Source: an uncultured virus (IMG/VR IMGVR_UViG_3300025803_002109)
Lineage: Duplodnaviria > Heunggongvirae > Uroviricota > Caudoviricetes
Length of the DNA: 64,000 nt
Direction: 5' to 3' (one strand)
Virus record (IMG/VR): IMGVR_UViG_3300025803_002109
Shown here: positions 1-64,000 of the stretch, in pieces
Layout of the letters: every line of letters starts with the position of its first letter
Numbering within the stretch: position 1 is the first letter of the stretch
Made by a program: the position numbers and the translations under genes
The notes under the pieces: model-generated
What the model saw: only the letters and a program-made list of their open reading frames with translations
What the model was told of the DNA's origin: nothing
Databases searched by the model: none

Positions 1-43
1 GCGTTGCATAGGGTACCCTCTGATACCAATACGAAACAGAGGT

Positions 44-256
44 TCATTCTTCCTCGGAATTCCCGATATTAGAATATATCATGGATGTAACGTGAGCAAT
101 CAGCGCGAGAAGAAGGTAGGCTACGGTGATTGGGATTCCAAAAATCAGGATTACTACCCCAGATATCGGTTCCTCGATTACACTTGAAATTAGGACGACC
201 ATTGCCACTATGTAAACAAATAGCAGTAGGCCTTGTATCACTAAACTATCTCTCAT
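44..256 (-). CDS. Small membrane protein (2 TM)
   Basis: 70 aa, two hydrophobic helices, acidic C-terminus (SEEE) as in other small ORFs here. Confidence 0.55.
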   Translation of the reverse strand: MRDSLVIQGLLLFVYIVAMVVLISSVIEEPISGVVILIFGIPITVAYLLLALIAHVTSMIYSNIGNSEEE

Positions 257-492
257 GTTTTCATTATATTAGATTTTGCTTTACAGGGTAGCGAATACTG
301 AAACTATAGCGCCCCCCATTGCTTATTTGGAATAACTAATGGGTTATGATGTCAATCCCAATGGTTCAGATTTGAGCATAGTTACCGTTACACTGCAATA
401 CAGCGTATTCGCTACCCTTACGCTCGGGTATAGTCGTATGGGTCCCACTCAGTATTTTTTGTCGGCACTAATTTCAAAACAGCAGACTCCCC

Positions 493-1239
493 GTGGTTAT
501 CTCAATGGAAGACGAGGAGAACTGGTGGTTACTCGATCATCTATCCGAAGAGAGTGAATTGTCTGAAGAACAAAATCCACCTAATGAACTCCTCCCCGAG
601 AGCATCGGAAGAGAAAAAACAGATTCTATTATTGAAGAAACTAGTTCCGTAATCGAAGAGACATACACTCGACAACAATATCCCGCACAATCTGAAGAAA
701 ATGGATTTCTTGGTTTCTCTTGGCTAACAAGAGGTGAGGCTGTCACATTCATAGTGATTTTTATCCTAGCCTTTTCTTTTGTTGTGGGAGGGATTTTACT
801 AATGCCATCTGCTCCTACTTACGAACAAAATGAAGCGGTTATTCTGACATCATATGCTGATTACGACATATATGAGGCAAGTAGTTGTGATGACGATAAT
901 AATGGAGGTCTTGATTGTGATTATTGGACTAAAATTGAGTGTTGGGCAGATATCGATTTGTATCACGTTGTCGATTCCGTCAATTATACAACACAATTGA
1001 ATAGATGGGAAGTATATGATGAGAATTACCATCGAGATGCTGAATCAGATTGTATCAGTTTCGTTGAAAACGAGACTCTATCTCCTGGTGTCGAAATTCA
1101 GATTTTCTACAATGTGGAGAATCCTGAAAAGGCGTATCAGATTCCTCCTATCCACGCTGGAGAAATACTTTTCACTACTGGAATACTATGTTTTGGATCA
1201 CTACCATTGGTTTTTCTATACATAAGGTTCAATTATTAA
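493..1239 (+). CDS. Two-TM membrane protein with Cys-containing external loop (DUF3592-like layout)
   Basis: Acidic N-terminus, TM, beta-rich loop ending GVEIQIFYNVENPEKA, C-terminal TM. Confidence 0.65.
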   Translation: MVISMEDEENWWLLDHLSEESELSEEQNPPNELLPESIGREKTDSIIEETSSVIEETYTRQQYPAQSEENGFLGFSWLTRGEAVTFIVIFILAFSFVVGGILLMPSAPTYEQNEAVILTSYADYDIYEASSCDDDNNGGLDCDYWTKIECWADIDLYHVVDSVNYTTQLNRWEVYDENYHRDAESDCISFVENETLSPGVEIQIFYNVENPEKAYQIPPIHAGEILFTTGILCFGSLPLVFLYIRFNY

Positions 1240-1255
1240 TTTCTGGAGGGATACA

Positions 1256-1498
1256 TTGGGAATAATTTCTGACTATATGAAATATGAAGTAGAGCAGACT
1301 AAATATTCACTTTGGAATATTATTCGCTATCCTCTTTGGAGCCTCTTGAATGTATTCGCTTTCTTCTTGTTTATAGTTCCTTGGCAACTATATCGCTATG
1401 ATATTTTGACTACATTCGAAGCCATCGGAATTAATTTATTGATTCCAATTTCATTATCTACTTTTGTATTCTTTTGGCCAGACAAGTCACCATATTAG
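1256..1498 (+). CDS. Small membrane protein
   Basis: GGAGG Shine-Dalgarno before TTG; two hydrophobic segments. Confidence 0.6.
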   Translation: MGIISDYMKYEVEQTKYSLWNIIRYPLWSLLNVFAFFLFIVPWQLYRYDILTTFEAIGINLLIPISLSTFVFFWPDKSPY

Positions 1499-1571
1499 AT
1501 TAATTTAGATTAATTATATTTTGTAATTTAATTTAATACTTTTTCCAAAAGTTAGTTAATTATTTCATTTC

Positions 1572-1583
1572 GCCGCTACCGGC
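1572..1583. promoter_or_regulatory. Palindromic operator candidate GCCGCTACCGGC
   Basis: Ends 15 nt before the TATA box at 1598; its reverse complement sits at the same distance before the RNR TATA box. Confidence 0.4.
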
Positions 1584-1616
1584 ATAAAGTGCTTCTATTA
1601 AATACCTAGTGTTTAT

Positions 1617-2504
1617 ATGAAAACTATGAACGTCCATAGTCCACACAGTTCTATGAAACATTTGGATCGAGTTCATATAATTATGCCTATTCATAATGTT
1701 CCCTATGATTCTTTTAAGCGAGCAATTCAATCAGTTATGCGTCAATCATTTAGAAAATGGAGATTGACTATTATCGAATCCGAAGAATCTGTAGCCTTAA
1801 GTTCAGTTCGAAAAGAATATGCAATCGATGCGGCAACCGAAGATTCTAGAATAGTTTATAAAGTTCAAAAAAGACCCGGAGTTTCTGCAGCCCGAAATGA
1901 AGCCATAGCAGAAGAAAACACGCCTTTAATCGCTTTCCTAGATGGAGATGATTGGTGGGAACCGCAATATTTAGAAATTATGGCCGGATCCGCTTTTGCG
2001 AATCCAAACACAGATATGTTTTTCTGCCGAGCAGTCTATCAAAACATTGTAGTGTCTCAAATTACTGGTGCAAATGATGTGCATATACTTCCTTTTGAAG
2101 AATATGAAGATATAGAATATGTTCACGAAGATCTAATGCATTATTATTTTATGACGACACCTGTTTATCCTTCTGGATTAGTTGTTCGAAGAGAGGCAAT
2201 GGAGCAAGTAGGAAATTTTGATGAAACTTTAAATCGTGTAGAAGATGTAGATCTTTTAATGAAATTAACTATGCCAGCAATAGAAACCGGTATCGCTAGA
2301 AAAATTCTATACTTGCCATATGATCTCATGTTTAGAGATATGTCTAAAGAAGATACTAAAGTTCCGGCCTGGAATACTCCAGAAGAGTTTCAAGATATTT
2401 TAGTTTCTCGTTATCCACTTCCGTGGCCTCATTCTAAACCCGAACATATTTCAGAGATAGAGTGGAGTTGTATCCTAGATTTAACTGCCAACTTAAGGTC
2501 TTGA
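1617..2504 (+). CDS. Glycosyltransferase family 2 (GT-A fold)
   Basis: IIMPIHN, RAIQSVMRQS, GVSAARNEAI, IAFLDGDD (DxD), VGNFDE...EDVDL motifs. Confidence 0.9.
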   Translation: MKTMNVHSPHSSMKHLDRVHIIMPIHNVPYDSFKRAIQSVMRQSFRKWRLTIIESEESVALSSVRKEYAIDAATEDSRIVYKVQKRPGVSAARNEAIAEENTPLIAFLDGDDWWEPQYLEIMAGSAFANPNTDMFFCRAVYQNIVVSQITGANDVHILPFEEYEDIEYVHEDLMHYYFMTTPVYPSGLVVRREAMEQVGNFDETLNRVEDVDLLMKLTMPAIETGIARKILYLPYDLMFRDMSKEDTKVPAWNTPEEFQDILVSRYPLPWPHSKPEHISEIEWSCILDLTANLRS

Positions 2505-2541
2505 ATACACAAGAGCAACCCCTAGGACAAAGTATATATAC

Positions 2542-3015
2542 TTGGTTTTCCCTGATATGGTTATGGGACTATGGCTACACGCAGATTCGCTGGACGATAT
2601 TGAGATAATTTTGGATGGTGATCCAATAGATGATTCTTTTGTTGCTTATGAACTAACAAATATTCATTCTACAGAAGAAGTAGAATTCATGTCTATGGCT
2701 AAGAAAATAGTTATTGACGCAGACTATGATTTATTATTTTCTTTATTCGGTTCACCGAATGTAAACACATCACCCACACTACTAGATACCAATGTAGAAT
2801 GGGATTTGAAAGTTAGAGCCTATGCGGGCAGAGAAGGTTGGGAGGCTGGACACATTTATGCAGCGAGCGAAAATTATACTATCAGGATTTATGATGGAGA
2901 TGCTAGTGATTCAGATAATTTTAGATTAAATACTCGATGGAATGTTGCTAGTGAGATTTCTCCTATCGTTTTAGAAGAAGATATGGAAAATATTTTAACA
3001 GGACAGAGGAGATGA
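2542..3015 (+). CDS. Hypothetical protein
   Basis: 157 aa acidic ORF, first of a tightly packed run. Confidence 0.65.
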   Translation: MVFPDMVMGLWLHADSLDDIEIILDGDPIDDSFVAYELTNIHSTEEVEFMSMAKKIVIDADYDLLFSLFGSPNVNTSPTLLDTNVEWDLKVRAYAGREGWEAGHIYAASENYTIRIYDGDASDSDNFRLNTRWNVASEISPIVLEEDMENILTGQRR

Positions 3016-3019
3016 TTAA

Positions 3020-3310
3020 ATGGCTTATTTATTAAAAGTAGATGGAACAATGGAATATATGGGGCAAAACCCTCCACTTAAATTACTACAGAAGGCTGTT
3101 GGTGGTTGGATAGAACCTGTCATGATGGCTAATGGAGATATTATGTATTGTAATGAAGAAGGTAAAATAATGGATTTGCCACACAACCCTGCCGCCAACA
3201 AACTTATTAGTTTTGCCTATGACTACATAGTAGGAGATGTGGTCGTTATGAGTGATGATATGCCGAGTCCAACGAATGAGAATTTATTAAAAACAGGTGA
3301 TGATGAATGA
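3020..3310 (+). CDS. DUF3846-like protein
   Basis: LQKAVGGWIE...YCNEEGK...LPHNPAAN...IVGDVVV pattern. Confidence 0.75.
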   Translation: MAYLLKVDGTMEYMGQNPPLKLLQKAVGGWIEPVMMANGDIMYCNEEGKIMDLPHNPAANKLISFAYDYIVGDVVVMSDDMPSPTNENLLKTGDDE

Positions 3311-3546
3311 AAGATAAACAAATGTTTAGAATAAATGAGGCCAGATTAGATTATCTAATGACACTATCTGGAGATGAATTAGTAGCCGAAATATGCCGTA
3401 TGACAGATTCCGTAATATCTCATTTACAACTATTAGATAGGGTAATTATTTCTGGAGAAATAGACCAGCGTAAAGCACTACTAACTTCTGAAGTAGATCT
3501 TAGAGCCAGTTTAGGTATTGAATTACTTCCGTATGGTTTGGAGTAA
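3307..3546 (+). CDS. Hypothetical protein
   Basis: ATGA overlap with upstream gene; AGGTGA Shine-Dalgarno. Confidence 0.65.
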   Translation: MKDKQMFRINEARLDYLMTLSGDELVAEICRMTDSVISHLQLLDRVIISGEIDQRKALLTSEVDLRASLGIELLPYGLE

Positions 3547-3561
3547 ATAGGGGTTGAATAA

Positions 3562-3855
3562 ATGAAATCTAATTATTCTATTCCCGCCGGTGAACCGTGT
3601 CATTCATGCAACAATTATGTGCATGATTTGTCAATTCATCCGATTACCAAAAAATTATCATGTTTTCTTTGTATTAGCAAAATAAAGTCTCCTTGTGATA
3701 TTTGTAAAGATGACGTTCCATTAGGAACGGGGGCGCATATCCCAACAATAGAGGGGAGAAATTTTCATTCGGTTTGTGATAAATGTGCCGAACTGTATGC
3801 TTCTGATGATGAGGCTTTTCAAGATATGGTCGCACAAGTGAGGCGAGAAAGATGA
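3562..3855 (+). CDS. Zn-finger protein
   Basis: Four CxxC pairs (CHSC, CFLC, CDIC, CDKC). Confidence 0.7.
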   Translation: MKSNYSIPAGEPCHSCNNYVHDLSIHPITKKLSCFLCISKIKSPCDICKDDVPLGTGAHIPTIEGRNFHSVCDKCAELYASDDEAFQDMVAQVRRER

Positions 3856-3953
3856 CCGCATTCGACAAGGCTTGGGGTATCGCTAAAGAAGCAGATTGGG
3901 ATACGAGTTTTAATTTCAAAGAAGATCGATATTTAAGTATGGAGGACTAATTA

Positions 3954-4508
3954 ATGAATATTTTTGTTCTCGATGAGGATCCGGTGAAAGCCGCACTATC
4001 ATTATGTAAAAAACACATCAATAAAATGTGTTTAGAATCAACACAAATGTTAGTAAGTGCGCTTCGATTTAATGGGGCACAAGATTCAGATCTTCCTTTA
4101 ACTCAATCTGGAAAAGTTTGGAAAGGAGGTTATGCTAATCATCCTTGCACTCGTTGGACGCAAGAAAATATTTCTAATTGGTATTGGCTATGGTTGCACG
4201 GAACAACGCTAGCGGCCAGATATCAAACTTATCATCCCGAATCTAGAGTTCACGCTTGCTATCCTGTTCTAATGGAATTGCACAAAATCATGGAAAAATT
4301 TATGCCAATTGGAAAGTTAACTAAATTTGCTCAAGCCATGCCAGATGAATATATGGTTTCCGAAAATCCGGTAATAAATTATCGCCATTATTATTCACAC
4401 GGAAAAAAGTATATGAATTCTGGGAAGGGACCTCAGTGGCATAACTCCCATGAAATTCCTAGTTGGTTTCCTACTACTGATTGGGTGGCTCCACAGAACT
4501 CTAATTAA
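3954..4508 (+). CDS. Pyrimidine-dimer DNA glycosylase (T4 endonuclease V/DenV-like family)
   Basis: MNIFVLD...KH.NKM.LESTQML, YANHPCTRW, FAQAMPDEY, YRHYY; GGAGG Shine-Dalgarno. Confidence 0.85.
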   Translation: MNIFVLDEDPVKAALSLCKKHINKMCLESTQMLVSALRFNGAQDSDLPLTQSGKVWKGGYANHPCTRWTQENISNWYWLWLHGTTLAARYQTYHPESRVHACYPVLMELHKIMEKFMPIGKLTKFAQAMPDEYMVSENPVINYRHYYSHGKKYMNSGKGPQWHNSHEIPSWFPTTDWVAPQNSN

Positions 4509-4562
4509 TTTAAATTAATTTAATTAATCTTTAAATAGTAGTTAACTCTATCAATAGATTGT

Positions 4563-4826
4563 ATGGCTAGCCTTCCAGAACAATTTTATCAAACCGAGAA
4601 AAAACCTTTGCATATCGCAGGTTATACTCTAGCACTAGGATTAGTAATCGTGGGAGTAGCAGAAACAGTTCATGGAATTTACTATCGAATTGTAAATAAG
4701 GGTGGTAGCATTGCCAGCCTTTTATTAGGTCCGGAAACTTTAATTGCAGGTGCCGGAGTTGCTTATCTTTATCTTAGACAAGCCGGAGTAGTGGGCAGTG
4801 TTAAAGATTTAAAATCCGGTTATTAA
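4563..4826 (+). CDS. Small membrane protein
   Basis: Two hydrophobic helices; TTAAATAG box at 4531. Confidence 0.75.
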   Translation: MASLPEQFYQTEKKPLHIAGYTLALGLVIVGVAETVHGIYYRIVNKGGSIASLLLGPETLIAGAGVAYLYLRQAGVVGSVKDLKSGY

Positions 4827-4881
4827 AATTCCTTTAAGGTTATTTCATACAGAAATAATTAACCTAACAGAGGAAAAATAA

Positions 4882-4989
4882 ATGAATCATTTGTTGAAGA
4901 ATATGAAGGATTTATTAAACACATTAATAATTATTTTCGTTTTAGCAGGAACTGCACTTCTAATTAGTCTCGGTAAAGGATTATACTGA
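4882..4989 (+). CDS. 35-aa membrane peptide (not in ORF track)
   Basis: GAGG Shine-Dalgarno; MNHLLKNMKDLLNTLIIIFVLAGTALLISLGKGLY. Confidence 0.4.
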   Translation: MNHLLKNMKDLLNTLIIIFVLAGTALLISLGKGLY

Positions 4990-5266
4990 TGGAGATGACT
5001 GGGGTTGAAAATTTTGATAGTAAATGATTGGAACCTGGTGACACAGATATTGCTCCAGTAGTTTTACTAATAGGATTTAAATTAATTAACCTGGGTTTCT
5101 AAATTATTGGAATGTTTGGAAAGCAGTTCGAGGGTCTAAACCCATAGTAAAATAAATTCTAGATAAATTATTCTTTTGCATTATCCAGAAGTATCAAATA
5201 GTTCATAGTTAGTCTATACAATAATTGGGGGCGTGAATACATGAGTAAAAATTTGGAGTTGATTAA

Positions 5267-6451
5267 TTGAGTAGTAGTTCAATTCCCCCTCAAAGATATG
5301 TTCTTATTGATGCTGGATATTTTATAGGTCGTCAGACTAGATGGTGGCGGCCTAGAGCCAGTCCACGCCGAAGGTGGGGCATCTATAAAAATAATCCTAC
5401 TACTGAAAACTATAGTAAATATATTGAATCTTGTGCTAAAGAACTTAAAAAAGATATTGGATTTCTAAAGTTCAGAATTAATAATTCTGGGTTCGGTAAA
5501 CCAGATACTAAAATAATCGTTTGTTATGATGGAGTTCAGGGTAAAATAAAAAGATTAAATAAATTTGAGGCTTATAAGGCTCACCGAAATGCGGGTTCTG
5601 AATTTAAATCTGAAGATGGATCCATTCCAGACCTTCGAAAAAACTTTATTGAATATGGATACGATCCCTCTGCTTTAGTTTCTTTTTCTCCAAAATCTAG
5701 AATGACTGATTGGAGTTCTCTTTATGAGGCCGACAAAGAAGCCGATGATTTAATTGCCGAAAAAGTATTATCTATTTTAACCGACCGAGCGTCACATCCA
5801 GATAAATTTAATCCTAAAATATTAATTATTTCTTCCGATGCCGATCTCTGGCAACTCTGGAAGTATACAGATCCCACTACTCCAAAAACTTTTTTAGGAA
5901 ATACTGCGGATCCCTCAGATCCAATAGTTCCCACTAGTATACTATTTCACAATATGAAAGAAATCATTACTCCAGATTCTGCTATGGAATTGCTACGGTC
6001 TACTAAGTCCAGTAAATCCGGAACTTATAGCACTTCGCTCCCGTCTTGGAGTCTTTATGCCGATCTCAAATCTATTACTGGAGATAATTCTGATAACATT
6101 CCGGGTTGTCCCGATACTGGTTTCGCCCGTGCCTCCCGTTTAATAACTACCTACCAGGGTCTTGAATACATTCCAGATGAATATCTTACTATTTATTTCG
6201 TAGCCGATCCAAAATATATTTCTGAAAAATTAGAAGCCTGGAGAGCAGAGAATAATTATACTTACAAATATTGTATAGAAACTTATGGGAACTTTTGTAA
6301 GTCACTCATGAAACAAGAAATCAAAAAGATTTGGGGAGAAGACTATCTAAAAATAAAAGATATCGTAGGTGATCAAGGATTTGTTAGCACTAATTATAAA
6401 TCACATTGTCTAACTTACCGAGAAATCATAAAATTGCCTTTCGATTGCTAG
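5267..6451 (+). CDS. 5'-3' exonuclease / flap endonuclease (PolI 5' nuclease, T5 D15, T4 RNase H type)
   Basis: LIDAGY, VCYDG, YKAHR, EADDLIA, ISSDADLWQL, GDNSDNIPG (H3TH). Confidence 0.9.
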   Translation: MSSSSIPPQRYVLIDAGYFIGRQTRWWRPRASPRRRWGIYKNNPTTENYSKYIESCAKELKKDIGFLKFRINNSGFGKPDTKIIVCYDGVQGKIKRLNKFEAYKAHRNAGSEFKSEDGSIPDLRKNFIEYGYDPSALVSFSPKSRMTDWSSLYEADKEADDLIAEKVLSILTDRASHPDKFNPKILIISSDADLWQLWKYTDPTTPKTFLGNTADPSDPIVPTSILFHNMKEIITPDSAMELLRSTKSSKSGTYSTSLPSWSLYADLKSITGDNSDNIPGCPDTGFARASRLITTYQGLEYIPDEYLTIYFVADPKYISEKLEAWRAENNYTYKYCIETYGNFCKSLMKQEIKKIWGEDYLKIKDIVGDQGFVSTNYKSHCLTYREIIKLPFDC

Positions 6452-6862
6452 CGTTAACTTTTCTTTCATTTGAAAACAAATATCTTCAGATCTACTCGGA
6501 TCCACTCCTAAATAAAAATATTCTTCGGATCCCTGGTAGAAACTTTCTTTGTATTTTTTTCTTTTGATATAACTGGGTAATCTATCAATCAACCATTTGG
6601 CCTGGTTTTCTTTTCTTAGTAAACCCCAATATTCTACAATTATTGGATACTCAAATTTCCAGCCACCTTTACCATAAATTATCCAGTCAGGAGTAAAAGT
6701 TTCTTCTCCAAATTGAACTTTCGGTTCATAAACATAATCGAATCCATGAGTATATATCCAATCATCTAACTTAGCCTCCGCCCAACTAACAACATTATTA
6801 CCGGCACGAGTTTTAACTTTCGAGGAAGCCGATTTTCCTCGTGGCTTAGATTTGGCCATCAT
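6410..6862 (-). CDS. PD-(D/E)xK restriction-endonuclease-like nuclease
   Basis: SWAE.KLDDW...YVYEP...FTPDW...IIVEYWG; TATA-like TCAAATAG about 29 nt upstream on the - strand. Confidence 0.7.
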   Translation of the reverse strand: MMAKSKPRGKSASSKVKTRAGNNVVSWAEAKLDDWIYTHGFDYVYEPKVQFGEETFTPDWIIYGKGGWKFEYPIIVEYWGLLRKENQAKWLIDRLPSYIKRKKYKESFYQGSEEYFYLGVDPSRSEDICFQMKEKLTLAIERQFYDFSVS

Positions 6863-6955
6863 TTAATTAATATTATTTTTCTACTATTTGATAACTCGTG
6901 ATATGACGGACATAAGAAAACAAGTTCAGAAGTGTTAAATAGGTAGTCTTCAGTA

Positions 6956-7237
6956 ATGAGAATAATGACGAACGAGATGCGTATTTCAATTAGAAATTTA
7001 GAAGAGGCCATAGAGTTTTCAGGGCCTACAGGAGAAGGAAATCATCGATTAGTATATCATTTACTTTGTATGCTTCAAGAAGCCGGTTGGAACTGGAGAA
7101 AACAATATAGTATAGTTCTTTATGACGAAGAATCGGAACCAGAATATGACCCCTTATATGCTAATTATTTAGATAATTTGGCTTGTGGTTTAGATGCTGG
7201 AAAGTGGCCCTCAGATTATAAAGATGAAGAGGAGTAA
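6956..7237 (+). CDS. Hypothetical protein (start probably 6965)
   Basis: TTAAATAG at 6935 is 30 nt before the ATG at 6965. Confidence 0.7.
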   Translation: MRIMTNEMRISIRNLEEAIEFSGPTGEGNHRLVYHLLCMLQEAGWNWRKQYSIVLYDEESEPEYDPLYANYLDNLACGLDAGKWPSDYKDEEE

Positions 7238-7243
7238 TTCTTT

Positions 7244-7603
7244 ATGGATATCAGCAATGAAATTCTAGGAATTTATGCTTTACTAGGTTTAATTACCTCT
7301 GGCATAGGATACCTTATTTTACTTTTAAGAGAGATGCGAACTGATGTAGAATGCACACATGAGACTATGCATGAATTTTATGAAGAAACATTACCCGAGT
7401 TATATACCTTGATGACATTAAGTTTGACGAATAGTGAATTGTCTGATTTAATGTCAGAGTCTCAGAATATATCTGATTCCGAAAATTCCGCAATCATAGC
7501 CGACTGGGACGCAGGAATCACAAATAAAATTATTGAAAATATTTTCCAGGAATCCGCTGAAGATGATTGTGATTGTAATTGCAGTCATGATTCCGAAGAG
7601 TAA
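7244..7603 (+). CDS. N-terminally anchored acidic protein
   Basis: One N-terminal TM; C-terminal CDCNC. Confidence 0.7.
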   Translation: MDISNEILGIYALLGLITSGIGYLILLLREMRTDVECTHETMHEFYEETLPELYTLMTLSLTNSELSDLMSESQNISDSENSAIIADWDAGITNKIIENIFQESAEDDCDCNCSHDSEE

Positions 7604-7642
7604 TCATAAATCTTATATAGGTAGTAATATATACCATATATT

Positions 7643-8176
7643 ATGCACTTCGGAGATGATTACGACCCTAGAGATATATTTAATCACGAATTCAATTTTG
7701 ATAATTGGGTTGAACTAAAAGATGAAATTCTTTCTAATAAAGATTTTTCACTTAGGGAACAGTATGAACAACTTAAAGCAACAGTAGACGAAGTAATGGA
7801 AGAAGTGCCTTATTCAGAATTCACCGCAGATCTAGGAATTGAATCCACTAGTAACTCTCCTTCTAACTCTCAAATGAGAGAAGACATTTTACATCGTTCT
7901 TGGCAAGTCCTCTATCCAGAGGCACTTTGGATTCACGTAACTTATGATTTTAATGCTTTTGGATTCGGTAAACATCGTATCATGCCCGAAATATGTTATT
8001 CGGATTGGCTGGCAGAAAAAGGATTCATTGTAATCGATGAATCTGGCTATCCTAGTCTTCAAGATGAAGATGTAGTCGCCGTCATTGGCAGTTATAAAAC
8101 TGTGATTCGCTCTAAGAATTCTCGAGCAGCATCTAACAAAGATACTCGAAAAGGTTCTATGAAGGATTGGAGATAG
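7643..8176 (+). CDS. Hypothetical protein
   Basis: TTATATAG at 7613, 30 nt before ATG. Confidence 0.75.
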   Translation: MHFGDDYDPRDIFNHEFNFDNWVELKDEILSNKDFSLREQYEQLKATVDEVMEEVPYSEFTADLGIESTSNSPSNSQMREDILHRSWQVLYPEALWIHVTYDFNAFGFGKHRIMPEICYSDWLAEKGFIVIDESGYPSLQDEDVVAVIGSYKTVIRSKNSRAASNKDTRKGSMKDWR

Positions 8177-8191
8177 GGAGGTCTTGAATAC

Positions 8192-8974
8192 ATGAGTTGG
8201 ACTATTGATATTCACGAAGACGCTTGGTTTGCTTTGCATTTGAACGGAAGCCATGAGGGACTGCCCGAAGGTGATTTCAAATACGAAAGTAATAATAGAG
8301 TTGCCCTCGTAGAAAGAAAAACTTGGTCGGACGCTTACAACTCTTGGAGGTCTAAAAGATTAGAAGATCAACTTTCTCGAATGCTTCTTCGAGAAGATGT
8401 CAATCATCCCTCACAAGTAATTTTACTAGTCGAGGGTCGCAAAGAAACTTTATTTGGATACGGCTCCGGAAGTTCTAGAAAAACTAATGCTGACAGCAAA
8501 AAGCAAGCCGAGAATTTACAAGCATTTTTAAATAGAATTTCTGCTGAAATTTGTCCAGTCGTATATACTTCGGGACAGTCTGGAACTTTGCGTTATCTCA
8601 AAGCATTGGCTACTCGTTTAGATTCCGGAGATTTTGGAGATCTAGTTCGTAAGCCGACCATAGTTAGTTCTTCTCGAAATCAATCTCATGCTTTCTTAGA
8701 AACAATTCCTGGAATTGGAAAGACTACGGCTAAGAAAATTGCGGCTCATTATAATTCTTTTAGTGAATTCTTTATGGATTTAAATTCTTTTTCTTTTGAA
8801 GCCGAAACTAATCAACCCGGATCCTCTGATCAAGAACTTATGAAAACTTTTTTATGGAAGTTAGGTCCTGCCAAAGTTAAATCTCTAAAAACATTTTTAA
8901 CTGCCGAAGACAACTGGGTCAGCCATCAAACTAAAACTCCGAGAGAGGTCTTGAAGACAATAGGTGGTAGTTAA
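8192..8974 (+). CDS. ERCC4-type (XPF/Mus81/Hef) structure-specific nuclease with HhH
   Basis: GDF...VERKTWSD (GDxnERKx3D), RLEDQLSRM, LLVEG, IPGIGKTTA. Confidence 0.9.
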   Translation: MSWTIDIHEDAWFALHLNGSHEGLPEGDFKYESNNRVALVERKTWSDAYNSWRSKRLEDQLSRMLLREDVNHPSQVILLVEGRKETLFGYGSGSSRKTNADSKKQAENLQAFLNRISAEICPVVYTSGQSGTLRYLKALATRLDSGDFGDLVRKPTIVSSSRNQSHAFLETIPGIGKTTAKKIAAHYNSFSEFFMDLNSFSFEAETNQPGSSDQELMKTFLWKLGPAKVKSLKTFLTAEDNWVSHQTKTPREVLKTIGGS

Positions 8975-9156
8975 TGACACCTCAATTTATTTGTAAGGCG
9001 TGTGAACAAGCCATAGTATATTATGAAAAACCAGGAAACTATCGATGTTTTTGTGGAGATGTAGTTTTAACTTATACTGTGCAAGGATATATTCGCACTA
9101 ATTGTGCCGCCGATAAAGTAGAAGTAATTTGGCCAACTGATGACTCTGAAGAATAA
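8974..9156 (+). CDS. Small Zn-ribbon protein
   Basis: CKAC...CFCG; TAATG overlap with upstream stop. Confidence 0.65.
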   Translation: MTPQFICKACEQAIVYYEKPGNYRCFCGDVVLTYTVQGYIRTNCAADKVEVIWPTDDSEE

Positions 9157-9281
9157 ATTAACAGAACAATTAAATAACAAAAGGAAGGACACGTATATGT
9201 GTCCCTTAGTAAACATAGTTTAGGTTATGATTTGTTCTTAGTTCAAGAAGTTAAGATCTCCAGTAAAGAGGAAGAATAACT

Positions 9282-9422
9282 ATGATATACAATTGTCCAG
9301 TTTGTCGAATGCCTATCGAATTAGGAGCCCCATTTACTACGGACAGAACTGGTCGCCGTCATCATTTGCACTGTAATAAAAATACAGTCGTTAAATTTCC
9401 TTGGGGGAATCGAAAAGTATGA
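9282..9422 (+). CDS. 46-aa Zn-finger peptide (not in ORF track)
   Basis: MIYNCPVCRMPIELG...HHLHC; GAGG Shine-Dalgarno; ATGA overlap with next ORF. Confidence 0.55.
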   Translation: MIYNCPVCRMPIELGAPFTTDRTGRRHHLHCNKNTVVKFPWGNRKV

Positions 9423-9610
9423 GTTTATTATCAGATATTCCTAATACCGACACTAGACCTTGTGCGAAGTGTGAAGATAATCTAAGTTCTAGAAAACTTT
9501 GTTTACTTTGTGATACTATTTATTGTTATAGCACTCCTATTCAATTTTGTTGTTATGGGAGTCATGATTGCATTGGATATGATGATAATGGGAATCCCGT
9601 ATTAGGATAA
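9419..9610 (+). CDS. Small Cys-rich Zn-binding protein
   Basis: CAKC, CLLC, CC..HDC; ATG at 9419 overlaps the previous stop. Confidence 0.6.
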   Translation: MSLLSDIPNTDTRPCAKCEDNLSSRKLCLLCDTIYCYSTPIQFCCYGSHDCIGYDDNGNPVLG

Positions 9611-9651
9611 CTACCCATATTCTTATATAGCAGAGAGAAGTAATAAATGAT

Positions 9652-11541
9652 ATGCGTGGATCATATCAATGTTGTATTTGTGAAAATAATTTTTCTGGAT
9701 ACGGTCATAATCCTCAGCCAATAGACGATACTGAAGGGGCACGATGTTGTGATAGATGTAATTCTAGCGTAGTGATCCCAGCCAGATTGAAAAATTATAT
9801 TCTTGGATCGGAATCTTCAGATAAAGAAGATGCGTGGGGTTTGGAAAAAAGTAGTGCTATCTTAGCCGGAGTTTTCGGAATTGCCCTAGAAGGATTATTG
9901 AATCGTTTAGAAGATTCAGTAGTCGACTTAATGTCGGGCGAAGATAAACCTCATGAAGTAGCATATTATACAGATTGTATTGATTATCTTTGTAGTGGTA
10001 TGGCTGACACTCTTGAAGCCAACTCTGAAGAAATGGATCCTGCAATTGTAGGTTCGATAGTAAGTATGCTAACTATGACTGCCGTAAAGATATCTTCCTA
10101 TGAACAAATTCCAGAAATCAAAATGGCAATGGATCATTTAGATAGTGACTCTGAAGAATCTTCTGATGCTATTGCAGAGATCGTTGCCGAAGAAACTAAT
10201 GAGTTCGGAGAATCTTTAGATATCGATATGTGGTCTGCTGAAGGATCTGGAAAAATTGATAAGTGTCCTGTTTGTGAAGGAACTCAAGTTCTAGAGCAGA
10301 TGGAAATGAAAACTTCTGACTTATGTCTAGGACATAGTGATGCTTTTGATGATTTAAATTTGGATGTTCCCTATGCCGCAGAAGATTCTGAAGAATGCAG
10401 CACCGAAGGGTGTGAAAATGAAGCCGGTTATTTTGACAAGGCCAAAACAATTCCAATTCCAAAAGGCATTTGTAAGCGTTGTTTCATTCGCCCTATCAAT
10501 CCCGAAACCGCCCAAGAATTAAGAGTGATGAGGCGACAAGAGAATTCATACAGAGCAGAAGAAGATGAAGAAAAAGATTTGGATATAGATAGATCCTCAG
10601 TCACTCGCCGAGAATCTATAAGAGAGTCTCCAGAGTATTATGTTCATAGTCTGGATGAATATTTCGGACCTTATTATTCTATAGAAGATGCAGAAGATGG
10701 CGTAGAAAGATTAGTATCTAAAGGAATTTATATTATTGGCATAACTAAAGGTCAAAATGAGTGGATACAAGATCTTACTGAGCAAGAAGCAGAATCCTTC
10801 GGTTCTGAAGGCCAAGTAAGTAGTTGCTCCGGTAATGTATATCTTGATGATTGGGATTTCGATTATGAGGGATTTGATAATAAAAAACAGATTAACATTA
10901 ATGACCCCAATCTGGACATCGAAGATGTAGTGTCTCCAGACATAAAAGCCACTATTTGTTGTAGTTCCAGTGGTGAGTGTCAAGAACAAATATTTGACAT
11001 AGATCAAGTATTAGAAATAATTTATGAGAAAGAACTTTCATTAAATGATCTTGCGAAAGCAGGTGTAATGGAAGAAATTCTAGAAGAAATGGGACTGAAC
11101 TGGGATGAAGAAATAGGTTATTCTGCCGAAAGTTACCAGGGTCAAATTGGAGATATAGAAAGTATTTCTCGTTGGATGAGAAACACCGCAAATGCCGGAA
11201 CAGATTATGATGATTGGTATTGGGATGGTGAAAAACTAATGGTTTATGCGGTCGACCCTATTGCTGGAATAGATACGGAAGAAGAATATACTAAAGCAGA
11301 TCTAATGGAATTAGGAGTATTAGAAGATATGTTCCCTAATATGGATGAGTTTTCTGAGGGTGAAGAATTTTCTGCAGAAACTATAGAAAAGTTTTTCGAA
11401 CAAATTGAAGCCTTGCTTAACAAAACGGCTGGCAATTCTTGGAGTTTAGATTCTGATGGTTATCCAGAGGAAAATCCACCTAAAGTAAATATCAACATTT
11501 CTATGGAGCCTGAGTCTCCAGAATTCTTCGAAGGTCTTTAA
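9652..11541 (+). CDS. Acidic modular protein with Zn fingers and repeated [FYW]-x-[AS]-E motifs
   Basis: TTATATAG at 9623; N-terminal CCIC...GHNP.P...CCDRCN finger; WSAE, YAAE, YRAE, FGSE, YSAE, FSAE. Confidence 0.85.
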   Translation: MRGSYQCCICENNFSGYGHNPQPIDDTEGARCCDRCNSSVVIPARLKNYILGSESSDKEDAWGLEKSSAILAGVFGIALEGLLNRLEDSVVDLMSGEDKPHEVAYYTDCIDYLCSGMADTLEANSEEMDPAIVGSIVSMLTMTAVKISSYEQIPEIKMAMDHLDSDSEESSDAIAEIVAEETNEFGESLDIDMWSAEGSGKIDKCPVCEGTQVLEQMEMKTSDLCLGHSDAFDDLNLDVPYAAEDSEECSTEGCENEAGYFDKAKTIPIPKGICKRCFIRPINPETAQELRVMRRQENSYRAEEDEEKDLDIDRSSVTRRESIRESPEYYVHSLDEYFGPYYSIEDAEDGVERLVSKGIYIIGITKGQNEWIQDLTEQEAESFGSEGQVSSCSGNVYLDDWDFDYEGFDNKKQININDPNLDIEDVVSPDIKATICCSSSGECQEQIFDIDQVLEIIYEKELSLNDLAKAGVMEEILEEMGLNWDEEIGYSAESYQGQIGDIESISRWMRNTANAGTDYDDWYWDGEKLMVYAVDPIAGIDTEEEYTKADLMELGVLEDMFPNMDEFSEGEEFSAETIEKFFEQIEALLNKTAGNSWSLDSDGYPEENPPKVNINISMEPESPEFFEGL

Positions 11542-11601
11542 GCCATAACTACTTGCTCAAAGTATATATAGGTAGTTGCCATAATTAGATAATAGATTTC
11601 T

Positions 11602-11895
11602 ATGGCAGTTCCAGATTATAAAGATGCAGTTTGGCTAAAGAATGCTTACTTGCATAAGAAACAAACTATGAATGCTATTGCTAGTTCTTGTGGAGTATCT
11701 CCAATGACTATTCAAAATTGGTTAGATAGACATCAAATTCCAACTCGTCCTCGTGGTCGCACAGTTGCTTCATCTGTGGCTCCTCCTCGACTGCGAACTC
11801 AAGGATACGTCACTATATCTATTAAAGAATATGATAACTTGAAGCAAGCCAAACTTAGATTAGAAAATCTAAATAATCAAACTATAATGGAGTGA
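11602..11895 (+). CDS. Helix-turn-helix DNA-binding protein
   Basis: YKDAVWLKNAY...TMNAIASSCGVSPMTIQNWLDRHQIPTR. Confidence 0.8.
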   Translation: MAVPDYKDAVWLKNAYLHKKQTMNAIASSCGVSPMTIQNWLDRHQIPTRPRGRTVASSVAPPRLRTQGYVTISIKEYDNLKQAKLRLENLNNQTIME

Positions 11896-12689
11896 ATGAT
11901 ATGATGAAATCTCAATCTGAAGAAAATGATTCCTTAGTTATTGGTAATTTTTCGGCTACTCTATCTGCAGGTCATGCTAAAGATTTGTTAAAAGGTTTGG
12001 AATCTCTGGGCGATCAAACAATATTTACTTTCTCTGCTGATAAAGGATTGGAAACCGGAATGGTTTCTAATGACGTTTCTACTTTAATTCGTTGTCAACT
12101 GGTTCCCGAACTTTTTGAAGAATATACATTTGTAGGAGATGCTCCTATAAAACTAGGAGTAGTTTTAGAAAGAGTAAAAGATATCACTAAAACATTGACT
12201 ACTAAAGATACCTTAAAATTTGTCTATGATTCTAAACAACCTAATATCCTTCTGATAGATGCAAATAATATGCGAAGAACTATTAGACTAGTTAAACTAG
12301 GGTTGCTAAAAGAAGTTCCTGTAATGCCCATTCCCGAAAATGGATGGGATTATAATTTTGATATACCTCTAAAATCTGTAAAAGATTATCTTAAAGCAGT
12401 GCCCAAAGGATTTTCAGAATTCAGTGTAATTGTAAATAAAAGTTTGGAAACTTTTACTCTATTGACTAGTGGAGAGTCTCCTATAGAACTTTCTTTAGTT
12501 CCTGAAAATTGGAATTGCACTGGCGATTCACGAACTCACTATGGCGTAGAAAAATTAGCCGCCGGAATTTCGATGGCTAAGAAAACCAATGCCACCATTT
12601 ATGGCGGAGATAGTTTGCCAGTTCTGATACAATGGAATCATGCTGAGAACTTTAAGTGCGAATGCGGGGTTGCACCCCGAATGAAGTAG
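11892..12689 (+). CDS. pcn: PCNA sliding clamp (divergent, archaeal type)
   Basis: About 250-aa core; L.PELFEEY, LGVVLERV..I.K, YGVEKL, LPVLIQW, terminal VAPR (canonical LAPR). Confidence 0.8.
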   Translation: MNDMMKSQSEENDSLVIGNFSATLSAGHAKDLLKGLESLGDQTIFTFSADKGLETGMVSNDVSTLIRCQLVPELFEEYTFVGDAPIKLGVVLERVKDITKTLTTKDTLKFVYDSKQPNILLIDANNMRRTIRLVKLGLLKEVPVMPIPENGWDYNFDIPLKSVKDYLKAVPKGFSEFSVIVNKSLETFTLLTSGESPIELSLVPENWNCTGDSRTHYGVEKLAAGISMAKKTNATIYGGDSLPVLIQWNHAENFKCECGVAPRMK

Positions 12690-12730
12690 AATTAAACTTA
12701 ATAAATTAAATTAATAGGAGAGAAAAACTT

Positions 12731-12955
12731 ATGAGAACTAAACCTACCAACTATCAAGCCGCTAAACAACTAGTGCAACCTGGCGAACATATTACAGTTA
12801 GTCAATTAATTAGTCGTCTTCTAGATTCTGGTCGCCGAGAATTACCTACTAAAAGAGAATTAAGTGCTCGTATGACTAAGGATCCCGAATTTTTAATTAT
12901 TACTCGTTCCAATGGTAATCAACCTACTGTCTTTATGAGATCTAATAAATTTTAA
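12731..12955 (+). CDS. Small winged-helix-like protein
   Basis: ITVSQLISRL...PTKRELSARM...F..beta-hairpin; GGAG Shine-Dalgarno. Confidence 0.6.
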   Translation: MRTKPTNYQAAKQLVQPGEHITVSQLISRLLDSGRRELPTKRELSARMTKDPEFLIITRSNGNQPTVFMRSNKF

Positions 12956-13014
12956 TTTCATTAATGCAGTCATTCCAAGTCTCAAATCCATTTCTTTGTT
13001 TTTATTATATTTCT

Positions 13015-13054
13015 CCTACTGCGAGGGTCAAAAACCGCCGGTAGCGGCAGTAGG
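13015..13054. promoter_or_regulatory. Inverted repeat enclosing palindromic operator candidate GCCGGTAGCGGC upstream of RNR
   Basis: CCTACTGC (13015-22) / GCAGTAGG (13047-54); 12-mer at 13037-48 ends 15 nt before TTAAATAA at 13063. Confidence 0.4.
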
Positions 13055-13102
13055 GCGAAGCCTTAAATAACTGAACACCACCATGCTAAAGTCTGTGATA
13101 TT

Positions 13103-15121
13103 ATGACCGCCGAAGAAAACCCAACCAGCACCGAAGACAACTCTACCCACTATCAACCTCTCGATTTTGCCAACACTATTTTTCAGCAAAGATATTCTTT
13201 AGGAGGAGAAGAAGATTGGGCAGACTCTTGTAAAAGAGTTGCTAATTATATTGCTGCTGCCGAAGTAAATGGATCCCGATCCAAATGGGAAGAAAGATTT
13301 TTCCATTCTTTAGTTCACAATCATTTTATTCCTGGAGGAAGGATTTGGTATGGTGCGGGTCGTCCCAAAGGTCAATTACTAAATTGTTTCGTAGTTCCTA
13401 CCGAAGACTCTAGAGAAGGTTGGGGTAAAACTGTTTCCGATATGTTAATCATTTCAGGAACTGGAGGAGGCGTAGGAATGAATTTCTCTCCTATCCGCCC
13501 TCGTGGAACTAGTATTCAAGGAACTGGTGGAGAAGCCACTGGTGCGGTATCACTCATGGAAGTTATTAATCAGACTGGAGAAGTTATCAAGTCTGGTGGC
13601 GGTCGCCGAACTGCTTTAATGTTATGTTTAGATTATAGTCACGGAGACATCATGGAATTTCTACACAAGAAATTTAATAAAGTCGCCCTAGAAACTGTAG
13701 AAGAAATCGATGAAGCCTTAACTACGGCTTTTCCATATTTGCCTCCGGCAGAACGCAGTAATATGTTGACCGCTATTGCGGGAGATGTAGAAAATAATTC
13801 TGAACTAAACCTTTCTGATTCTGAAGTTCTGAGAACTATTTTAAGACCGCTGATCAAACACGAAAAAGATCAGATATTAAAGAATGCTAATATATCTGTG
13901 CTAGTAGATGATGACTTCTTTGCTGCGGTCGAAGCCGATGAAGAAATCCAAATTACTTGGAGAGGTAATGAAGTTAGTTCTTACCGTGCCAAAGATCTCT
14001 GGGATTTATTAATTCAGAATGCATGGGAATCCGGAGAACCTGGAATTCTAAATATTGGTTTAGCCAATAAAATGAATAACATTCATTATCATAAGCCATT
14101 GATTTCCACTAATCCTTGTGGAGAGATTTGGTTAGAAGCCTATGGATGCTGTGATTTAGGAGCCATTAATTTGAGCAATCACATTGCCTACGACAGCAAC
14201 GGAAATCCAGATTTTGATTGGGAATTATTGGCCTCTACTATCACTACTGGAGTTAGATTTTTAGATAATGTGCTAGACGTAAATAATTATCCTCTGGCAG
14301 AGATCGAAAAGAATTGTAGAGAGGTTCGAAGAATCGGATTAGGAGTTATGGGATTAGGTCATGCTTTAGTAAAATTAGGATTACCTTATAACCGAGCCGA
14401 AGGTCGAAAGAAGGTAGACAAATTATTTAACTTTATCAAAAAGATTTCCTATGAAACCTCTACTTACCTTTCGGCAGAAAAAGGTTGTTTCCCCGCCTTC
14501 GATGCTGAACAATTTTTGGCCTCTGGTTTTTGTGAAACCCTTCCTAAGTCCATCAGATCTAAAATTGCAGAATATGGAATGCGAAATTGTGCCGTGCTAA
14601 CTATTGCTCCTACTGGAACTACTAGTTTAGTTGCCGGAACTAGTTCTGGTATTGAACCTATATTTGCGGCCGGATATTCTCGAACTTATTATGCTGACTC
14701 AGAAAACTCAAACGAGAGGGTCTTGAAGACAGAAGTGGTTATTGACCCCTTGTTCCAAGAATTATGGGCGGCTACTAATGGCAGTGATCAAGAACTTTTA
14801 GAGAAATCCTTTTTAGGTGCCATGGATATTGGAGTGGAAGATCATTTGAGAATGCAAGTAGTTTGTCAGAAACATATTGATAACGCAGTTTCAAAAACTA
14901 TCAACTTACCTCATGAGTATCCAATTGAAGATTTCAGCAATATGATGTTGAAATATGGTCCTCAACTAAAAGGAACAACTGTATATCGTTCTGGAAGCCG
15001 AGGTAATGAACCTTTGACTCCTATGAAAGCATCCGAAGCCATTGAATATTTGAATAAACAATATGAATTTGAAGTGGCGGCTGCTATGTCTGATTGTCCT
15101 TCGGGAATTTGTCAAATATAA
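13103..15121 (+). CDS. nrdJ: Class II (adenosylcobalamin-dependent) ribonucleotide reductase
   Basis: PGGR, LLNCFV, GGGVG, RRTA, TNPCGE, CDLG, GLGVMG, APTGT, SSGIEP, SKTIN, KGTTVYR, C-terminal CPSGIC; no small subunit nearby. Confidence 0.9.
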   Translation: MTAEENPTSTEDNSTHYQPLDFANTIFQQRYSLGGEEDWADSCKRVANYIAAAEVNGSRSKWEERFFHSLVHNHFIPGGRIWYGAGRPKGQLLNCFVVPTEDSREGWGKTVSDMLIISGTGGGVGMNFSPIRPRGTSIQGTGGEATGAVSLMEVINQTGEVIKSGGGRRTALMLCLDYSHGDIMEFLHKKFNKVALETVEEIDEALTTAFPYLPPAERSNMLTAIAGDVENNSELNLSDSEVLRTILRPLIKHEKDQILKNANISVLVDDDFFAAVEADEEIQITWRGNEVSSYRAKDLWDLLIQNAWESGEPGILNIGLANKMNNIHYHKPLISTNPCGEIWLEAYGCCDLGAINLSNHIAYDSNGNPDFDWELLASTITTGVRFLDNVLDVNNYPLAEIEKNCREVRRIGLGVMGLGHALVKLGLPYNRAEGRKKVDKLFNFIKKISYETSTYLSAEKGCFPAFDAEQFLASGFCETLPKSIRSKIAEYGMRNCAVLTIAPTGTTSLVAGTSSGIEPIFAAGYSRTYYADSENSNERVLKTEVVIDPLFQELWAATNGSDQELLEKSFLGAMDIGVEDHLRMQVVCQKHIDNAVSKTINLPHEYPIEDFSNMMLKYGPQLKGTTVYRSGSRGNEPLTPMKASEAIEYLNKQYEFEVAAAMSDCPSGICQI

Positions 15122-15179
15122 ATTATGGTGTGATGTTACTTATTAAGTAGTAGGGCATATCATTTTTTAACTGATAATA

Positions 15180-17078
15180 ATGCTTAGTAGTAGGGTATTA
15201 GTAGGTATTTCATTAGCCGTTTGGAATAGTTTTGCGGCTTATCAAGTTGCCAGTTCAACGGCCGCTGGAGAAATGGGCAATCCTAAAACTTATGGTTATG
15301 GATTAGCATTCACTACTGGGCTGACTGCTCTTTGGATCTGGAGTGGAATTTTAGATAAAAAATCTCTAGCACTAGACCCAGAAAACTTTTCTGGAGTTAC
15401 GGGCTCCGAGGATCCGGAAAAAGAAAATTTAGAATTTAAGTTTACTTCTACTTTGGAAGCATTAAATTATGCTCGCTGGAAAGAAATTATAGGTGCAGAT
15501 ATTTACAAAGAAGGTGCTTGGGAATTAATACAGAATGAAGAGGCTAAATCAAAAGAAACTGGTAAACCAGTATCCAAAAATAAAATAAAAAATAAAGTTC
15601 TAGCACTAGCAGCCGAGGATCCGGATTATATTCCTAGAATAGAAGAATCTTTTGACGAACTTCGATTTCCTCGAAAACTAAGTATTAATTATGGAGCCAA
15701 TCGGGAAAGTAATCTGGATCTAGTGATTCCGCCTAATATTAAATACGATGGTGTAGTCGAAGAAGCAGTATTTTTAACTGGTAGTGGCAAAACTGAAGTT
15801 ACCATCGGATTATCATTTTTACAAGAAACCAGTGCCGGAACTTATTATCCCTTTGTATTAAAAATTAAAGGCCAGGGAAATGATTATACTCAAGCCACTA
15901 GAAGTTTACAAAAGAATGTAAATTTTGTTTTGAATACTGAACCTTGGGATGCCTCTGGAGGCACACCCATAGATATAGATAATGATGGAATTTATGATTT
16001 AGTTTTAGATCCTCGAGGAAATATTAAGAAACCCTGGTGGACCGAAAAAAGATCCGAGGAAAGTTGGGATGATGAAGTCCCAAATTGGGCTGAATCTGCA
16101 ACAAAAAATCTTCCGGAAATTCCCTGGAATTTAGAATATGTTCCTAATGCTAGACTATCCAAAGATTCTTGGTCGCTAGGATCTCCAGCAAAATCTTCTG
16201 ATCAAGATATTCAAAAACTAGAAAAAGAAATTAGACAAAATATTCATACTAATCAGTTTCTAGAAGTAGGCTGTCCAATTTGCGGTAGTATCAATCAATT
16301 TACTAGAAAAGTTTCCGACAACGGAATTCGATACAATTGTCAAGATTGTATGTATACTTCTGGAGAACATTATGTATCCTTAAAATCCAGAGGAGATAAA
16401 ACTTTGGCCGACTTTGGAATGAATACGCAATGTGGAGTTTGCGGAGAATCCGTTAAAGCATATACTAACTCTCAATTTAAAAGACATTTGAAATCACACC
16501 AGCAGGAAAAAAATCTGGGATCGGAATCTAGAAAGGATCCCGGATCCAGTTACTTCAAAAACTTTTCTGCCGAAAAGAAATCTAATCCAACCAGTCTCCA
16601 AAAAACTTATGGAAAGAAAGGAGCCCGGATCCGCCGTAGAATTAAAAAAGAATTAATGGAAGAAAATATTTTTGGAACTAAGTCTGGACAATGGTCTGCT
16701 CGTAAATCTCAAGAATTAAAACGCCGTTATGAATCTGCTATGAATTCTAAAGGATTAAAACCATATGCAAGTTCTGCACGATCATCTTCACAAAAAGATT
16801 TGTCCCGTTGGACCAAACAAGATTGGTCTACTGCATCGGGTAAAAAATCTTCAGTTACGGGAGAACCTTACTTCCCTGCCAAAGCAGTGGCCGCTTTGAA
16901 GAAAGCCAAATTATACAAGAAAGCAAGATCTCAAAAAAGAAAAGCCACGAGATTAGGTAAACAACGTGCCACCTATACTCCAGACATTCAAGCCATTGTC
17001 GCCAATTATAGATCCGAGGAAAATCAACCAGACATTCAAAAAGTTTTAGAGTTACCTCTGGAGGGAAGATTTGAGTGA
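15180..17078 (+). CDS. Mosaic membrane protein: 2 N-terminal TM, Zn fingers, basic DUF5872-like domain
   Basis: CPIC/CQDC ribbon, C2H2-like CGVC...H...H, GQWSARKSQ...LSRWTKQDW.T.SGK.S..TGE.Y.P.KA. Confidence 0.8.
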   Translation: MLSSRVLVGISLAVWNSFAAYQVASSTAAGEMGNPKTYGYGLAFTTGLTALWIWSGILDKKSLALDPENFSGVTGSEDPEKENLEFKFTSTLEALNYARWKEIIGADIYKEGAWELIQNEEAKSKETGKPVSKNKIKNKVLALAAEDPDYIPRIEESFDELRFPRKLSINYGANRESNLDLVIPPNIKYDGVVEEAVFLTGSGKTEVTIGLSFLQETSAGTYYPFVLKIKGQGNDYTQATRSLQKNVNFVLNTEPWDASGGTPIDIDNDGIYDLVLDPRGNIKKPWWTEKRSEESWDDEVPNWAESATKNLPEIPWNLEYVPNARLSKDSWSLGSPAKSSDQDIQKLEKEIRQNIHTNQFLEVGCPICGSINQFTRKVSDNGIRYNCQDCMYTSGEHYVSLKSRGDKTLADFGMNTQCGVCGESVKAYTNSQFKRHLKSHQQEKNLGSESRKDPGSSYFKNFSAEKKSNPTSLQKTYGKKGARIRRRIKKELMEENIFGTKSGQWSARKSQELKRRYESAMNSKGLKPYASSARSSSQKDLSRWTKQDWSTASGKKSSVTGEPYFPAKAVAALKKAKLYKKARSQKRKATRLGKQRATYTPDIQAIVANYRSEENQPDIQKVLELPLEGRFE

Positions 17079-17485
17079 AAAAAGATTGGTTAAAACAACT
17101 TCATGAAGATCATGATGTGTCTAAAAATGATTTTTTATTTACTGATTGGATGCCCGCCATTACAATGGTTATTATTATTTTATTGGCGTTTGCCGGAGAC
17201 TCTGGAGAAATGCGCCGAAATAATTTAACTAGTTCTATCTCTGAATGTGAATTTTATGAAGGAGAAATAGTTTCTAAAGAATCAGGAGATAGTAAACCGC
17301 ACACCTTATTTGTAGTTTCTAATATTGGAAATTATGCAGTCTATGTTACCGAGACTACTTATGATTCAGTCGAAGTAAATGATAATTATTCTGGATTAGT
17401 CTGTAATTCCGATAGTGTTTTATTTCAATTTTTCGGATTCCTTTTTGAAAATCGACCGCAGATAATAGATCTAAGTGGAAACTAG
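17075..17485 (+). CDS. Membrane-anchored protein
   Basis: GTGA overlap with upstream stop; one TM then small beta domain. Confidence 0.7.
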   Translation: MKKDWLKQLHEDHDVSKNDFLFTDWMPAITMVIIILLAFAGDSGEMRRNNLTSSISECEFYEGEIVSKESGDSKPHTLFVVSNIGNYAVYVTETTYDSVEVNDNYSGLVCNSDSVLFQFFGFLFENRPQIIDLSGN

Positions 17486-17540
17486 TTCTATGTTAGTTTT
17501 CATTAGCCAAGAACCTAAATGTGCTATCCGCCCCAATCCA

Positions 17541-17557
17541 GAGGAAGTAAGGAGGGT
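17541..17557 (+). repeat. 17-bp element GAGGAAGTAAGGAGGGT, copy 1 of 4
   Basis: Exact copies at 17541, 29304, 47206, 60708. Confidence 0.9.
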
Positions 17558-17590
17558 TTTGAAGCCATAGGCTTTAAAGAAGAATATAAA

Positions 17591-17800
17591 GGCGGACCGG
17601 GAATGTGGGATTACACACTCCAAATGGCGCAAGGCTCTCCGTTGCATCTTTGCCATTACTGCTCACCCGGATTTTAACCGGCGATTCTCTCCACTTGGCC
17701 GTCATCGGAGGGTCTGTTTCCCTCGTCTATTGCATACCTTAACCTCACCTAATCGGTTTATTCAGTCACGGTCCTCGCCCACAGTCTTAAGTTGTGGGCT
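17591..17800 (-). ncRNA. Structured ncRNA of about 210 nt, manA-motif-like
   Basis: Own TTAAATAG box (17830-17823, - strand); 5' hairpin GCCCACA/TGTGGGC; GGACCG pairs with 3' CGGTCC; T-rich tail; GTGACTGAATAAAC...GGTTAAGGT and AGTAATG segments recall manA RNAs (from memory). Confidence 0.65.
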
Positions 17801-17920
17801 AATCTTGACTTATGGTGATGACCTATTTAATAGTATGCTTGTTACTAAGTGTTATCTTGCCGACTTCATAATAAGTTAATCATTATATAGTCGGTCGGGA
17901 AATCTACTGAATACCTAAAG

Positions 17921-18154
17921 GTGAATATAATGATAGATGCTGTAATTGATTTTGCTATGAACCCAAAAATACTAGCCGGAACTATGTTCCTTCTTGGTCT
18001 ACACCAGTTTGACTTCCAGAAGGATATCCCAGTGATAGGATTCTTTAGCCGAAGTAACTTCGGTGATATGGATCTTTTTATGGGAATAACCCCGCTAAAG
18101 GCTTTGGGGGCTATTGCTCTTATTGACGGATTCTTATTGCTTCGATCTCTATAA
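17921..18154 (+). CDS. Small membrane protein
   Basis: Two hydrophobic segments; AGGTGA Shine-Dalgarno suggests a start a few codons in. Confidence 0.7.
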   Translation: MNIMIDAVIDFAMNPKILAGTMFLLGLHQFDFQKDIPVIGFFSRSNFGDMDLFMGITPLKALGAIALIDGFLLLRSL

Positions 18155-18198
18155 ATAGAGAATTGAATTGATAGTTTCTGTAATGAAGGTGAATAACC

Positions 18199-18375
18199 AT
18201 GAATGCTTTGGAATTTGAAACAACTTGTTCGAGACTCTCGGATAATGTTGCGGAGGGCGTATTGCTTACTGATTCCTTGAAAGCCGCTACTTCTGCACAG
18301 CATAACTGTCTAACTCGTATTCACGCCGTATTGATGAAGTGGGGGTCGTCAAACGATGTCCAACCGAAAGAGTAG
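18199..18375 (+). CDS. 58-aa hypothetical protein (not in ORF track)
   Basis: AGGTGA Shine-Dalgarno; MNALEFETTCSRLSDNVAEG...QPKE. Confidence 0.55.
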   Translation: MNALEFETTCSRLSDNVAEGVLLTDSLKAATSAQHNCLTRIHAVLMKWGSSNDVQPKE

Positions 18376-18691
18376 GACTTCTGACGATGATGTTGCACAA
18401 GAGTTCGTGCAAGATCTTTTAGAATTAGTTACCCAGTCGATCGTGGCTAATGAACATACCAATGCCGCCATTATTCGTTTACAAGAACAACAAAAAGTTA
18501 CTGCAGACGATCTCAAACAATTATTAACTTTAGTTCGAGATGGCAATGGTCGCCCACCTTTAATTTCTCGTTTAGAAGCATTAGAGCGAACTGAACAAGA
18601 TATTCAAAAGAAAAACGCTATGTCTTGGGAAATCCTTTTGGTTGCTTTACCAGGGATCCTAGCATTTTTATCTACTATGGGTGCTATGTAG
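18356..18691 (+). CDS. Coiled-coil protein with C-terminal TM (tail-anchored)
   Basis: GNGRPPLISRLEALER then WEILLVALPGILAFLSTMGAM-stop. Confidence 0.75.
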   Translation: MSNRKSRTSDDDVAQEFVQDLLELVTQSIVANEHTNAAIIRLQEQQKVTADDLKQLLTLVRDGNGRPPLISRLEALERTEQDIQKKNAMSWEILLVALPGILAFLSTMGAM

Positions 18692-18747
18692 GTCTTGAAT
18701 ACATTTAGACATCTATATCATCATTCTTATGATGTGAAAGATCATGG

Positions 18748-18924
18748 CTAATAAAAATATGCCGACAAGAAAAATATTGTAGAGTGCAACGAAGTTAGCA
18801 TTAAGGTAGTCCATACTTCTTCATAATATGCGGAAGCCACTTCTGCTAAATGCAAAGTTCCGTAAATTACTAATCCAAATTGGGCTAATCTTCCTATGCT
18901 ATTACGAATGTTGAATTTACTCAT
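18748..18924 (-). CDS. Small membrane protein
   Basis: GGAG Shine-Dalgarno before ATG at 18924; two hydrophobic helices. Confidence 0.6.
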   Translation of the reverse strand: MSKFNIRNSIGRLAQFGLVIYGTLHLAEVASAYYEEVWTTLMLTSLHSTIFFLSAYFY

Positions 18925-18926
18925 CT

Positions 18927-19205
18927 TTAATTCTCCTTTATAGTTTCGTTCCAGGATTCTTCCCACTTCTTACTCATGGGGCTGACTAAACGATATCCAT
19001 TTGGTAACGACTTTACCTTATTATTAGTAATAGACACTACATCTCCTTCAAAGTTTTGTCGTATCCAGTCGTGAGCCGATTTAATTAGTTGTGGATCTAC
19101 ATTTTCACCCACTATTTCTAAATGAGCCATTAGTCCATTTTCACCCTCTGCAGTTATTCGTGTTGTAGGGGGCATTACTTCCATGTTCTGACCTTTAGGA
19201 TTCAT
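18927..19205 (-). CDS. Hypothetical protein
   Basis: TTATATAG 29 nt before ATG on the - strand. Confidence 0.7.
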   Translation of the reverse strand: MNPKGQNMEVMPPTTRITAEGENGLMAHLEIVGENVDPQLIKSAHDWIRQNFEGDVVSITNNKVKSLPNGYRLVSPMSKKWEESWNETIKEN

Positions 19206-19290
19206 GATACTGTTAGATCATGCTTCCTATATAACCTTTCCGGTCTTGAATACAGGAACCTTCATATAGTAAGCCTCCACAATATATACT

Positions 19291-19608
19291 ATGCCTTATC
19301 TTGTAGCAGATGAAAGATTGGATATCGAAGGTATCATTCCTCATTTGTCGAAAGCAATTTTAACTCCTGGAACAACTTTGCCAGGAAATATAAATTTTGC
19401 AGTTTCTTCATTAGTAAATGAAATTGTAGCGGATCGGGGTGAAAGTTATGCTTTGTATAACACCATATTGGGGGCTTTGGAATGTTCTAAGTTAGAAATA
19501 TACCGAAGAATGGTTTCACCTTATGAAGATAAAAAGCAAAAACAAAATGGTGATGTTTTTAAATCGGCGTTACCTCTCAGTCAAACGACTTTAAAAGATT
19601 TTAATTGA
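19291..19608 (+). CDS. DUF6899-like phage protein with C-terminal PIP-box-like tail
   Basis: GNINFAVS.L...SYALYN..LGALECSKLEIYRR.VSPYEDKK...NGDV; ends QTTLKDFN. Confidence 0.75.
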   Translation: MPYLVADERLDIEGIIPHLSKAILTPGTTLPGNINFAVSSLVNEIVADRGESYALYNTILGALECSKLEIYRRMVSPYEDKKQKQNGDVFKSALPLSQTTLKDFN

Positions 19609-19617
19609 AGTGATAAT

Positions 19618-19947
19618 ATGCCCTATGCAGACCCAGAAAAGAAAAAGGCTTACATGGCCAAATATAACAAACAATGGTATTCTCAAAATAAAGGAACCAG
19701 GAAATTAGTAGAACGAGCAGTTGATCGTAAGAAGTCACTGCGACAAAGAAAGAAAACTTGGTTGATATCAGCCTTGAGTTCTTGTGACTGTGATACTGAA
19801 AATGCAGAAGTTGTCATTAAAGACACCGACCAAAGAATACGTTGGGGTCCTAAAGATGATTCTGGAAATCCAAAAGCAATTTACGATTATTCATGGTCGG
19901 AATTACAAACCAACTTACCGAACTTCGAACTTCGATGTAATTGTTAA
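19618..19947 (+). CDS. Basic protein resembling a degenerate phage HNH protein
   Basis: MPYADPEKKKAY...WY N-terminus and terminal ELRCNC, but no HNH His/Asn core. Confidence 0.6.
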   Translation: MPYADPEKKKAYMAKYNKQWYSQNKGTRKLVERAVDRKKSLRQRKKTWLISALSSCDCDTENAEVVIKDTDQRIRWGPKDDSGNPKAIYDYSWSELQTNLPNFELRCNC

Positions 19948-19994
19948 TAATTTTAATGTGAAGCATTAAATAGCAATTCGATATAGTTCATTAT

Positions 19995-20987
19995 ATGGAT
20001 AGTCCTGCAGAAATCGTTGAGATGCAATCTCAACTACCAGTGTATGCTGCCTATACGCCAAATCTTTTACCTTCTACATTTTTTGTAGATGATGACGACT
20101 GGCGAGCAGATCCCTCTATGTGGGCTAATGATGACTTTACTTCTGCATTTGTAGAAAATTCCGGATTAGTAGCATCTGATCTGACAAATAATCTTCCAGT
20201 AACTGAATCTGAATTCCGAGCCGAAGATGAAAATTATATGGTTTCTAGTGATGCTCATAGACTTGACGAAGGCTCTGCGAACATTCAAAAAATAGTTAGT
20301 TCTGATGCATCCATTGATTATCCAGAATGGTGGAAATCTAAACTTACAGTAGCCGCTACAGAAGTTGATCAATTATCTGACTTTTTATCTTTCGTCACTT
20401 CTAATAAAACTATGTGGTCTGGATTTTCAGCAGAAAGTTCAGTAGCCGAACCAGAATTTACAGAAGAAGGATATCCGATAATGATAGAAGATATAGCATT
20501 TCCTGGATTGTCTTATGTATATTATGAATTACGCCCTGGAGTTGACGGATCCTCCGAAGAAATCGTTTATATTTTAAATCCTTTTACTGCAGACAGAGAA
20601 TCTTTAGAAGAAATTAATGCGGCTCTGGACAGTGGTTATTTAGAATTATACAAAGTTATACCAGTCAGTGAAATGGAAAAAGAATTTGCTGCCGAATATC
20701 GTCCTGGTTTGATCAAGGCTAAAAAATTAGATTTAATTCCTCCTGCAGAGATCACTGCTGGAAAGTTTTTAGGAATGGGAACTTGTTCTGGATGTAACAC
20801 TATGGACACGGAAATTTTCCAAGGAGTTCCTTATTCTCTCTGTGAATCTTGTTATGATGAAATGTATTTAGCACCTTGTAGCGTTTGTAATATAGAGGGT
20901 GACGTTCACGATATGTATTTAGATGAAGATATGGGCATTGAAGACGTATTGATTTGTGATGAGTGCATCGATAATTATGCTAAGTAA
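19995..20987 (+). CDS. Acidic modular protein with FxAE motifs and C-terminal Zn fingers
   Basis: TTAAATAG at 19966; FRAE, FSAE, FAAE; PEWWKSKL module; four CxxC. Confidence 0.8.
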   Translation: MDSPAEIVEMQSQLPVYAAYTPNLLPSTFFVDDDDWRADPSMWANDDFTSAFVENSGLVASDLTNNLPVTESEFRAEDENYMVSSDAHRLDEGSANIQKIVSSDASIDYPEWWKSKLTVAATEVDQLSDFLSFVTSNKTMWSGFSAESSVAEPEFTEEGYPIMIEDIAFPGLSYVYYELRPGVDGSSEEIVYILNPFTADRESLEEINAALDSGYLELYKVIPVSEMEKEFAAEYRPGLIKAKKLDLIPPAEITAGKFLGMGTCSGCNTMDTEIFQGVPYSLCESCYDEMYLAPCSVCNIEGDVHDMYLDEDMGIEDVLICDECIDNYAK

Positions 20988-21028
20988 CTATTTATAGGTA
21001 ATAACAGCAGAAACACTAATAGAGTGCT

Positions 21029-21568
21029 ATGAGTATTTCCCAAACTAAAAGTCCTACTTGGGTATCCGTAAACACCCCTCTTGGCCTCACTTACACTACC
21101 ATTCAGGTCTTGAATACAAATACTGGATTAACTAATGAATCTTTTTATGTTATGGGTAAAAATATCTGGAAGCCCATGGATTTAATAAATATTAATTCTG
21201 ATACGATTCAGTGTCACGGATTAAAAATAAATATATTAGAGTCAACTACACCTCCACAAACGATTCAGAAAATCAATGCTATGCAAGAAACTCAAAAAAC
21301 TTTTTTAAGTTCTATGTTATTTACTGTCCAAGAACAACATGATGTCGAAGCAAATATTGCCGAATTTTGTGTAGTCAATGATATAGATTTTGATTTTTGG
21401 GCTAATTATCTATCTGATACTCAAATTATTAGGTGGGCTACCGCCAGCCAAGATAATATTATGTCGGCTCAACAATACTTAAAAATATTCCACAATGATC
21501 CGGACGCAGCCCTAAAAATTATGAAAAACTTACGTAATTCTTTCGTAAAGGCATTACACCATGCTTAA
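21029..21568 (+). CDS. Hypothetical protein
   Basis: 179 aa ORF with upstream TTTATAG box. Confidence 0.7.
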   Translation: MSISQTKSPTWVSVNTPLGLTYTTIQVLNTNTGLTNESFYVMGKNIWKPMDLININSDTIQCHGLKINILESTTPPQTIQKINAMQETQKTFLSSMLFTVQEQHDVEANIAEFCVVNDIDFDFWANYLSDTQIIRWATASQDNIMSAQQYLKIFHNDPDAALKIMKNLRNSFVKALHHA

Positions 21569-21650
21569 TATTAAATAATTGAAACCATATAATATGTATT
21601 AGAGGGAACAGCGGGTTCCCTATGAATGCCAAGAAAAAAGAGAAATTAAT

Positions 21651-23288
<1,638 letters not shown>

Positions 23289-23303
23289 ATAATTACGTAA
23301 AAA

Positions 23304-23343
23304 GTTGAGTGGGGTGAGGGATCTCCTCCCTCGCCTCCTCAAC
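23304..23343 (+). terminator. Strong GC-rich hairpin after the GQ/TSP3 gene
   Basis: GTTGAG.GGGGTGAGGGA tctcc TCCCTCGCCTC.CTCAAC. Confidence 0.55.
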
Positions 23344-23384
23344 ACTCCAAAAGTTTTTTATAGTAACGCAACTTATCAAGAACT

Positions 23385-23663
23385 ATGGAGGAAAATCACA
23401 ATCCTTTCAAAAAGAATTCTAAAGATAAGGGAAAAAATTTAGGATTCGATATAATCCGTCCTGGTCAATCTAATTTTAATATTCCGGTGGCTCCGGCCGC
23501 CGACACTCCAGACTGGGTGCATAGACTTTCAAGTGCAAACCCCTCTGAAAAAGCCGAATCAAAGAATCAAGAGATTCTCGAAAATACCTTCAAAAAACTT
23601 CAAGAATCCTTATTAAATAATAACTCCAAAAAATACGAACCTTCAAGTAGCAAGCAAGAATAA
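23385..23663 (+). CDS. Hypothetical hydrophilic protein
   Basis: TTTTATAG about 29 nt before ATG. Confidence 0.7.
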   Translation: MEENHNPFKKNSKDKGKNLGFDIIRPGQSNFNIPVAPAADTPDWVHRLSSANPSEKAESKNQEILENTFKKLQESLLNNNSKKYEPSSSKQE

Positions 23664-23682
23664 AATAAATTGGTGATAATTC

Positions 23683-24189
23683 TTGGCAGTTCGCAGACAA
23701 GTTTATGAATGGTTAGTTCAAGATTTAGGTCAATTACCACCTAAACGATTAGATCAATTAACTAGACCGCAATCTATCTTTTACTCTCAAATAGGCAATG
23801 CTACTCTTAAAAATCGTCAACGAACCTCAGACGATGAATTTATTGTTATTCAGTATTTCGGATCTACTCCTGGAATTTGGCCGCAAGGGGCTACCGGATT
23901 ATATGCTACTGGAAATAATTGGGTTCCGGGAGGATACGTTAATTTTATTATCGATACCACTACTTATTTTCAAAATCCAGATGATCTTCCTGGTGTAGGA
24001 CTTTCTGGAACGGCACAACCATTTCCAATATCTACTAACTATTCTCCTGCATTTGTAGGATCCTGGGATTTAGAAATTCCTCCTGATACTAATTGGGATA
24101 TAACTTATTTCGTTTCCAATGGTTTTGTAGATCCAGTAGAGGATTTTCCTTTGACCCCCGTTAGGTCATGGGTTACCAGAATAGTTTGA
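23683..24189 (+). CDS. Beta-rich hypothetical protein (possibly structural)
   Basis: GGTGA Shine-Dalgarno before TTG; aromatic/Pro/Gly-rich. Confidence 0.75.
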   Translation: MAVRRQVYEWLVQDLGQLPPKRLDQLTRPQSIFYSQIGNATLKNRQRTSDDEFIVIQYFGSTPGIWPQGATGLYATGNNWVPGGYVNFIIDTTTYFQNPDDLPGVGLSGTAQPFPISTNYSPAFVGSWDLEIPPDTNWDITYFVSNGFVDPVEDFPLTPVRSWVTRIV

Positions 24190-24206
24190 ATGGAGGTCTT
24201 GAATAC

Positions 24207-27107
24207 ATGGGTTTAGCGTTTCGTTTGAATACCAGCAACTATCCTTGGTTTCAAAATTTAGAAAATTGGTTAGATGCTTCCGGAGTTGCCGCCGGAACAT
24301 TAACTGATGTTAATGCTAATGGAACTCGTTTGAAAGGTTATGGATATGTAGGAGCCCCCGTAAATACTGGACCGACAGTAGATCAAGGAATTTGTATCGC
24401 TCCCACAGGAGAATATATTATAAGAGATGGAATTTATATTAATGGAGTTTGGATAGTAGTAGGTTCTTATCGTTGTTATGTTTCTTCGAACGGAGCCGGA
24501 GTATTACCTACTCGAGATGGATATGCTTGGGATGGATTTATTTTATTACATCGTGGCTACTCTAATATTAATAGACCCGTAGGAGAAATAACTACTGCTG
24601 ATTTACCAGACCCTTCTATGTATTCTTTTATTCCTATGAGGATGCCCTTAGATACTTTATCAGATCCCGCTACTCAATGGGATGATCCCGATGTAGGATT
24701 ATATTCTATTGATTTCATTAGATATAATGGAGAGGCTAACGAAGTATTAGCCACACAAGATGGATTAGCGTTTTGGGTAACCGGCCATAGTAACATTGAC
24801 CCTACTCTATATCCCGCTTATGGATTAGTGCAGCCTCCAACTTCATTAGATACTTGTGCCCATATATCTTCTTGGTATTTTGATCCAGATAATTTATCGG
24901 GTCGAACTAATAGAGAAACTCCACTCACTTACACTTTATCTCAACAAGATTCCGGAGTATTTTCATTATATGCGGATTACTTTACTCCTCAAGATCCGAC
25001 ACTATCACAATATTTCTCTCGACCTTATGGAATTGAAAAATATGTTGCCGTTACTACCGATGCCATAAATGGTGTCGCTCCTCCAGATTATTCTTTTATT
25101 AATTTTAATAATGGTATGTTGCCCGATGGAACTGGTGGTGGAGCCCCTGGTCCAGATAGAAATGCAGTCAATCGTGGTTATTGGCCTATGAAAGCCTTTG
25201 GAGTAAATGCTTTAGGTAGTGACAATCCAGCCATTCTAAATCAAGGTATGGCATACGTTTCAGGAACTGTGGGGTTGCTGAATGCGGCGGGCACAGAAAT
25301 TGAAAACACTTGTCCGATGATAATATCTAGCATTATTACTGGTAATCTTCCTACTGCAGATCCTGCAGCATATTACTTTAATATGAGTCCGGCTCATGCC
25401 TGTCCTTTTCAAGCCTATACGGATCCTTTCCGAAAAATTTGGTTTAATGAAATTACTAGAGGGTCACCACCGGCAACACCCCCTTACTATAATTTATTAG
25501 GTGCGAACGCTATTTTTACTAATCCTCCCGCTGAAAATATAGATCCACAATTTGCCGCCGTTCAAATAACACCAATAATTATTGGAGTAAATAATATAGA
25601 TGTGGCCGGAGTTATTTGTGCGGGCACTTATACTTATTATTCGGTTACTGGTTCGGGAGACATTCCAGTAGCCTTCGTTTGGCAAGTTCGTAGTGGTGGT
25701 TGGGAAACTGATACTGGAATACTTTGTCCTACTGATTGGGAAACTATCGGCCGACAATATTCTACTTTTACTATTGCCGAAGAAGATATTGCTTACAATA
25801 CTACTGGAACAACTTTATGGGATATCGATCATCAAGAAACTGTAGGATATGCGGGCAATTGGCAACGTCTGCCTCCCAACGCTAACAATTCCGGAACGCC
25901 TTCTCGATTAGGATTTGGAATTTTTGGTGGCTATTCTGGAGTTACTGGAACTGGAGCCGCTGCGTGGGTTTATGATAGCACCGCTACTTCAGGTGCCGCC
26001 ACCGCTACTGGATTCGATTGTGAAAGTATTTTGAATAATATTGGATCCGATATTGAAGCCGGAGTTATTGGAGGTGTGGCCGCCGACTTTAATTTAATTT
26101 CCTGCCAATGGGACAATGACCGAGATCAATGGCTAATGTTAGGAAGTGATACTACTAACGGAGTTAAAATCATTTCTTCGGATTCTATCTTTTCAACTTT
26201 CTTAGATCAGACTGCAAATTTCCAAGGATTCCCGGCTACTTCTACTTCTGCGAATTATACTCCTATTTCTATGAGTAATTCTTTAGACGGTTTCGTATCT
26301 TTTGGTCGCACTTCTACGAGTGTGATCGGTTCTCGAAATGGAACTTTAACTACTGCTCCTACTGGAACAGCCAATAGAAACTTAACTAATACTTTGGGAA
26401 ATTTTATTTATGATCAATCTTTAGGAACTACTCTTCCCGTAGTTAGAATAGATGGAAGCACCGGCAGAAATGCTCAAGTGTGGGTAGATTATATTTTGTT
26501 TGATGGAAATGATTCTTTGATTGCTTCAACTTTGAAATCTTGGGGAATTAAAGTTACGGTAGAAAATGTAGAATGGTTCAAGGCTCGTTTGTTAGTCGGA
26601 GGAGACATCAAGGCTACTGCCGAAGAAATTGAAAATTGGGTAGAGGCTCAAGGAGCAGAATATCGAGAAATGCTAAAATATAAAGAGCGTCAAGGTAGAC
26701 TCCGCCGCCGCCGAAAACAAGTTTCTGGATACATGAGAGAAATCGAAGATAAACTTGGACCTATGACTATTGATACTGAACAATTAGCCGATTGGGTTCC
26801 TAGAGGAAGTTCCGCTTCACTTCGCAAACGTGAATCTGGTGGAGCATTAATTACACCCCCACCAACTTCCGTTGAGGCTATGGTAGAACGTGATACTAGA
26901 GTAGGTGGCACTCCTTCTGGAAATCAATTGCCAGGAGATATTCCGGCTGAAGAACCCGGAACTCCGGCTGGTTCAGATCTACAAACTATCGCTAGCCCAA
27001 CGGGTTCTAAGAAAGAGCCTGGAGAGTCTCGAGATCCAGACGAATCATTGGACGAATCCTATGCTGCCGAATCAGAAAAATCTAAATCTGAATCCGACCG
27101 GTCTTGA
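24207..27107 (+). CDS. Large beta-rich protein with basic helical and acidic C-terminal regions (possibly structural)
   Basis: ORF open from 24168, but GGAGG Shine-Dalgarno favours ATG 24207; T/G/N/P-rich body; RLRRRRK patch. Confidence 0.8.
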   Translation: MGLAFRLNTSNYPWFQNLENWLDASGVAAGTLTDVNANGTRLKGYGYVGAPVNTGPTVDQGICIAPTGEYIIRDGIYINGVWIVVGSYRCYVSSNGAGVLPTRDGYAWDGFILLHRGYSNINRPVGEITTADLPDPSMYSFIPMRMPLDTLSDPATQWDDPDVGLYSIDFIRYNGEANEVLATQDGLAFWVTGHSNIDPTLYPAYGLVQPPTSLDTCAHISSWYFDPDNLSGRTNRETPLTYTLSQQDSGVFSLYADYFTPQDPTLSQYFSRPYGIEKYVAVTTDAINGVAPPDYSFINFNNGMLPDGTGGGAPGPDRNAVNRGYWPMKAFGVNALGSDNPAILNQGMAYVSGTVGLLNAAGTEIENTCPMIISSIITGNLPTADPAAYYFNMSPAHACPFQAYTDPFRKIWFNEITRGSPPATPPYYNLLGANAIFTNPPAENIDPQFAAVQITPIIIGVNNIDVAGVICAGTYTYYSVTGSGDIPVAFVWQVRSGGWETDTGILCPTDWETIGRQYSTFTIAEEDIAYNTTGTTLWDIDHQETVGYAGNWQRLPPNANNSGTPSRLGFGIFGGYSGVTGTGAAAWVYDSTATSGAATATGFDCESILNNIGSDIEAGVIGGVAADFNLISCQWDNDRDQWLMLGSDTTNGVKIISSDSIFSTFLDQTANFQGFPATSTSANYTPISMSNSLDGFVSFGRTSTSVIGSRNGTLTTAPTGTANRNLTNTLGNFIYDQSLGTTLPVVRIDGSTGRNAQVWVDYILFDGNDSLIASTLKSWGIKVTVENVEWFKARLLVGGDIKATAEEIENWVEAQGAEYREMLKYKERQGRLRRRRKQVSGYMREIEDKLGPMTIDTEQLADWVPRGSSASLRKRESGGALITPPPTSVEAMVERDTRVGGTPSGNQLPGDIPAEEPGTPAGSDLQTIASPTGSKKEPGESRDPDESLDESYAAESEKSKSESDRS

Positions 27108-27164
27108 AGACAGAATACTTTAAGTAGTTGTAAATTCAAATAACTAATCCAAGGAGGTATCCTT

Positions 27165-27611
27165 GTGCCGACATATGAGGAATTTAGACAAATAATTACT
27201 TTGCCTTATTCACCCGTTATTTCTACCTATCAGACTGCTACTATACCTTCTGGAATCGAATTACAAGAATTAATGATTTCTCCTGGATCCGATGCCATTA
27301 CAGATACCTTTTTAACTATTTTAATAGACAATGAAGTCTTATTTTCAGGTAAAATACCTACCTCTGGATTCAAAATAGACATTTTAGATAGCCATAGTTC
27401 TGATAAATCACTGCCTTTACCCCGTAGAATGACTGTTTTTTCTTCTCCAGAATCAGAATTAGATAATATTTTAGATAAAGGGCAATCATTTCGTCAAATT
27501 GGTGACGCTACCGGTGAAATTATATTAAATTTCATCGGAATGTGGAGACATCCCGTCATTCATACCCATTATTCTGAGTATGATCAGAGATTTGGAATAG
27601 AATATGCGTAA
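27165..27611 (+). CDS. Hypothetical beta-rich protein
   Basis: AGGAGGT Shine-Dalgarno before GTG. Confidence 0.75.
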   Translation: MPTYEEFRQIITLPYSPVISTYQTATIPSGIELQELMISPGSDAITDTFLTILIDNEVLFSGKIPTSGFKIDILDSHSSDKSLPLPRRMTVFSSPESELDNILDKGQSFRQIGDATGEIILNFIGMWRHPVIHTHYSEYDQRFGIEYA

Positions 27612-27644
27612 TCTTTAAATAATTAAACTAACTATATTATTACT

Positions 27645-27758
27645 GGCCTGAAGGTAAGCAATTACCAATGAGGAGTTAAAGACACACTTCTTGCTTTTTC
27701 GTGTTTCTTCCTCGTAGGGTGGCCTCCGATGCAATAACATCGGCAACTCCTCCCCTAC
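27645..27758 (+). ncRNA. Candidate structured ncRNA of about 115 nt
   Basis: TTAAATAA at 27615 predicts a start at G27645; stems GGTAA/TTACC, GAGGAG/TTCCTC (or GAGGAGTT/AACTCCTC), GACAC/GTGTT, CCGATG/CATCGG, GTAGGG/CCCTAC; no ORF. Confidence 0.5.
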
Positions 27759-27760
27759 AT

Positions 27761-27794
27761 TTAAATTAAATTAAATTAAATTAAATTAAATTAA
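27761..27794. repeat. (TTAAA)n pentanucleotide tandem repeat
   Basis: Six full units plus TTAA; shorter AATTA tracts follow several other genes. Confidence 0.9.
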
Positions 27795-27847
27795 TCTGCA
27801 ATTCAGATGTATTAAATACTAAGACTTATTAAAGTAATCCATCAAGG

Positions 27848-29092
27848 TTGACTATTACTATGGCCTCACTAATTTTATTTACTGGAAAAGGAGGAGTGGG
27901 TAAAACCACCGTATCTTCTGCTACTGCCTTACACTATGCTAGTCTTGGAAAGAAAACAATTTTAATTTCTACCGATCCTGCTCATAGCACAGACGATACA
28001 TTAGGAGTTACATTAGGTTCGGATAAAATTGTGCCCGTTGCCCCCAATTTTTGGGCTAAAAATATTAATTCCGAAGCCGCCGCATCTAGATTTGCCGAAA
28101 CTCTGAAACAAGGTATGGAAAAACTTTTTGGAAATTCTATTCCTGGCTTTGATCCTGAAATCTTTTCTGACATGGCTACCTTTCCAGGAATGGATGAATA
28201 TTTTGCCTTAGATGAAATTCTAAAGTTAGTGCAATCCACTGATTATGATATCGTAGTTTTCGATACGGCTCCTACTGGACACACTTTGAAAGCCTTGAAT
28301 GCTCCCGCTGCAATTAGAACATTTATTTTGCGTATTCTTCGAATGCGAGCCAAGATTGAATCTATCAAAGGAATTTTTAAGGCTCGAGATAATACCGTTC
28401 CAGAACTAATAAATAATTTGGAACAAATTTGTGAAAAGGTAGAGAGATTAACTTATATTTTAAGAAATCCCGAGTTTGTATCCGTAAACTTAGTTAGCAT
28501 ACCTACGGAATCCGGATATCAAGAGTGTGCCCGAACTATAAACTTTTTAGAAAGAATGAATATTCCCATAAATAATATAGTAGTCAACAATGTCATGCCT
28601 AACTTTGGAAAATCAGAATGGGAAGCCGCTAACGAACACCCTAGTATTCAATTAGTTAAAAGACATTATGATTCTCAACAACCTCACTTATCCAACTTCA
28701 AAAAGTTGTGCCAAGAACATCAATTAAAATTAGTAGGAATGAGTTTGTTACCTTTCGAACCACGAGCGGAAAAATTAAAAGATTATGCAGACATACTTTT
28801 TAGATCACCATCTAACGGAGGCTTCGACTGGAATCCGAAGCCTATTTTTGATGGCGATAGTTCGGAAGATCTAGTTCGCATGAATTTACCCTACATCGGA
28901 AAACTCGAAAAATCAGATTGGAAAAATTTAGGTTCTGATGGAACTAGTCCTGGATATTCATTTGGTAGTTTTCAATTCGGAAACACTTGGGACGGTATCT
29001 ATCGAATAGATGAAAGTATTTTGGATCCAAATGCTACGTATATTAAAAGAAAAACTGGAGAACACACAGTTACCTTTAGTAAAGTAAATTAA
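27848..29092 (+). CDS. ArsA/Get3 (TRC40)-family ATPase, single domain, with probable C-terminal alpha-crystallin-like domain
   Basis: GKGGVGKTT, STDPAHS, PGMDE, FDTAPTGHT, VVNN; helical insert after DTAPTGH; C-terminal extension of about 85 aa; start probably ATG 27860. Confidence 0.9.
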   Translation: MTITMASLILFTGKGGVGKTTVSSATALHYASLGKKTILISTDPAHSTDDTLGVTLGSDKIVPVAPNFWAKNINSEAAASRFAETLKQGMEKLFGNSIPGFDPEIFSDMATFPGMDEYFALDEILKLVQSTDYDIVVFDTAPTGHTLKALNAPAAIRTFILRILRMRAKIESIKGIFKARDNTVPELINNLEQICEKVERLTYILRNPEFVSVNLVSIPTESGYQECARTINFLERMNIPINNIVVNNVMPNFGKSEWEAANEHPSIQLVKRHYDSQQPHLSNFKKLCQEHQLKLVGMSLLPFEPRAEKLKDYADILFRSPSNGGFDWNPKPIFDGDSSEDLVRMNLPYIGKLEKSDWKNLGSDGTSPGYSFGSFQFGNTWDGIYRIDESILDPNATYIKRKTGEHTVTFSKVN

Positions 29093-29303
29093 ATTATATT
29101 AAATTGGAAAATAAATTTAATTAGTTCAGATACTGATGACGATGATGCCGATGATGCTGATGATGCCGATGGATTAATTCTCCATAATACTTATATAGGT
29201 AATCCCAGTCTACTAGAATCAGTGAAAGTGGTGCACTCACGAACTTCCCCATCCCGCACCAATTAAATTAAATTAAACCCAATTCTACGCCCTCATTATA
29301 ACT

Positions 29304-29320
29304 GAGGAAGTAAGGAGGGT
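29304..29320 (+). repeat. 17-bp element GAGGAAGTAAGGAGGGT, copy 2 of 4
   Basis: Exact match; intergenic. Confidence 0.9.
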
Positions 29321-29338
29321 CTTTGAGCCTACGGAGAT

Positions 29339-29512
29339 ATGATTATGGAAACTGATACTCTATTATTAATTGTGGCTGCACTGGGAACTATTCAAGCAAT
29401 TCATGGATTGGGGTTTCTATATGTTTTACGTTGGATGCTCTGGAGAAATCAACAGTTGACATTATTATTGACAGAATATTATAGTAAAATAAAACCTGAA
29501 AAGGAAGACTAA
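29339..29512 (+). CDS. 57-aa membrane protein (not in ORF track)
   Basis: MIMETDTLLLIVAALGTIQAIHGLGFLYVLRW...; GGAG upstream. Confidence 0.55.
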   Translation: MIMETDTLLLIVAALGTIQAIHGLGFLYVLRWMLWRNQQLTLLLTEYYSKIKPEKED

Positions 29513-29543
29513 TATTATATAGTCGTGATATTTAATAATAAAT

Positions 29544-30110
29544 ATGACTTTCGGACATGATGTTTTTCAGAGAGGATTTGCTGCGGAAGTTTTGTTTCGT
29601 GCATCAGACGATCACGCAGAAATATCTTATCGATCACACAGTAAAAATACAATTGGAGGTAAAGTAGTTTGTAAAGAACTTACTAGTCCTTATAATGTAA
29701 CCTATTCTTCTGGAGGTTCAAAGTCTGGAATGAAGGCACAAAATTACAGAACATTAGAGGATGCAAAGACTGCTGCCGAGAAATATGACTTAACAGGAAA
29801 ATGGGTCTATCTAGGTGATTTATCTCCATCTTTGGATGACTGTAGTAATGATGTCGAAAAAACATGCCCAGAGGGACAAGTTCGTAAATTTAATACTGCG
29901 ACTGATACCTGGGAATGTGCTCCCGTAGAAAATGGTGATGATGTTATGGGATGCATGGATTCTGATGCAAATAACTACGACTCAAAAGCGACTGTAGATG
30001 ACGGCTCTTGTAAGTATGATGAAACTGGTGGAGATGATGAAGAAGGCAGTAATCTAAATACTATATTCTTAGTGGCTGCTGTAGCCGTAATAGGCTCTAT
30101 GTTTATCTAA
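29544..30110 (+). CDS. Tail-anchored protein with GCMD...NY...DDGSC module
   Basis: TTATATAG at 29515; GCMDSDANNYDSKATVDDGSCKY; C-terminal IFLVAAVAVIGSMFI. Confidence 0.8.
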   Translation: MTFGHDVFQRGFAAEVLFRASDDHAEISYRSHSKNTIGGKVVCKELTSPYNVTYSSGGSKSGMKAQNYRTLEDAKTAAEKYDLTGKWVYLGDLSPSLDDCSNDVEKTCPEGQVRKFNTATDTWECAPVENGDDVMGCMDSDANNYDSKATVDDGSCKYDETGGDDEEGSNLNTIFLVAAVAVIGSMFI

Positions 30111-30145
30111 GTATTTTACAAAATAATAAATAGTAGTTCAATAAA

Positions 30146-30580
30146 GTGATTAATATGTTCGGACACAGTGCTTGGGATACTACAGTTAAATATTCCGAGG
30201 GGAGATCTTCAAAAATAATTTCCAAAGGCTATAAAGCAGAAGGAGATGATATAATTGGAGGTTCTCCAGATAAGTCTTTAGAACGCCGACCAAAAGCCGG
30301 TTCCATTACTGACTGTCAAGTTAGTGAGTGGAGTGACTGGGAAGTTTCTAATGATGGTTGTATAGAGATTCGCACTCGTAAGGTTGTTAGAGAACCTACT
30401 TGTGGTGGAAAAGAATGTCCTATATTAGTAGAAGAAAGACCAGTTGGTGCAACTGACTCTGTTTGGGGTTGGAGTGAATGGACAGCAGATCCAAACGATC
30501 CTTGTTTCGAAATCCGAAAAAGAATTATGAGATCTCCTGCTACTTGTGGAGGAAATCCAAACGATCCTTTACTAAGTTGA
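30146..30580 (+). CDS. Protein with two thrombospondin type-1-like repeats (start probably 30155)
   Basis: CQVSEWSDW...C.EIRTR.V...P.CGGK.CP.L.EER; second copy WSEW...CFEIRKR...P.TCGG. Confidence 0.75.
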   Translation: MINMFGHSAWDTTVKYSEGRSSKIISKGYKAEGDDIIGGSPDKSLERRPKAGSITDCQVSEWSDWEVSNDGCIEIRTRKVVREPTCGGKECPILVEERPVGATDSVWGWSEWTADPNDPCFEIRKRIMRSPATCGGNPNDPLLS

Positions 30581-30589
30581 GGGAAAATT

Positions 30590-30748
30590 ATGGATTTTTA
30601 TGCAGAAGTTGATGAATCAATCCAACGCCGACCTTCTGGAGTTTGTGAAGACACGTCTGAATCTACTTTAGATATTTCTACTATTCTAAAAAGTCCTGTT
30701 ACTATTGTAGTCGGTCTAGGATTAGTAGGGTTCTTATTATTAGGTTGA
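30590..30748 (+). CDS. 52-aa tail-anchored protein (not in ORF track)
   Basis: MDFYAEVDESIQRRPSGVCED...PVTIVVGLGLVGFLLLG; same frame as both neighbours. Confidence 0.65.
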   Translation: MDFYAEVDESIQRRPSGVCEDTSESTLDISTILKSPVTIVVGLGLVGFLLLG

Positions 30749-30760
30749 GGATAGATTAAT

Positions 30761-31018
30761 ATGGAGAAGTGTATTAATTGGAGCGATTGGAAAGAAGATC
30801 CAAGAAATAATTGTTTTGAAACTAGATCTTGTTTAGAATTTGAGAAAGTAGAGGAAGATGATTCACTTTTAAGGAAATTGTTTTTTGCAGAATCGGATCC
30901 GAATTCTTCTAAAGATACTATAAAGAAAGTAACCTTTTCTACCGGAGCAATACCATTTGTATTGACAACAACCGCCTTGATCGGTGTATCCGCTTTATTA
31001 ATCGGTAAAATAAAGTAA
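30761..31018 (+). CDS. Tail-anchored protein with partial TSP1-like motif
   Basis: CINWSDWKEDP..NCFETRSC; C-terminal TM. Confidence 0.75.
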   Translation: MEKCINWSDWKEDPRNNCFETRSCLEFEKVEEDDSLLRKLFFAESDPNSSKDTIKKVTFSTGAIPFVLTTTALIGVSALLIGKIK

Positions 31019-31052
31019 CTATTAAGTAGGTAAATGCTATATCCTACAATCC

Positions 31053-31454
31053 ATGAGTTCTCCAAACGGCCTCACCTTTGATTGGGATGATGTGGGTCTT
31101 GAAGACAAAAAGGTTCAAGATGCTCTCTCATGGCTTAATTTTAATTTTGGCCAAGGAAATGTTTGGTATCGTCTTTCTTCTTCTGGAGATGGACTTCATA
31201 TTATTATTGCACGAATGATAGTTGATCCAAAAACTTTGAATAGATATATTGAACCAATTCCTATGGCTGCCGAAGATCAAATTAGTTATCGTAAGAAAAT
31301 GGCCACGGATCCTTGGAATCTAGAATGTCAAGGAAGATTTATTTCCGATGCGGCTCGAAAGTTAGGTGGCCGAAATACTTCTCGTATTTTTATCGTAAAA
31401 AATGGAAACATTTCTGGAGATTGGAATTGTTGGATTACTGAAACTATGGTGTAA
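31053..31454 (+). CDS. Small protein with archaeo-eukaryotic primase (AEP)-like motifs
   Basis: TFDWD (motif I, DxD) and RLSSSGDGLHII (motif II, SGxGxH); TTAAGTAG at 31022. Confidence 0.5.
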   Translation: MSSPNGLTFDWDDVGLEDKKVQDALSWLNFNFGQGNVWYRLSSSGDGLHIIIARMIVDPKTLNRYIEPIPMAAEDQISYRKKMATDPWNLECQGRFISDAARKLGGRNTSRIFIVKNGNISGDWNCWITETMV

Positions 31455-31456
31455 TC

Positions 31457-31633
31457 ATGCCTTCTATTCCAGAACCTGAATATCGTTGGCTTAAAATGAT
31501 GTTTGAGTATAAAATTCTAATGGGATATAAATATCAAATCGAAGATGAATTACCTACAATAGAAATTGAAGAGATTATGGATGCCGTAGAAAACAATTTA
31601 AGGCTTCAAGAATACTCCCCACAGAAGTATTAA
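31457..31633 (+). CDS. 58-aa hypothetical protein (not in ORF track)
   Basis: MPSIPEPEYRWLKMMFEYK...; fills the gap between two genes. Confidence 0.55.
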   Translation: MPSIPEPEYRWLKMMFEYKILMGYKYQIEDELPTIEIEEIMDAVENNLRLQEYSPQKY

Positions 31634-31658
31634 ATACAAAGAATCACAACTACACATT

Positions 31659-32081
31659 ATGAACCAAGAAGAAACACGATATTGGCCAAGAGTCGGACTA
31701 TACGTAACTCGGAAGACTGCTAATGAATTTATTTCTCGTATGGGAAATACTGGAAATGTTTTAGATGATGACCTCGAGGAGTTTGTGCAAAATACTACTC
31801 CAGACCCTCTGTATTTAACTGCGGAGGTTGAAGAATTATTTAATTCTGAATATGAGTCTCAAGATATCACTCCGGACAATAAAGCCATACTAGAATTGAT
31901 GCAATTCGAGTCGAAGAAAAAGGAATTTATTTTACAACACAAAGGAGATGGTATGACTTTACAAGAAGCCAAAGATGCTTACAAAGTGGAATTGGATAAA
32001 AAGGTTTTCAATGCATTGCCAGAATCATCTCAAAAAAGAGTTTTAGAACTAAAAGAAAAGAATGAAGCAGAAGAAGAATAA
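31659..32081 (+). CDS. Hypothetical helical protein
   Basis: TTAAATAC at 31630, 29 nt before ATG. Confidence 0.75.
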   Translation: MNQEETRYWPRVGLYVTRKTANEFISRMGNTGNVLDDDLEEFVQNTTPDPLYLTAEVEELFNSEYESQDITPDNKAILELMQFESKKKEFILQHKGDGMTLQEAKDAYKVELDKKVFNALPESSQKRVLELKEKNEAEEE

Positions 32082-32096
32082 TTTGGGGTTGATTAA

Positions 32097-32525
32097 TTGA
32101 GCGACTTCGACAAGAGACAACGGCCACTACCTTTAACAGAAACTTTAGTTTTTGATATCGTAGATTATTTATTGAAGCATGAAGGTTATGGATATTCTAC
32201 GCAGATCTCATCTTTTATGGTATCTCATAAACCCAGAAGATATACTTCTAGAGAAGTTGTAGGGATATTAAGAAATAGACCTATGTTTCGTCATGCACAA
32301 TCCAAAGATAGAAAAGGCGGTATTCGTTGGAGATTAGATTTACTACAATTAGAAAGATACTTAGCCCAAAAAGGATTCCAAGAAAGAGCCAATGAATTAG
32401 GTTTGTATGATAAGATGAGAGAATTAAAATTATCTCAGATCACTAATACTGTAATGGTATTAGAAGAAATGGATACTATGAATATTAATGAAGTTTACGA
32501 AAAAATTGCTACTTTGTGGAGTTAA
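32097..32525 (+). CDS. Winged-helix DNA-binding protein
   Basis: IVDYLL...YSTQI...YTSREVVGILR..PMF...IRWRL. Confidence 0.65.
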   Translation: MSDFDKRQRPLPLTETLVFDIVDYLLKHEGYGYSTQISSFMVSHKPRRYTSREVVGILRNRPMFRHAQSKDRKGGIRWRLDLLQLERYLAQKGFQERANELGLYDKMRELKLSQITNTVMVLEEMDTMNINEVYEKIATLWS

Positions 32526-32542
32526 GGTATGGTGGGATTTAC

Positions 32543-32665
32543 TTGGATATTGAAGAGTGGCATAAACAACATAGAGAAGTATCAGCACTTATTAGAACCG
32601 TAACTACTTTACTCAATGTGATTATTTCTGCGGCGGTCGCTGTGAAAGTATTTGATTTAATCTAA
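32543..32665 (+). CDS. 40-aa hydrophobic-tailed peptide (not in ORF track)
   Basis: TTG start after GGTGGGA; MDIEEWHKQHREVSALIRTVTTLLNVIISAAVAVKVFDLI. Confidence 0.45.
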   Translation: MDIEEWHKQHREVSALIRTVTTLLNVIISAAVAVKVFDLI

Positions 32666-32710
32666 TTTATCCATTTTTATCCGAAGTATCCCATTCTCTA
32701 TCCGAATCTA

Positions 32711-32718
32711 TTAAATAG
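32711..32718 (+). promoter_or_regulatory. Archaeal TATA box (representative of about 20 similar sites)
   Basis: TTAWATAG or TTAAGTA 29-30 nt before ATG at 7613, 9623, 19966, 29515, 31630, 32711, 49647, 50592, 54479, 58032, 59169, 62428, 63347 and others. Confidence 0.8.
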
Positions 32719-32739
32719 TAAGATGTAATAGGTGGAAGT

Positions 32740-33654
32740 ATGGTATTCTTCATTCGCCGTTATCTAAAAGGAGTTAAGAATTCCGGCACGAATGATATTC
32801 TAACTTCCGAAACCGAAATTAATACGGCTATGTTTTTACAGTTGGCCGAAATGACAGGTCCAGGAAAATATATTCTAGGTGAAAGAGGTCGTGGAATCCG
32901 TGGATTCAAAAAAATTACTGATACGATCATTACTCCGGCTGATGAATTAAAGGTTTTTGCAGCCGAAGGTGAAGAAATGGCTTCTGAAATCGTTGAAGCC
33001 GAAGAAGCAGTAGAAGCCGAAACTGAAGAAGCAGTAGTGGATTCTGGTTTGGATGCTGAAACTGTATCAAAAGCCTCTGCAGTATCAGAAACTCACCAAT
33101 CAGATTATCAATCCAATAAGTCTAATCCTCGAATTTCAATGAAATCATCTCGTTCCTTAGAATCTATGAGCGACAGTGAACTTTATGAAACTCTGGAAGC
33201 CATGACTAATACTCGTTTAGAAGCCGAAAATTTGGCTTCATTTCAAGCCGATATGAATAATATTATGGGTGAACTTCGTTCTCGTGGATCTATAGGAGCA
33301 GTAGATTCGAGTAAAGAAGCAGATAGTGATAAAGTCGTTATTGGAGCCGGTTTTAGTCCTATGAAAGCATTTGCTATCGGCACAGTAGCCGGTATTGGTA
33401 TCGGAGTAATCGGCACTATGACTTATTATAAGAGGCAACTCGATGACGTAACTGTAAAGATGTCGGAATTAGAAGCCTCTATTAGAGAGGCAGAGACTAC
33501 TATTCAATCTCAAGATCGCCGCATACAAAAATCAGAGGAAGACAAAAGCAAGGAAAAAACTAGGAAACCAAAACAAAAAGATCCATATGATCTAGATTTT
33601 CAATTCCTCAGTGACTTTCAAAGAAACCAAGGCGGTTCTCGATTTAGTCCATGA
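32740..33654 (+). CDS. Membrane protein with coiled coil and AE motifs
   Basis: TTAAATAG at 32711; TM AFAIGTVAGIGIGVIGTM then heptads. Confidence 0.8.
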   Translation: MVFFIRRYLKGVKNSGTNDILTSETEINTAMFLQLAEMTGPGKYILGERGRGIRGFKKITDTIITPADELKVFAAEGEEMASEIVEAEEAVEAETEEAVVDSGLDAETVSKASAVSETHQSDYQSNKSNPRISMKSSRSLESMSDSELYETLEAMTNTRLEAENLASFQADMNNIMGELRSRGSIGAVDSSKEADSDKVVIGAGFSPMKAFAIGTVAGIGIGVIGTMTYYKRQLDDVTVKMSELEASIREAETTIQSQDRRIQKSEEDKSKEKTRKPKQKDPYDLDFQFLSDFQRNQGGSRFSP

Positions 33655-33663
33655 GGTGAAAGT

Positions 33664-34239
33664 TTGAGTGATGATATAGAAAGTTCGGTTGAAGAAGAAG
33701 AAGAAGTCGTAGAGGAAATGTCTCCTCAATTGCTTAAACTACAAAATTTACTAGAGCAGAAGAAAACTCTTAATCGTTACAAAAATATATTAGAGTTAGA
33801 GAAAGAAGTTACTCTCAAAAGACAATTTTCTCGATTTATGGGAGTAATTGGAATTGATAATCAATCAGTAATCGAAGATTATTATCCTCGATTTAGAGAT
33901 ACTTTACGAGTAATGGACAAAGAGGAACTAACTACTAAAGAACGATTAATAGAAATAGTAGAATCTGATTTTCTTTTTGATATTATGCGTTTAAAAACTA
34001 CTAGTCGTGAAAGAGAATTACGTAGAGTAACTAAAGAACTAAGTAGATTTATGCATCAAGCCGCTTTAGACTCTGATGACGAAGATTCCATGTTCGTTCA
34101 AAAATTACTTTCTAATGCTTTGCACATGGTAGCCTCCGAAATAGAACCTAAAGAAAATCGTCAACCGAATCAACCTATGTTAGATGCTTGGGTCAAGGCT
34201 CTACGCCGAGGTATGGAAGAGTATTTAGATGATCTTTGA
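33664..34239 (+). CDS. Hypothetical helical protein
   Basis: GAGGTGA Shine-Dalgarno before TTG. Confidence 0.75.
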   Translation: MSDDIESSVEEEEEVVEEMSPQLLKLQNLLEQKKTLNRYKNILELEKEVTLKRQFSRFMGVIGIDNQSVIEDYYPRFRDTLRVMDKEELTTKERLIEIVESDFLFDIMRLKTTSRERELRRVTKELSRFMHQAALDSDDEDSMFVQKLLSNALHMVASEIEPKENRQPNQPMLDAWVKALRRGMEEYLDDL

Positions 34240-34296
34240 TAGAGTTGAGGTCACTAGATAAGAAGTAATAAATACTAATAGGAGACTAAGGATAGT

Positions 34297-35610
34297 ATGA
34301 GCGAGTTTGAAGACACAATTATCAAAGAATCGTCACTAGGTTCTACTCCAATGAACCCTCGTTCCAATAATAATTCTAACTCCTCTGAAGGAAAAAAGAG
34401 TGATACCAATTCCAAAAGTAATTCTAAGAAAAAGGCAAACAAATCTTTGATAGATTTAATTATGAAAGAGGGAGAAAATGCTTCCACTTTAGCCGACAAA
34501 TATAGCCTGGATCCAGAACTTACTCAAAAAGTTTTAGTCCCTCTGTTAAACTTTTTAGAAAAATACGAGATAGGTAATGAAGTTGCGAGTTCTCCTACGG
34601 CTCAAGGTCTAGGAGATTTGGCTAGTATTATCAGTGACGTGGCTCCAGTAATTCGTAATGCGGCCTCTTATTTTGAAGGACGTGCCACTAACTTATCTGT
34701 AGAAGATGAAGCCTTTTTGGCTAAAATTCGTGAAGCCCAAGAAGGTAATGCTGGAGGATTATTTTTAGATGATGATGGATCAATTTCTGAATTCGGAGAC
34801 TCGGGAATGTCATCAGAAATATCTTTTGGAGAATCTGTAGAAGACCCAGAAAGCCAGCACTTAGCGGAAGAAAATATTGGAAACTCCTACTATGATGGTC
34901 CAATTCCACTCGGAACTAATCCCTTTAAGGATGGCGTAGATTGGGCATCCGTGCTAGGTGCAGATCCTGCATTTTCAGACCGAAAATCAGTCGGCTATAC
35001 TTATACTGATATGATGCCTAGTTCTGATTTAATGGTTAAAGGTTTGGCTGACTTGGCTCGAGAAGCCGGATTAGATCCAGACAGAGTTGCCAGTTCCGAC
35101 ACTCAAAGTAAAATTAATGGAACTTCTTATTCTACTGATGCTTTCTCTGCTGGAGTAGCCCCTAACACTTCTGAAAATCTTTCTGAGATTCAATCTGCTA
35201 TGAAGAAAGAACAGGCAAGACAAGCCAGTCAATCGAAAGTTATATTTGGTAAAGAAGGATTAAAAACTCCAGAAAATATTACTACTTATGATCCCTTAAA
35301 TGTTCCCGGTTTCCAATCACCGCCGGTCTTGAAGACACGGTTAGAATCCGCTGAAGAAATTGCGAATCGTTCAGGTATAGATTTGAATGCTGTGGAAACC
35401 GTTGAAACTTTCGAAGAGTCAGAATCTGAAATAGTTTGGCTAACTGATGAAGAAGCCTCCGAACAAGGTTATGAAGAAATGGATATTGAAGATGAAACTG
35501 ATGACTTAGGATTAAGTCCTTTTACTTTTGACGGACCCTCTGTAGAACAATTTGAAGAAGTCAAAAAACAAATAGAATTTGGTGAGGCTTCTGATGATGG
35601 ACAAGAATAA
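34297..35610 (+). CDS. Acidic, largely low-complexity protein
   Basis: 437-aa ORF in an operon-like run. Confidence 0.8.
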   Translation: MSEFEDTIIKESSLGSTPMNPRSNNNSNSSEGKKSDTNSKSNSKKKANKSLIDLIMKEGENASTLADKYSLDPELTQKVLVPLLNFLEKYEIGNEVASSPTAQGLGDLASIISDVAPVIRNAASYFEGRATNLSVEDEAFLAKIREAQEGNAGGLFLDDDGSISEFGDSGMSSEISFGESVEDPESQHLAEENIGNSYYDGPIPLGTNPFKDGVDWASVLGADPAFSDRKSVGYTYTDMMPSSDLMVKGLADLAREAGLDPDRVASSDTQSKINGTSYSTDAFSAGVAPNTSENLSEIQSAMKKEQARQASQSKVIFGKEGLKTPENITTYDPLNVPGFQSPPVLKTRLESAEEIANRSGIDLNAVETVETFEESESEIVWLTDEEASEQGYEEMDIEDETDDLGLSPFTFDGPSVEQFEEVKKQIEFGEASDDGQE

Positions 35611-36016
35611 TACTTTGAATCCAGTTTGGGTTCGTTATACCTCATTGCACATAGAAGATTGGCTTCGTTGGATGCGAGGAGTTCATCTTCGCTCTTATGT
35701 AGAACTTACGGAGAGATTTATTGATTTAAATCCACACTACATCCCTACTGGCAAAGAAGAAAATTTATCTTTGCTGGATAACTTATTGATGGATCGAGAA
35801 TTCGTAGAAAGTTTATCAGACACTGGAATCAAAGTTTGGGCTGATTCTAGTTTGATTGAGTTCGTGCGTGTGTTAGAAATATATTCTGGAAGATACTCTG
35901 AGATCTCAATGGTAGTCAATTTATTCAAGCGACAAATTCGATGGCTAGATCGATTATATAGATTCGCTCGAGCAGAAATAATTCAAGACTTACGTGAAGC
36001 CGGACGAAAAATTTAG
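35579..36016 (+). CDS. Hypothetical helical protein (start probably 35594 or 35597)
   Basis: GGTGAGG precedes ATGATG; overlaps upstream stop. Confidence 0.7.
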   Translation: MVRLLMMDKNNTLNPVWVRYTSLHIEDWLRWMRGVHLRSYVELTERFIDLNPHYIPTGKEENLSLLDNLLMDREFVESLSDTGIKVWADSSLIEFVRVLEIYSGRYSEISMVVNLFKRQIRWLDRLYRFARAEIIQDLREAGRKI

Positions 36017-36081
36017 TCAATTAATGAAGATACTATCCTTTAAGGACAACCTTCATATAGTAGTTCACAGAACTTCATTGT

Positions 36082-39000
36082 ATGAGTTCCGCCGGTATCA
36101 TGTCTTTTACTAAAAATATGGCTATGATTACTAATATCATTTCTCAAGGAAATAGCAGACAAAAATTGAGTGATCAATTAAAAGGTCAGGCTCAAGTTAT
36201 CACAAGAATGCTAACTGACAATGCAATGGTAGAACCTAGTATTTTGAAGACCTTTATGGATGCTGATAAAGCCAACGGAGATACTAAATACGCAGATTAT
36301 ACAATCAAAAATATGTGGCAAGGAATTACGACTATCTCTTTGGATGGCGATAATTTTACTTCTAAAAAAATCACCTCTGTTCAATTCGGCCCATGGACCG
36401 GCAGTAACAAACCTACTTCTGGTAGCCGTTGGGCCTCCAACGGATTAAAAGGAGTATTGAGTAGTAATAGGAATCGACTTCAGTATTGTGTTCCTAAAGG
36501 ATGGAATACAAACATGTGGTCCCCCTTTGGATCTCAGGGGAGTAATACTGACGAAATTGGAAAAGCCGGTTTACAATATACTCTCTGGTATATATGGGGT
36601 GCTTGGTTTGATGAAGTTACTGAACAAGTAATGACTGCTATGATGACTAGTTCAACACCTATATTTAATAGTGATGGCGATTTAGATACCGTATCTTCTA
36701 ACTTTTCTCCAATATCTATTCGAGAATCACTTTCCGAATATATTAATAGAGTCTATCCTGCAATTTTAAGTCCAGCAGTAGTGTCAGAATTAGAAAACTT
36801 CTTTAATACTGGTGAAGCCACCAACAGCCGCACAGGAACATATAGACGAGGTAGTGCCGATGAAGAATTAGTTAATGGACCTCTGATTTTTACTAGACAA
36901 TTCCTATGTCAGTCCTATATAACTGGCGGTATGAATTCTGCGACTGATTATAAAGATGCTATCGGCCAAATGGCTATCAATAGTCCAGGAACATATCCCT
37001 ATTATTATTACCAATATCCAGAGACTACTATTATACAAACGATGGCTCAACCAAGTTCTCGTTTATCCGTTGCAGCCGGACCAGTAGAATATGCGAATCC
37101 TGCCAACACTAACACTCCTGCCACTATTTCTATTAAGGCAAACCAATATGGATTTCAAAATACGGGGGCTTCCCTAACGTGGCAAGCCATAGGTAATCCA
37201 GCACAGTTAATCGAGTTTACAGATAGGGCTGGTTCTGCCGTTGAAGTAATTCGCTCTCTAAGTCAATTTGGATCTGCGGGTAAAACTAGTGGCCGTATGC
37301 AAATTGGTAAATATGGTTCCGCTAAAACTAAAGCCACCTTCCCCTATGATGGAAATATTACTACGGAAGAAGGAACTCTAGATCAACTAGGTTATTGGAA
37401 TAATGGACTAAATGCGACTAATTTAGATTCAGTAATAGAATCTGTATATCAAACCAATATGCCTCAGATGAGTAATTTTGCTTCTGCCGCCGTAAATGTG
37501 TCTTCTGGACCTACGGGCAGTCCTGGCATGGCTCAACAACAAGGAGGCATGGGTGGTGCTACTGGAGGATCCAAGACATCAATTACTAAAGATTATCAAG
37601 ATTTAGAAGTTTATGGTGAAAGTTTACCCGGCAAACCTACTAGAACTTGGTCCCCTCGAGGAATTAAAACATACTTTTCAGAAGTCAGTGATAGAAATTC
37701 CATAAACATGAACAAAACTTGGTTAGTAATTAAAATGACTCCAGATCAAGATTCCTATAATAAAATTATGAAATCCTGGAATAAAACTAATATGGGTCAA
37801 TTGTCTACTGCAGCGAAGTCTAATGTAAAAACTCTTATTGCTCAATATCCAGAATATATCGAAATGGCTTTCAACCCTGGTAGTCCAATTTTAATACGCC
37901 GAGGTCCAAGAATGTTTGATACTAAAACCGGAACAGATGCCGTTCCTGCAGATACCGATTGGCTAGAATGGAAATGGTCCCGAGATCATCCTTCTACAGT
38001 TGTTTCTACCAGTTCATACTTTGAGTTTGTAGATGATGAAGATCCGCAATCAGGAATATATTATAACATTAAAACCCCTCTTGGAATAATAAAGATTCTA
38101 AACACTCCTGGCTCAAAACTAGCCGTTATACAAAATTGGTTTACTGAGGGAGGTATATCTATGCGTTCTTTATCTGAGGATTTATTGATTATTCCTTGGC
38201 AAATTAATAGTGGTAATCCTGATTTTAAACCTCACGCTTTAATAGATACTAAAGGAGTAGCCGTAGACTTTTATCAGCGATCTGCTGTGACTTATGAAGA
38301 GGCAGACTTAGAATTAGACTATCCCGATGCCTACACAATATTCTTAGATAAAGAGTCCATAGAAGTAGAATTTTTCAACGCCGATAAATTGGCCAAAAAA
38401 GATCCGATTTTGTTTGCTCCTATTGCTTGGAACAATAATACGGCTAGAGAGTTAGATTTAGATAAAGAATATTTGAAATTAGAATTATTAGTAGAGACTA
38501 ATACGGACACCTATACTGGATTCGATTATGCTTCCAAAGATTTCAAAACAGAAATGCTTTATTTCCCTGGAGATGAAAGATATCTTCAATTAGATGAAAT
38601 TACTTTTGGTAGTTCTGGAGAGATGACTAAGAAATCTATTGAACCTTCTAAAGTTGGATCCGGTCGATCAATATCATCTATAAAAGTTTCCTCTGATATG
38701 GATTTGGCTAAAATTGAATTCCGATCTGGAGAAGAAATAACTTTCCCAGATGCACTAAACAGATTCTTTTCTGCCGAAGAATATATCAATGGACAAACAT
38801 TGTCTGGAGTAGGAATTAAGATGACTATTGAAAAGTATAAGAAACCGATTACTAATAATAATGAACTAGTCGGTTCTCTAAAAATAAGTCGTTCTATTAA
38901 AAACATTCCAGTTTCATTTTATGGCCGTATGGCGGATCAAATTATTGCTACTGATGGTAAAGAAGAAGTAGAGTTAGTCGGTTCTGGTGGACTAATCTAT

Positions 39001-39093
39001 GAAGATGAAAGTGGAAATATGGTAGTTATATTACCTAGTCCGGATCCTAGCAAAGGCTTAGTAAAGTTTAAGTTGGTTTGGAAAGAAAAATAA
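36082..39093 (+). CDS. Large hypothetical protein heading the MoxR/vWA operon
   Basis: 1003 aa; TCATATAG at 36053; 4 nt from the next gene. Confidence 0.85.
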   Translation: MSSAGIMSFTKNMAMITNIISQGNSRQKLSDQLKGQAQVITRMLTDNAMVEPSILKTFMDADKANGDTKYADYTIKNMWQGITTISLDGDNFTSKKITSVQFGPWTGSNKPTSGSRWASNGLKGVLSSNRNRLQYCVPKGWNTNMWSPFGSQGSNTDEIGKAGLQYTLWYIWGAWFDEVTEQVMTAMMTSSTPIFNSDGDLDTVSSNFSPISIRESLSEYINRVYPAILSPAVVSELENFFNTGEATNSRTGTYRRGSADEELVNGPLIFTRQFLCQSYITGGMNSATDYKDAIGQMAINSPGTYPYYYYQYPETTIIQTMAQPSSRLSVAAGPVEYANPANTNTPATISIKANQYGFQNTGASLTWQAIGNPAQLIEFTDRAGSAVEVIRSLSQFGSAGKTSGRMQIGKYGSAKTKATFPYDGNITTEEGTLDQLGYWNNGLNATNLDSVIESVYQTNMPQMSNFASAAVNVSSGPTGSPGMAQQQGGMGGATGGSKTSITKDYQDLEVYGESLPGKPTRTWSPRGIKTYFSEVSDRNSINMNKTWLVIKMTPDQDSYNKIMKSWNKTNMGQLSTAAKSNVKTLIAQYPEYIEMAFNPGSPILIRRGPRMFDTKTGTDAVPADTDWLEWKWSRDHPSTVVSTSSYFEFVDDEDPQSGIYYNIKTPLGIIKILNTPGSKLAVIQNWFTEGGISMRSLSEDLLIIPWQINSGNPDFKPHALIDTKGVAVDFYQRSAVTYEEADLELDYPDAYTIFLDKESIEVEFFNADKLAKKDPILFAPIAWNNNTARELDLDKEYLKLELLVETNTDTYTGFDYASKDFKTEMLYFPGDERYLQLDEITFGSSGEMTKKSIEPSKVGSGRSISSIKVSSDMDLAKIEFRSGEEITFPDALNRFFSAEEYINGQTLSGVGIKMTIEKYKKPITNNNELVGSLKISRSIKNIPVSFYGRMADQIIATDGKEEVELVGSGGLIYEDESGNMVVILPSPDPSKGLVKFKLVWKEK

Positions 39094-39097
39094 GGAG

Positions 39098-42000
39098 ATG
39101 ATGGAAATGAGTGATGAAGAAATTATTGAAACCCCTATTATTGATGAGCCTACTCTAGAAGATGAACTTATTCCTACCGAATCCATGATGAATTCTATGA
39201 TAGAAGACTCTATTGCCGATATGGTAGATGAAGATGAAGATGAGTCTCCTGGAACTATGAGTTCTGCTGTCAAAGATTCAGTGTCTTTGGAAACCAGCAT
39301 AAATAATATTCTAAAAACTTATTTGGGTGATCAACTGTCAGAAACTCTTCTAGAATATGCTGACATAGTTAATCCTGAAGAAATAGACTCTGCCGACAAC
39401 GTATTAATATTTGGAGGACGCACTCGAAATGAAATTAAATTTGCTCAACTCCGCCAAGGTTCAAGTCCTGCAGGTGGAGTCGAAATACTTTCTGGTATTG
39501 AAGTCGGTTCTCTTTCTCCCAGCAATGCATTCTCCGATGAAAGAATTAGAAAAACTTTAGAAAATAAAGTTCTTCGTTTAAACGCTGGACCTAAGAGTGA
39601 GGATAAGAGGGCTGAACAAGCCCAACGGCTATCCAATATCCGCCGTTCAATTAATTCCCTTACTTCCGTCTTTGGGTTTGATGACCCTAGACAAGCGGAA
39701 GCATTTATCGCCGCTTGGTTAATGAAAGATTCCACTTGCCGATTATCTGGAATTCCAGGAACTGGTAAAACTACTGTAGTCGAGTCGGCTGCATTACTTA
39801 TGGCTAACTCCTATGGATTCGATGATCAAATAAGATTTTATCCTAAAGATGCTTCTGATCCAGAATCAGAATTCCTTATCTTTGAAAACGGTCAACAATA
39901 TGAAGCCTACCTAAATCAGAATAAGGATGGTATTCGAGATCTCTGGAATAACTGGAGATTTACTGAATGGTATTCTATGAATCCAGAACAACCCACTGAA
40001 AAAATTGCTAATTTAGGCTCCTCTGGTTCTTATCTATATGATTTTGGTTTCTTGGCTAAAAAGTATTCCGTGATGGAGGGACAAGTTGCTACTTATCGCC
40101 CAAAACTTGGAAGTATCTCTCCGGATCTCTATCGTAAAGCCCTCTTAAATTGTTGGCTATATAAAGAGAAGGGGATTAATCCATTAGATGGTTCCGAATA
40201 TAACATTTACAAAATCATGCCGATCAACCTAGGTCTTGAAGCCTTTGGTCCTGGTAGGGATGGAAAAATTACGGCGGGAGAATCACACCCTAATGATCCT
40301 AATTATAAGGCTCAATTCACAGTAGATTATGCAAAACTTTTGACTCCCGGTTTAAAAGAAAAATTAACTGGTAACATGACAATGGCTGATTTATTACAGT
40401 CTTTAGACTTTAGAACGGACGCTGGCCGTAATGAAGGATTTGCCCTTCGTGAGTGGTTAATGTCTCATTACTATGATGAGAGAAGAGATAGAGGAGATGC
40501 AGGTCGAAGTTCCATAAAGGGAGAAATGCTAAGAGAGATTGGTATTGCTAAAATCGATTATGATAAGCGAGCCGATGAAGTCCTCTATGGTATGGATATT
40601 AGACAAGTTTCTAGAAAAGATCCAAATGATCCTGGAAAAACAATTTCCGCTTATGATTTCGAACCAATACCAAGACCAGTTGTTACGCAACCTATCAAGT
40701 TCTTTAACGAAGCAAACCGTTCTCAATCTGGAGTAGAAGATGCAATTCTAGGATTGATTGCTGAAAAGACTGTAGAATATCGTGGACGTTCATTCCGTTC
40801 TCCTTCTTTCGTGGCTTGGATGGATACTAACCCTCACCAAAAAGGAAACGATTTGGCTTTCGTAGATCGAATTGATATGGAACTTTTATTCAGCACACTG
40901 ACTCTAGGAGATAGATATATGCAGTTGAAGTCTCAATATAAAGATAGAACTGTCAATCAAGATACAGATGCTCTCAGCCAACCTCAAGATTTAGTTATTT
41001 TTGATTCCGAAATTGGTATGGCTTCTGATTCACCTAACCGTGCCCGTTCTATGCGAATTACAGATTTGATGAAACTCTGGAAATATATCGATGGAATACC
41101 TTTCACTAATGGTGGTCGTTCAATGATGGGCTATGATGGATTAAGAGACATTTCTTTGATATCAGTTATGTTTACTCAAAGATACATGACACGCCCTACC
41201 GAAACTACAATGGGATCTGATCAAAGTAGAACGGCTCAGTTACCCGATTCACAAAACATTCACAGCAGTCCTTTAATAGATATTTCAAAGACTACTAATC
41301 AAGATCTTTTAGAAGGAAACTCTCCGACTACTATGTTCGAAACAGATAACGCTTCGTCTTTTGGATCTATCGGAACTGATGGTTCTCTACAAGCACCCGC
41401 TTTATTCAAGAGAGTTTTAGGATTCAGGTTTACTAAATCTTTAGTAAAACTTTCTCGAACATTAGCCTTCTTAAGAGGAAAAGATTTCGTTACTAGAACT
41501 GAAATTTTAGATGCCCTTCCATATGTTATCGGACATCGTATGGGTCCTGCCCGTGCCGGTAATGACCCTAAAGGTAGAGATCTCGGAACTGTAACTGGTG
41601 GATTAGGTGTGCTACCTTCTGAACAAGAATTAATTAGAGAACTTTTAGTTTCTGGATATGTAAAGCCAGTTTCTGGAGAGAGTTCAGATGATGGTTCCTT
41701 GAAGTTCGAACCGCTATATGAAGCACAAGCGAATCCAAACACAAATTCTCGAAAAAATACATTACTTGATGTTTGGGATACCGTTTATCAAAGATGTATG
41801 GCTACTTTGGCCTCCTGTGATAACTTTGCTCAATATGAAGCCAAGATCCTTCGTCCATTAAAACAAATGTTAAATGGAGAAGATGCAGATAATGCAGAAA
41901 ATACTACTCCTATTCATTGGCATATTGCTACTATGGTAGTAGAGCAAGAAAGAAAAGAAAAAGAACTTTCTCGATGTCTTCGAACTGATGATGGCCTAAC

Positions 42001-43312
42001 TTATCGCCAAAGATATAACAAATACTTCCGAGCCATCAATATTCCAACCGATGTTAATGAATCATTAGATATGCAAGCCCCTAGCACTGCTGAAGGTATT
42101 CAAATTGATTACAGTTTATTAGATTATTATATTTTGAGATCTAAAATTGCCTCCGATCCACTGCTCTTTACTGATGATAGAACTTATTTACTTGACTTAG
42201 TAGAAGCACGTATCTCTACGTTTGCTGGACCGGCTTTCAATGTGGCCGCTGAGGATGCTATACAAGTTCCAATTGGATACTCTACTTACTATTTGTGGAA
42301 TGATTCCAGTCCACTAATTCAAGATTACATAGTTCATCCAAATCCTGGAACTTACAATATTTCCACATATAATGATGCTTTGGGTGCTTACGGCCAACTA
42401 ATGCAAAACAGTAAGAAAATTGATGTCGCTGCCATAATCGGAGAAATCAGTTCCGAGGACGATGCGATATTTAATTTAACTAATGATGCTACTGTAGGGC
42501 TTTCTTATGAAATGTCCAACCAAAAGATGCAAATTTCGGGATCCTATCTTCATCGTAAAGAAAGTGATGGATCTTACTTGGAAATAGATAGAACTACGGC
42601 TCGATCTCCTGGAACGTATTTGGCTAGTATGGATGCCATTACTGATAATTTCCGTGCTTGGTGCGATTCTGGAGTAATAATGTCTAGCAATGGCAGTATT
42701 ATAAGTTCTAATGCAGATTTCGAATTGACTATGGAAGATTGGGAACTCGCAGTAGAAGCCGTCTTAGCCAACCCTAATCAAGATATTGCTCAAACTTTAT
42801 CAGATGCGGGCATAGATCCTACTTGGGAATTTGCTTTTGATGATTCTGGTTTATTCTTTTGCTTCGATCTAGCACACCATAGTTCTTCTCGTAAAGCAAA
42901 CACTTTACTAGTTATGATGAAAGAACAAGGATTGATTGATGAAGATGCTACTGATATTCCAAACGATAAATTAAAACTATGGGTTTGGATCGCCGCTAAA
43001 AAATATATAGATGACGATGCTGCCACAGCAACTTGGAGATATATTACTACTTATGGAATTACTAGTGGTTTCTTAGCCGATACAAAAATAATTAGAAAAG
43101 GAACCGGTCAATATGAAATGACAGTTCCCGGAACATTTGTAGCCATTGATAGTCAAGCATTTTATGACGCTTGTGGAAAGGCTAGCAATTGGTCCCCGGC
43201 AGGAGATGATACAGTTCCATTTATGGATGCAGGAAATTTGACCGAGGCTGATGCGGGAGCATACCACCAACTATTTTTAGGTGCTTTATTCCGTGCCAAC
43301 CAGGGGTCTTGA
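39098..43312 (+). CDS. Very large MoxR-type AAA+ ATPase
   Basis: Walker A GIPGTGKT; DEVLYG; Walker B-like KFFNEANR; AILGLIAEKTV; sensor DTNP; AFVDRID Arg finger; ALPYVIGHR. Confidence 0.85.
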   Translation: MMEMSDEEIIETPIIDEPTLEDELIPTESMMNSMIEDSIADMVDEDEDESPGTMSSAVKDSVSLETSINNILKTYLGDQLSETLLEYADIVNPEEIDSADNVLIFGGRTRNEIKFAQLRQGSSPAGGVEILSGIEVGSLSPSNAFSDERIRKTLENKVLRLNAGPKSEDKRAEQAQRLSNIRRSINSLTSVFGFDDPRQAEAFIAAWLMKDSTCRLSGIPGTGKTTVVESAALLMANSYGFDDQIRFYPKDASDPESEFLIFENGQQYEAYLNQNKDGIRDLWNNWRFTEWYSMNPEQPTEKIANLGSSGSYLYDFGFLAKKYSVMEGQVATYRPKLGSISPDLYRKALLNCWLYKEKGINPLDGSEYNIYKIMPINLGLEAFGPGRDGKITAGESHPNDPNYKAQFTVDYAKLLTPGLKEKLTGNMTMADLLQSLDFRTDAGRNEGFALREWLMSHYYDERRDRGDAGRSSIKGEMLREIGIAKIDYDKRADEVLYGMDIRQVSRKDPNDPGKTISAYDFEPIPRPVVTQPIKFFNEANRSQSGVEDAILGLIAEKTVEYRGRSFRSPSFVAWMDTNPHQKGNDLAFVDRIDMELLFSTLTLGDRYMQLKSQYKDRTVNQDTDALSQPQDLVIFDSEIGMASDSPNRARSMRITDLMKLWKYIDGIPFTNGGRSMMGYDGLRDISLISVMFTQRYMTRPTETTMGSDQSRTAQLPDSQNIHSSPLIDISKTTNQDLLEGNSPTTMFETDNASSFGSIGTDGSLQAPALFKRVLGFRFTKSLVKLSRTLAFLRGKDFVTRTEILDALPYVIGHRMGPARAGNDPKGRDLGTVTGGLGVLPSEQELIRELLVSGYVKPVSGESSDDGSLKFEPLYEAQANPNTNSRKNTLLDVWDTVYQRCMATLASCDNFAQYEAKILRPLKQMLNGEDADNAENTTPIHWHIATMVVEQERKEKELSRCLRTDDGLTYRQRYNKYFRAINIPTDVNESLDMQAPSTAEGIQIDYSLLDYYILRSKIASDPLLFTDDRTYLLDLVEARISTFAGPAFNVAAEDAIQVPIGYSTYYLWNDSSPLIQDYIVHPNPGTYNISTYNDALGAYGQLMQNSKKIDVAAIIGEISSEDDAIFNLTNDATVGLSYEMSNQKMQISGSYLHRKESDGSYLEIDRTTARSPGTYLASMDAITDNFRAWCDSGVIMSSNGSIISSNADFELTMEDWELAVEAVLANPNQDIAQTLSDAGIDPTWEFAFDDSGLFFCFDLAHHSSSRKANTLLVMMKEQGLIDEDATDIPNDKLKLWVWIAAKKYIDDDAATATWRYITTYGITSGFLADTKIIRKGTGQYEMTVPGTFVAIDSQAFYDACGKASNWSPAGDDTVPFMDAGNLTEADAGAYHQLFLGALFRANQGS

Positions 43313-43316
43313 ATAC

Positions 43317-44555
43317 ATGAGTATTAAATCATTTTCCGAGGCTCAGGCACAAGCCGCCTATAACGCTGAATTAAATGCACCGGCTGCATTAATTGATGCC
43401 TGGACTGAAATACTTCCTTTACAAGCAGGAACAAAATTGAATAGTGGTGGTTCCATTACTGATTTCGATATTGGTTCTGGATATCACGGCCCTGCCACTA
43501 ATATGGGAAAAATCTTTATGCCTCTACAGTATATACCCATGTGTATACCAGAAAATTATCATATGTTTGATCCTAGATTCGTAGATATTATGATTAAATA
43601 TGTTGCCGGTTTCGTCTTGGCTCACGAAATAGGACACAACAATATACATCCTGGCCAGTCTGCCGGAGATTGGGCAACAGCAATTAAAGATATTGAAGTA
43701 GATGAATCTGATAAAGTTATGTGGATGAATTTTATTTCAGACATAATGGTAAACTATAATGTTAATAATGCTACTGCTCTTTCTGGAGGTGTCTCTGAGA
43801 CAGACAGAGAAAATTATATTCTAAACACTACTTTAGGAAATCATGTATCCATGTTTTTAAGAACTCAACACAATCCTGCCCATATGCAAGAAGTTTTAGA
43901 TGCCAAAAGAACTTATACAGGAGTTCCTATTTCAGATAATCGACAAGTAAAAGACGACATTGTTCCAGATGAAGATCCTCTTTGGCATTATTATAGTGGA
44001 TTAGGAAGAGGAAATCAATATTTCCCTTCTTTGGCACAATCTGTTTGTGAAAATCATCCTAAAGAATATTTACAAGTTCGACCTCGAAAGACTGGAAACC
44101 CCGGAGAAACTAGGTTAAGTGATTCTAAATCTTATACAGTAGTCGATGTTGAAACTTATGATGGAAAACATAAGGATGAATTAATTGCAGAGTCTAATAA
44201 GAAAGCATCATCAGCACCTTATAATTTATTACCTTATTATCAACCCATTGCTAAAATTAAAATTGGTTCTGACTGGTATGATGCACGATATTTTGATGAC
44301 ATTTGTCCATTATCTGGGAAAGTAATGTGGGGTGGATCTACCTGGAATTATTGGTTACAATCAGAAACAAAAGAAACTTGGGATCAAAAGGTAGGAGGAG
44401 ATGATAATCGAGCACAAATTGTTCATTTATTATGTAATGAGTGGGGAGGCCACTATGCAAATGAGGGATTTGCTGGAAAAACAGGATACAAAGCCGGTGA
44501 TGCTTGGATAGATGCTTTTGCACCCGTAATGCACCAAGTTTTTAGATATGAGTGA
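43317..44555 (+). CDS. Zincin metallopeptidase-like protein (DUF2201 N-terminal-like)
   Basis: FVLAHEIGHNNIH (HExxH) followed by NFISDIMVN; ORF open from 43281, likely ATG 43317. Confidence 0.75.
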   Translation: MSIKSFSEAQAQAAYNAELNAPAALIDAWTEILPLQAGTKLNSGGSITDFDIGSGYHGPATNMGKIFMPLQYIPMCIPENYHMFDPRFVDIMIKYVAGFVLAHEIGHNNIHPGQSAGDWATAIKDIEVDESDKVMWMNFISDIMVNYNVNNATALSGGVSETDRENYILNTTLGNHVSMFLRTQHNPAHMQEVLDAKRTYTGVPISDNRQVKDDIVPDEDPLWHYYSGLGRGNQYFPSLAQSVCENHPKEYLQVRPRKTGNPGETRLSDSKSYTVVDVETYDGKHKDELIAESNKKASSAPYNLLPYYQPIAKIKIGSDWYDARYFDDICPLSGKVMWGGSTWNYWLQSETKETWDQKVGGDDNRAQIVHLLCNEWGGHYANEGFAGKTGYKAGDAWIDAFAPVMHQVFRYE

Positions 44556-44570
44556 GTTGGAGGAAATAAT

Positions 44571-47141
44571 ATGGGTTATGAAGATAATGCTTTCAATACC
44601 AAAGAAGGAAAAGATATTTTGAAACAAAATTTTAGATTAGTTTTTGCTCCCTCAAGAAAGGATCCAACTCAGATAGAAAGCAAAGATTTACAAACAATTA
44701 CTAAACATTTCGTATCAAATACCAAACAGATCATAAATAATATTAAAAGATTTGCTAAAGGTTATACTCCTATCAAACCTTCGGATGCTTATGAAAGTGG
44801 TATTTATGTTTGCCCTCATTGTCAACGCCGAGATTGGATGTGGCTTTGGGAGTATAAAGATTTAGGATACTGGGATCAAAATTCAATTTCTACTGGAAAT
44901 CTAAATTTTAATTTAACTTCTGGATTTAGTAAAAAAGATTATAGATCAAATACATTCCCTTCTATCGCTCACGTAACCTGCAATACTGTAAATTATTGTC
45001 CAGAGTGTAGCATTACTAGTTTAGACTCAACAGTTTGCCCTAATTGCAGTGGAGATACTAAGAAAGTAGGTTGTGGTAAAGATTCATATGCAATTCACTA
45101 TACCCCTCCAATAACTGCCTCCACTTATGGGGCTACTCAAATAACTGCAACTAACAATTCTACCCATAAATATGTAGAGAAAAATATTTCAGAAACCTCA
45201 CAACAAATCAAATATCAATCAGGAATTAGAACTGCTTTTGAGTATCAAAAAGAGTCAGTAGCCCCTAGGGAGTTCACAAACGATTCTACTAGTTCAAATA
45301 TTTATTCTAGTGATTATCCTAATTTTGAACAAAAAAGAGTAGGAATTCCTAGTTTAGTAGTTGGATATTCTTCCAGTTCATTAATTAAAACCAATGATAA
45401 TGGGACTATGGGGAAGCCGTTAGTTGAAAGATATCCTATTTCACCTATGCGTATGTTGATTTCAAACCCTCCAGCGAGATATAAATGTAATCATAGAGAT
45501 CATTGGATTTTCGGAAAAGATGGAGGTTGGTATAGTAGTTCTGCATATGCGATTACTTCTCGTAGTCTAGGTGAATCTTATTGGTGTGATACCGTAGATC
45601 CAGAAACTGGAAGACAACATGGAAATAGATATACTCAAAAGGATTTAAGTTTTGGTCGTTCAGATTTGTTAAATTGCCGAATTACTAGTCCTAATCCATT
45701 ACCAGAGGATGCAATCCAAGGGAGAACTTTTGGTGGAAAGCCAATTTATCGTATAACTCTACAGTATGAAAGCAATGTTAATTATCGTGGTAGCGACTCA
45801 ACAAACCTTACTGATGATAGTAATTGGTCTACACCATTTTCTAGCACGGTGCAAAAGTCTCTTTATTTGCCTATGGTTTTTAGTTTAATGGAAATCCCAC
45901 AGAATGTAACTGAAGTAGATATGAATCCTGGCGGGCGAGAACCTTGCCCCAACGATCCAGCAATAGAAGAAATTGTGGGATCTTTCAAAGCCGACTTGAC
46001 AGCCCAAGAAGAATTGCCACCAGAAACTAGAATTGATAAAACTTTAACCGTAGAAAAACTAATTGATGAAGGCCGTCAAGATGTAGTAGATATTTTAAAT
46101 CAATATGCTAGAGGATTTATTAATGATGAAATTTCTCCTTTACTACTAGAAAATACTAGTAACCGAGGCATTCTTTTGAACAAAAAATATCGTGGCTGGG
46201 TTGATTTATCAGATCCAATCGAAAACGCCGGTGGATTTACAGTTCCTCGTAAATTATTCTTAAATAATAAAGTAGACAAAGCCAAGACTTGGTTAAAAGA
46301 TTATTGCCGAAATACTTTATTTAATAATGATATCGCTCCATCTGGGAAAATAATTTTTGGTAATTTTGGATGGGTTGCTTCAGCACGGAATAGACGAAGC
46401 CATACTAGCCAAATACGTTCCCGAACTGATGACCGAGTATTACACAAACCTAATTATACATGGCTGACTTCTACTCGACATATCGAACCTAATATTATTC
46501 CGTTAATCGTAGGAACTAATAGTAGTATTACTACTTCTCAATCTCCTTGGAGTGCGGAGTTTAAGCGAAAATTAAAAGGCACTAAAGTTGCCGGATCTAC
46601 TACACCGATGAAACCCTATATAACTAGTTCTCCTAGTTCATTCTTACCTCTCACTTTATTGGCTTACACTAGTTTACCAGTGGCCGGAATAGGTGGAACT
46701 GTCTCCAAAGCAATAGATACTGAAATTAAAGATCTTAATATGCTACACTATGTCGCCACCGGTCTAAGTTATGTAGATGATGAAATGATGACTAGTTATA
46801 CCATTATGCGTTGTGAAACTTGTAATGAAATTGTGGACTCTGGAGGAGTCCTACCTTATCGCATTGGCCGAGGAGAAGTAGATGCTGCTGGAAAAGTCAC
46901 CGGAATTAATAGGAACTTGACTCAAGAATACTTTGATATCGAACAGGCTCACGAAACTAATGGGGGCGGTAAATACAAACCATATGTTAGTCAGTCTGGT
47001 GCGAATATTTGTCCAGCGTGGGGAATCGATGAACCGGCAGCCAATAAATATGGTAAAGAAATGTTACTAGGTGGTGTAACTGGACAGGATGCTTCTAAAT
47101 CACTCACTATTAGCGTCAGGAAAGAAAAGGACACTAAATAG
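44571..47141 (+). CDS. Large multi-Zn-ribbon protein
   Basis: CPHC, CPEC, CPNC, GCG, CNH..H, CETC; GGAGG Shine-Dalgarno. Confidence 0.8.
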   Translation: MGYEDNAFNTKEGKDILKQNFRLVFAPSRKDPTQIESKDLQTITKHFVSNTKQIINNIKRFAKGYTPIKPSDAYESGIYVCPHCQRRDWMWLWEYKDLGYWDQNSISTGNLNFNLTSGFSKKDYRSNTFPSIAHVTCNTVNYCPECSITSLDSTVCPNCSGDTKKVGCGKDSYAIHYTPPITASTYGATQITATNNSTHKYVEKNISETSQQIKYQSGIRTAFEYQKESVAPREFTNDSTSSNIYSSDYPNFEQKRVGIPSLVVGYSSSSLIKTNDNGTMGKPLVERYPISPMRMLISNPPARYKCNHRDHWIFGKDGGWYSSSAYAITSRSLGESYWCDTVDPETGRQHGNRYTQKDLSFGRSDLLNCRITSPNPLPEDAIQGRTFGGKPIYRITLQYESNVNYRGSDSTNLTDDSNWSTPFSSTVQKSLYLPMVFSLMEIPQNVTEVDMNPGGREPCPNDPAIEEIVGSFKADLTAQEELPPETRIDKTLTVEKLIDEGRQDVVDILNQYARGFINDEISPLLLENTSNRGILLNKKYRGWVDLSDPIENAGGFTVPRKLFLNNKVDKAKTWLKDYCRNTLFNNDIAPSGKIIFGNFGWVASARNRRSHTSQIRSRTDDRVLHKPNYTWLTSTRHIEPNIIPLIVGTNSSITTSQSPWSAEFKRKLKGTKVAGSTTPMKPYITSSPSSFLPLTLLAYTSLPVAGIGGTVSKAIDTEIKDLNMLHYVATGLSYVDDEMMTSYTIMRCETCNEIVDSGGVLPYRIGRGEVDAAGKVTGINRNLTQEYFDIEQAHETNGGGKYKPYVSQSGANICPAWGIDEPAANKYGKEMLLGGVTGQDASKSLTISVRKEKDTK

Positions 47142-47205
47142 CATAAGTTAATATAGCAGACAGAATAAAGTAAAACTATTAAATTAAATTAAATAAATTA
47201 AAATT

Positions 47206-47222
47206 GAGGAAGTAAGGAGGGT
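47206..47222 (+). repeat. 17-bp element GAGGAAGTAAGGAGGGT, copy 3 of 4
   Basis: Exact match; here it also provides a Shine-Dalgarno for the vWA gene. Confidence 0.9.
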
Positions 47223-47230
47223 CTTTAAGT

Positions 47231-48313
47231 ATGGGAGGAACATTTGAGCAAACCGCAATTGTTACTAAAGATCCCTATGCGTGGTTGTCTGAATCTCCGA
47301 TAGAGGCAGATCCCGCCGATTATCCTGAATTTGAAAATCCATTGGAAGTTGTAGTTCGTTCATTAAATCAGATGATATTTCCTTCACCTAAGAAAATTAA
47401 ATTTCCTGAAGAACCAACTGGTCGAAAATCTTGGATGCCAGGTATTGATCCAGAATCTAGAGTAATTCCTGAGACTATTGTTCCTGGAATTCTAGAAGGC
47501 AATCCTCTACAAAGAGTTATGCAATATACTCCTTCAGGAGATCCGACAGAAGGTGAAGCCACCTTCATTAATTTTATTTGTGATTGTTCAGGTTCGATGA
47601 GCCGATCAGATATGGGTTTGTTGCCTAATGGAGATCAATGTGCCCGTTGGGAAATGGCTAGGATTATTTGTTCTAGCATTTTAGAAGTTGCTAAAACAGA
47701 AGAACACTATTTCCAAGTAATAGGATATGATACTTCTGCCTGGGATATTTGGGAAGGTCCTTCTAATGATTACGATGCGGCTCTAGATTATATTTTAAGA
47801 TTTAATGCTGATGAATCCTCCGACACTGGAGCCCAGGCTCCATTCTTTCCAAGAGGTGGCACTGCTGCCGGAACAGGAATGGCTAGAGCATTGGAAAACA
47901 TGGAAAAGTTTGTAGTAGGAGGTAAATGGAAGGTTAAAAATTGTTATACTTTCGTTATTTCAGATGAGGATCTGTCATTTGGTGAGGCTAACAATAAGTC
48001 TAACCGCACAGTTGGTTATTGGGATGAAAAGTTACGGGCTTATGGTCCAGTTTTCTATGCCTTTACTACTCAAGTTCTTCCCGATGGATCCGTAAATGAA
48101 AAAGTTTCTGGACAAATGGTTAGAGCAATTAAATCCTTAAAAGAGCAATTAGACAATCATTATGCCGGTAGATATAAAGTAAGCGATTGTTCGACAAGTT
48201 TTGGATTATTTTATGATCCGATTACTAAGAAGACGATTGGAGGGGGAACTTTTATAGAAGTTTGTCAAGGAAGGTCTAATGTAGCCTGTGAAGGAGCATT
48301 TAGTGACAAATAA
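47231..48313 (+). CDS. von Willebrand factor A (vWA) domain protein
   Basis: MIDAS FICDCSGSM, GGT...GMARAL, FVISD. Confidence 0.85.
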   Translation: MGGTFEQTAIVTKDPYAWLSESPIEADPADYPEFENPLEVVVRSLNQMIFPSPKKIKFPEEPTGRKSWMPGIDPESRVIPETIVPGILEGNPLQRVMQYTPSGDPTEGEATFINFICDCSGSMSRSDMGLLPNGDQCARWEMARIICSSILEVAKTEEHYFQVIGYDTSAWDIWEGPSNDYDAALDYILRFNADESSDTGAQAPFFPRGGTAAGTGMARALENMEKFVVGGKWKVKNCYTFVISDEDLSFGEANNKSNRTVGYWDEKLRAYGPVFYAFTTQVLPDGSVNEKVSGQMVRAIKSLKEQLDNHYAGRYKVSDCSTSFGLFYDPITKKTIGGGTFIEVCQGRSNVACEGAFSDK

Positions 48314-48389
48314 AATAATGAATTCTTTTTATGTGCTTGTTTAGATGTGAACCCTTAAATATCTGTAGGTCATAACTAAAAGTGATTAT

Positions 48390-49646
48390 ATGTCTGACAT
48401 TACTCTGGGCGACCACATTAAATTTCCGGCTTACGGAGAAAAATCTGTATCTTCGCAAGTTGTTTTCGTTACTGGTAAGAGAGGTTCCGGAAAATCTTAT
48501 ACCGCTGGTGTGATGATGGAAGAATTTGATAAGGCTCAGTTACAATTCGTTTGTTTCGATGTTTTGTCTGCCCATGCCGGTATGGATGCATTACCTAATG
48601 TAGAATCTATCCGTCCTCGAGAAGATGAAACTATTGATATGAATTTATTAGTCTCTAAGATCGCTACCGGAAATAAATCTTTAATTATAGATATTGGAGG
48701 ATGCACATTACCTAAGCAACAACTTTTAATTGCTGATTATTGTGAGGCTCTAATTGATGCCAAAATTGGCCATAACCATAATAAAACTTTAATGACTATT
48801 ATTGAAGAATGTCAGGATTTCGTGCCCCAACAAGGACGGCCAGTTTCATTTTCACCAATTGTTAGACTTTGTAAGTTAGGTCGTGGATTAGGTTATGGTT
48901 GCACTTTGATTACTCAGCGACCTGCAGCCTGTAACAAAGAAGCCTTATCACAAGCGGCAGTATATCTAACGCATAATGTGATAAATAGCCGTGATCTCAA
49001 GGCTTTGGAAGAACAGTTGTCATTTGGAACTGATCGAGAAAGAGTAAAAAGAATTCTACAAGGTGTCAATGCGGCTCAAAAAGGAGAAGTCGTAGCCTAT
49101 GCTCCCGAATATTTCCGAGAAACAGGATACATTCGTATTGGTAAAATCCGTGGCGACCGCCGAGTTAAACATACTGGTGGTAACATTTCCGCTTCGCCAT
49201 TAACCAGTAATAATTCTGAATCTTTTGCTGGAACTAGTTCTCCTTCTGGAGAAATGATTGGAGACTATAGTAATTCATCCAATAATATTTCTTTTGCCGA
49301 AACTAGTTCTCCTACAGGTCTAGTTACTTTAGAACCTATTAGCAGTTTAGGAGGGGCTGGTGCAGCCTCCTCTTTGTTAACTAGTAATATGGGATTCAAA
49401 CCTTTAGATCCCTATGCGGCCTCTGAAATGGGTGGCGATAGATATCTTACCGACATGGATTTAGATTCTTCTCGAGAAGAAATTTTGACTTGGGATCCTC
49501 CAGTAACCTATGAGGGTCTTGAAGACATGAACTCTGATACATTTCTATCAGAGGAAACCAAAACATCTTTTATTAAAGGTCCTATTTGGGGCTTTGGTGT
49601 CGCAGTAATGATTGCTTCGGGTGCATATTTCGTAGTAAAGAAATGA
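48390..49646 (+). CDS. HerA/FtsK-superfamily ATPase (DUF87-like) with C-terminal TM anchor
   Basis: VTGKRGSGKSY, CFD, IIEECQDFVP, GRGLG...ITQRPA; Ser-rich linker; IWGFGVAVMIASGAYFVVKK-stop. Confidence 0.85.
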   Translation: MSDITLGDHIKFPAYGEKSVSSQVVFVTGKRGSGKSYTAGVMMEEFDKAQLQFVCFDVLSAHAGMDALPNVESIRPREDETIDMNLLVSKIATGNKSLIIDIGGCTLPKQQLLIADYCEALIDAKIGHNHNKTLMTIIEECQDFVPQQGRPVSFSPIVRLCKLGRGLGYGCTLITQRPAACNKEALSQAAVYLTHNVINSRDLKALEEQLSFGTDRERVKRILQGVNAAQKGEVVAYAPEYFRETGYIRIGKIRGDRRVKHTGGNISASPLTSNNSESFAGTSSPSGEMIGDYSNSSNNISFAETSSPTGLVTLEPISSLGGAGAASSLLTSNMGFKPLDPYAASEMGGDRYLTDMDLDSSREEILTWDPPVTYEGLEDMNSDTFLSEETKTSFIKGPIWGFGVAVMIASGAYFVVKK

Positions 49647-49675
49647 TTATATAGGTGATTTCCTTATAATCAGTC

Positions 49676-50599
49676 ATGAGTTTACCAGTTGCTTTTCAAG
49701 CCGGAGACTTAGTTATTATTCCAGAGGGTGAATATATTGACATCTGCGTCACGCATGAAGATAATCTAACTTCAACGCACACAGTTAAAATCAAAGACTA
49801 TCTTAATATGTCAAATATCTTTTTTCGAAGGAAATATAATCTTCCCAAAAATTATGATCGGTCGATTAATAATAGTAGAATATTATCCAGAGGTGTAGAG
49901 TTAGTTCAACTAATTAGTCCCGTAGAAAAGGGTAAGGGTCAATTAATATATGAAGCCGGAGATTGGCTAGTGAGGTCTTTACCCATAGAACATCAAACAT
50001 TATCGGAAGGAGTTAGTTATAGTTTAAATAAGTATCCAATTAAAAAATTAACTCCTACAAAAAAGTGGATCAAAGTTGTCGCCAAACCATTAGTATGGCC
50101 TTATCAAGCATTTGAAAGATGGTATCCAATTAGTGATATTTTCTTTACTAGGATTCCAAGATTAGTCCCCTATGTAGAATTGTATCGGCCTATGAATAAT
50201 TGGGATAAGAATACTTTTGTTTGGTGGGAGGTATACAATACATCTGATTTTAAAAATGGTTATTTTATTCCAAATTTAGAATACTTAGAAGATATCATCT
50301 TTCTTCCTTTCGCTGTTCAAATGGATAGTGACGATAATAAAAAATTAAAAAATTCTAAGGGACCTGGTTGGTTAGTAAAAATAAAAAAAGATAAATGGTG
50401 TAAAGAAATTGGATCCGGCAGAACTCATTTTCAAAATGAAAATTATTTACATATAGATACGTATCAAGAAAACGGCTTTGATTATTTTTATGTCCCTTTG
50501 ACACAAATTTCTATTAGTTTCCACTGTCCAGTTACCTTTGATGAATCTTTATCAGTCTTAGGAAATGGAATCCCCTGTGAAATACAACCTATTAAATAG
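49676..50599 (+). CDS. Hypothetical protein
   Basis: TTATATAG at 49647, 29 nt before ATG. Confidence 0.75.
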   Translation: MSLPVAFQAGDLVIIPEGEYIDICVTHEDNLTSTHTVKIKDYLNMSNIFFRRKYNLPKNYDRSINNSRILSRGVELVQLISPVEKGKGQLIYEAGDWLVRSLPIEHQTLSEGVSYSLNKYPIKKLTPTKKWIKVVAKPLVWPYQAFERWYPISDIFFTRIPRLVPYVELYRPMNNWDKNTFVWWEVYNTSDFKNGYFIPNLEYLEDIIFLPFAVQMDSDDNKKLKNSKGPGWLVKIKKDKWCKEIGSGRTHFQNENYLHIDTYQENGFDYFYVPLTQISISFHCPVTFDESLSVLGNGIPCEIQPIK

Positions 50600-50620
50600 T
50601 CGTGCAGTAAATGTTCTACC

Positions 50621-51571
50621 ATGCGTATCATTGATAGAAATTCCATGATAAGGAATCTACCTAATACTCCAAAGATTGCAGCACTGCCTTCAGTGAACAT
50701 AGTTAGAGATTCACTTCCTGCCCACAATGCTGAAGCCCAAGGATTAGTTGCCGCCGGTCCAAGACCTGCACCTCCTGTGCTACCTAATATGCCCTCTCTA
50801 AATATTCCATCTCCTAATAGTTATTCATTGGCAGACTTTGCTGCTGGTAGAGGAGCCGGACAAGGTGTTGTTCCTAATACGCCTTTGCCAGCCACTCCTA
50901 ATGCTCCAAAAGCAATGAGATTAAAGTTAGACGCTGATTATGCTCGCCGTGATCAAGATCTTTCAAGATATAATTTGAAATCTTCTAACTGGACTCCATC
51001 CGCTCAGTATTCTAGACCATCTCACACAATGGAGATTTATGGTGTCGGTCGATCAGTAGATATTTCTGGTATGAACCGCATGAAAGCAGAATCTTTTATG
51101 AGTAATGTCAATATTCACGGTCCATCACACAATTTCGGTGGAGATCCAAGATTTGAAGCACAACACGCTGCTGTTAGACCTACTGCTGCACAATTAAGTC
51201 CAAACCACGCTCTACGTTCTCAAAAGGATCTTCGAATGACTGAATTCATGAGAGCCAATAGTGGTCCTGCCGCAACTATTTCTGGATTCGATAGAACTGG
51301 AATAGCAAAGAGAATGATGGCAGAATCTACACCAAAAAGAATTCCACTTCAAAATTTACCAGTTCGCCCAGCGGCTAACTTACCTAGTGCCCCTAGAGTT
51401 ACACATTTAATACCTAAGTCTCATGGAGTAAAATTAGAAGCAAATTACATTGCACCTCCAATTCGTGGTGCAGATCTTGGTGGAAAGTTTAGTTCTATGT
51501 CTTCAGTATCTGGAAATATAGGAGTTCATCCTGGTCGTGCTTTCGGTGCTGACGCACATCTATTCCGCTAA
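50621..51571 (+). CDS. Basic Pro/Ala/Arg-rich disordered protein with xAE motifs
   Basis: TTAAATAG at 50592; HNAE, MKAE, MMAE, FGAD. Confidence 0.8.
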   Translation: MRIIDRNSMIRNLPNTPKIAALPSVNIVRDSLPAHNAEAQGLVAAGPRPAPPVLPNMPSLNIPSPNSYSLADFAAGRGAGQGVVPNTPLPATPNAPKAMRLKLDADYARRDQDLSRYNLKSSNWTPSAQYSRPSHTMEIYGVGRSVDISGMNRMKAESFMSNVNIHGPSHNFGGDPRFEAQHAAVRPTAAQLSPNHALRSQKDLRMTEFMRANSGPAATISGFDRTGIAKRMMAESTPKRIPLQNLPVRPAANLPSAPRVTHLIPKSHGVKLEANYIAPPIRGADLGGKFSSMSSVSGNIGVHPGRAFGADAHLFR

Positions 51572-51621
51572 ACTTAGTAGAGTAGACATCATTAAATAGT
51601 CGGAACAAGCAATCTTAATCG

Positions 51622-52041
51622 TTGTCTATGCCTCGTTTAAAATCTGAAGCGATAGTTCGTGCTCAATGTGATGCGGGACTAGCCGCTTACTTAGCAGAAA
51701 TACATAAGAAAGATTTAACCAGTTCTGCCGGAACAGGAATTTTTCTAGGAACTATCATTAGTGGTTCTATCTGGGGTATCTCTAAAGTTCTAAATGAAAA
51801 GTTTGGACTTTTAGAATATTCTTTTATTTTTGGTGGTGCTTTATTATCTTCGATTTTATCTGCAGTATTAACTTGGAATAATTCTGATGGAAAACACGAA
51901 TTAGATTTTGAAACTGTTTGTGGATCATTAGAAGAATCAGACGAATCAGAAGAGGATGAAGATGAAGAAGATACTGATGTTGAGGCATCTGAGGAGTATT
52001 ATTCAGAAGAAAAATTACTTCCTACTAAAATATTAATGTAA
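51622..52041 (+). CDS. Two-TM membrane protein with acidic tail
   Basis: TTAAATAG at 51592; two hydrophobic helices. Confidence 0.75.
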   Translation: MSMPRLKSEAIVRAQCDAGLAAYLAEIHKKDLTSSAGTGIFLGTIISGSIWGISKVLNEKFGLLEYSFIFGGALLSSILSAVLTWNNSDGKHELDFETVCGSLEESDESEEDEDEEDTDVEASEEYYSEEKLLPTKILM

Positions 52042-52055
52042 AGAAGGTAAGTTAT

Positions 52056-52856
52056 ATGGAACATAAAAAGAATTGTGGATGTGGAAAAGATCCGTGTATT
52101 ACCTATGGTGCAGAATCCAATAGTGCAAACGATGATATTTCACTTATGATGGGTATTATAGATGAGATAGAAGCCAATGATATTTGGAATGAAACTATTA
52201 ATGAAATGATCCGCCGAGGAAAAGCAGTTCGTAGACCAGATGGAAAAGTTATTTTTTCTGACAGAGTTCCTCAATTCGATATCATAGAAGATATTGCTCA
52301 ATATACAACCTCCGAGATTAAGTCGGCTGAAAATTCAGACTATTGGATGACTTTTGGAAGAGTAGATTATAATTGGGTTACGGATCCAGAAGATATGGAA
52401 TTAACCGATGAAAACTTTTCTATTATTGATGCACACATCCGTGAGCAGGTTCGTTATATAATTGATAATGATAATGATAATTCATCCGGTGAAAGCAATC
52501 TTTCGTCTGGAGATTTAAATCTCACTCAAGAAGATGAAGATGAGTTTACAATTTATTACTACTGGGGAACTCCCTTTACTACTGGAGTAAATTCTGCAGA
52601 AAATATTGAGGGTAAAGACTTAAGCAGTTTTACTTCTAAAGAACTTACAGAAAGTTCTGCGATTCACGGAGACTTTGATCACGCCTCAATTAATTATTCC
52701 GGACACCAGAACTTGGAAGTCCTAGATGCAGAAGAAAATATTGCTATAGCGGATCCCAGTTTTTGGATGAATTATCCGATCACTAGTATGTTGGCTACTG
52801 CAGGAATTTTTGCCATCGGAAAGACGCTATTAAATAGTAGAAAGGGGGACATATAA
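52056..52856 (+). CDS. Acidic modular protein with C-terminal TM
   Basis: CGCGKDPCITYGAE start; KSAE, NSAE, LDAE; hydrophobic C-terminus. Confidence 0.8.
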   Translation: MEHKKNCGCGKDPCITYGAESNSANDDISLMMGIIDEIEANDIWNETINEMIRRGKAVRRPDGKVIFSDRVPQFDIIEDIAQYTTSEIKSAENSDYWMTFGRVDYNWVTDPEDMELTDENFSIIDAHIREQVRYIIDNDNDNSSGESNLSSGDLNLTQEDEDEFTIYYYWGTPFTTGVNSAENIEGKDLSSFTSKELTESSAIHGDFDHASINYSGHQNLEVLDAEENIAIADPSFWMNYPITSMLATAGIFAIGKTLLNSRKGDI

Positions 52857-52858
52857 AC

Positions 52859-53251
52859 ATGAAGTCAGATCAAAGTAGTCCCAAAGATTCAATTCAAGAC
52901 GTTCTAGATGGCTATCGAGCCGTCAATAAAGGAGGTTTCATGCTATTAACTCCACTTCTTGTAGGATTAGGACTTGTGGAAATTTATAAGAGAGTTTCAG
53001 ATAAGCCAGAATCTTCTGAGGTATCTGCTGCCGAAGTAGCCGACAATTCAGAGACTTCAGAACCTTTTGACAGAATGCCAGGGGCTACTCAAATAGTAGA
53101 CAATATGGTTCAAAGGCGTAAAGCCAATAACGTTTTATTTGAAAAGAATGCACCTACTTTGTGGCCGTCTGGAGGATTAACTGTTGTAAATATGATAGAT
53201 GCCATTCAAAGAGGAGACAATTTACCAGAGTTTCCAACTACTAAAATATAA
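52859..53251 (+). CDS. Single-TM protein
   Basis: FMLLTPLLVGLGLVEIY; SAAE. Confidence 0.75.
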   Translation: MKSDQSSPKDSIQDVLDGYRAVNKGGFMLLTPLLVGLGLVEIYKRVSDKPESSEVSAAEVADNSETSEPFDRMPGATQIVDNMVQRRKANNVLFEKNAPTLWPSGGLTVVNMIDAIQRGDNLPEFPTTKI

Positions 53252-53270
53252 ATGCTGGAGTGATTGATAA

Positions 53271-53966
53271 ATGAGTTATGAAATTTTTCCACTTGTTATT
53301 GCTGGAGTTTTTGTCTACAGTTTTAGAGATCAAATAAAATCTTTAGTAGGTTTCCCGATCGAGTCTACCGAAGAATCAGAAGTTAAAAATTCTGAATATA
53401 GTTTAGAATATATTAATCCGGAACCTGTTTCTGGATCTACTGACATTCATGGTGCCGAGAACACTAATGCCCCTGTAAATTATCAATCCGAATATCGATT
53501 TAGATCTAATCCTCATCAAGCACATGGCAGAGGTTTTGGTGCTGAAGGAGCCTCTACTCAATTAACAAAAGAATTAATGTTATCTACTGGAGAAGTTGGA
53601 CCGGGACAAATTTATCAACCTAATGCAGATTATGGTCCTGGAGTTCATGTGGGCTTCGCTTATAATGATTTGACTCCTCTAACTAGTTCCGGACAATCTA
53701 CTGGAGTTTCCGTTCATGCACCCTTGGCCTTCAATCCTCGAGATTACCAAACTATTTCTGGGGCTACTGGATGGCCAGTAAATACTCCCGATAATCGTGG
53801 TGCTTCTCGAGGAGCCTATGCAGATCAATTTTCTAATATGAGTGGTTTTTACGATGTTGCTAATGATGCAATGCCCGAATACCGTTATCCATTCCCTTGG
53901 AGTGCTTCTTATAATCCACTAGGACCGGCTCCAGCAAATAATTATCAACGCATTGGAACTATGTAA
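53271..53966 (+). CDS. N-anchored low-complexity protein
   Basis: N-terminal TM; HGAE, FGAE; G/P/Y/N-rich. Confidence 0.8.
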   Translation: MSYEIFPLVIAGVFVYSFRDQIKSLVGFPIESTEESEVKNSEYSLEYINPEPVSGSTDIHGAENTNAPVNYQSEYRFRSNPHQAHGRGFGAEGASTQLTKELMLSTGEVGPGQIYQPNADYGPGVHVGFAYNDLTPLTSSGQSTGVSVHAPLAFNPRDYQTISGATGWPVNTPDNRGASRGAYADQFSNMSGFYDVANDAMPEYRYPFPWSASYNPLGPAPANNYQRIGTM

Positions 53967-53981
53967 GGGGGTCTTGGATAC

Positions 53982-54476
53982 ATGAGTTTTAATAATTATG
54001 GAAAAATGAAAGATTCCTATGTATTGAAAGATTCTCACAGTAAGGCTAATTATAATATGGGTGATGCTCGTTTTATGGCCGCAGATACGGCTAGCAAACC
54101 TATGTTAGTTGTTGATGGCGGAGTAACTATGGATGCATTAGCATTTCGTAATACTTCACCCGTTACTCACTATACTCCTGAACAATTAGGTATGAGTGTA
54201 AGAGGGACTCCTTTTGAAAATGGAAGTCGAGGGGATACTTCTGAAGGACTAGGATCTCCTGACGAATATGGAAATGAACCACCTAACAATGCATACCCTG
54301 TAACTTATGATAAAGGAACTAGTTCTCCTATGGATCAAGGATTATACTTAGCAGAAGATAATTTAGTAAGTAAATTAAATTCTGGCATAATCGGAATGGT
54401 ATCTAAATATTGGGGAATTGGATTAATAATTGGAGCCATTGGTTATTCTGGATACTATTTAGGAAGCCGCCGGTAA
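53982..54476 (+). CDS. Tail-anchored protein
   Basis: Ends YWGIGLIIGAIGYSGYYLGSRR. Confidence 0.8.
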   Translation: MSFNNYGKMKDSYVLKDSHSKANYNMGDARFMAADTASKPMLVVDGGVTMDALAFRNTSPVTHYTPEQLGMSVRGTPFENGSRGDTSEGLGSPDEYGNEPPNNAYPVTYDKGTSSPMDQGLYLAEDNLVSKLNSGIIGMVSKYWGIGLIIGAIGYSGYYLGSRR

Positions 54477-54507
54477 GTTTATATAGATGCTACTCCCATC
54501 TTAATAC

Positions 54508-56637
54508 ATGAGTATGAGCATCCCTACACCATTACAAATTGGACTAACTTTAGGTGGTGCAAAGATATCTCCTGTCTGGGCTTTTGGAGGTAAAAACACT
54601 CCTGGTTGGCAAGATTCTACTTTCACAATTATTGGAGACTATGATAAAATTACAGAATATGTAACTGAGGCTTTCAATAACCAGACTATGCCCAGTAATA
54701 TAAAAATTCGAGATGTTTTCGATCATAGCAACTCATATAAACCCTCAAATATAATTTCTAGTAATGACTTTCACGGTAATTACATTATATTTGCTATTAC
54801 TCCCGTTTTAAGTAAACTTACTAAAACTGGTAGCATCCAAGTTTGGCAGGAAATAGGAGTAATCGCTATTGAAGATAAATGGATTGAGAATGACTATCGA
54901 TTAATCGCTGCCAGTCAATCTAATCTCTCAACATCTATAGAAGGGTTCAGGAATAGCCTAAATAAAATTAAAAGTGAGTCTGATTATCCTGCCTATGGAT
55001 CCTTATCAAAATATGATATACTCAAAAATCCAGAGACTAAAGCATTCACTATTACTATTCATGGAAAACTTAATTCTACCAATATGGTAGTCACCAATCC
55101 TACCGAAATAATTCCTAAAGGGGGTCGAGATTTATTGACTCAGTTATATTCAGAAATGGAATCTGATATGTCTAAGAAAATTTCTCGCAGTAATTATGAT
55201 ATTGGATTACCTACTAAAAAATCTGTTTCAATTCCAGCAATTCCAAAAGTAACACCTATGTTGGCTAAAGACTTTTCAAAAGGGCATGGAAAAAGAATTG
55301 TATATCCGGCTCTAACTCAAAGAAAGTTTGATGGAGTTAGATGTTTATGTCATGTCTATTTAGATGATAATGGAGATTTCATAACTAAATTCATGTCTCG
55401 CCGTGCAGTAGAATACACTTGGTTAAGTGGCACTTATGATTCTCAAAATGTTTGGCAACCCTCTAAATCAGACATATCTGCTACTATTAAAAACATATTC
55501 AGTGGATTATTTTTAAACTCTACAAAATTACTTTCTTTTAAAGAGTTCCAGCGAAGAAACAAAATGGCTAAGGGAACTCCAGTATATACTATAGATAATG
55601 AAGATGAATTACAAGTAGTAAATGGAAATCTACCTACTAAGGATCTCGAAATTGCTTTGGCAGAAAAAAGTTATAACGATTACATTAAACTCGATGATAC
55701 GTTCTGGAGATCTGCATTCTCAACTAATTTAGAATATGTTGGGGATGAGCCTTGGTTCGAGAGTCAATCTACTCATAAAGTTATAGATTCCAAACGCCTT
55801 AGAATGATGAAGCAAATTCTTAAAGACGGTATATATTTAGACGGCGAATTATATTCGCATCAATTAGAATTTGATAGAATATCTGGTTTGTGTCGTAAAA
55901 AAACTTTTGACGAAAAGGATCAGAAGGATATATCTAAATTACAATATCGTATGTATGATTTCTTTTATGCTCCCTCTGAGGAAACATATGAACTATTTTA
56001 TAAATTTTCTGATAAAAAAGATGATGTAATGAAAAATTTTAATGCTCTTTGTATGGATAAAGTCGGTTATCATGCTGCCTATACTGACCGTTATGGAGTT
56101 CTTGCTAGTCTATATCAAGCCTATGTATTCTCTTTAATTGATGATATGGATCCGCTGATGAATAAAAGTGAAATAAAAAAGTTATCAGAATTTGATGCTG
56201 GACTACCAGTCAACTTAACGCAAAACATTTTAGTTAATTCTGAAAATGATTTAGAAAAAATTCATGACACTTTCGTAGATGAAGGTTATGAAGGACTAAT
56301 GATTAGAAATCTAAAAATGCCCTATGATTTTAGTCGTTCTTGGAACTTAATAAAATACAAGAAAATGAAAGATTCAGAATTCAGTATAGTGGGGGCTAAA
56401 CAAGGAACTGGAAACGCAGCCGGGGCCATAATTTGGACTTGTGAAACTGCAGATAAAGAACATACCTTCGAAGTTGTTCCTTTAGGAACAATAGATTCCA
56501 GGAAAAAACTTTGGAATGAATGGAATTTAACTCCGACTAAATTTATTGGTAAGCCACTCACAGTGCAATATCAAGAACTTACTCCTAAAGGAATTCCTCG
56601 TTTCCCTAAAGGAATTAGCATTCGTGATTATGAATAA
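54508..56637 (+). CDS. lig: ATP-dependent DNA ligase with N-terminal extension and insertions
   Basis: PMLA, QRKFDGVRC (KxDG), LDGELY, YDF, EGYEGLMIR, LIKYK, OB domain ending IPRFP. Confidence 0.9.
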   Translation: MSMSIPTPLQIGLTLGGAKISPVWAFGGKNTPGWQDSTFTIIGDYDKITEYVTEAFNNQTMPSNIKIRDVFDHSNSYKPSNIISSNDFHGNYIIFAITPVLSKLTKTGSIQVWQEIGVIAIEDKWIENDYRLIAASQSNLSTSIEGFRNSLNKIKSESDYPAYGSLSKYDILKNPETKAFTITIHGKLNSTNMVVTNPTEIIPKGGRDLLTQLYSEMESDMSKKISRSNYDIGLPTKKSVSIPAIPKVTPMLAKDFSKGHGKRIVYPALTQRKFDGVRCLCHVYLDDNGDFITKFMSRRAVEYTWLSGTYDSQNVWQPSKSDISATIKNIFSGLFLNSTKLLSFKEFQRRNKMAKGTPVYTIDNEDELQVVNGNLPTKDLEIALAEKSYNDYIKLDDTFWRSAFSTNLEYVGDEPWFESQSTHKVIDSKRLRMMKQILKDGIYLDGELYSHQLEFDRISGLCRKKTFDEKDQKDISKLQYRMYDFFYAPSEETYELFYKFSDKKDDVMKNFNALCMDKVGYHAAYTDRYGVLASLYQAYVFSLIDDMDPLMNKSEIKKLSEFDAGLPVNLTQNILVNSENDLEKIHDTFVDEGYEGLMIRNLKMPYDFSRSWNLIKYKKMKDSEFSIVGAKQGTGNAAGAIIWTCETADKEHTFEVVPLGTIDSRKKLWNEWNLTPTKFIGKPLTVQYQELTPKGIPRFPKGISIRDYE

Positions 56638-56690
56638 TTTAATTCCTAAGTTATTAAGTAGTCGTGAACAGTTAGTTTTAACTGATTATT

Positions 56691-57146
56691 ATGTCTCGAA
56701 AATGGAGATTAGGCGATAGAGTCACTTCCATTGCAGTATCTTCTTATCCAGGAGTAGGTATAATTGAACATATTCGTTTCGATGGTATTGATGTTATTTG
56801 GAAAGATGGTTCTTGGAGTCAAGAAAGACCTATTGATTTAATTTTTGCGGGTAAACCTACGGATCCAGTAGTAAAAAATGCAGAATCTATTAATCTAACT
56901 AATCTTAAGGATCCGATCAATGAAAGAATTTTACTGAATCCAATTTTAGATGTTGTTCCGATGGCTTTTGGAAATGGTTCTCTAGAACCTTTAATTTCCA
57001 ACTTGAAAAAAAGTAATTTGCCGAAGTTAACTGGACAGTTTCCGAACGTTGCTCAAGAAAATTTTCAGATATATCAAGAAATAGATATTGCAGCCATGCA
57101 ACCTGGGGCTCCTATTCCAATGTTTTCTAAGGGTGTGATATTTTGA
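56691..57146 (+). CDS. Protein with N-terminal SH3/KOW-like barrel
   Basis: WRLGDRV...GVGII...IDVIWKDG. Confidence 0.7.
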   Translation: MSRKWRLGDRVTSIAVSSYPGVGIIEHIRFDGIDVIWKDGSWSQERPIDLIFAGKPTDPVVKNAESINLTNLKDPINERILLNPILDVVPMAFGNGSLEPLISNLKKSNLPKLTGQFPNVAQENFQIYQEIDIAAMQPGAPIPMFSKGVIF

Positions 57147-57994
57147 GTGAACAGTGGAATGCGGCTTATCGAGCCTTAACTGATATTGGAATTGATTTAC
57201 AATATGGCCGATCTATTCCAGGTAACTGGAAAATTATGGGACAAGATTCAGTCGGACCTTATGAAATTATTTTTGCAGTGCCTCCAGAATACTTTTCCGG
57301 TTATGAAAGAGGAAAAGGACAACAAACAATTGGAGGTTTCGGAACTGCGGGAGTAAATAAGTTTGGAATTGAAATTCAAGTTCGAACCGAAGAGGGAGAA
57401 GTGGGCACAGATCGAGTATTAGAAAACTCTCCATTTGAAAGGCAGATGGAATTATATGATGACGCTGTTATGGCTCTTCAAAATGTTTCTAATCCACCTA
57501 TCCAAAGTATTACTCAAGTCGGAACTACAGCAGGGAGATCACCATTAAATGATTCTGGCCGAGAGTGGAGAATTGGAGATATCGTAAATGTTTCTCGACC
57601 TACTGGGGACGGCGGTGGATTTACTAAAGGAATGATAACTCGAATATATCCAACTACGGTGCAGATTACTTGGAATCCAGATGCACAGCATAGATTTCCT
57701 TGGACTACTACTGAGAAAAAACAACATTTAATTTTTGTATATCATGATGAAGAATGGGAAACTAGTATCCGATCATCACAAACTAAATCTTTTATTGCCG
57801 AATATAGAGCCGAACATGACTCTGCAGAAATCACCGGTTATGAATTTCCGGCCGATAGTATTGATGAAGTGGCTGAAAATCCTGACGCTATGCGAGGAAA
57901 ACCACCAACTTGGACAGAATTAGTAGAACCAGGTTACATTATAAATACTTCTCCATTGCCATTTGCGGAAAGAGTTTTACCCCGCACAATTTAA
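57143..57994 (+). CDS. Hypothetical protein with SH3/KOW-like barrel
   Basis: WRIGDIV...KGMITRI...VQITW; FIAE, YRAE. Confidence 0.75.
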   Translation: MSEQWNAAYRALTDIGIDLQYGRSIPGNWKIMGQDSVGPYEIIFAVPPEYFSGYERGKGQQTIGGFGTAGVNKFGIEIQVRTEEGEVGTDRVLENSPFERQMELYDDAVMALQNVSNPPIQSITQVGTTAGRSPLNDSGREWRIGDIVNVSRPTGDGGGFTKGMITRIYPTTVQITWNPDAQHRFPWTTTEKKQHLIFVYHDEEWETSIRSSQTKSFIAEYRAEHDSAEITGYEFPADSIDEVAENPDAMRGKPPTWTELVEPGYIINTSPLPFAERVLPRTI

Positions 57995-58060
57995 TTTAAC
58001 GTAGAATTTAATAACGTTTATAGAGAAGGTTTTAAATATCAGAGGGATAGAATATCAAGT

Positions 58061-58426
58061 ATGAGATTCACGTATGGCAGTTTAGTTGCTAGTTTTATAC
58101 TAGGAGCATTCAGTATGCAAATGTTCGGAAACAAAATAATGTCTAAGGCTGCCGAAGTAGTTACTTCGGAACCCCTTATGACTAGAAACATGACCCCGGC
58201 TGACTATGAATCAGCCTATGTAGAATCTTCAGGCACTACTGCAGACATAGTTCCAGTATCACTTTCTCAATCTTTCGTAGGTTCATACTTAGGTAAACAA
58301 GTTATGGATTTACAAAACACTACTCGCACTTTCAATGATAGTCTGACTGCTGGACCTATTACGGATGTGGAAGCCTTTTATGAAAATCCTTTCGTAACCG
58401 ATCCCTTCCGAGGTGGAAATCAATGA
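58061..58426 (+). CDS. N-anchored protein
   Basis: TTAAATAT at 58032; N-terminal hydrophobic helix. Confidence 0.75.
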   Translation: MRFTYGSLVASFILGAFSMQMFGNKIMSKAAEVVTSEPLMTRNMTPADYESAYVESSGTTADIVPVSLSQSFVGSYLGKQVMDLQNTTRTFNDSLTAGPITDVEAFYENPFVTDPFRGGNQ

Positions 58427-59115
58427 GTGAAAGTTTGTTGCCCACTGGAAAAACTTCATTATCTGATCTTTTAATTTATGGAGGTGGAGCCGTAATTTTA
58501 GGGGCTTTGGCTCTTAAAACTATGAGAGATAAAAATGTATTCGGTGCGAGTTCAGCGGCTGCTTACAGTGGTGGAGGTTATTCTGCATTACCTATGAATG
58601 AAGGTGGTGGATTTTACAAAACAATTACTAACACCCCTAACATGGACAGCCATGCTACTCAATATTCTATGGGTCCAGAATCTACCGGATTAGATCAATC
58701 CGCACCTTCTACCTTACTTCGTTCAGACTATGTAGAACCTTCTACTCCTGTTCAAGTAGATCCATTTAATGGATACGTTCCTCGACTTCCAGTAAATGCA
58801 GTTCGCCCTATGATTCCAGTTATTTCAGGAATTGGTGCTAACGCTATGGTATTATCTGCTGAAGGTAGTCAAGGTCGTTCTCGATCTGGCGACAATCAAG
58901 CCAATTCTACGGATGACTCCGGAGTATTAAATGGCCGTTTTGGTCGCCCTGCCTTAGTTCCTGGAACTAATGAAGGTTATTTAGATATGGCTACTGGTAT
59001 GACTAAGACTATGGATGAATGGCGAAGATCATATAGTTTATCTAGAATGAGTGATACCTTAGTTAGAGGTATGCCTATGTCTGGTGGTATTCCAGTTATG
59101 TTACGCCGAGTATAG
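58423..59115 (+). CDS. N-anchored Gly/Ser/Pro-rich protein
   Basis: LLIYGGGAVILGALAL; LSAE; ATGA overlap. Confidence 0.8.
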   Translation: MSESLLPTGKTSLSDLLIYGGGAVILGALALKTMRDKNVFGASSAAAYSGGGYSALPMNEGGGFYKTITNTPNMDSHATQYSMGPESTGLDQSAPSTLLRSDYVEPSTPVQVDPFNGYVPRLPVNAVRPMIPVISGIGANAMVLSAEGSQGRSRSGDNQANSTDDSGVLNGRFGRPALVPGTNEGYLDMATGMTKTMDEWRRSYSLSRMSDTLVRGMPMSGGIPVMLRRV

Positions 59116-59197
59116 ATTGTAATTAAATGTAATTAAATTTAATTAAATTAATTGCTGTGCCCGAAACATTAAGTATCTGTTCTCAACTACTATTACT

Positions 59198-60709
59198 ATG
59201 GCTAATCTTTTAGTAGTATATGATGCCTACTACGCTACTGATTGGAAAAAATTAGTATCTCCTCGTTCTCCAAGTATATGGTCGGGCGAAGAAGTCGCCC
59301 CGGAATTAATGCAGAGGCTAATGTCTGGCGAAGACTTAACTGTTGAAGAACTAATGAAGTTGTCCGGTGCTACTGATGAGTTATCCGGATTATCTACTAC
59401 TCTAGACAAAATTATTGAAGATTTCGGAGTTCCTCTTTCCTGGAACGATGAAGATGACTTTGGAAAGTTTTTATCCGATATTCAAAACAAAGAAAGTTTT
59501 AGGAAAGAAATCCAAAATAAATTATCTTCTGCCGAACCGGCTGCTTGTTTTGCTATGACTGGAGAAGTTTATCGAGCCGTAGAATCTGCTGGTGACCCTA
59601 ACAAAATATTAAAATATTTTAGACCTTTAATTCTTTCTTGGAATGATCAGGATCCCGAGGCTAATTTATTTAATAATACGGTTCAGTATAAAACTAATTT
59701 TATTTCTGGAAATCTAATTCAAGATCCATATTACAAACTAAATTTTAAATTAGTGGCCATTAACTCAGCAGAAGCAGAAAAAAATTCTATGTCTGAAGAT
59801 GATGCCTGGTTTGCTAAGAATTTTCCAACTAAAGAAAATACCCCTATTGATCCCGAATTTATTTTTGGTAATCTCCCGAATCCTTTATTTTTCAATTCCA
59901 TAGATTCCAGATCTGCTTTAAACACTCCTATTCCCATACTAGAAATTCCTGAATTAACAGATATCTCTTGGCTGTCCACTCCTGGAAATAACTTTCAGAT
60001 GATTTGTCAAAAAGTTATGGATATTCAAGTAAAAAATCTAGAGGCTATGCAAGACTCTAAAGAAGTAGATGCCGATATAGTTTATGCTCCAATTAAATAT
60101 TTAATTAATTTACCTCTACAAGAGTTAGAATATATTTCTAACTTAGAAGTTCTAGAAAAACATAATATATTTACTGATGATGAGTCCGGATTTAATGAGC
60201 AAAAGATTCCGCAAAGTATGGAACAATATCTGACTAGTCAGTGGGCCGGAAAAGATCCCAATATGGTTATCAAGAATACTCAATCTATTTGGGTAAGTCT
60301 TTCTGGAGTTAGAGGTCCCGTAAACTATGTTCTGGGCTTAGAAATTTTAGGAAAGTTTTTGGCTGCTGGTGTTACTGATCCAGTAGAGATTTCTGAATCC
60401 TCTCAAATAGACTCCGAAAATGTTCCGGTGTCTTGGCCAGCAAACAAAACTAGTGACTGGGAATGGGAATCACAGCAAGTTTTTCGATATTTGAATGAAA
60501 ACTTTAATCCAGAAGGAAAAGAAACCGGAGTAGCCCCTAACAGATCCTTCAAAGATTATGTTAAATTAGTCCATTCTGCAGAGTCTGGAGATGAAAAATC
60601 TATTACTAAAATCCAAGATATTATTTCTGATATCTCGGAAATATTGGCAATCCTGCAATCCGAACCAAAAAATCAAAATTTGGTATCTCTAGACGTTTAC
60701 GATTACTGA
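59198..60709 (+). CDS. Hypothetical acidic protein
   Basis: 503 aa; TTAAGTAT at 59169, 29 nt before ATG. Confidence 0.8.
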   Translation: MANLLVVYDAYYATDWKKLVSPRSPSIWSGEEVAPELMQRLMSGEDLTVEELMKLSGATDELSGLSTTLDKIIEDFGVPLSWNDEDDFGKFLSDIQNKESFRKEIQNKLSSAEPAACFAMTGEVYRAVESAGDPNKILKYFRPLILSWNDQDPEANLFNNTVQYKTNFISGNLIQDPYYKLNFKLVAINSAEAEKNSMSEDDAWFAKNFPTKENTPIDPEFIFGNLPNPLFFNSIDSRSALNTPIPILEIPELTDISWLSTPGNNFQMICQKVMDIQVKNLEAMQDSKEVDADIVYAPIKYLINLPLQELEYISNLEVLEKHNIFTDDESGFNEQKIPQSMEQYLTSQWAGKDPNMVIKNTQSIWVSLSGVRGPVNYVLGLEILGKFLAAGVTDPVEISESSQIDSENVPVSWPANKTSDWEWESQQVFRYLNENFNPEGKETGVAPNRSFKDYVKLVHSAESGDEKSITKIQDIISDISEILAILQSEPKNQNLVSLDVYDY

Positions 60710-60724
60710 GGAAGTAAGGAGGGT
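60708..60724 (+). repeat. 17-bp element GAGGAAGTAAGGAGGGT, copy 4 of 4
   Basis: Exact match, overlaps the upstream TGA; continues into CTTGAACCCA. Confidence 0.9.
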
Positions 60725-60785
60725 CTTGAACCCATAAAGGGTTGTTTAGTAATCAATCTTAAATAGTCGTGTAGAGAATATGTAA

Positions 60786-61529
60786 GTGATGTCCGAGAGT
60801 GATCTATCTGCTCAACTGTCTGAATTGGCAGAAGAATTTAATGTTCCTGATGAAGATCCAGAACCTAAACTTGATGCTTCTGCACCTTTAGAAGATGGTC
60901 CGATAACACAAATGCCAGATGAGGCTATGATGGCTGAAGTAGAAATTGCCGGTGAACAAACTTATTTAGAAGAAACTAATCAAGTTCCTCTACAAAATCC
61001 TAATCCCTTACCTCCTCACGAACCAGAAAACTTAGAAGGTCCTGTTTTTGAAAACTATCGAGAGGATCCTGCTGATTATCAATTTCAAGCAGAAATGGAT
61101 TCCGATAAAGTAAGTATTGCATCCATGCCTTTTGCAGATTATATGGAATGGGTATTTCCACCAGAAGGTGAGAAAGGTCACGAGGACGGCCAAGAAACTT
61201 TAGAGATGGTTTGGGGTAATCTCATGGCTGCCGGATATGATGTAGATATCAGAAAAGTAAAAATTGCTGGAGCCCTTTGGAGTCGCCGTCATTATAATGG
61301 TGAAGCCATAAAATCTGCTAGATATATTCTAAAAAGAGTTCCTGCCTCTAAATTAATCGATTTTATTCCACCTTCATTACATCGTAGAGATTGGGAAGAC
61401 TTAGTTCCAGCGGATGTTGCTATGTCGGCTGAAAATAAAACTATGAGTAATTCTCAAAAAGAATTTATGCTAGGAGTTGGAGTAGTATCTGCATTAGTTC
61501 TTCCAATTTTAATGTCAAGGCGAGGTTAA
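60786..61529 (+). CDS. Acidic tail-anchored protein
   Basis: TTAAATAG at 60759; FQAE, MSAE; ends FMLGVGVVSALVLPILMSRRG. Confidence 0.8.
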   Translation: MMSESDLSAQLSELAEEFNVPDEDPEPKLDASAPLEDGPITQMPDEAMMAEVEIAGEQTYLEETNQVPLQNPNPLPPHEPENLEGPVFENYREDPADYQFQAEMDSDKVSIASMPFADYMEWVFPPEGEKGHEDGQETLEMVWGNLMAAGYDVDIRKVKIAGALWSRRHYNGEAIKSARYILKRVPASKLIDFIPPSLHRRDWEDLVPADVAMSAENKTMSNSQKEFMLGVGVVSALVLPILMSRRG

Positions 61530-61533
61530 TTTC

Positions 61534-62418
61534 ATGAGCAAAATACTTCCCGTAATTTTATTAGTTGGAGGACTGTATTATTTTTCTACCACTGCAAGTG
61601 GAGAGTCTCCAGTTCAAGGTTGCATGGATGAAACAGCAACTAATTATGATCCAGATGCTACTGAAGATGATAGTAGTTGTAAATATGAAAACGGAAACGG
61701 AAATGGGGGTGGTGGAGATGATGATGATGTTATTAGTCCAATTCCGGGTTGTCCACCAGTTGGAGGAAATAAAATATGGGTGAAAGAACAAAACCCTTCA
61801 ATTCATCTGGGAACTAGTGATGCTTTGAATGATATACACATTTATGAAGTGACTACAAATCAAGAGAATTATTATCCTGGAACTCAAGTAGATATTACTT
61901 GGGAGGCAAAAGTAAAAAATAAATCAAAAAGTAGATGTGGAGAAAATATCCTAAAGGCTAATAAAACTTGTTGGTTTGCCCCTACAGATGGCACTGCACT
62001 AGGAGATTATGAAGGACCACTTAACTGGAAAGTTTTTTTAATTAAACCAGATGGAACACAATATGATTCCAGATCTGAACTGGTTGTAGGTGATTTTTTC
62101 CAAGGATACACTGATTCTAATATAGAACTCTCTGATGCAGAAAAAAGTTGTAAACCAAAAGATTGTTTGAAAGTATTAAGAGGCACTAGAGCCAAATATC
62201 AAGTTGCCTTTGACTTAGGTGCTGATGCACCAGTAGGTCAATATTCAATAAGATTCCATGCACCGTATGGAGATAGTGACAATTTTGCTACTTGGACTCA
62301 AATACCAGTCTTTAAAGTTTTACCCTCTGACTGTAATCCAGAAGGTTTCTCGGCTGAGTCTACAAAAATAAATTATGAAACTCGTTTTGCTAGCAATCAT
62401 GACTTTATGTTATACTAA
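61534..62418 (+). CDS. N-anchored protein with GCMD module and Ig-like beta sandwich
   Basis: N-terminal TM; GCMDETATNYDPDATEDDSSCKY; YYPGTQVDITW...DAPVGQYSI; FSAE. Confidence 0.8.
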   Translation: MSKILPVILLVGGLYYFSTTASGESPVQGCMDETATNYDPDATEDDSSCKYENGNGNGGGGDDDDVISPIPGCPPVGGNKIWVKEQNPSIHLGTSDALNDIHIYEVTTNQENYYPGTQVDITWEAKVKNKSKSRCGENILKANKTCWFAPTDGTALGDYEGPLNWKVFLIKPDGTQYDSRSELVVGDFFQGYTDSNIELSDAEKSCKPKDCLKVLRGTRAKYQVAFDLGADAPVGQYSIRFHAPYGDSDNFATWTQIPVFKVLPSDCNPEGFSAESTKINYETRFASNHDFMLY

Positions 62419-62456
62419 GGCAATTCATTAAATAGTAAGACAGGTGAATAAATAGT

Positions 62457-63350
62457 ATGAATCTGGATCTCAATATCCAAAATACTCTTAAGCGTTCTGC
62501 TATGGAAGGTGCTATGCACGGAGTCATGGATAACTATGGAGGTCAATATCAATTGACTTCATATTCTGAATCTGCTAAATTAGCCGAACAAGTATGGGGA
62601 GTTCCAGTAGGAGTAACTGCTCCTAATTCATTATCTCGTGCCTCTTCATCTCGTGGCAGCGGTCAAATTAAAAAGGCAGAACATAAATCTAATTCTAAGG
62701 CTGCTCCAGCCGATGTAAGAATAGGTCAATATCGAGTTCAATATCTTCCAGAAACAAATGAATGGAAACTTTCTATTATTTCTATGGGAGATGAAGGAGG
62801 CTTTTGGGCTAAACTTTGGAGAGCACTTTCTGGAGAAGAATTGGAAACAGAAAGAGTTACTATACAAAAGTCAGGCACGTATGCGGAAAACAGATTTTTA
62901 ACTGAGTTAGAATTCCGAAAAGATATTTCAAGGGCTGACAAACAATCTATTATCTCCTTTGTATTAGATCACAGTAAAGCCGTCTTCGATAATAATTATA
63001 AACTAACTGAAGATTCTCTTTTTGGACCTCCAACTAATGTAGCCTATGCAGAAACTATTCAAGGTCCTTTTGGAGCCTCAATGGCAACCACTAAAAAATT
63101 AGAAATGGGTCGTGCAGGATCACAACCTATCTCAAACTTTAATCGTAGTCCAGGAATAAATCTTGGTTCTACTCACTCTCGCACAGTAAATACTGATATG
63201 GGTTCTTTCCATACACCCCAACCATTAAGCCGAGTTCAATCCGGTTTAGTAAGGGATGTATTAGGTAATCCTGTCAATCAACACATAACTCCTGGAGTTC
63301 ATGTGCCTTCGTCTGCAGTAAATCAGCATAGATCCGGACGGAGTTTTTAA
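62457..63350 (+). CDS. Hypothetical protein
   Basis: TTAAATAG at 62428, 29 nt before ATG. Confidence 0.8.
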   Translation: MNLDLNIQNTLKRSAMEGAMHGVMDNYGGQYQLTSYSESAKLAEQVWGVPVGVTAPNSLSRASSSRGSGQIKKAEHKSNSKAAPADVRIGQYRVQYLPETNEWKLSIISMGDEGGFWAKLWRALSGEELETERVTIQKSGTYAENRFLTELEFRKDISRADKQSIISFVLDHSKAVFDNNYKLTEDSLFGPPTNVAYAETIQGPFGASMATTKKLEMGRAGSQPISNFNRSPGINLGSTHSRTVNTDMGSFHTPQPLSRVQSGLVRDVLGNPVNQHITPGVHVPSSAVNQHRSGRSF

Positions 63351-63376
63351 ATAGTAAGCCCAAGAGATGATATAAC

Positions 63377-64000
63377 ATGACTAACCTTATAGACCAGCCA
63401 GCCAAAATCGCCAAGAGCGTTTTTGATCTAGGAAAAGGCGAACTCAAAGAATCCACACTATACGCAGGTATATTAGGACTCGGAGCCGCTTCCTTGATTG
63501 GATCCGCTTTTATTATGTTGCCCTTTCAAAAGTTACCTTATGGAAATTATATCCGTATGGCTTCTTTAGTTCTTGGTGGTGCTGCACTCGTAGGTTGGTC
63601 CCGTAAGCAGTCTGCTGATATGAAGGCTGCCGGAACAATGGCCGGAACTGTAATGGCCGCTGCTGGTGTGCTTAAAGGTGCCGCTGACTTCGGACTAGGT
63701 AGACTTCCTGGTGCATCTACAGTTACTTCTGCTATTGAAGGTGGTAGCACTGCTTCTTTCGGTTCAGAATCAGAAGTTATGGATGACAGAAATGTAATCG
63801 GACAAGATGGTGCTAACTTCGACACACGTCCAATCGCTGAACCTGGCGATAATGTTGCCGCAGTTGGTGACGAAATGGATGCTGGAGTTGCTGCAATGGT
63901 TGGCCGCTTCAAGCCACAAGAAAGAGTTCCTGTAGATTCAGTTATGGAATCTTCTACAATGGCTGGAACAATCACTCAAAACTTTGGTGCTGACACTATG
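63377..64000 (+). CDS. Membrane protein with three Gly/Ala-rich hydrophobic segments; runs off the window end (not in ORF track)
   Basis: TTAAATAG at 63347; open for 208 codons: MTNLIDQPAKIAK...LYAGILGLGAASLIGSAFIML...SFGSESE...NFGADTM. Confidence 0.8.
   Translation, partial: MTNLIDQPAKIAKSVFDLGKGELKESTLYAGILGLGAASLIGSAFIMLPFQKLPYGNYIRMASLVLGGAALVGWSRKQSADMKAAGTMAGTVMAAAGVLKGAADFGLGRLPGASTVTSAIEGGSTASFGSESEVMDDRNVIGQDGANFDTRPIAEPGDNVAAVGDEMDAGVAAMVGRFKPQERVPVDSVMESSTMAGTITQNFGADTM

Follow-up and report, generated by a model that had tools for sequence, protein, structure and literature searches.

The window, the whole 64,000-nucleotide stretch of DNA that was analysed, is part of an uncultured archaeal virus-like family with a large genome. 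Its promoters carry TATA boxes ~22 nt before the ATG, and genes of its relatives include PolD, MCM, PCNA, TBP and TFB. Its nuclease genes encode a FEN-like exonuclease and an ERCC4 nuclease, and it also carries the following genes.

32097..32525, + strand, winged-helix protein, candidate reader of the repeated word described below; no protein of the window is more conserved (85% identity to the relative G002)
48390..49646, + strand, HerA/STIV-B204-like ATPase, by domain match and structure model
54508..56637, + strand, ATP-dependent DNA ligase, C-terminal part, candidate nick sealer

A 13-mer, GGTCTTGAAKACA, recurs throughout. The original prediction had placed 14 exact copies on the + strand, and all 14 lie where it put them, with none on the – strand when both were counted. 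The three near-copies that it named are also present, and degenerate copies are found in addition.

2497..2509, + strand, exact copy, T form; TGA ends the glycosyltransferase gene 1617-2504, TATA-like box ~24 nt downstream
6158..6170, + strand, exact copy within the FEN-like 5'-3' exonuclease gene, frame GLEY
8180..8192, + strand, exact copy, intergenic; final A begins the ATG of the ERCC4 nuclease gene
8947..8959, + strand, exact copy, G form, in the ERCC4 gene 15 nt from its end, frame VLKT
11533..11545, + strand, degenerate copy GGTCTTTAAGCCA spanning the stop of gene 9652-11541; TATA box ~15 nt downstream
14719..14731, + strand, exact copy within ribonucleotide reductase (RNR), encoding RVLKT
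17555..17567, + strand, degenerate copy GGTTTTGAAGCCA, preceded by GAGGAAGTAAGGAG
18691..18703, + strand, exact copy; shares its first base with the end of the TAG stop of gene 18356-18691
19242..19254, + strand, exact copy, intergenic; TATA box of gene 19291 (DUF6899) 10 nt downstream
21106..21118, + strand, exact copy 77 nt into ORF 21029-21568, frame VLNT
24195..24207, + strand, exact copy between the stop at 24189 and the ATG at 24207 of a 966-aa gene
27100..27112, + strand, exact copy; TGA ends the 966-aa gene, TATA box ACTTTAAGTAGT 5 nt downstream
29318, + strand, degenerate copy
31095..31107, + strand, exact copy 42 nt into gene 31053-31454, frame GLED
35325..35337, + strand, exact copy within gene 34297-35610, frame VLKT
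40232..40244, + strand, near-copy GGTCTTGAAGCCT with exact 9-mer core and GCCT tail, in a variable region of a 1404-aa protein
43305..43317, + strand, exact copy; TGA ends the 1404-aa gene, final A begins the ATG at 43317
47220..47232, + strand, degenerate copy GGTCTTTAAGTAT, preceded by GAGGAAGTAAGGAG; adjoins the ATG at 47231
49515..49527, + strand, exact copy in the disordered linker of the HerA/B204-like ATPase (residue 376), frame GLED
53970..53982, + strand, one-mismatch copy GGTCTTGGATACA adjoining the ATG at 53982
60722..60734, + strand, near-copy GGTCTTGAACCCA with exact 9-mer core and CCCA tail, intergenic, preceded by GAGGAAGTAAGGAG

The copies in the window are ~3-4 kb apart. The 13-mer was present in 0 of 100 dinucleotide-preserving shuffles (mean 0.00). 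Its 9-mer core, GGTCTTGAA, occurs 16 times on the + strand and never on the – strand, against a mean of 0.48 and a maximum of 3 in 300 synonymous-codon shuffles in which each protein and the per-gene codon usage were held constant, a control that bears out the claimed enrichment. The GC content, put earlier at ~36%, is 37.3%. Allowing up to two mismatches to GGTCTTGAAKACA gave 22 matches (20 on +, 2 on –) where 3.27 were expected, while one-mismatch forms showed neither enrichment nor strand bias in the window (8 on +, 11 on –) or in the 150-kb relative G002 (32 on +, 31 on –).

The word is indifferent to reading frame, as had been described. The internal copies at 6158, 31095, 40232 and 49515 translate as GLE and those at 8947, 14719, 21106 and 35325 as xVLK/N, and the third frame yields a stop. 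Three genes, with ends at 2504, 27107 and 43312, take their stop codon from the internal TGA of the word, and its final A begins the ATG at 8192, 24207, 43317 and 53982, that at 49527 belonging to an internal Met. GLE and xVLK/N are each used 9 times in G002, and ortholog comparison revealed no indels at coding copies. The G002 ortholog of RNR, which does not have the word, differs there only in synonymous codons, encoding the same peptide with AGA GTA TTG AAA ACA, and by this comparison the RNR copy arose through synonymous changes alone. The proposal that selection acts on nucleic acid and not on protein is upheld by the frames, the RNR copy and the lack of coding indels.

Across the window and 79 related loci, 1.03 Mb in all, there are 143 non-redundant copies on the + strand and 3 on the – strand, the latter being close to the level of chance. 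The family consensus is V-GGTCTTGAA-N-M-C-A, with C at +11 in 134/143 and A at +12 in 122/143. Relatives sharing the word have proteins only 30-37% identical to those of the window, which bears out the genome-wide polar code originally put forward. The interrupted palindrome GTCTT-G-AAGAC is indeed present in the G form of the window but is not retained in other clades. At individual sites, the copies at 24195 and 27100 are both kept in the 90% and 70% clades, the former being altered to GGTTCTGAA in strain L094, and G007 has an exact copy at the junction corresponding to 18691. With regard to 60722, an exact copy at 86246 of G002, preceded by GGGGAGAAGT, lies upstream of the homolog of gene 60786 (match from 86553). 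The residue position of the 6158 copy also carries one in G002 (GLED) but not in G001, which reads GTLD. The copy at 31095 is retained in several clades, with DLEN in G002 and CIQD in G001, and the orthologs diverge at 35325 (PSPTG in G002).

All the genes and all the copies of the window share one strand, as would be expected of a signal in the mRNA, whether an extended ribosome-binding or stop-restart element, an RNA cleavage site giving leaderless mRNAs or a terminator. Gene junctions hold half of the exact cores of the window, only 10% of which is non-coding, and in the family an ATG falls exactly at +12 in 30 of the 143 copies (2.8% background) and a stop triplet adjoins the 5' side in 23 (6.5% background). 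These ATG and stop links can be attributed to double use in a compact genome. Approximately half of the family copies are deep within genes, one-mismatch forms are not enriched, unlike those of Shine-Dalgarno-type signals, and neither an Rfam match nor a consistent fold was found. Cluster K mycobacteriophages carry ~10-20 copies of 13-bp start-associated sequences, often just before start codons, which are asymmetric repeats like the word described here; these always precede starts and follow gene direction, whereas here an ATG adjoins only 30 of the 143 copies, roughly half of the copies lie within genes and polarity ignores the gene strand.

The last point comes from G002, which has 26 copies on one strand and none on the other. 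In a 37-kb arm with genes on the opposite strand, including those for DP2, MCM, TFIIB and a Hjc-like protein (Pfam-verified), the five copies keep the strand of the word and none is in sense orientation; four are antisense to or between minus-strand genes and the fifth is in a plus-strand ORF. Spacing in G002 (interval ~5.5 kb, CV 0.52) is also more even than random placement would give (P = 0.0003). Since the word stays put where the genes switch and is spaced more evenly than by chance, a signal at the level of DNA, not of protein or mRNA, is argued for, and the RNA-level alternative offered in the original prediction, now mostly rejected, seems very improbable. None of the five opposite-arm copies has A at +12, a base present in 11 of the 21 copies of the other arm; without the 3' CA, they may be weaker sites. 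G007 has 8 coding-strand copies, none farther than ~41 kb from one end, and 3 opposite-strand copies elsewhere, though a control word is likewise frequent there.

A polarity independent of the genes, together with the even spacing and bounded largest gap of G002, could also reflect a strand-tied replication signal, acting either as a priming or initiation site on the discontinuously copied strand or as a polar fork barrier setting one replication direction. The relatives encode a replisome of their own (PolD, MCM, PCNA and a PrimPol-like protein). However, GC and AT skew reverses with the gene strand and the word does not, although this skew may reflect coding bias only, and known primases recognise ~3 nt. 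The word is not enriched in G001-like relatives even though PolD DP2 is encoded there and most of the other proteins of G002 have homologs in G001, and we consider a replication signal quite unlikely.

The word is also rare in G006 and the L150-L171 group. Even in the motif-poor clades, a site upstream of the 19618-type gene, beside its TATA box, is retained. Of 18 non-redundant relatives, 11 have a copy there, just 5' of the TATA box; the motif-poor loci L159 and L166 have no other, and it takes a one-mismatch form in L120, L125 and G001, where it lies between the homologs of 18356 and 19618. The survival of this copy in motif-poor clades, next to a TATA box, is a hint that this site at least has a function linked to the promoter. 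With many copies 0-25 nt upstream of TATA boxes, a conserved DNA-binding protein of the virus might have had the word as its operator, first at one promoter and later, after it spread, as a site of chromosome organisation or temporal-class regulation. The winged-helix protein 32097 would be one such protein, its segment PRRYTSREVVGILRNRP, the third helix in the model and presumably the recognition helix, being nearly invariant. The protein is, however, equally conserved in relatives where the word is rare, the distance to the TATA box varies, with some copies between it and the ATG, and an operator would leave the genome-wide single strand, the synonymous in-gene copies and the even spacing unexplained, making this origin improbable. 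Among the helix-turn-helix readers suggested earlier, the winged-helix fold of 32097 was confirmed, whereas 11602 gave only a weak HTH match and 12731 no match.

The HerA/STIV-B204-like ATPase presumably packages the genome, and the word could be a polar guide that orients or loads such a translocase along the linear genome during packaging or genome entry. The KOPS/SRS words are polar, exact and strongly strand-biased, of 8-mer type, and orient FtsK/SpoIIIE on duplex DNA; an exact strand-biased duplex word and an ATPase of the FtsK/HerA superfamily are common to both systems. The high density, even spacing and single polarity of the word over 150 kb, whatever the gene strand, would fit. The reader of KOPS, though, is a winged-helix gamma domain, and these words pass to the opposite strand at the terminus. 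No such switch is seen over 150 kb, and the ATPase model, an ATPase domain followed by disordered residues 264-397 and one terminal helix, has no folded DNA-reading domain. Moreover, either the ATPase or the remainder of the gene module is still present in the motif-poor relatives, and we know of no virus with guides of this kind, so that such a guide seems rather unlikely. The specific matS, parS or KOPS-like role once suggested is not supported, nor is a HerA/FtsK-type ATPase as reader, and no reader was established among 32097, 11602, 12731 and the HerA-type ATPase. Chi is likewise an exact, polar, over-represented word found approximately every 4-5 kb, but its orientation tracks replication and it depends on RecBCD or AddAB; the host here is archaeal, and the Pfam matches of the window and G002 included neither complex.

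The statistics, polarity, exactness and conservation of the word, and its independence from frame and gene strand, are best explained by an oriented, exact DNA signal for a sequence-specific factor of the virus family. The closest precedent is the one-strand nick-marking words of some bacteriophage genomes, and by this analogy, from which the nick, its enzyme and its purpose are all drawn, the word may mark strand-specific nick sites in the virus DNA (probability roughly 0.4). Phage tf is described as carrying 5'-TACTRTGMC-3' 14 times, always on the top strand although its transcription units converge, with 14/14 sites nicked and the sites retained in relatives (PMC3517423), and Rembedalsseter as having 13 copies of WACTRTGAC on one strand, matching nanopore strand breaks, the word being common to 61 phages with little DNA similarity (PMC11780129). 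Even spacing of tf-like nick words is not described there, which counts against nicks (PMC11780129).

The words of the tf/LUZ24-like/Rembedalsseter, T5 and phiKMV-like phages and that of the window are alike in being short, exact and asymmetric, in lying on one strand at ~13-14 copies per 45 kb and both in and outside genes, in having few forms with a single substitution, in occurring in genomes whose gene blocks converge, and in being conserved amid little DNA similarity. The present word differs in sequence, is longer (13-14 specified positions) and more evenly spaced where phage nicks cluster toward one end, is known from sequence alone, and belongs to a large genome with an archaeal host and a HerA/B204-type ATPase, not a tailed phage.

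The word is maintained on one strand of the linear chromosome at roughly even intervals, with copies placed where they are cheapest, in intergenic DNA, TGA stops, pre-ATG spacers, synonymous sites and disordered linkers. Under the nick reading, a virus nuclease would cut the word late in infection, leaving site- and strand-specific single-strand interruptions like those at the 9-mers of tf and Rembedalsseter, and a virus ligase could seal the nicks. No nickase was identified, and gene presence or absence did not correlate with motif-rich versus motif-poor relatives. The word does not fall at contig ends, these being assembled contigs in which molecule ends are not visible. Points counted against nicks are the opposite-arm copies without the 3' CA, the mixed strands of G007 and the promoter-adjacent 19618-type site. 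The ligase, FEN-like exonuclease and ERCC4 nuclease of the window are compatible with nicks. Motif-linked interruptions are also described for the archaeal pleolipovirus HRPV-3, on one strand beside the short word GCCCA (PMC3384331). With that 5-mer, the DNA is interrupted by short single-stranded gaps and polarity switches with transcription (PMC3384331), whereas in G002 the polarity of the word does not follow the genes.

The word is a signpost at the DNA level, placed on one strand and conserved within a large, undescribed family of archaeal virus-like elements. The 14 exact copies of GGTCTTGAAKACA claimed in the original prediction were all recovered in the window, all on the + strand, and none was seen in 100 dinucleotide-preserving shuffles. 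Allowing up to two mismatches to GGTCTTGAAKACA gave 22 matches in the window (3.27 expected), 20 on the + strand and 2 on the – strand; the near-copies proposed at 40232, 53970 and 60722 are among them, and further degenerate copies lie at 11533 and 17555. The 9-mer core of the word, GGTCTTGAA, is found 16 times in the window, compared with a mean of 0.48 and a maximum of 3 in 300 shuffles in which synonymous codons were permuted within each gene and intergenic bases were shuffled. The enrichment is real and far beyond chance. Equal frequency on the two strands was not seen, the + to – counts of the core being 16:0 in the window and 26:0 in G002, a related genome of 150 kb. Forms of the core with one mismatch are neither enriched nor strand-biased, either in the window (8 on +, 11 on –) or in G002 (32 on +, 31 on –), and recognition of the word must therefore be exact. 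A scan of IMG/VR for GGTCTTGAATACATG returned 79 single matches in separate contigs, which is the chance level; one of these was later placed in G002.

Related loci were collected by scanning metagenomes with the 966-aa protein of the window, which gave 80 loci with 30–100% identity. The + strand carries the core in most of these and the – strand almost never. After identical contexts were removed there were 143 copies on the + strand in 1.03 Mb and 3 on the – strand, with ~4 per strand expected by chance, although the 143 are not independent events because orthologous sites are included. Their consensus is V-GGTCTTGAA-N-M-C-A, with T at –1 in only 2/143, C at +11 in 134/143 and A at +12 in 122/143. 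The word is present even in loci where identity to the query protein is 30–37% and the GC content ranges from 35 to 50%, and the conservation in relatives on which the prediction depended is thus seen where there is little DNA similarity. The interrupted palindrome GTCTT-G-AAGAC that had been noted exists in the G form of the window's clade but not elsewhere in the family.

Some relatives are motif-poor. The core occurs 6 times on the + strand and once on the – strand in the 160 kb of G001, a syntenic IMG/VR relative, 3 times and once on the two strands of the related genome G006, and 0 or 1 time in each of the motif-poor loci of the L150–L171 group, which span 11–23 kb. No replacement word was found in G001. 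Individual sites come and go: of 35 non-redundant relatives, 10 carry the word at the junction preceding the 966-aa gene, GGTTCTGAA takes its place at this junction in strain L094, where the protein is 100% identical, and copies within homologs of the gene differ in position between clades. L095:1-7964, from a 99%-identical strain in a 322-kb contig, has the window region upstream of ~21.7 kb replaced by three large + genes (1146, 262 and 764 aa) that have no window homolog and no copy of the word.

The use of all three reading frames had been taken to mean that selection acts on nucleic acid rather than protein. This is borne out in G002, where two frames are used equally (9 and 9) and the third gives a TGA stop. 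In ribonucleotide reductase the peptide RVLKT is identical between the two genomes, encoded as AGG GTC TTG AAG ACA in the window and AGA GTA TTG AAA ACA in G002, so that synonymous sites differ under an unchanged peptide. The other coding copies also differ from their orthologs by substitutions rather than insertions, two of them lying in disordered or variable regions. A mobile mini-insertion or repeat element was rejected, as no indels were found at the five coding copies aligned to orthologs (two more lie in regions without reliable alignment) and the flanks are not conserved. Also rejected was a structured RNA or DNA element: six sites, when folded, gave z-scores from –1.76 to +0.55 with no consistent fold, and there were no matches to Rfam families and no tRNAs.

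A signal read in mRNA would be compatible with the window, where every long ORF is on the + strand and ~90% of the sequence is coding. The 79 related loci are uninformative on this point because almost all their genes are also on the + strand. G002 can separate the two, as its genes lie on one strand from 0 to 113 kb and on the opposite strand from 113 to 150 kb, an arm that includes the Pfam-verified DP2, MCM, TFIIB and Hjc-like genes. In this second arm five copies, all of which lack the 3' CA, are on the genome-wide strand of the word and none is in the sense direction; the chance expectation is ~0.14, estimated as 37 kb divided by 4^9. Two are between minus-strand genes, one is at a gene edge, one is in DP2 and one is in a small plus-strand ORF, so that 4/5 are antisense to or between minus-strand genes. 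The suggestion that orientation follows the gene fails here, and a role in mRNA appears very unlikely. A promoter, terminator, Shine-Dalgarno or RNA-processing signal is likewise not borne out, since orientation does not follow the gene in G002 and the role of promoter belongs to TATA boxes apart from the word. G011 represents the virus already seen in G002 and so is not an independent case. G007, a further related genome, is mixed: 8 copies on the coding strand cluster near one end, in a stretch of ~41 kb, and 3 lie elsewhere on the other strand; a control word is also frequent there.

The position of the word relative to genes agrees with what had been described: its TGA is the stop codon of three genes (ending at 2504, 27107 and 43312) and its final A is the A of the ATG at 8192, 24207, 43317 and 53982. 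Gene junctions hold 8/16 of the cores in the window although non-coding sequence makes up 10%, and the 8 gene-internal copies are read as GLE (4) or xVLK/N (4). Across the family copies an ATG is at +12 in 30/143 (background 2.8%), and in 23/143 the word directly follows a stop triplet (background 6.5%). We infer that this association reflects double use of the word in a compact genome, in which it would supply the TGA stop, its 5' GG would lengthen a purine-rich ribosome-binding site and the rest would serve as a spacer ahead of the ATG. Where the downstream gene has its own promoter, the word lies after the stop codon and ahead of the TATA box. At 17541, 29304, 47206 and 60708 in the window there is a longer repeat, GAGGAAGTAAGGAGGGTYTT, which at each position leads into the word in exact or degenerate form; its analogue in G002, GGGGAGAAGT, directly follows stop codons and precedes an ATG, in some cases immediately and in others with the word in between.

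A ATTAAATAGT-like box is found ~22 nt before the ATG of ~30 genes in the window, with no Shine-Dalgarno sequence, and downstream genes of operons have GGAGG- or GGTGA-type sites.

Examples of gene starts in the window with the ATTAAATAGT box or a variant ~22 nt upstream
4563, + strand, gene start
32740, + strand, gene start
50621, + strand, gene start
52859, + strand, gene start
62457, + strand, gene start
63377, + strand, gene start

The equivalent box in G001, CTTTAAGTA, i.e. aaNCTTTAAGTA(G/T), occurs 38 times on the + strand and 8 times on the – strand, mostly 22–24 nt before an ATG. A TATA box with leaderless mRNA is an archaeal pattern, and the box has the appearance of an archaeal TATA/BRE promoter from which leaderless mRNAs are transcribed. 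Few proteins of the window match a known family: a GT2 glycosyltransferase, FEN-like exonuclease, ERCC4, ribonucleotide reductase, ArsA-like and HerA-like ATPases and an ATP-dependent ligase. G002 encodes PolD DP2 and DP1, MCM, PCNA, TBP, TFIIB, an Hjc-like resolvase, PolX and others, and G007 has inverted terminal repeats of >3 kb. The family resembles a virus or extrachromosomal element of archaea, of very large size. Its contigs range from 100 to 322 kb, the source contig being 100.8 kb and a 99% relative lying in one of 322.7 kb, and the virus is present in runs of 17 studies covering estuary, freshwater, sediment and seawater. A host search of genome contigs with PolD DP2 gave no match; the atlas neighbours of the G002 DP2 come mainly from Thermoplasmatota, no more than a lead. 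ORF 50621, considered as a capsid candidate, is proline- and glycine-rich, its sequence giving no hint of a capsid fold. No description of such a family came up in the literature search, which for the word gave only unrelated primers.

Two kinds of reader had been proposed, an ATPase of the HerA/FtsK type and helix-turn-helix proteins. The ATPase (48390–49646) belongs to a family of 411 homologs. Its model has a HerA/B204-like core in residues 1–260, a disordered stretch from 264 to 397 and one C-terminal helix; the fold matches are to HerA and to B204, the packaging NTPase of STIV (TM-score 0.71–0.77 normalised to B204), but there is no DNA-reading domain, and the proposal is not supported. 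The word as a polar guide for a DNA motor is rated rather unlikely: a guide of the KOPS/SRS type calls for a sequence-reading winged-helix domain, which the ATPase model lacks, and its polarity should converge on a terminus, whereas there is no switch along the 150 kb of G002. ORF 32097 (32097–32525) is the most conserved protein of the window, with 85% identity to G002 (neighbours 35–60%) and 377 homologs. Its model is confident (pLDDT 90) and shows a DNA-binding protein of the winged-helix type, extended at the C-terminus by a helical part, the best fold matches being PadR, forkhead and STIV F93, with weak E-values. The segment PRRYTSREVVGILRNRP, the third helix of the model, is taken as the putative recognition helix and hardly varies among relatives, whether these are motif-rich or motif-poor. 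The predicted DNA-binding fold thus stood, while abundance of the word does not correlate with it, leaving 32097 a candidate without correlation support; that the word is a spread operator of this conserved protein seems improbable. ORFs 11602 and 11892 appeared specific to motif-rich genomes by presence or absence. The latter (11892–12689, 265 aa) was rejected as a reader: it matches no Pfam family at the default threshold but is homologous to the PCNA sliding clamp, with E = 6e-9 to a PCNA chain of solved structure. ORF 27165 is present in 20/30 motif-rich and 1/11 motif-poor loci and has no recognisable fold family; it too was rejected, as all 28 recovered homologs come from the window, 70% and L111–L133 clades and several motif-rich loci have no homolog. 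No candidate was found among ORFs specific to G002.

The word has a signature of five parts: it is exact and asymmetric, on a single strand, indifferent to gene direction, conserved without DNA similarity and found both inside and outside genes. The account of phage tf in PMC3517423 describes a genome whose transcription units converge and whose 14 TACTRTGMC sites are without exception nicked and located on the top strand, and that of Rembedalsseter in PMC11780129 describes 13 WACTRTGAC sites that match strand-specific drops in nanopore coverage, the word being conserved in 61 phages. HRPV-3 is described as an archaeal precedent for motif-linked interruptions (PMC3384331). Nick words of the tf/T5 type and the word studied here have in common a short exact asymmetric form with all copies on one strand, independence of that strand from transcription (here in G002; G007 is mixed) and retention in relatives with little DNA similarity. 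As the words associated with nicks in phages show the same signature, a strand-specific nick site is rated the most likely reading, with a probability of about 0.4. The word would be best grouped with the nick-associated words of phage genomes, with the nick putative here; the nick, its enzyme and its purpose are what we infer by analogy. Candidate nickases are present (ERCC4 at 8192–8974, FEN-like and, in G002, Hjc-like nucleases), and are not specific to motif-rich genomes. No association of contig ends with the word was seen among the 38 contigs tabulated. A replication signal tied to one strand is given a low probability; GC and AT skew in G002 switch with gene strand, while the strand of the word does not.

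Copies of the word in G002 are on average 5.5 kb apart, with a CV of 0.52, and only 0.03% of random placements are as even; the largest gap is as small in 0.85%. In the window the exact cores give a CV of 0.67 (P = 0.065), or 0.49 once four near-copies are added post hoc. A tentative and rather doubtful reading is that the word is a chromosome-wide direction code of an archaeal giant virus, its copies serving as evenly spaced one-way signposts on a linear genome of >150 kb for a DNA motor or for nick-primed replication or packaging. If true, no organising system of the KOPS-like or multi-nick kind would precede it among viruses of archaea, and its reader would be a factor specific to the family, for example the winged-helix protein that is nearly invariant. 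One-strand nick words in phages have been known for ~50 years and PMC11780129 describes their purpose as still unknown. That a large, abundant and uncultured archaeal virus-like family shares their statistical signature suggests a general principle in how virus chromosomes are organised, and the family offers a much larger comparative data set, with hundreds of sites turning over under selection for spacing. The word is also a simple sequence marker by which to recognise the family, and a defined site at which nicks could be mapped in long-read metagenomes that already exist. The element is of interest in its own right, its relatives encoding PolD, MCM, PCNA, TBP and TFB.

Several further observations come from the contigs. 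Four public runs were covered as assemblies, in which molecule ends do not show. The word is intact at 8180 and 18691 in two divergent contigs. Contigs from RNA libraries bridge the copies at 18691 and 24195, and such contigs prove neither transcription nor its absence. The gene at 21651–23288 contains repeats of the TSP3 type as well as a tandem repeat of CAAGGTCAAGG, in which several related contigs end; it has the highest summed contig depth (18,424 in one bin, run X15) and holds most of the contig joints and loose ends. The highest RNA-library contig depth outside this gene (37–59, X15) is at 17486–18355 and 18704–19241, where there is no + ORF of at least 60 aa except a 77-aa GTG ORF at 17921–18154, and where minus-strand ORFs lie at 17866–18303 and 18748–19205, respectively. 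These two regions could be a small RNA or short genes.

Follow-up and report, generated by a model that had tools for sequence, protein, structure and literature searches.

The virus DNA analysed here, referred to over its full 64 kb as the window, encodes P0001, an acidic and Cys-rich protein of 629 aa composed of multiple modules (9652..11541; this and all other features below are on the plus strand). Translation, alignment and module matches show a short motif, [FYW]-x-[AS]-E, recurring along this protein. This raises the question of what the motif does, and whether P0001 is a polyprotein. A sequence-only reading of the window had proposed that a protease encoded by the element cuts at the motif, as the head proteases of phages T4 and phiKZ do in virion proteins, or else that the motif is a docking peptide. 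We put at roughly 0.45 the probability that an endoprotease cleaves at the motif, behind its Glu, so that P0001-type proteins would be polyproteins.

Affiliation of the virus

Two syntenic relatives of 136-160 kb, G001 and G002, were available for comparison. Because these relatives encode TBP, TFIIB, PolD and PCNA, the lineage is one of archaeal viruses. In G001 these are TBP (5e-46), PolD DP2 (1e-104) and PCNA_N (1e-8), together with an AEP primase and a Holliday-resolvase-related nuclease, and in G002:C16 TFIIB (7e-42) and PolD. The window itself holds only ERCC4, a weak PCNA_N (E 0.0066) and Get3/ArsA among archaea-type genes. Its archaeal link relies on the 42 of its 75 proteins that match G001 in the same gene order. 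The window virus belongs to an apparently undescribed lineage of large marine archaeal viruses. Further genes of the lineage are Get3 and a HerA-type ATPase with a membrane anchor, and the termini of G001 are classed in IMG/VR as inverted terminal repeats.

Capsid, portal, terminase and head protease families were not recognisable in the window, G001 or G002:C16, and a PHROGs search at E 0.05 with 35 orphan proteins returned no structural or protease family. ORF 23683 was considered as a capsid candidate and discarded, the ESM Atlas giving only unnamed viral clusters. A literature search with limited coverage of subscription journals returned no paper on this motif, and none on polyproteins of archaeal dsDNA viruses or on PolD/TBP marine viruses like these.

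Enrichment of the motif

Translation of positions 9652-11541 confirmed all seven sites that had been read in P0001, namely WSAE (residue 194), YAAE (241), YRAE (300), FGSE (383), YSAE (490) and FSAE (573), plus the variant LGSE (51). Every further copy listed in the sequence-only reading was also recovered in plus-strand ORFs, the one noted at 24207 belonging to the ORF that starts at 24168 here.

Expected counts were derived from shuffles within each protein, which keep its own composition. P0001 has six copies of [FYW]-x-[AS]-E against 1.04 ± 1.0 expected (0 of 5000 shuffles reach six), and the 75 plus-strand ORFs of the window have 42 against 18.7 ± 4.5 (0 of 300 shuffles). For the Ala form, [FYW].AE, the count is 28 against 7.7 (z 7.0). 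Six control variants (shifted, reversed, Asp, Gln, aliphatic and Gly/Thr) gave observed to expected ratios of only 0.84-1.50. A blind scan of about 24,000 three-residue patterns ranked F.AE first, apart from a GQ repeat tract and zinc-ribbon Cys patterns, with 16 occurrences against 3.1 in the window and 43 against 12.5 in the window plus G001.

The earlier caution that enzymes carry similar tetrapeptides was justified, as FDAE is present in the RNR and WRAE in the exonuclease. With composition controlled, it is the orphan window proteins that carry the excess (29 sites vs 13.0, 0 of 500 shuffles), whereas the recognised enzymes show none (7 vs 4.6, matched or exceeded in 90 of 500 shuffles). 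Acidic residues often precede the motif. The sites do not cluster at N-termini; 8 of the 42 lie in the first 45 residues, compared with 17% of all residues.

The motif is a signal at the protein level, because its Ala codons vary (GCA 13, GCC 10, GCT 5, GCG 2) and because the corresponding DNA pattern is frame-specific, with 42 occurrences in frame and 4 and 1 in the two other frames. The same two observations rule out a DNA-level element such as a promoter or recombination site.

The excess extends to both long relatives, with 92 sites vs 47.7 expected in G001 (z 7.0) and 64 vs 32.8 in G002:C16, where the Ala form counts 45 vs 17.0 (z 7.7). It is strong in 17 non-redundant multi-module relatives (68 vs 15.0, 0 of 300 shuffles). 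There was no excess in the 24-kb relative G003:C107 (7 vs 5.9), nor in four contigs with a GC content near 0.6 that carry a distant ATPase, and in the control phage HTVC008M the ratio was 0.58. In the relatives the motif is often doubled as xAE-SF-x-AE.

Individual sites are conserved in part. Among the window sites in aligned regions, 10 of 22 are kept in G001 or G002, compared with 21 of 123 for the six control patterns (Fisher p 0.005); G002 alone keeps just 3 of 9. In a crude automatic census of extension boundaries, the motif was present at 5 of 28, compared with 6% of random windows (p 0.023).

Module borders of P0001

The modules of P0001 span about residues 1-50, 55-193, 198-240, 245-299, 304-382, 387-489, 494-572 and 577-629. 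Searches of P0001 against Pfam and PHROG gave no family match, and searches against a phage collection and IMG/VR no match; a relative, P0083, likewise had none in IMG/VR. The protein is lineage-specific, without a match in G001 or G002. An AlphaFold model from a 22-sequence alignment was too poor to define domains or linkers (mean pLDDT 42.3). The joints were examined through the ends of module matches and an alignment of P0001 with 13 homologs (14 sequences).

The first joint is LGSE (residues 51-54, 9802..9813), directly behind an N-terminal zinc ribbon. This ribbon matches 138 other proteins, mainly of 56-154 aa, with the matches stopping at residues 46-50, and relatives have YGAE, YGSE, FRAD, FRAE, FSSE or FAAE at the joint. 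At WSAE (residues 194-197, 10231..10242), which follows a helical module, 13 of the 14 aligned sequences have W[SAT]A[ED]; the distant P0030 is not alignable there. P0034, P0035 and P0036 have the upstream part in common and diverge directly behind MYTAE or MYSSE.

YAAE (residues 241-244, 10372..10383) is an insertion point for cassettes. Behind it, close homologs have three unrelated inserts or none. In P0001 and P0003 the insert is a zinc-ribbon cassette, ECSTEGCENE...CFIRP (residues 245-299, 10384..10548), which is missing from P0004 and others and appears in other contexts, flanked by xAE, in P0030, P0041, P0045 and P0046. It is closed by a further motif copy, YRAE (residues 300-303, 10549..10560), and the alternative cassettes at this joint end in WNAD or KYAE.

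In the C-terminal half, YSAE (residues 490-493, 11119..11130) stands ahead of a WYWDGE module that is also found in the 102-aa protein P0105, and 12 of the 13 sequences aligned at this joint have [YF]S[AS][ED]. FSAE (residues 573-576, 11368..11379) precedes the last module, whose matches begin exactly at residue 577 in P0028, P0029 and P0044; in P0044 the module lies near the N-terminus, behind YEAE. Altogether modules 1, 4, 5, 7 and 8 recur elsewhere, reordered or alone, with xAE within a few residues of the match ends. The cluster names of seven module-bearing proteins are all "hypothetical".

FGSE (residues 383-386, 10798..10809) is probably not a conserved site. None of the 13 other aligned sequences has it: the reading is FGRD... 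in eight, a different segment stands there in two, and the region is missing from three. Most close homologs join modules 5 and 6 without the motif, and the module before FGSE ends in [WM]-M-A-E in other proteins. With FGSE peculiar to P0001, the real signal in this protein comes down to some five or six of its seven sites.

The motif in other window proteins

Across relatives, modules have been shuffled, inserted and fused at the AE borders. The 632-aa protein at 15180..17078 contains FSAE (462) and YRSE (610), and comparison with G001 and G002 showed its modules to be rearranged relative to a 904-aa G001 protein, with YRSE kept as YRSE in G001 and as YRAE in G002. In the 304-aa protein at 32740..33654, FAAE (73) is an island of conservation, kept in G001 between divergent flanks; the region is missing in G002. 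The 266-aa mosaic at 52056..52856 combines an N-terminal Cys knuckle and YGAE with a conserved "IHGDFD" tag of about 55 aa and a hydrophobic C-terminus. Its residues 2-24, YGAE included, correspond to an internal part of a 574-aa G001 protein (74% identity), and the tag, which ends in LDAE, is found in five proteins.

Ortholog starts and gene fusions point to the same position. The 283-aa protein at 57143..57994 has FIAE at residue 217, aligned with YGAE in its G001 ortholog. This ortholog has a 93-aa N-terminal extension with FHAE at its end, and its alignment with the window protein begins at the residue directly behind. Only two close homologs were found for a wider test of N-terminal extensions. 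Two adjacent genes (58061-58426 and 58423-59115, together 58061..59115) are a single gene in relatives, fused through ...YYGAESF... in G001 and through ...MMAAEE... in G002.

Three further proteins show how the motif varies between genomes. In the conserved, Pro/Ala-rich protein at 50621..51571, which contains MKAESF and MMAEST, the three-genome alignment has MKAE in all three, and the other three sites vary at the last position (E/Q/D/N/K). The 247-aa protein at 60786..61529 carries FQAE (100), aligned with FVAE in G001 but not kept in G002, as well as MSAE directly ahead of a C-terminal membrane helix. The ORF at 63377..64000, open at the window end, has FGSE (128) where G001 has FASE.

Judged from these comparisons, [FYW]-x-[AS]-E is a protein-level junction signal between modules, in which Ala is favoured and Met sometimes takes the place of the aromatic residue.

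Search for a protease

The sequence-only reading had suggested looking for the protease on the full genome. Head protease families were found neither in the window nor in the two 136-160 kb relatives. Pfam scans gave no protease family in the window, in G001 (158 of 214 ORFs scanned) or in G002:C16 (125 of 170 ORFs), and six single-family genome searches of G001 were without a match. Peptidase_S77 had no match in the window or G001, and T4 gp21, searched by phmmer against the three proteomes, gave a best E of 0.24. The HK97 S78 and herpesvirus S21 profiles found nothing in G001, though the S21 search missed its control genomes too and is therefore weak evidence. The HExxH motif is absent from P0001, as seen from the list of all HExxH in the three proteomes.

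The sole protease candidate seen, and no more than a candidate, is a putative zinc metallopeptidase at 43281..44555 (likely start 43317), which had been singled out earlier for its HExxH. The conserved motif stood up to comparison: HEIGHNNIHPG is invariant as HEIGHxxxHPG in 13 of 13 family members, with HEIGHLNIHPG in the G001 ortholog and HEIGHLTTHPG in that of G002. Profile, solved-structure and fold evidence for a peptidase did not follow. Pfam at E 0.05 gave no match, and PF13203 had none in G001. Weak profile matches only were obtained for the family, to M78 in 3 of 13 members (best E 0.22) and to M13 in 1 of 13 (E 0.068). Searches of solved structures (PDB), with the single sequence and with a profile, returned nothing relevant, and the AlphaFold model (13 sequences, pLDDT 39.9) was unusable. 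Support comes only from ESM Atlas features, by which the protein resembles DUF2201_N clusters (similarity 0.93). A complex prediction with residues 465-520 of P0001 scored 0.00 (mark 0.32), a result that favours neither binding nor its absence.

The gene adjoins that of a 1404-aa AAA+ protein with a MoxR-type lid (39098..43312; AAA_lid_2 E 1.1e-6), an order that is the same in G001 and G002. The same conserved cluster includes a weak VWA-like protein (47231..48313; VWA_2 E 0.0026, below the Pfam cut-off), whose G002 ortholog matches VWA_CoxE at 5e-6. The reader could just as well be a host protease or a viral one that has gone unrecognised.

A proposed cleavage code

If the motif is cut, P0001 and its relatives would be made as one chain, as strings of small, mostly zinc-ribbon modules, and a cut after the motif Glu would set each of these free. 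Elsewhere among the orphan proteins the signal would serve to remove leaders and to separate partners that are fused. The cutter could be the HEIGHxxxHPG zincin, acting together with its neighbours, the giant MoxR-type AAA+ and VWA proteins. The enrichment, its frame specificity, the position at joints and the shuffling, insertion and gene fusion or fission at the motif are observed; the cutting, its place behind the Glu and its agent are inferred. Autoproteolysis at Glu-Ser by an N-to-O shift was rejected, as Glu is followed by Ser at just 44 of the 159 AE sites in the relatives and at 18 of 131 in the two genomes.

One observation against Glu-specific cutting is that Asp replaces Glu at real joints: five of the 14 aligned sequences have YAAD instead of YAAE, and two have WSAD at the WSAE joint. 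In T4, according to the review PMC9026906, Asp at the cleavage position of the leader blocks processing.

The wider scenario, in which a new lineage with TBP, TFIIB and PolD makes dozens of accessory and structural proteins as polyproteins, using an [FYW]-x-A-E code and a new protease as reader, is somewhat doubtful on present sequence evidence.

Comparison with known processing systems

The analogy with T4 and phiKZ proposed earlier is apt in form, even though this virus is archaeal rather than T4-like. In T4, the internal proteins IPII and IPIII both start with MKTYQEFIAE, in which FIAE fits [FYW]-x-[AS]-E, and the leader-like FIAE is present in the window ORF at 57143. The motif of T4 gp21 is L/I-x-E, with Leu or Ile at P3. 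Consistent with this, [LI].E shows a 1.31-fold excess, and the T4 head proteins have few [FYW].[AS]E matches, with L or I at P3 in three of four. The two motifs define different positions, Leu/Ile at P3 in T4, and an aromatic P4 and Ala at P2 in the window. PMC9026906 describes a 10-residue T4 leader that gp21 cuts off after Glu, behind which unrelated cargo can be fused and for which related phages vary the cargo. T4 has a single N-terminal leader per protein, in contrast to the many joints per chain, and the archaeal host, of the window proteins.

Giant phages offer a second parallel. Their head proteases (phiKZ gp175, SPN3US gp245 and that of 201phi2-1) recognise S/A/G-x-E or A-x-E, with a small residue at P3. 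They cut many proteins after Glu at a short motif, and the propeptides carry redundant cleavage sites (PMC9026906), which the doubled AESFxAE of this lineage resembles. In the giant phages, cutting was proven by mass spectrometry, whereas the window proteins are known from sequence and the head genes are unrecognised.

Two other systems have several proteins per chain. Polyvalent proteins of phages and conjugative elements, reportedly described by Iyer, Burroughs, Anand, de Souza and Aravind in 2017, are said to string together domains that are otherwise found singly; these are shuffled between elements, and processing of the chains once delivered has been proposed. P0001 is alike in that its modules stand alone or recombine elsewhere. 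Most polyvalent proteins are very large arrays of enzymes that include peptidase domains within the chain; in contrast, the modules of P0001 are tiny zinc ribbons or orphan domains with a single joint motif, and embedded peptidase or anti-host enzyme domains were not found. African swine fever virus (ASFV) pp220 and pp62 are cut at GG-X, and adenovirus precursors by adenain. Like the proposed window polyproteins, they belong to dsDNA viruses, with several proteins per chain and a short cutting code. Their proteases are clan CE cysteine proteases with Gly-Gly type sites, a clan for which Pfam scans of the window, G001 and G002:C16 ORFs gave no match.

Alternative readings

The motif could also be an uncut linker that docks to a hub of the virus or the host, for example an unfoldase or a factor for assembly or membrane insertion, in which case proteins with many modules would serve as multivalent scaffolds or carry cargo, and would not be polyproteins. 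The interchange of Glu and Asp at conserved joints is easier to reconcile with a binding peptide than with a protease specific for Glu, and both the acidic residues before the motif and its doubling are as in multivalent short linear motifs. The scans of the window, G001 and G002:C16, in which a protease was undetectable, fit as well, and targeting and cutting are separable in the T4 leader (PMC9026906). Docking leaves unexplained, however, why genes split or fuse, and orthologs start, precisely behind the motif, and why each inserted cassette brings a closing copy. We consider it possible but doubtful.

Motif copies that bound cassettes on both sides could alternatively reflect a cassette grammar without a biochemical reader, in which a tolerated domain-end or linker sequence travels with copied modules and is kept since recombination between linkers gives in-frame, foldable mosaics. 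The copies either side of the P0001 cassette share eight identical nucleotides (GCAGAAGA), enough for microhomology joining, and the conservation of sites across genomes is partial, as the 10 of 22 above indicates. Yet motif codons vary freely with a frame-specific DNA pattern, the motif ends unrelated module families and is present in single-domain orphan proteins too, and it can be a conserved island between diverged flanks. Moreover, there is no motif excess (7 vs 5.2) among 123 small proteins of fewer than 200 aa, the majority of which are zinc-ribbon homologs in which these modules stand alone. We consider this reading unlikely.

It is more improbable that the motif serves another step, either a modification or the release of soluble domains from a C-terminal membrane anchor. 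P0041, P0045, P0046, P0030 and P0083 end in the motif, 5-25 residues, and a hydrophobic helix with basic residues; the window proteins at 30761, 48390 and 60786 share this C-terminal layout, and the virus encodes a Get3/ArsA-type ATPase. Most copies are nevertheless internal and far from membrane helices, and even a relaxed motif lies upstream of the C-terminal helix in only 3 of 8 window and 1 of 11 G001 proteins.

Chance is very improbable as a general explanation: acidic, Ala/Ser-rich proteins yield such tetrapeptides, about half of the window sites (~19 of 42) are expected on this basis, FGSE is unconserved and enzymes carry copies, so that the reading still holds for individual sites, but for the excess it is refuted by the within-protein shuffles, the control variants, the blind scan, the three genomes and the control phages.

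Implications

The lineage merits description whatever the mechanism of the motif. Should the motif prove to be a cutting code, many orphan ORFs would resolve into sets of defined small proteins, genes that are fused in one genome and split in another could be compared, and a specific enzyme-substrate pair would be open to direct test. The mature proteome of the lineage would then be predictable from sequence. Archaeal dsDNA viruses would thereby gain their first described strategy for processing polyproteins, and the viruses of archaea would join T4, the giant phages and large eukaryotic DNA viruses among those with short-motif processing.

Gene content of the window and setting of P0001

The window is gene-dense, with a GC content of 0.35-0.40 and every large ORF on the + strand. 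Known families were found in few ORFs, with Pfam and PHROG among the tools used. Among these ORFs are genes for ERCC4, a ribonucleotide reductase of class II type, a 5'-3' exonuclease, a DenV-like glycosylase, a glycosyltransferase and an ATP-dependent ligase, as well as a Get3/ArsA ATPase, an ATPase of the HerA/DUF87 type and an AAA+ protein of 1404 aa. In ORF 21651-23288 (545 aa), a long (GQ)n tract (40 QGQ between aa 179 and 341) accompanies bacterial TSP3 repeats; ORF 30146-30580 has a spondin-like TSP1 domain.

Asp and Glu together make up 23% of P0001, the 629-aa candidate polyprotein encoded at 9652-11541 (+), and Cys 3%; no family in Pfam or PHROG matches it. Together with the small ORFs 8974, 9401 and 11602, the last of which is HTH/HNH-like, P0001 fills the stretch 8974-11895 between ERCC4 and a PCNA-like gene. 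Because the ERCC4 and PCNA-like genes are direct neighbours in G001, a 160-kb relative, P0001 is placed in an inserted accessory block. The PCNA-like sliding clamp (11892-12689) is weakly matched (PCNA_N E 0.0066; phrog_947 E 0.001), and its G001 ortholog matches PCNA_N at 1.3e-8.

Enrichment of the motif

All seven tetrapeptides that the sequence-only reading had listed for P0001 were found in the translation, and each site listed for other ORFs was confirmed. The observation is real. Its excess was borne out once composition was controlled, with six [FYW]-x-[AS]-E sites in P0001 against 1.04 +/- 1.0 expected from per-protein shuffles (0/5000). In a set of 75 + strand ORFs chosen without overlap (minimum 50 aa, together 19,610 residues), 42 sites were counted against 18.7 +/- 4.5 expected when each protein was shuffled separately (0/300). 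The Ala form, [FYW].AE, occurred 28 times against 7.7 (z 7.0) in an independent two-strand ORF call. Ratios to expectation for the control variants were 1.04 (reversed), 1.39 (Asp), 1.50 (Gln), 1.08 (aliphatic first position), 0.84 (Gly/Thr), and 1.11 and 1.23 (spacing shifted by one). As a check on choosing the motif after the fact, three-residue patterns at four spacings, about 24,000 in all, were scanned blindly; F.AE came out on top, behind only zinc-ribbon Cys patterns and ORF 21651 with its (GQ)n tract (16 vs 3.1 in the window, 43 vs 12.5 in the window plus G001).

The proposed comparison of orphan proteins with enzymes placed the excess in unannotated proteins (29 vs 13.0, 0/500) and in P0001, while ten recognised enzymes showed none (7 vs 4.6, a count reached by 90 of 500 shuffles). 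The Ala codon at the motif varies (GCA 13, GCC 10, GCT 5, GCG 2), and the equivalent DNA pattern is seen 42 times in the reading frame, compared with 4 times and once in the remaining phases. The motif is thus a signal at the protein level. Residues flanking it add almost no information.

Relatives and the archaeal virus lineage

P0001 has 33 relatives in metagenome protein collections, and a metagenome contig of 100.8 kb (L002) encodes it with 100% identity. G001, an IMG/VR record whose ends are classed there as inverted terminal repeats, was reached through its HerA-type ATPase (52% identical) and has matches for 42 of the 75 window proteins in conserved gene order. A 136-kb contig, G002:C16, was reached through the Get3 gene, and its ATPase is 59% identical. 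This contig (L024) is filed under a Rickettsiales-titled MAG, yet encodes TFIIB, PolD, Get3 and the HerA ATPase of the lineage; the contig is probably viral and was placed in a bacterial bin by error.

The relatives encode TBP (5e-46), the PolD large subunit DP2 (1e-104), PCNA, ERCC4, an archaeo-eukaryotic primase (AEP), a nuclease related to archaeal Holliday-junction resolvase and three C5 DNA methylases. For G001, 158 of 214 ORFs (at least 90 aa, within one chunk) were scanned for families, excluding seven that span chunk borders; the scan of 125 of 170 ORFs in G002:C16 gave TFIIB (7e-42) and PolD. Judging from TBP, TFIIB, PolD and the allied genes, the window and its relatives belong to a lineage of large (136-160 kb) archaeal viruses. 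The scanned ORFs of the window, G001 and G002:C16 gave no hit to a family of capsid, portal, terminase or protease proteins, and our literature search found no account of such viruses or of such a motif.

The motif is a trait of this lineage. In G001, 92 sites compare with 47.7 expected (z 7.0), G002:C16 has 64 against 32.8 (z 5.4; Ala form 45 vs 17.0, z 7.7), and three close relatives (L001, L003, L004) have ratios of 2.4-2.6. A related 24-kb fragment (G003:C107) has 7 sites against 5.9, four contigs with a GC near 0.6 and only a distant ATPase in common have no excess, and the ratio in Pelagibacter phage HTVC008M is 0.58. In a 50-kb region of T4 it is 1.46, and T4's own [LI].E code reaches 1.31 (z 5.3).

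All three genomes conserve a gene cluster (window 39098-49646). It encodes a giant AAA+ protein of 1325-1509 aa whose lid is of MoxR type, a HEIGHxxxHPG protein, an orphan of 856-944 aa, a protein resembling VWA/CoxE and a HerA/DUF87 ATPase with a membrane anchor. A Get3/ArsA-type ATPase (27848-29092, E 1.6e-61) is kept in G001 and G002, and a tail-anchor-like C-terminal hydrophobic helix is seen in 8 of 68 window proteins, including the HerA-type ATPase at 48390-49646 and its G001 ortholog. There are hints here of virus-directed insertion of tail-anchored proteins.

Motif copies at the joints of shuffled modules

A HMMER search with P0001 returned 1416 proteins at E <= 0.001, most of them matching only residues 4-50, a zinc ribbon that is mainly a stand-alone protein of 56-154 aa. 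Rarer long relatives (P0030, P0032, P0033, P0041, P0043, P0045, P0046, P0071, P0083) are strings of zinc ribbons and small domains, with linking peptides such as KSAESFAAQ, YGAESFEATE and NAESFSAEK. Eighteen proteins of this kind contain 159 AE dipeptides, where 74 would be expected, with Phe 4.5-fold and Tyr 3.5-fold enriched two residues upstream, and Ser 4.2-fold enriched immediately after it, then Phe 6-fold, which amounts to motif copies in tandem. Since 68 sites are present in 17 long, non-redundant relatives where 15.0 are expected (0/300 shuffles), and only 7 (5.2 expected) in 123 small proteins, the motif is part of the joints and not of the modules.

The shuffling of modules that the sequence-only reading had anticipated in relatives was found: by local BLAST with eight P0001 segments, modules 1, 4, 5, 7 and 8 are reordered in proteins other than the close homologs, with xAE motifs only a few residues from the match ends. 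In P0044, the C-terminal module of P0001 stands first, behind YEAE. In close homologs, the joint after YAAE is either empty or filled in one of three ways: by an ECSTEGCENE zinc-ribbon cassette with a closing YRAE, by an unlike insert of ~130 aa that ends in WNAD, or by a third insert that ends in KYAE. FGSE (383) of P0001 is not conserved.

Window genes 58061 and 58423 are a single gene in G001 (linker ...YYGAESF...) and G002 (linker ...MMAAEE...). The protein encoded at 57143 is longer by 93 aa in G001; this extension has FHAE at its end, and the window protein starts one residue later. In a crude, automatic census of extension boundaries, many of them paralog matches rather than true fusions, 5 of 28 had the strict motif, compared with 6% of stretches drawn at random from these proteins (p 0.023). 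Of the window sites that alignments cover, G001 keeps 7 of 13 and G002 keeps 3 of 9; the figure for six control patterns is 21 of 123 (Fisher p 0.005). FAAE in 32740, FQAE/FVAE in 60786 and FGSE/FASE in 63377 form identity islands amid diverged flanks. The reading of the motif as a module joint is well supported.

A conserved ~55-aa "tag" (...SSFT..ELT.SSAIHGDFD.ASLNYSGHQN.EV.AE) lies inside five unrelated mosaic proteins, at window 52056-52856 (aa ~170-225) and in L019, L031, P0031 and P0071. Every copy ends in Ala-Glu (EVRAE twice; LDAE, ARAE and RSAE once each). A second repeat of ~35 aa (...GVP[QV]WYG(S)AE) has nine copies in G001 and G002 and is absent from the window.

A possible processing signal

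The reading we favour, at a probability of about 0.45, is that the motif would be a processing signal, cut following Glu. The position of the cut is suggested by module and ortholog starts right behind Glu. Processing is further suggested by the closing motif copy on each cassette, by doubled copies resembling the redundant sites of giant-phage propeptides, and by the match to a proven T4 site. Cutting is a plausible prediction. Several findings speak against a simple cutting code. FGSE (383) sits at a joint that is motif-less in most close homologs, Asp replaces Glu at conserved joints (YAAD in 5 and WSAD in 2 of 14 aligned sequences), and the Pro-rich core protein 50621 keeps only MKAE in three genomes, its remaining three aligned sites differing in the final position. 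Furthermore, flank information is near nil, and a protease search of the window, G001 and G002:C16 identified no enzyme. The AlphaFold model of P0001 was of insufficient quality for linker placement.

An uncleaved docking peptide is somewhat doubtful; the Asp replacements leave room for it, and the starts right behind Glu speak for a cut. It is unlikely that the motif is only a grammar by which cassettes and linkers are joined, read by no factor. A role in some other step, for instance release from tail anchors, is very unlikely, even with tail-anchor-like helices in the window. Chance is barely credible after the shuffles.

If the motif is a processing signal, the element-encoded protease proposed earlier may be the HEIGHxxxHPG protein (ORF 43281-44555). 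The part of that proposal that held is the signature, invariant in 13 of 13 family members and also present in its orthologs from G001 and G002. Searches by HMM, solved structure and fold yielded no support. It is a candidate peptidase on the basis of HEIGHxxxHPG and of ESM Atlas feature similarity to DUF2201_N clusters.

The giant-phage code, S/A/G-x-E, is unlike the window motif. The T4 code differs as well, its defined position being P3, Leu or Ile; three of the four [FYW].[AS]E matches in T4 head proteins carry L or I there. T4 IPII and IPIII start with MKTYQEFIAE, in which FIAE fits the window motif. According to one published account, gp21 removes this 10-residue leader, residues 8 and 10 control processing, and Asp at position 10 prevents it (PMC9026906).

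The setting, an apparently undescribed lineage of large archaeal viruses, makes the motif more interesting.

What the first reader, a model, noticed from the sequence alone, without database searches (positions are those of the whole stretch)
17541..60734. Four identical 17-bp purine-rich elements fused to a variant of the 13-mer, 12-18 kb apart
Seen: GAGGAAGTAAGGAGGGT is exact at 17541, 29304, 47206 and 60708, always at gene boundaries on the + strand. Its final GGT continues as a degenerate 13-mer (GGTTTTGAAGCCA, GGTCTTTGAGCCT, GGTCTTTAAGTAT, GGTCTTGAACCCA). Only the copy at 47206 is positioned as a ribosome-binding site, so Shine-Dalgarno function does not explain it. Inference: a second, rarer tier of the same code (bipartite site for two proteins, or loading site versus spreading site). 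The AAGGAGGG end loosely resembles the polar KOPS (GGGNAGGG) and SRS (GAGAAGGG) translocase signals.
Basis: partly seen in the sequence, partly recalled or inferred. Interest (0 to 1): 0.7.

Follow-up and report, generated by a model that had tools for sequence, protein, structure and literature searches.

The report
Conserved ribosome-site cassette of uncultured viruses
The four identical 17-base words are the core of a 26-base signal that a whole group of uncultured aquatic viruses keeps letter for letter between genes, built around a perfect ribosome-binding site, so it most likely steers gene expression and is not a DNA-transport signal.

Summary
GAGGAAGTAAGGAGGGT occurs exactly four times, all on the + strand, with no copy at 1-3 mismatches.

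It is the core of a 26-nt unit, AYT-[17-mer]-YTTKRA. More than 120 metagenome loci carry it unchanged, including lineages whose neighbouring protein is only about 56% identical. It is absent above chance level from 185,579 prokaryote genomes.

It holds the only four TAAGGAGG words in the window. It usually lies within 7 nt of, or over, the stop codon of the preceding gene (33 of 52 contexts).

- In 69 of 120 metagenome copies an ATG follows exactly 8 or 9 nt later.
- Most of the rest, including window copies 17541 and 60708, are followed at once by a hairpin whose third pair takes all four Watson-Crick forms.
- Copy 29304 is followed by a second GGAG and an ATG 24 nt on.

Best reading (about 0.5): an expression cassette read in the mRNA, like the unexplained start-associated sequences of mycobacteriophages. 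The conservation goes beyond what a ribosome-binding site needs, which implies a further, virus-specific reader.

The KOPS/SRS translocase idea is not supported. The link to the 13-mer family is real.

The parts
17541..17557 (+). 17-mer copy 1 (left flank CCA instead of the usual AYT). It lies 55 nt after the stop of ORF 17075-17485.
17558..17578 (+). Hairpin directly after copy 1: TTTGAAGCC / ATA / GGCTTTAAA. The 5' arm is the 13-mer-like flank.
   Evidence: MFE structure; the same hairpin occurs in relatives with loops ATA, TCC and TCT.
29301..29326 (+). Copy 2 with conserved flanks (ACT + 17-mer + CTTTGA). No hairpin.
29333..29347 (+). Second, ordinary Shine-Dalgarno GGAG (29333-29336), then 8 nt, then the ATG at 29345. 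This starts a small membrane ORF (to 29512). The ATG at 29339 is not kept in relatives.
   Evidence: relatives L121 and L180 read gcgattATG and gcaattATG.
47203..47233 (+). Copy 3 with flanks (ATT + 17-mer + CTTTAA), 2 more nt, then the ATG at 47231. This is the ribosome-binding-site position for the vWA-domain gene 47231-48313.
   Evidence: vWA fold.
60705..60730 (+). Copy 4 with flanks (ACT + 17-mer + CTTGAA). The T at -1 plus GA of the 17-mer forms the TGA stop (60707-60709) of ORF 59198-60709.
60729..60743 (+). Hairpin after copy 4: AACCC / ATAAA / GGGTT. In relatives it is replaced by AATCC(AT)...(AT)GGATT, a compensatory change.
60759..60791 (+). TATA-like promoter motif TTAAATAGTCGTG. 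The T of its TAG lies 25 nt before the ATG at 60789 of the next gene.
47174..47205 (+). AT-rich (AAATT)n run directly upstream of copy 3. Similar runs occur at 27756-27805, 29260-29284 and 59113-59152.
   Evidence: families D5, D6

Best explanation
The 17-mer is the core of a 26-nt expression cassette, AYT-GAGGAAGTAAGGAGGGT-YTTKRA, that works in the mRNA of a group of uncultured aquatic viruses.

Its centre is a perfect, extended Shine-Dalgarno sequence (UAAGGAGG). It is placed right behind, or over, the stop codon of the preceding gene, so a ribosome (30S or terminating 70S) is captured there.

- Where an AUG follows 8-9 nt later, the cassette is the ribosome-binding site of the next cistron. 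This is window copy 47206, the fifth copy of the same record, and 69 of 120 metagenome copies.
- Where a hairpin follows instead (17541, 60708), or a second SD plus AUG at +24 (29304), the cassette is a non-initiating ribosome-docking site. It sits at the end of a cistron, upstream of the next promoter or the next SD.
- For these copies I propose an RNA-end or stability role, in the manner of STAB-SD.

The 18 conserved positions outside the 8-nt SD word imply an extra sequence-specific reader. That could be a viral protein or RNA that treats the five or so sites per record as one regulon.

Shown: position, strand, exact conservation, stop/start geometry, covarying hairpin.
Inferred: ribosome binding, action at the RNA level, the extra reader, the role of the hairpin copies.
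For: - **Perfect SD.** TAAGGAGG occurs 4 times on + and 0 times on -, only inside the four copies. AAGGAGG occurs 10:0.
- **Fixed start distance.** An ATG follows exactly 8 nt (52 copies) or 9 nt (17 copies) after the 17-mer in 69 of 120 metagenome copies, that is 43 of 82 distinct contexts.
- **Tie to stop codons.** In 33 of 52 distinct contexts with at least 400 nt upstream, the preceding long ORF ends inside the element (T|GA 13, internal TAA 5) or 4-7 nt before it (15).
- **Internal genes use SD.** Other non-first genes of the window use GGAGG, GGTGA or GAGG 6-10 nt before their starts. At least 14 genes instead carry a TATA-like motif with its TAG 24-25 nt before the ATG and mostly no SD.
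- **Cassette belongs to the position, not the gene.** In L156 a 37-codon ORF sits between the cassette and the P5C-reductase-like gene. In L174 the cassette abuts that gene directly.
- **Deep conservation.** The same 17-mer precedes vWA genes only 56-57% identical to the window's, with unrelated upstream flanks.
- **Virus-private.** In GTDB genomes the 20-mer has 4 hits and the 17-mer 47, all single and scattered across taxa.
- **Transcribed through (weak).** A 1,488-nt contig from an RNA library spans 46478-47965, across copy 3. DNA carry-over cannot be excluded.
- **Precedents.** SAS of Cluster K mycobacteriophages (PMC3203893, passages read) and STAB-SD (PMC4113751, passages read).
Against: - 26 conserved positions with no 1-3-mismatch copies far exceed what rRNA pairing needs. 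The other SDs in this window are degenerate.
- GGAGG lies 10-11 nt from the ATG in the cassette, against mostly 6-8 nt for other genes.
- 3 of the 4 window copies and 51 of 120 metagenome copies have no start codon at +8/+9.
- A hairpin starting 0-4 nt after the SD should hinder, not help, a ribosome settling there.
- No start codon is brought close by the hairpin (checked by eye on the sequences).
- The host, and hence its 16S 3' end, is unknown, so no pairing could be tested.
- The right flank belongs to a 13-mer family that also lies inside genes in two reading frames. Translation initiation cannot explain that.
Confidence: 0.5

Rival explanations
1. A site that creates RNA 5' ends: a promoter for virus-specific transcription machinery, or a cleavage site for a sequence-specific RNase. 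On this reading the RNA would begin near GGAGGG. The message would then start with its Shine-Dalgarno and carry either an AUG at a fixed distance or a stabilising 5' hairpin. This would resemble T7 class III promoters, a comparison made from memory.
For: - High information content and all-or-none exactness over 26 nt.
- One orientation only, 2-5 copies per record, 11.6-19 kb apart.
- The fixed distance to the ATG and the hairpin directly after the element both fit a fixed transcript start.
- In one hairpin class, a normal SD (GGTGA) and ATG follow the hairpin (L098, L122).
- In 5 ATG-type contexts an ordinary TATA-type motif has its TAG T 13 nt before the 17-mer. By the window's 24-25-nt rule, that would also place a start at about G11-G12 of the 17-mer.
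Against: - No RNA polymerase domain was found in 78 window ORFs (Pfam). The large unknown proteins gave nothing in PDB sequence or Atlas searches. However, at least 36 kb of the record was not seen.
- A perfect 8-nt SD inside a promoter would be a coincidence.
- An RNA-library contig runs through copy 3.
- Upstream context is not uniform: coding sequence in some classes, AT-rich runs in others.
Confidence: 0.18
2. An operator on double-stranded DNA for a virus-encoded regulator, turning about five junctions per genome into one regulon. This is comparable to what the authors proposed for the extended start-associated sequences. Another parallel is the one-orientation 13-bp stoperators of phage L5, known here from memory and from a passing mention in PMC3203893.
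For: - Exactness and asymmetry.
- The element is conserved while the neighbouring genes vary.
- In ATG-type copies the element spans -28 to -3 relative to the ATG. That is the stretch taken up in ordinary promoters of this window by the TATA-like motif and its spacer.
Against: - The covarying hairpin and the tie to stop and start codons point to a single-stranded, translated molecule.
- No candidate regulator was identified. There is only a weak HTH hit, in ORF 11602-11895.
Confidence: 0.12
3. A nut-like antitermination or Nus-type RNA signal. The 13-mer-like flank would act like boxA and the hairpin like boxB. Copies next to start codons would regulate translation, as BoxA does at suhB.
For: - GGTCTTTAAG and GGTCTTGAAGA match 9 of 11 positions of the gamma-proteobacterial BoxA consensus GYTCTTTAANA given in PMC5725501 (passages read).
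- A linear element plus a covarying hairpin, just behind a stop codon, resembles lambda nutR (recalled).
- A transcription array longer than 64 kb on a single strand would profit from antitermination.
Against: - The consensus itself occurs 0 times in the window.
- The resemblance is short and AT-rich.
- The promoter architecture (TATA-like motif 24-25 nt before leaderless starts) suggests an archaeal-type host, which would lack NusB (recalled).
- It does not explain why the 17-mer itself is invariant.
Confidence: 0.06
4. A polar signal on the DNA: for a translocase (KOPS/SRS-like), for packaging, for strand-specific nicking or for priming.
For: - Strict one-strand orientation of both the 17-mer and the 13-mer core. 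The core count is 16 to 0 with the GG prefix in the window and 71 to 0 in relatives' loci.
- Spacing of 11.6-19 kb.
- An HerA/FtsK-like ATPase gene at 48390-49646.
Against: - All genes run the same way, so strand bias cannot separate a DNA signal from an RNA signal.
- No KOPS or SRS word lies inside the 17-mer.
- Codon-level placement and the covarying hairpin have no role in such signals.
Confidence: 0.04
5. A recombination cassette at module borders, like the promoter-stem-loop repeats (PeSL) of T4-type phages (recalled). It would be kept because it mediates gene shuffling.
For: - A different gene follows the same cassette in close relatives (L156 versus L174).
- An insertion of about 340 nt lies right after the copy-1 hairpin in the window but not in L137.
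Against: - In 1,225 locus pairs, none was homologous only upstream. The 10 pairs homologous only downstream are explained by a fast-evolving upstream gene.
- A 17-26-nt identity is short for homologous recombination.
- It does not explain the SD or the fixed ATG distance.
Confidence: 0.05

Closest known systems
Start-associated sequences (SAS) and extended SAS of Cluster K mycobacteriophages (Pope et al. 2011, PMC3203893; passages read)
   Same: A short asymmetric repeat in one orientation that contains an SD core and sits a few nt before ATG starts. It has well-conserved positions that cannot pair with 16S rRNA. The upstream stop codon is sometimes inside it. It is conserved across subclusters in front of unrelated genes and absent from host genomes. 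Its function is unknown.
   Different: The sequence is unrelated (GGGATAGGAGCCC). SAS has 11-19 copies per roughly 60-kb genome; here there are 5 in a 100.8-kb record. SAS lies 3-7 nt from the start; here 8-9 nt. Almost all SAS copies are at starts; here 51 of 120 copies are not, and most of those carry a covarying hairpin downstream. ESAS inverted repeats lie upstream and do not covary. Here the unit is longer (26 nt) and invariant.
STAB-SD of Bacillus thuringiensis cry3A mRNA (reviewed in PMC4113751; passages read)
   Same: A perfect SD-like word in an untranslated region that does not start translation. It is thought to bind a 30S subunit.
   Different: STAB-SD lies in a 5' leader and blocks RNase J1. 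Here the non-initiating copies lie behind a stop codon and before a hairpin. No stability data exist here and the host is unknown.
Ordinary Shine-Dalgarno ribosome-binding site
   Same: The UAAGGAGG core, with the start codon downstream in 69 of 120 copies.
   Different: Ordinary sites are degenerate and 4-9 nt long. Here 26 nt are conserved, there are no near-copies, and 3 of the 4 window copies lack a start codon at the right distance.
Lambda nut sites / BoxA (consensus GYTCTTTAANA from PMC5725501; passages read)
   Same: A linear conserved RNA word followed by a hairpin just after a stop codon. BoxA next to an SD can regulate translation (suhB).
   Different: There is no exact BoxA consensus in the window. 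The 17-mer has no counterpart in nut sites. Dependence on Nus factors is untested.
T7-type phage RNA polymerase promoters (recalled, not looked up)
   Same: Invariant asymmetric sites of about 23 bp, in one orientation, at gene borders. The initially transcribed sequence is purine-rich, and some are followed by a 5' stem-loop.
   Different: No polymerase gene was found in the window. The element contains a full SD.
KOPS (GGGNAGGG) and SRS (GAGAAGGG) translocase guides
   Same: G-rich and strand-polar.
   Different: Neither word is present in the 17-mer. Those signals are 8-mers spread without regard to codons, whereas this element is locked to stop and start codons.

Membership tests
Start-associated sequences (SAS-like class; analogy, not homology) | Short asymmetric repeat with several copies per genome, essentially in one orientation | tested here: met
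   4 copies in the window, all on +, and a fifth in the same record. In 11 records with 2-5 listed copies, all copies in a record lie on one strand.
Start-associated sequences (SAS-like class; analogy, not homology) | Located a few nt upstream of the start codon of the downstream gene | tested here: inconclusive
   1 of 4 window copies, and 69 of 120 metagenome copies, have an ATG at +8/+9. 51 of 120 do not.
Start-associated sequences (SAS-like class; analogy, not homology) | Contains an SD core plus conserved positions beyond what rRNA pairing needs | tested here: met
   TAAGGAGG core. Conserved positions -3 to -1 and +4 to +6, none of them fixed by the search pattern, in 74 contexts. Whether the 17-mer's own non-SD positions can vary in relatives was not tested, because the search required them. 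Pairing to the host rRNA could not be tested because the host is unknown.
Start-associated sequences (SAS-like class; analogy, not homology) | Not used by cellular genomes | tested here: met
   The 20-mer has 4 hits and the 17-mer 47 single hits in GTDB species genomes, scattered over taxa. I estimate this is about the chance level for that amount of DNA.
Start-associated sequences (SAS-like class; analogy, not homology) | Sequence related to GGGATAGGAGCCC | tested here: not met
   Different sequence (direct comparison with the passage). So this is an analogue, not a member of the Cluster K family.
Plain Shine-Dalgarno site | 5-10 nt upstream of a start codon | tested here: not met
   Holds for 47206 only. 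17541 and 60708 are followed by hairpins. 29304 lies 24 nt before the ATG, which has its own GGAG.
KOPS / SRS translocase signals | Presence of GGGNAGGG or GAGAAGGG | tested here: not met
KOPS / SRS translocase signals | Orientation follows replication or segregation, not gene direction | not testable with these tools
   All genes of the window and of the loci run the same way as the element. No whole genome is held.
STAB-SD-type mRNA stabiliser | Perfect SD in an untranslated region that does not initiate translation | tested here: met
   Copies 17541, 29304 and 60708.
STAB-SD-type mRNA stabiliser | Raises mRNA stability through 30S binding | not testable with these tools
   Needs half-life measurements and toeprinting.
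Lambda nut / BoxA | BoxA consensus GYTCTTTAANA | tested here: not met
   0 matches on either strand of the window. The best resemblance is 9 of 11.
Phage RNA polymerase promoter | Virus encodes its own RNA polymerase | tested here: inconclusive
   No RNA polymerase family among 78 window ORFs. The rest of the genome was not available.

The most novel reading that the evidence does not exclude
The 26-mer is a private address read by a dedicated viral factor that creates RNA 5' ends inside it, either as a virus-specific promoter or as a processing site. Every marked unit would then start with GGAGGG, its own ribosome-binding site. What follows is either an AUG at a fixed distance or a protective 5' hairpin. 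The 13-mer family, sharing its right half, would be a second tier of the same RNA-level code along a single-strand gene array longer than 100 kb. If the host is archaeal, as the TATA-like leaderless promoters suggest, this would be the first virus-specific transcription or processing signal class seen in an archaeal virus.
Probability: 0.13. Interest if true: 0.8.

Novelty: new variant of a known kind. Interest (0 to 1): 0.5.

Why it matters
Start-associated repeats of phages have had no explanation since 2011. This example is unusually sharp. It spans 26 nt, and the 17-nt core has no near-copies in the window. More than 120 metagenome loci hold exact copies, in lineages down to about 56% protein identity.

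It also comes in two forms. One is followed by a start codon at a fixed distance. The other is followed by a hairpin that covaries. These two forms give a natural experiment for separating ribosome binding from recognition by a second factor.

It also shows that the neighbouring 13-mer code is conserved on one strand only, even inside genes. That is a separate open question about how very long one-strand viral gene arrays are expressed.

Tried and rejected
- **Whole genome.** None is held. The records behind the metagenome loci cannot be searched whole. Orientation relative to oppositely oriented genes, and a complete copy count, were therefore impossible.
- **Known RNAs.** No tRNA and no Rfam family at gathering score.
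- **Known phages.** No DNA or protein match in INPHARED.
- **IMG/VR.** The 17-mer has 3 unrelated hits. GGTCTTGAATACATG has 79 single hits, none clustered. There are no relatives of the vWA protein.
- **GTDB genomes.** No relative of the vWA protein.
- **Distant relative G001.** This 160-kb record has inverted terminal repeats, an ATPase 53% identical and a vWA protein 25% identical. It has neither the 17-mer (up to 3 mismatches) nor the 13-mer family, and has a plain GGAGG before its vWA gene.
- **Unbiased sampling.** Sampling orthologous junctions without bias was not possible. All relatives were found with the exact 20-mer, so the share of relatives that lost the element is unknown.
- **Antisense partner.** No complement of 11 nt or more to the cassette exists in the window. 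The best RNA duplex (-25.9 kcal/mol, at 17601-17680) lies within the range of 20 shuffled cassettes (-20.8 to -28.7).
- **Recombination hot spot.** Not supported.
- **Hairpin bringing the SD close to a start codon** (as in T4 genes 38 and 25, recalled). No start codon follows the hairpins (by eye).
- **RNA libraries.** Only assembled contigs were available. No starts, ends or joints appear at the sites. Parts without cover say nothing.
- **Large unknown proteins.** The 856, 966, 1003 and 1404 aa proteins gave nothing in PDB sequence search, and the 856 and 1003 aa proteins nothing in the ESM Atlas.
- **Host domain.** NCBIfam hits are mixed: weak Hef and HerA, weak PolI-type 5' nuclease.
- **Literature.** The 12-mer GAAGTAAGGAGG occurs in only 2 unrelated papers (listing only). 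The magrovirus paper PMC5434244 has 0 occurrences of 'promoter', 'motif', 'Shine', 'repeat' or 'TATA'. I did not establish whether this virus is a magrovirus.

Full report
**1.

GAGGAAGTAAGGAGGGT is exact at 17541, 29304, 47206 and 60708, all on the + strand. There is no other match at up to 2 mismatches on either strand, and 0.01 matches are expected by chance. A wider scan finds no copy with 1-3 mismatches, so the word is all-or-none.

The four copies also hold the only four TAAGGAGG words of the window. AAGGAGG occurs 10 times on + and never on -.

All four lie at gene borders:
- 17541 is 55 nt behind ORF 17075-17485.
- 29304 is 24 nt before the conserved ATG at 29345.
- 47206 ends 8 nt before the ATG at 47231.
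- 60708 overlaps the TGA stop of ORF 59198-60709.

**2. What the window is**

The window is 37% G+C, and the predicted genes run on the + strand. About 80% of them have no family match.

Recognisable genes are a B12-dependent ribonucleotide reductase, an ATP-dependent ligase, a 5' nuclease, an ERCC4 nuclease, a T4-endoV-like glycosylase and a GET3/ArsA-like ATPase. There is also a weakly terminase- or HerA-like ATPase.

The gene behind copy 47206 is a vWA-domain protein, not a capsid protein. No whole genome is held. INPHARED has nothing similar.

A notable feature is a TATA-like motif (TTAAATAGT, TATATAGK, TAAGTAGT). The T of its TAG lies 24-25 nt before 14 start codons, and 24-27 nt before 16, mostly without any SD. 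Genes inside operons carry GGAGG, GGTGA or GAGG instead.

I read this as archaeal-type leaderless promoters. That is an inference, and the protein hits do not settle the host.

**3. Relatives**

- Eleven records hold 2-5 listed copies, always on one strand, with neighbouring copies 11.6-19 kb apart.
- By identical spacing, the window belongs to the record behind L135, L138, L142, L156 and L162. That record has a fifth copy (L156) 19,080 nt upstream of 17541.
- In 185,579 prokaryote species genomes the 20-mer has 4 hits and the 17-mer 47 single, scattered hits. I estimate this to be about the chance level for that amount of DNA.
- In IMG/VR the 17-mer has 3 unrelated hits.
- A distant relative (G001; ATPase 53% and vWA 25% identical) lacks the element. 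It has a plain GGAGG before its vWA gene.

So the element is private to one clade, and it is old within that clade. It precedes vWA genes only 56-57% identical to the window's, with unrelated flanks.

One caveat applies throughout: all relatives were found through the exact word, so the rate of loss is unknown.

**4. True extent**

In 74 distinct contexts, positions not fixed by the search are also conserved:

| Position | Base (count of 74) |
|---|---|
| -3 | A (67) |
| -2 | C (54) or T (16) |
| -1 | T (70) |
| +4 | G (48) or T (26) |
| +5 | A (58) or G (16) |
| +6 | A (74) |

The unit is therefore AYT-[17-mer]-YTTKRA, 26 nt in all.

**5. Two forms**

Of the 120 copies, 52 have an ATG exactly 8 nt after the 17-mer and 17 have one at 9 nt. 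That is 43 of 82 distinct contexts.

The genes served are varied:
- the vWA protein;
- 31-37-codon membrane peptides;
- a 150-aa protein of no known family;
- a P5C-reductase-like protein.

In L156 a 37-codon ORF sits between the cassette and the reductase-like gene, which the cassette abuts directly in L174. So the cassette belongs to the position, not to the gene.

The other 51 copies fall into 26 distinct 32-nt contexts: 3 unrelated, 3 of the 29304 type and 20 with a hairpin.
- In 18 of these 20, the arm AAxCy at +5 to +9 pairs 5 of 5 with a downstream arm.
- The third pair takes all four Watson-Crick forms: A-T 8, G-C 4, T-A 4, C-G 2.
- The fifth pair takes two forms: C-G 14, T-A 4.
- None of the 32 ATG-type contexts pairs 5 of 5.

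Window copies 17541 and 60708 are of the hairpin type. The 29304 type looks like a hairpin copy whose 3' arm has become GGAG, the SD of the ATG 24 nt downstream.

**6. Relation to codons and promoters**

In 52 distinct contexts with enough upstream sequence, the preceding long ORF ends as follows:

| Where the ORF ends | Contexts |
|---|---|
| At T\|GA formed with the first two bases of the 17-mer | 13 |
| At the TAA inside the 17-mer | 5 |
| 4-7 nt before the 17-mer | 15 |
| 17-58 nt before the 17-mer | 10 |
| No long ORF ends nearby | 9 |

Ten of the 13 T|GA cases are hairpin copies.

Behind hairpin copies, a TATA-type promoter follows 40-69 nt after the 17-mer in 14 of 31 non-ATG contexts. 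In one class a GGTGA SD and an ATG follow instead.

The hairpin form therefore closes a cistron, and often a transcription unit.

**7. The 13-mer link**

The right flank overlaps the family GGTCTTGAAKACA.
- In the window the core GTCTTGAA occurs 16 times on +, always preceded by G. It occurs twice on -, without that prefix.
- In relatives' loci GGTCTTGAA occurs 71 times forward and 0 times reverse in 307,779 nt. This count includes the copies joined to the 17-mer.

By my reading:
- its TGA is the true stop of the genes ending at 2504, 27107 and 43312, and a TAA variant is the stop at 11541;
- it runs straight into the ATG at 8192, 24207, 43317 and 53982;
- in-gene copies lie in two reading frames;
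- the copy inside the reductase gene keeps its letters in five variant contexts.

So the 13-mer is a nucleotide-level signal of its own, and translation initiation alone cannot explain it. Two start-linked 13-mers (8180, 53970) have upstream halves that look like decayed 17-mers (by eye). This suggests a continuum.

**8. Mechanism**

I favour (about 0.5) an RNA-level cassette that captures a ribosome just behind a stop codon. It acts as the ribosome-binding site when an AUG follows. When a hairpin follows, it acts as a non-initiating docking and RNA-end element, in the manner of STAB-SD.

The weaknesses are real:
- conservation exceeds what an SD needs;
- the GGAGG-to-ATG distance is 10-11 nt, against mostly 6-8 nt elsewhere in the window;
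- a hairpin right after an SD should hinder ribosome binding.

Hence I infer a second, virus-specific reader.

Rivals:
- a promoter or processing site that makes 5' ends inside the element (0.18);
- a duplex-DNA operator (0.12);
- a nut/BoxA-like signal (0.06; 9 of 11 matches to GYTCTTTAANA, but no exact match);
- a recombination cassette (0.05; argues against);
- a polar DNA signal (0.04).

An RNA-library contig runs across copy 47206. This is weak evidence, because DNA carry-over cannot be excluded.

**9. Comparison with known systems**

The closest known class is the start-associated sequences of Cluster K mycobacteriophages. They show the same logic, and their function is equally unknown.

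This is an analogue, not a member. The sequence is unrelated, copies are fewer, and the unit is longer. A large subclass is not at starts and carries a covarying hairpin.

Earlier notes of this scan describe similar start-linked repeats in other viruses. One of them proposed a complementary small RNA. I found no such complement in this window.

**10. Verdict**

The feature is real and strongly conserved. It is a new variant of a known but unexplained kind.

Noticed in passing
window, e.g. 50592-50623, 62428-62459, 29515-29546, 36054-36084: A TATA-like motif (TTAAATAGT, TATATAGK, TAAGTAGT, often followed by CG) has its TAG exactly 24-25 nt before 14 start codons, and 24-27 nt before 16. Most of these starts have no Shine-Dalgarno. 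This looks like archaeal-type leaderless promoters. The distant relative G001 has a related top k-mer, AATCTTTAAGTAGTCGT (20 or more copies, strand-biased).
   Followed up: partly
window 2497, 6158, 8180, 8947, 11533, 14719, 18691, 19242, 21106, 24195, 27100, 31095, 35325, 40232, 43305, 49515, 53970: The 13-mer family GGTCTTGAAKACA occurs on the + strand only. Its TGA or TAA is the real stop of 4 genes, and it runs into the ATG of 4 genes. Several copies lie about 25 nt before the TAG of a promoter motif (19242, 27100). Others lie inside genes in two reading frames. It is conserved in relatives (71 forward, 0 reverse). It resembles one-orientation stoperators or BoxA-type RNA signals. Its function is open.
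   Followed up: partly
window 17585-17880: A GC-rich insert of about 300-340 nt lies between the copy-1 hairpin and the next promoter (TTATATAGT at 17883). It is present in L132, L136 and L162 but absent in L117 and L137. It has a weak full-length match on the minus strand to the manA RNA family: 21.3 bits against a gathering score of 55.2, E = 0.002 for this 451-nt search. The fold z-scores are only -1.3 and -1.7. It may be a structured RNA or a small mobile insert.
   Followed up: partly
window 4500-4539, 27756-27805, 29081-29105, 29260-29284, 47174-47213, 59113-59152: AT-rich (AAATT)n runs lie in the longer intergenic regions. Several are directly upstream of 17-mer copies (29304, 47206) or of gene 59198.
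   Followed up: no
window 21651-23288: A 545-aa ORF has a long Gly/Gln-rich stretch built of 12- and 18-nt repeats (22138-22650) and bacterial thrombospondin type 3 calcium-binding repeats. It is probably a surface or fibre protein.
   Followed up: no
window 39098-43312 and 47231-48313: A 1404-aa protein with an AAA lid domain lies a few genes upstream of the vWA/MIDAS protein. This may be a MoxR-type ATPase and vWA pair in a virus.
   Followed up: no
L156 2885-2995 (-), L099 3027-3119, L151 3027-3119, L113 2897-2995 (-), window 29345-29512: Many ATG-type cassettes serve tiny ORFs of 31-55 codons. Each has one hydrophobic helix, and the 31-37-codon ones shown end in a basic tail. The next gene follows with an ordinary SD.
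   Followed up: no
G001 (L088-L095): The distant relative is a 160-kb record that IMG/VR classes as having inverted terminal repeats. Most of its promoter-like motifs lie on one strand (CTTTAAGTA 38 versus 8).
   Followed up: no

Follow-up and report, generated by a model that had tools for sequence, protein, structure and literature searches.

The minus strand between positions 17590 and 17800 of the window (the whole 64,000-nt stretch of an uncultured virus that was analysed, IMG/VR record IMGVR_UViG_3300025803_002109) is, as we judge with good confidence, an independent gene whose product is a structured non-coding RNA about 211 nt long, this being the best joint explanation of the observations below. 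Comparison of sequences and models supports the placement of this RNA as a distant subgroup of the manA family (RF01745), homologous to it and with a shared fold, below the Rfam threshold. Within a known orphan family it would represent a new subgroup, one that scores below the threshold, is located in a new host domain and is equipped with signals that match that domain. In the literature on manA RNA and RF01745 (titles and abstracts), we found no published report of a manA-type RNA in archaeal viruses, and the word 'archaea' is absent from the text of the 2026 preprint on manA (10.64898/2026.07.01.735769). The features of the RNA gene are as follows.

17590 to 17800, minus strand: RNA gene, predicted start at 17800-17801 and predicted end at 17588-17591.
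17830-17823, minus strand: TATA-like promoter box TTAAATAG(G), read from the sequence.
17777 to 17799, minus strand: P1, the 5' hairpin GCCCACA/UGUGGGC, whose loop ACUUAAGAC holds the palindrome CUUAAG (17786-17791).
17769 to 17774 with 17594 to 17599, minus strand: P2, the closing helix GGACCG/CGGUCC; a repeat search reports the same pairing.
17756 to 17769, minus strand: core block GUGACUGAAUAAAC (14-mer), common to phage manA.
17736 to 17742, minus strand: core block UUAAGGU, common to phage manA.
Between GUGACUGAAUAAAC and UUAAGGU, minus strand: P3, a small arm of 2-3 pairs.
17660 to 17734, minus strand: P4 UGC/GCA around P5 GAGGG/CCCUC, P6 CGAU/AUCG and P7 CCGG/CCGG.
17623 to 17657, minus strand: P8, a two-part hairpin (AAUGGC/GCCAUU and GCAA/UUGC).
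17600 to 17621, minus strand: P9, hairpin GGAGUGUG/CACAUUCC with loop UAAUCC.
17576 to 17590, minus strand: T-rich tail, likely an archaeal-type termination tract by its predicted function.

The start of the RNA was placed from the spacing of the box, and its end from contig ends at 17590/17591 and the T-run. The Rfam manA model spans 17590-17799, and R1, a covariance model built from window-type RNAs, spans 17588-17802. Along the minus strand from 17830 to 17576, the TTAAATAGG box is followed by a 22-nt spacer and then by P1. The box, four stems and tail described in an earlier sequence-only reading of this DNA were all found where it had placed them. GC content is 0.52 in the RNA block, compared to about 0.37 in the window. 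The block had also been said to hold no credible ORF, and this holds true: the overlapping frames have just 43-61 codons, relatives show indels of 1 nt and 2 nt, and the ATG of the longest in-block frame is lost in relatives in the alignment. The folding energy of the single sequence is weak and unremarkable (z = -1.70). As for a 17-bp element toward which the tail had been said to run, an inverted repeat of 17 nt does exist at 17502-17518, 70 nt past the 3' end of the RNA, and it pairs imperfectly (82%) with 17787-17803 at the RNA's 5' end; it is, however, not a conserved part of the unit, occurring in 3 of the 21 loci searched, all of them near-identical to the window there.

In order to collect homologues, we combined the two most conserved core blocks into one search pattern, and both blocks therefore count less as evidence. 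This two-block pattern gave 21 loci in metagenome contigs, of which 17 are of window type, and 0 matches in IMG/VR, where the 14-mer of the copies L187 and L198 has a single different base (AAGC for AAAC). When IMG/VR was scanned again with a different block and the result passed to R1, L187 and L198 (212.7 bits) were added, as well as L227, which is of a different manA type and not of window type. R1 detects a single copy in the window, and likewise in each of three virus records. Against GenBank phages, blastn of the RNA gave chance matches of 20-27 nt only. After leaving out L135, L138 and L142 (RNA identical to the window), L144 (identical to L141) and L143 (cut off), 13 distinct homologues from marine metagenomes were available.

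The structure that we counted consists of 11 helices and 53 pairs and was drawn from the cmscan alignment and by eye. Over the 13 homologues 97.5% of cells are paired and 10/53 pairs are changed on both sides, counts that are favoured by deriving the structure from the same sequences; 10 such changes were reached in 0/500 shuffles, and slid controls gave 0-1. The compensatory changes within the subgroup are spread over six different helices. Within the subgroup, pairs changed on both sides occur in P5 and P7, in P9 (3/8 pairs) and in P1 (2/7, and 7/7 across types). In P2 there is a compensatory C-G to U-A change in L141, and in P8 a U-A to G-C change in L137 and L141, with the outer pairs of P8 changed on both sides in 6/6 across types. 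P6 is 100% paired in the model-fitted alignment, and 4/4 of its pairs are changed on both sides. The covariation bears out the earlier claim of a structured RNA, and on this comparative ground the RNA block is a real structured RNA.

The arrangement of P4 and three hairpins has a cloverleaf topology, and the 7-nt loop of P7 (UUAAAAU, closed by G-C) resembles a T-loop, as might be expected of a tRNA-like RNA or a tRNA mimic acting on the translation or tRNA-processing machinery. Yet a tRNA would not have junction linkers of 7 nt and 4 nt, ARAGORN finds 0 tRNA genes in the window, and the Rfam matches with E <= 10 between 17300 and 18100 include no tRNA family. We regard the tRNA-like reading as hardly credible.

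The box in front of the RNA is shared by all copies. In 20/20 window-type copies we found TTAAATAGG, at 61 nt before GTGAC in 19 and at 59 nt in L140, and the sequence between the box and GTGAC varies among copies. In order to compare this box to the promoters of the element's genes, we searched the window for the class TT[AT][AT]ATAG and took the distance from the first T to the ORF start. On the plus strand, 27 strict boxes were found, and an ORF starts at exactly 29 nt in 10 of them and within 26-32 nt in 14; on the minus strand an ORF starts within 26-32 nt in 1/16. The phased plus-strand boxes have the consensus ATTAAATAG (for example at 19966, 32711, 50592, 52830 and 62428). As read from the sequence, a box 29 nt before start codons implies leaderless mRNAs. 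The window ORFs that have no phased box have mostly GGAGG- or GGGGGT-type sites. With 2 occurrences in the window and 1.56 expected, the exact 9-mer TTAAATAGG shows no enrichment, and the looser phased box alone is informative. The fixed distance in 20/20 copies and the phasing of the same box class before ORFs agree with the RNA having been called promoter-driven.

In the archaeal arrangement the TATA box is centred about 26 nt before the transcription start. The TATA-like box lies about 26 nt before the start of the RNA, as it does for the genes of the element, and the RNA start was set at 17800-17801 because its box has the same spacing as the gene promoters. We found neither a sigma-70-type promoter nor a hairpin-plus-T intrinsic terminator for the RNA. 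In the 22 nt after the closing helix, T content is 32-59% in the 18 readable copies. Transcription would start from the TATA-like box at 17830-17823 on the minus strand, 0-2 nt before the first hairpin, and would stop in the T-rich tract right after the closing helix. In phage-type loci, a -10-like hexamer stands just before P1 in 45/51, compared to 14.3% of 918 background windows, and 49/83 phage-type sequences have a T-rich tail after the RNA.

Part of a 501-nt stretch is contained in 14 runs recorded as RNA. All pieces (12/12) of the contigs from 4 runs of 4 studies lie inside 17590-17791; these are assembled contigs, which show neither the strand nor the true ends of a transcript and offer no control for carried-over DNA. 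This is good evidence that RNA libraries contain the stretch, in contigs that do not reach beyond the RNA. Run X5 ends at 17591, X8 at 17590, and X6 and X7 at 17791, the loose end of X6 being a sequencing adapter; such contig ends are a weak hint of the ends of the RNA. The regions 17300-17589 and 17792-18100 are without cover by RNA contigs, which is not evidence of silent flanks.

In the window, the RNA is convergent with a gene ending at 17485 and divergent from a plus-strand box at 17883, and its orientation is opposite to that of most window genes. Seven loci are syntenic with the window, and in these, as in the window, the next gene is convergent. The remaining loci have unrelated, non-homologous neighbours, with which the RNA is co-oriented. 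The next gene after the RNA has its own TTAAATAGG box in L129, L131, L133, L137, L141, L144 and L145. In L130 and L139 a PQ-loop/SWEET-like gene lies about 25 nt after the RNA; it is preceded by a T-run and a GGTGAT-like ribosome site but lacks a TATA box.

Two observations on these surroundings may be added. In a second virus group (L129, L130, L133, L139 and L145) the RNA comes after GT1, GT2/GNT-I and GT64 glycosyltransferases and a methyltransferase, and PQ-loop/SWEET-like and MazG genes come after the RNA; the glycosyltransferase surroundings recall the sugar-gene neighbourhoods first reported for manA. Beside the RNA in the window, a 145-codon minus-strand frame (17866-18303) is probably no gene: in 7 relatives its DNA shows 96-99% identity, a higher value than for the flanking genes, it has 5 synonymous and 13 non-synonymous changes relative to L127, and it has no TATA box or ribosome site. 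The plus-strand box TTATATAG at 17883 faces, within 17883-18691, small plus-strand ORFs and an SD-led ORF at 18356.

The neighbourhoods bear on whether the RNA could be a cis-regulatory leader or riboswitch, with a fold that senses a ligand and controls read-through of the T-tract into the next gene. According to Weinberg et al. 2010 (PMC2864571), manA RNAs occupy what may be the 5' UTRs of genes for sugars, nucleotide synthesis and photosynthesis, and a leader would fit the gene close behind the RNA in L130 and L139, which lacks a TATA box of its own, and the cluster of glycosyltransferases and a methyltransferase that precedes the RNA in their group. What argues against it is that the gene after the RNA is convergent both in the window and in its 7 syntenic relatives, that the next gene has a separate box in seven relatives, and that the RNA-library contigs stop at the RNA end. 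No alternative pairing is conserved either: the pairing CCCUCC/GGAGAG suggested by cmscan is lost in L139. In the window we found no expression platform coupled to a downstream gene, and the RNA does not have the 5' UTR position that goes with the Rfam type Cis-reg; a leader fits in L130 and L139 only. Overall, we consider the leader reading improbable. The RNA had been described as stand-alone with no downstream gene, which is correct for the window with its convergent gap and with contigs that stay within the RNA; a leader role is possible in L130 and L139. A stand-alone viral RNA that acts in trans is what we consider likely, the finished RNA then acting in trans and not as a switch on a downstream gene. 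Since the RNA has its own promoter, a T-run terminator, a discrete unit in RNA libraries and unrelated neighbourhoods, the manA family may be argued to be a stand-alone gene and not a 5' UTR element.

We then consider the relationship to manA. At Rfam thresholds, no RNA family matched in the whole window. The Rfam manA model gives the window RNA 21.3 bits, under its gathering cut-off of 55.2, so that the threshold for membership is not reached. With relaxed thresholds the E-value is 0.0036 in an 801-base search and 0.28 in the whole window, and the alignment is collinear end to end, covering model positions 1-192 of 192. Such full-length alignments were obtained in 11/14 window-type loci searched (20.5-30.2 bits), the best window-type relative being L128 (E = 6.6e-4 in 66 kb); no Rfam manA match was listed at E <= 1 for L130, L137 and the cut-off copy L143. 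L132, L146 and L147 are bona fide manA, with 60.8, 79.9 and 84.1 bits, over the cut-off.

In the reciprocal direction, R1 recovers L132 with 37 bits (E of about 1e-11), and L146 and L147 at full length with about 19-20 bits; L227 is found too. On 40 phage-type loci, R1 gives 3 matches at full length (15-16.6 bits) and 4 on the core motif only, with 33 not listed, and on 21 decoy loci having a chance 14-mer it gives 0 matches. L132 is an intermediate sequence that supports kinship to manA. An alignment across types, A3, joins 12 window-type RNAs with 7 that are bona fide manA. In A3, which was fitted to the model structure and thereby favours it, 95.3% of cells are paired and 44/53 pairs are changed on both sides, compared to 18.7 +/- 2.6 both-side changes in shuffles and 7-14 in slid controls. 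The 14-mer GUGACUGAAUAAAC occurs in IMG/VR phage-type manA loci and aligns to the manA consensus with high posterior, and AAUCC in the P9 loop aligns to the conserved AAUCC of manA. Among the motifs by which a resemblance to manA had been proposed, GTGACTGAATAAAC, GGTTAAGGT and AATCC..CCC align to conserved manA positions, but the match of AGTAATG is coincidental: it is present in the window RNA, and cmscan aligns it elsewhere than the AGUAAUG of phage manA. In locus L136 (709-1241) a tmRNA gene scores 68.1 bits, over its cut-off; the manA core motif lies 33 nt after this gene and 160 nt before the end of the contig, and the truncated remainder is unmatched by Rfam manA or R1.

The alternative is a separate RNA family, not homologous to manA, with two short motifs in common by convergence or chance. 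It would account for an Rfam score under the threshold, for loops L5, L7, L8 and L9 that differ from those of phage manA, and for R1 recovering 3/40 phage-type loci at full length. It does not readily account for full-length, collinear alignments in both directions, for L132 being matched by both models, or for the same order of nine helices with pairs compensated across types. Decoys having the 14-mer give no R1 match, and the transcript boundaries are the same, P1 being directly preceded by a promoter and the closing helix directly followed by a T-run. We therefore think it very improbable that the two are unrelated. The reciprocal model, the intermediate L132 and the nine-helix layout with compensatory changes are the reasons for which we favour kinship with manA. 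The proposed resemblance is in this sense one of distant homology, seen in the end-to-end alignment and the reciprocal model, and not of membership by the Rfam cut-off.

The element that carries the RNA appears to be a large marine virus with archaeal gene signals. Nearly all window genes are on one strand. The following products were matched in the window.

Window: B12-dependent ribonucleotide reductase, family match, 523 bits.
Window: PCNA-type sliding clamp, E = 3.5e-12, full length, under the curated cut-off.
Window: Hef/XPF-type nuclease, family match.
Window: GET3/ArsA ATPase, family match.
Window: HerA/terminase-like ATPase, family match.
Window, beside the packaging gene: ATP-dependent ligase, family match.

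Magroviruses have an archaeal-type replisome, a ligase within the structural module and, in group B, a ribonucleotide reductase, and they carry bacterial-like genes too (Philosof et al. 2017, PMC5434244). The gene suite of the window fits this published description. The record of L187 has a sub-threshold match to the archaeo-eukaryotic primase, a family that among controls matched 4 archaeal genomes only. A match to the MCM family in G001 was set aside as uninformative, all 14 control genomes having matched as well. PolB was found in 0/3 of the records of L187, L198 and L227, which are fragments. In IMG/VR we found no relatives via the 145-codon frame and distant C-terminal matches only via a 632-aa protein, and a 503-aa window protein had no usable match in the protein atlas. 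Two predicted proteins (21651-23288 and 30146-30580) have thrombospondin-type repeats, namely bacterial TSP3 and, under the cut-off, spondin-like TSP1; such repeats are unusual for a virus of prokaryotes.

If the host were a bacterium, the element would be a phage with unusual promoters and the family would not be extended to archaeal viruses. The RNA pattern was found in no archaeal genome, and the cellular-genome loci with the two-block pattern have bacterial titles in 5/5. The nearest matches of the window ligase in the phage collection are phages of bacteria, and bacterial-like genes are noted in magroviruses (Philosof et al. 2017, PMC5434244). Against a bacterial host are the TATA-like box phased 29 nt before start codons, as for archaeal leaderless mRNAs, the lack of a sigma-70-type promoter ahead of the RNA, the PCNA-type clamp and Hef/XPF-type nuclease in the window, the primase match in the L187 record, and the fit to the magrovirus description. 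We regard a bacterial host as quite improbable. An archaeal host, which we call because of promoter logic and gene content, is very likely, and it would probably be a member of the Poseidoniales. The earlier attribution to an archaeal element is supported by the promoter logic and the clamp and nuclease matches, and it is not proven. The five genome loci (L148-L152) come from a Prochlorococcus single-cell assembly, two Dehalococcoidia, a gammaproteobacterial MAG and a Congzhengia MAG.

According to the preprint, manA RNAs form pentamers via intermolecular kissing loops, as seen by cryo-EM in vitro; one manA RNA uses L5-L7' and L8-L9' contacts and another uses L6-P6', L5-L7' and L3-L8', and the pentamers close in vitro into decamers or a 60-mer cage (10.64898/2026.07.01.735769). 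The preprint assigns no biological role to manA (10.64898/2026.07.01.735769). We looked for these contacts in our sequences, the mapping of the preprint's loop names onto them being our own inference. Among 83 distinct phage-type sequences, 79 have G(U/C)GGUG (L5) and a later ACCA (L7). L8 and L9 are perfect 4-nt complements in 79/79 phage-type sequences parsed, and they covary in two states, CUGU/ACAG in 69 and AUGU/ACAU in 10. In the window RNA, neither the GUGGUG (L5) and ACCA (L7) combination nor the L8-L9 pair of phage manA is present. Complementarity of at least 5 nt between its loops is limited to CUUAAG with itself and to the pairings L1-L3, L3-L9 and L1 with the P3 internal loop. As conserved contacts, L3-L9 (GAUUA/UAAUC), L1-L3 and L1 with the P3 internal loop were rejected, being lost in L130, L137, L139, L140 and L141, and so was the GGCC palindrome in L6, which is GACC in L127, L128 and L133. 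Over the window loops and the alignment of relatives, we found no conserved replacement loop pair of at least 5 nt.

The self-complementary P1 loop is invariant in 12/13 homologues, and the loop of L140 holds UGCA instead. In phage-type RNAs (L001-L120) the P1 loops fall into two classes, a GACG tetraloop and the palindromes GAUC, UGAUCA, AGCU and UAAUUA, and most P1 hairpins with no palindrome have the GACG loop. A palindrome of at least 4 nt is found in 11 of 44 distinct phage-type P1 hairpins, which are not phylogenetically independent, compared to 5.7 +/- 1.9 in the null (4/1000 shuffles reach this number), and 5/44 have a 6-nt palindrome, compared to 0.84 in the null (0/1000 shuffles). 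We take the palindromic P1 loops as a lead for a putative two-fold contact, and as nothing beyond a lead. By analogy to phage manA, the RNA would probably work as a compact, possibly multimeric, particle during infection. That the window RNA itself self-assembles is conceivable, although we would sooner expect that it does not.

manA has been an orphan RNA since 2010, and the 2026 preprint showed cage-building in vitro. The Rfam manA model misses the window-type subgroup. If the kinship is right, a binding partner or product of a manA-type RNA must be meaningful in bacterial and in archaeal cells alike, and two subgroups having a common core and different loops would tell core parts from interface parts. 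A more far-reaching reading is that one ancient RNA gene is shared by cyanophages and marine archaeal viruses and stands in each under a promoter of the host's domain, and that the archaeal version self-assembles through different contacts into a closed RNA-only particle, with the palindromic P1 loop CUUAAG as the candidate two-fold interface. As a whole this is a speculative proposal that we think unlikely to hold in full. If true, the cage would be a portable viral device with interfaces that evolve freely around a fixed core.

Finally, we compare the window RNA to known systems. ROOL, GOLLD and OLE are likewise orphan structured RNAs, with RNA-only assemblies according to the preprint (10.64898/2026.07.01.735769); they differ in being several hundred nt long, and we found no sequence or Rfam relation between them and the window RNA. 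The non-canonical manA RNAs (L132, L146, L147 and L227) share the core form AAACC...GGUUAAGGUAUGC and are matched by R1, but they keep GUGGUG and ACCA-type loops and are without the TTAAATAGG box. In common with manA (RF01745), the window RNA has a marine viral setting, a length of about 200 nt, nine helices in the same order, conserved GUGACUGAAUAAAC, UUAAGGU and AAUCC in the last loop, a promoter directly before P1, and a pyrimidine- or T-rich tail after the closing helix. In contrast to manA, its P3 is cut to 2-3 pairs, its P6 has a conserved 18-nt loop, and it has no downstream gene; and whereas phage manA has a bacterial -10 hexamer, the window RNA has an archaeal-type TATA box.
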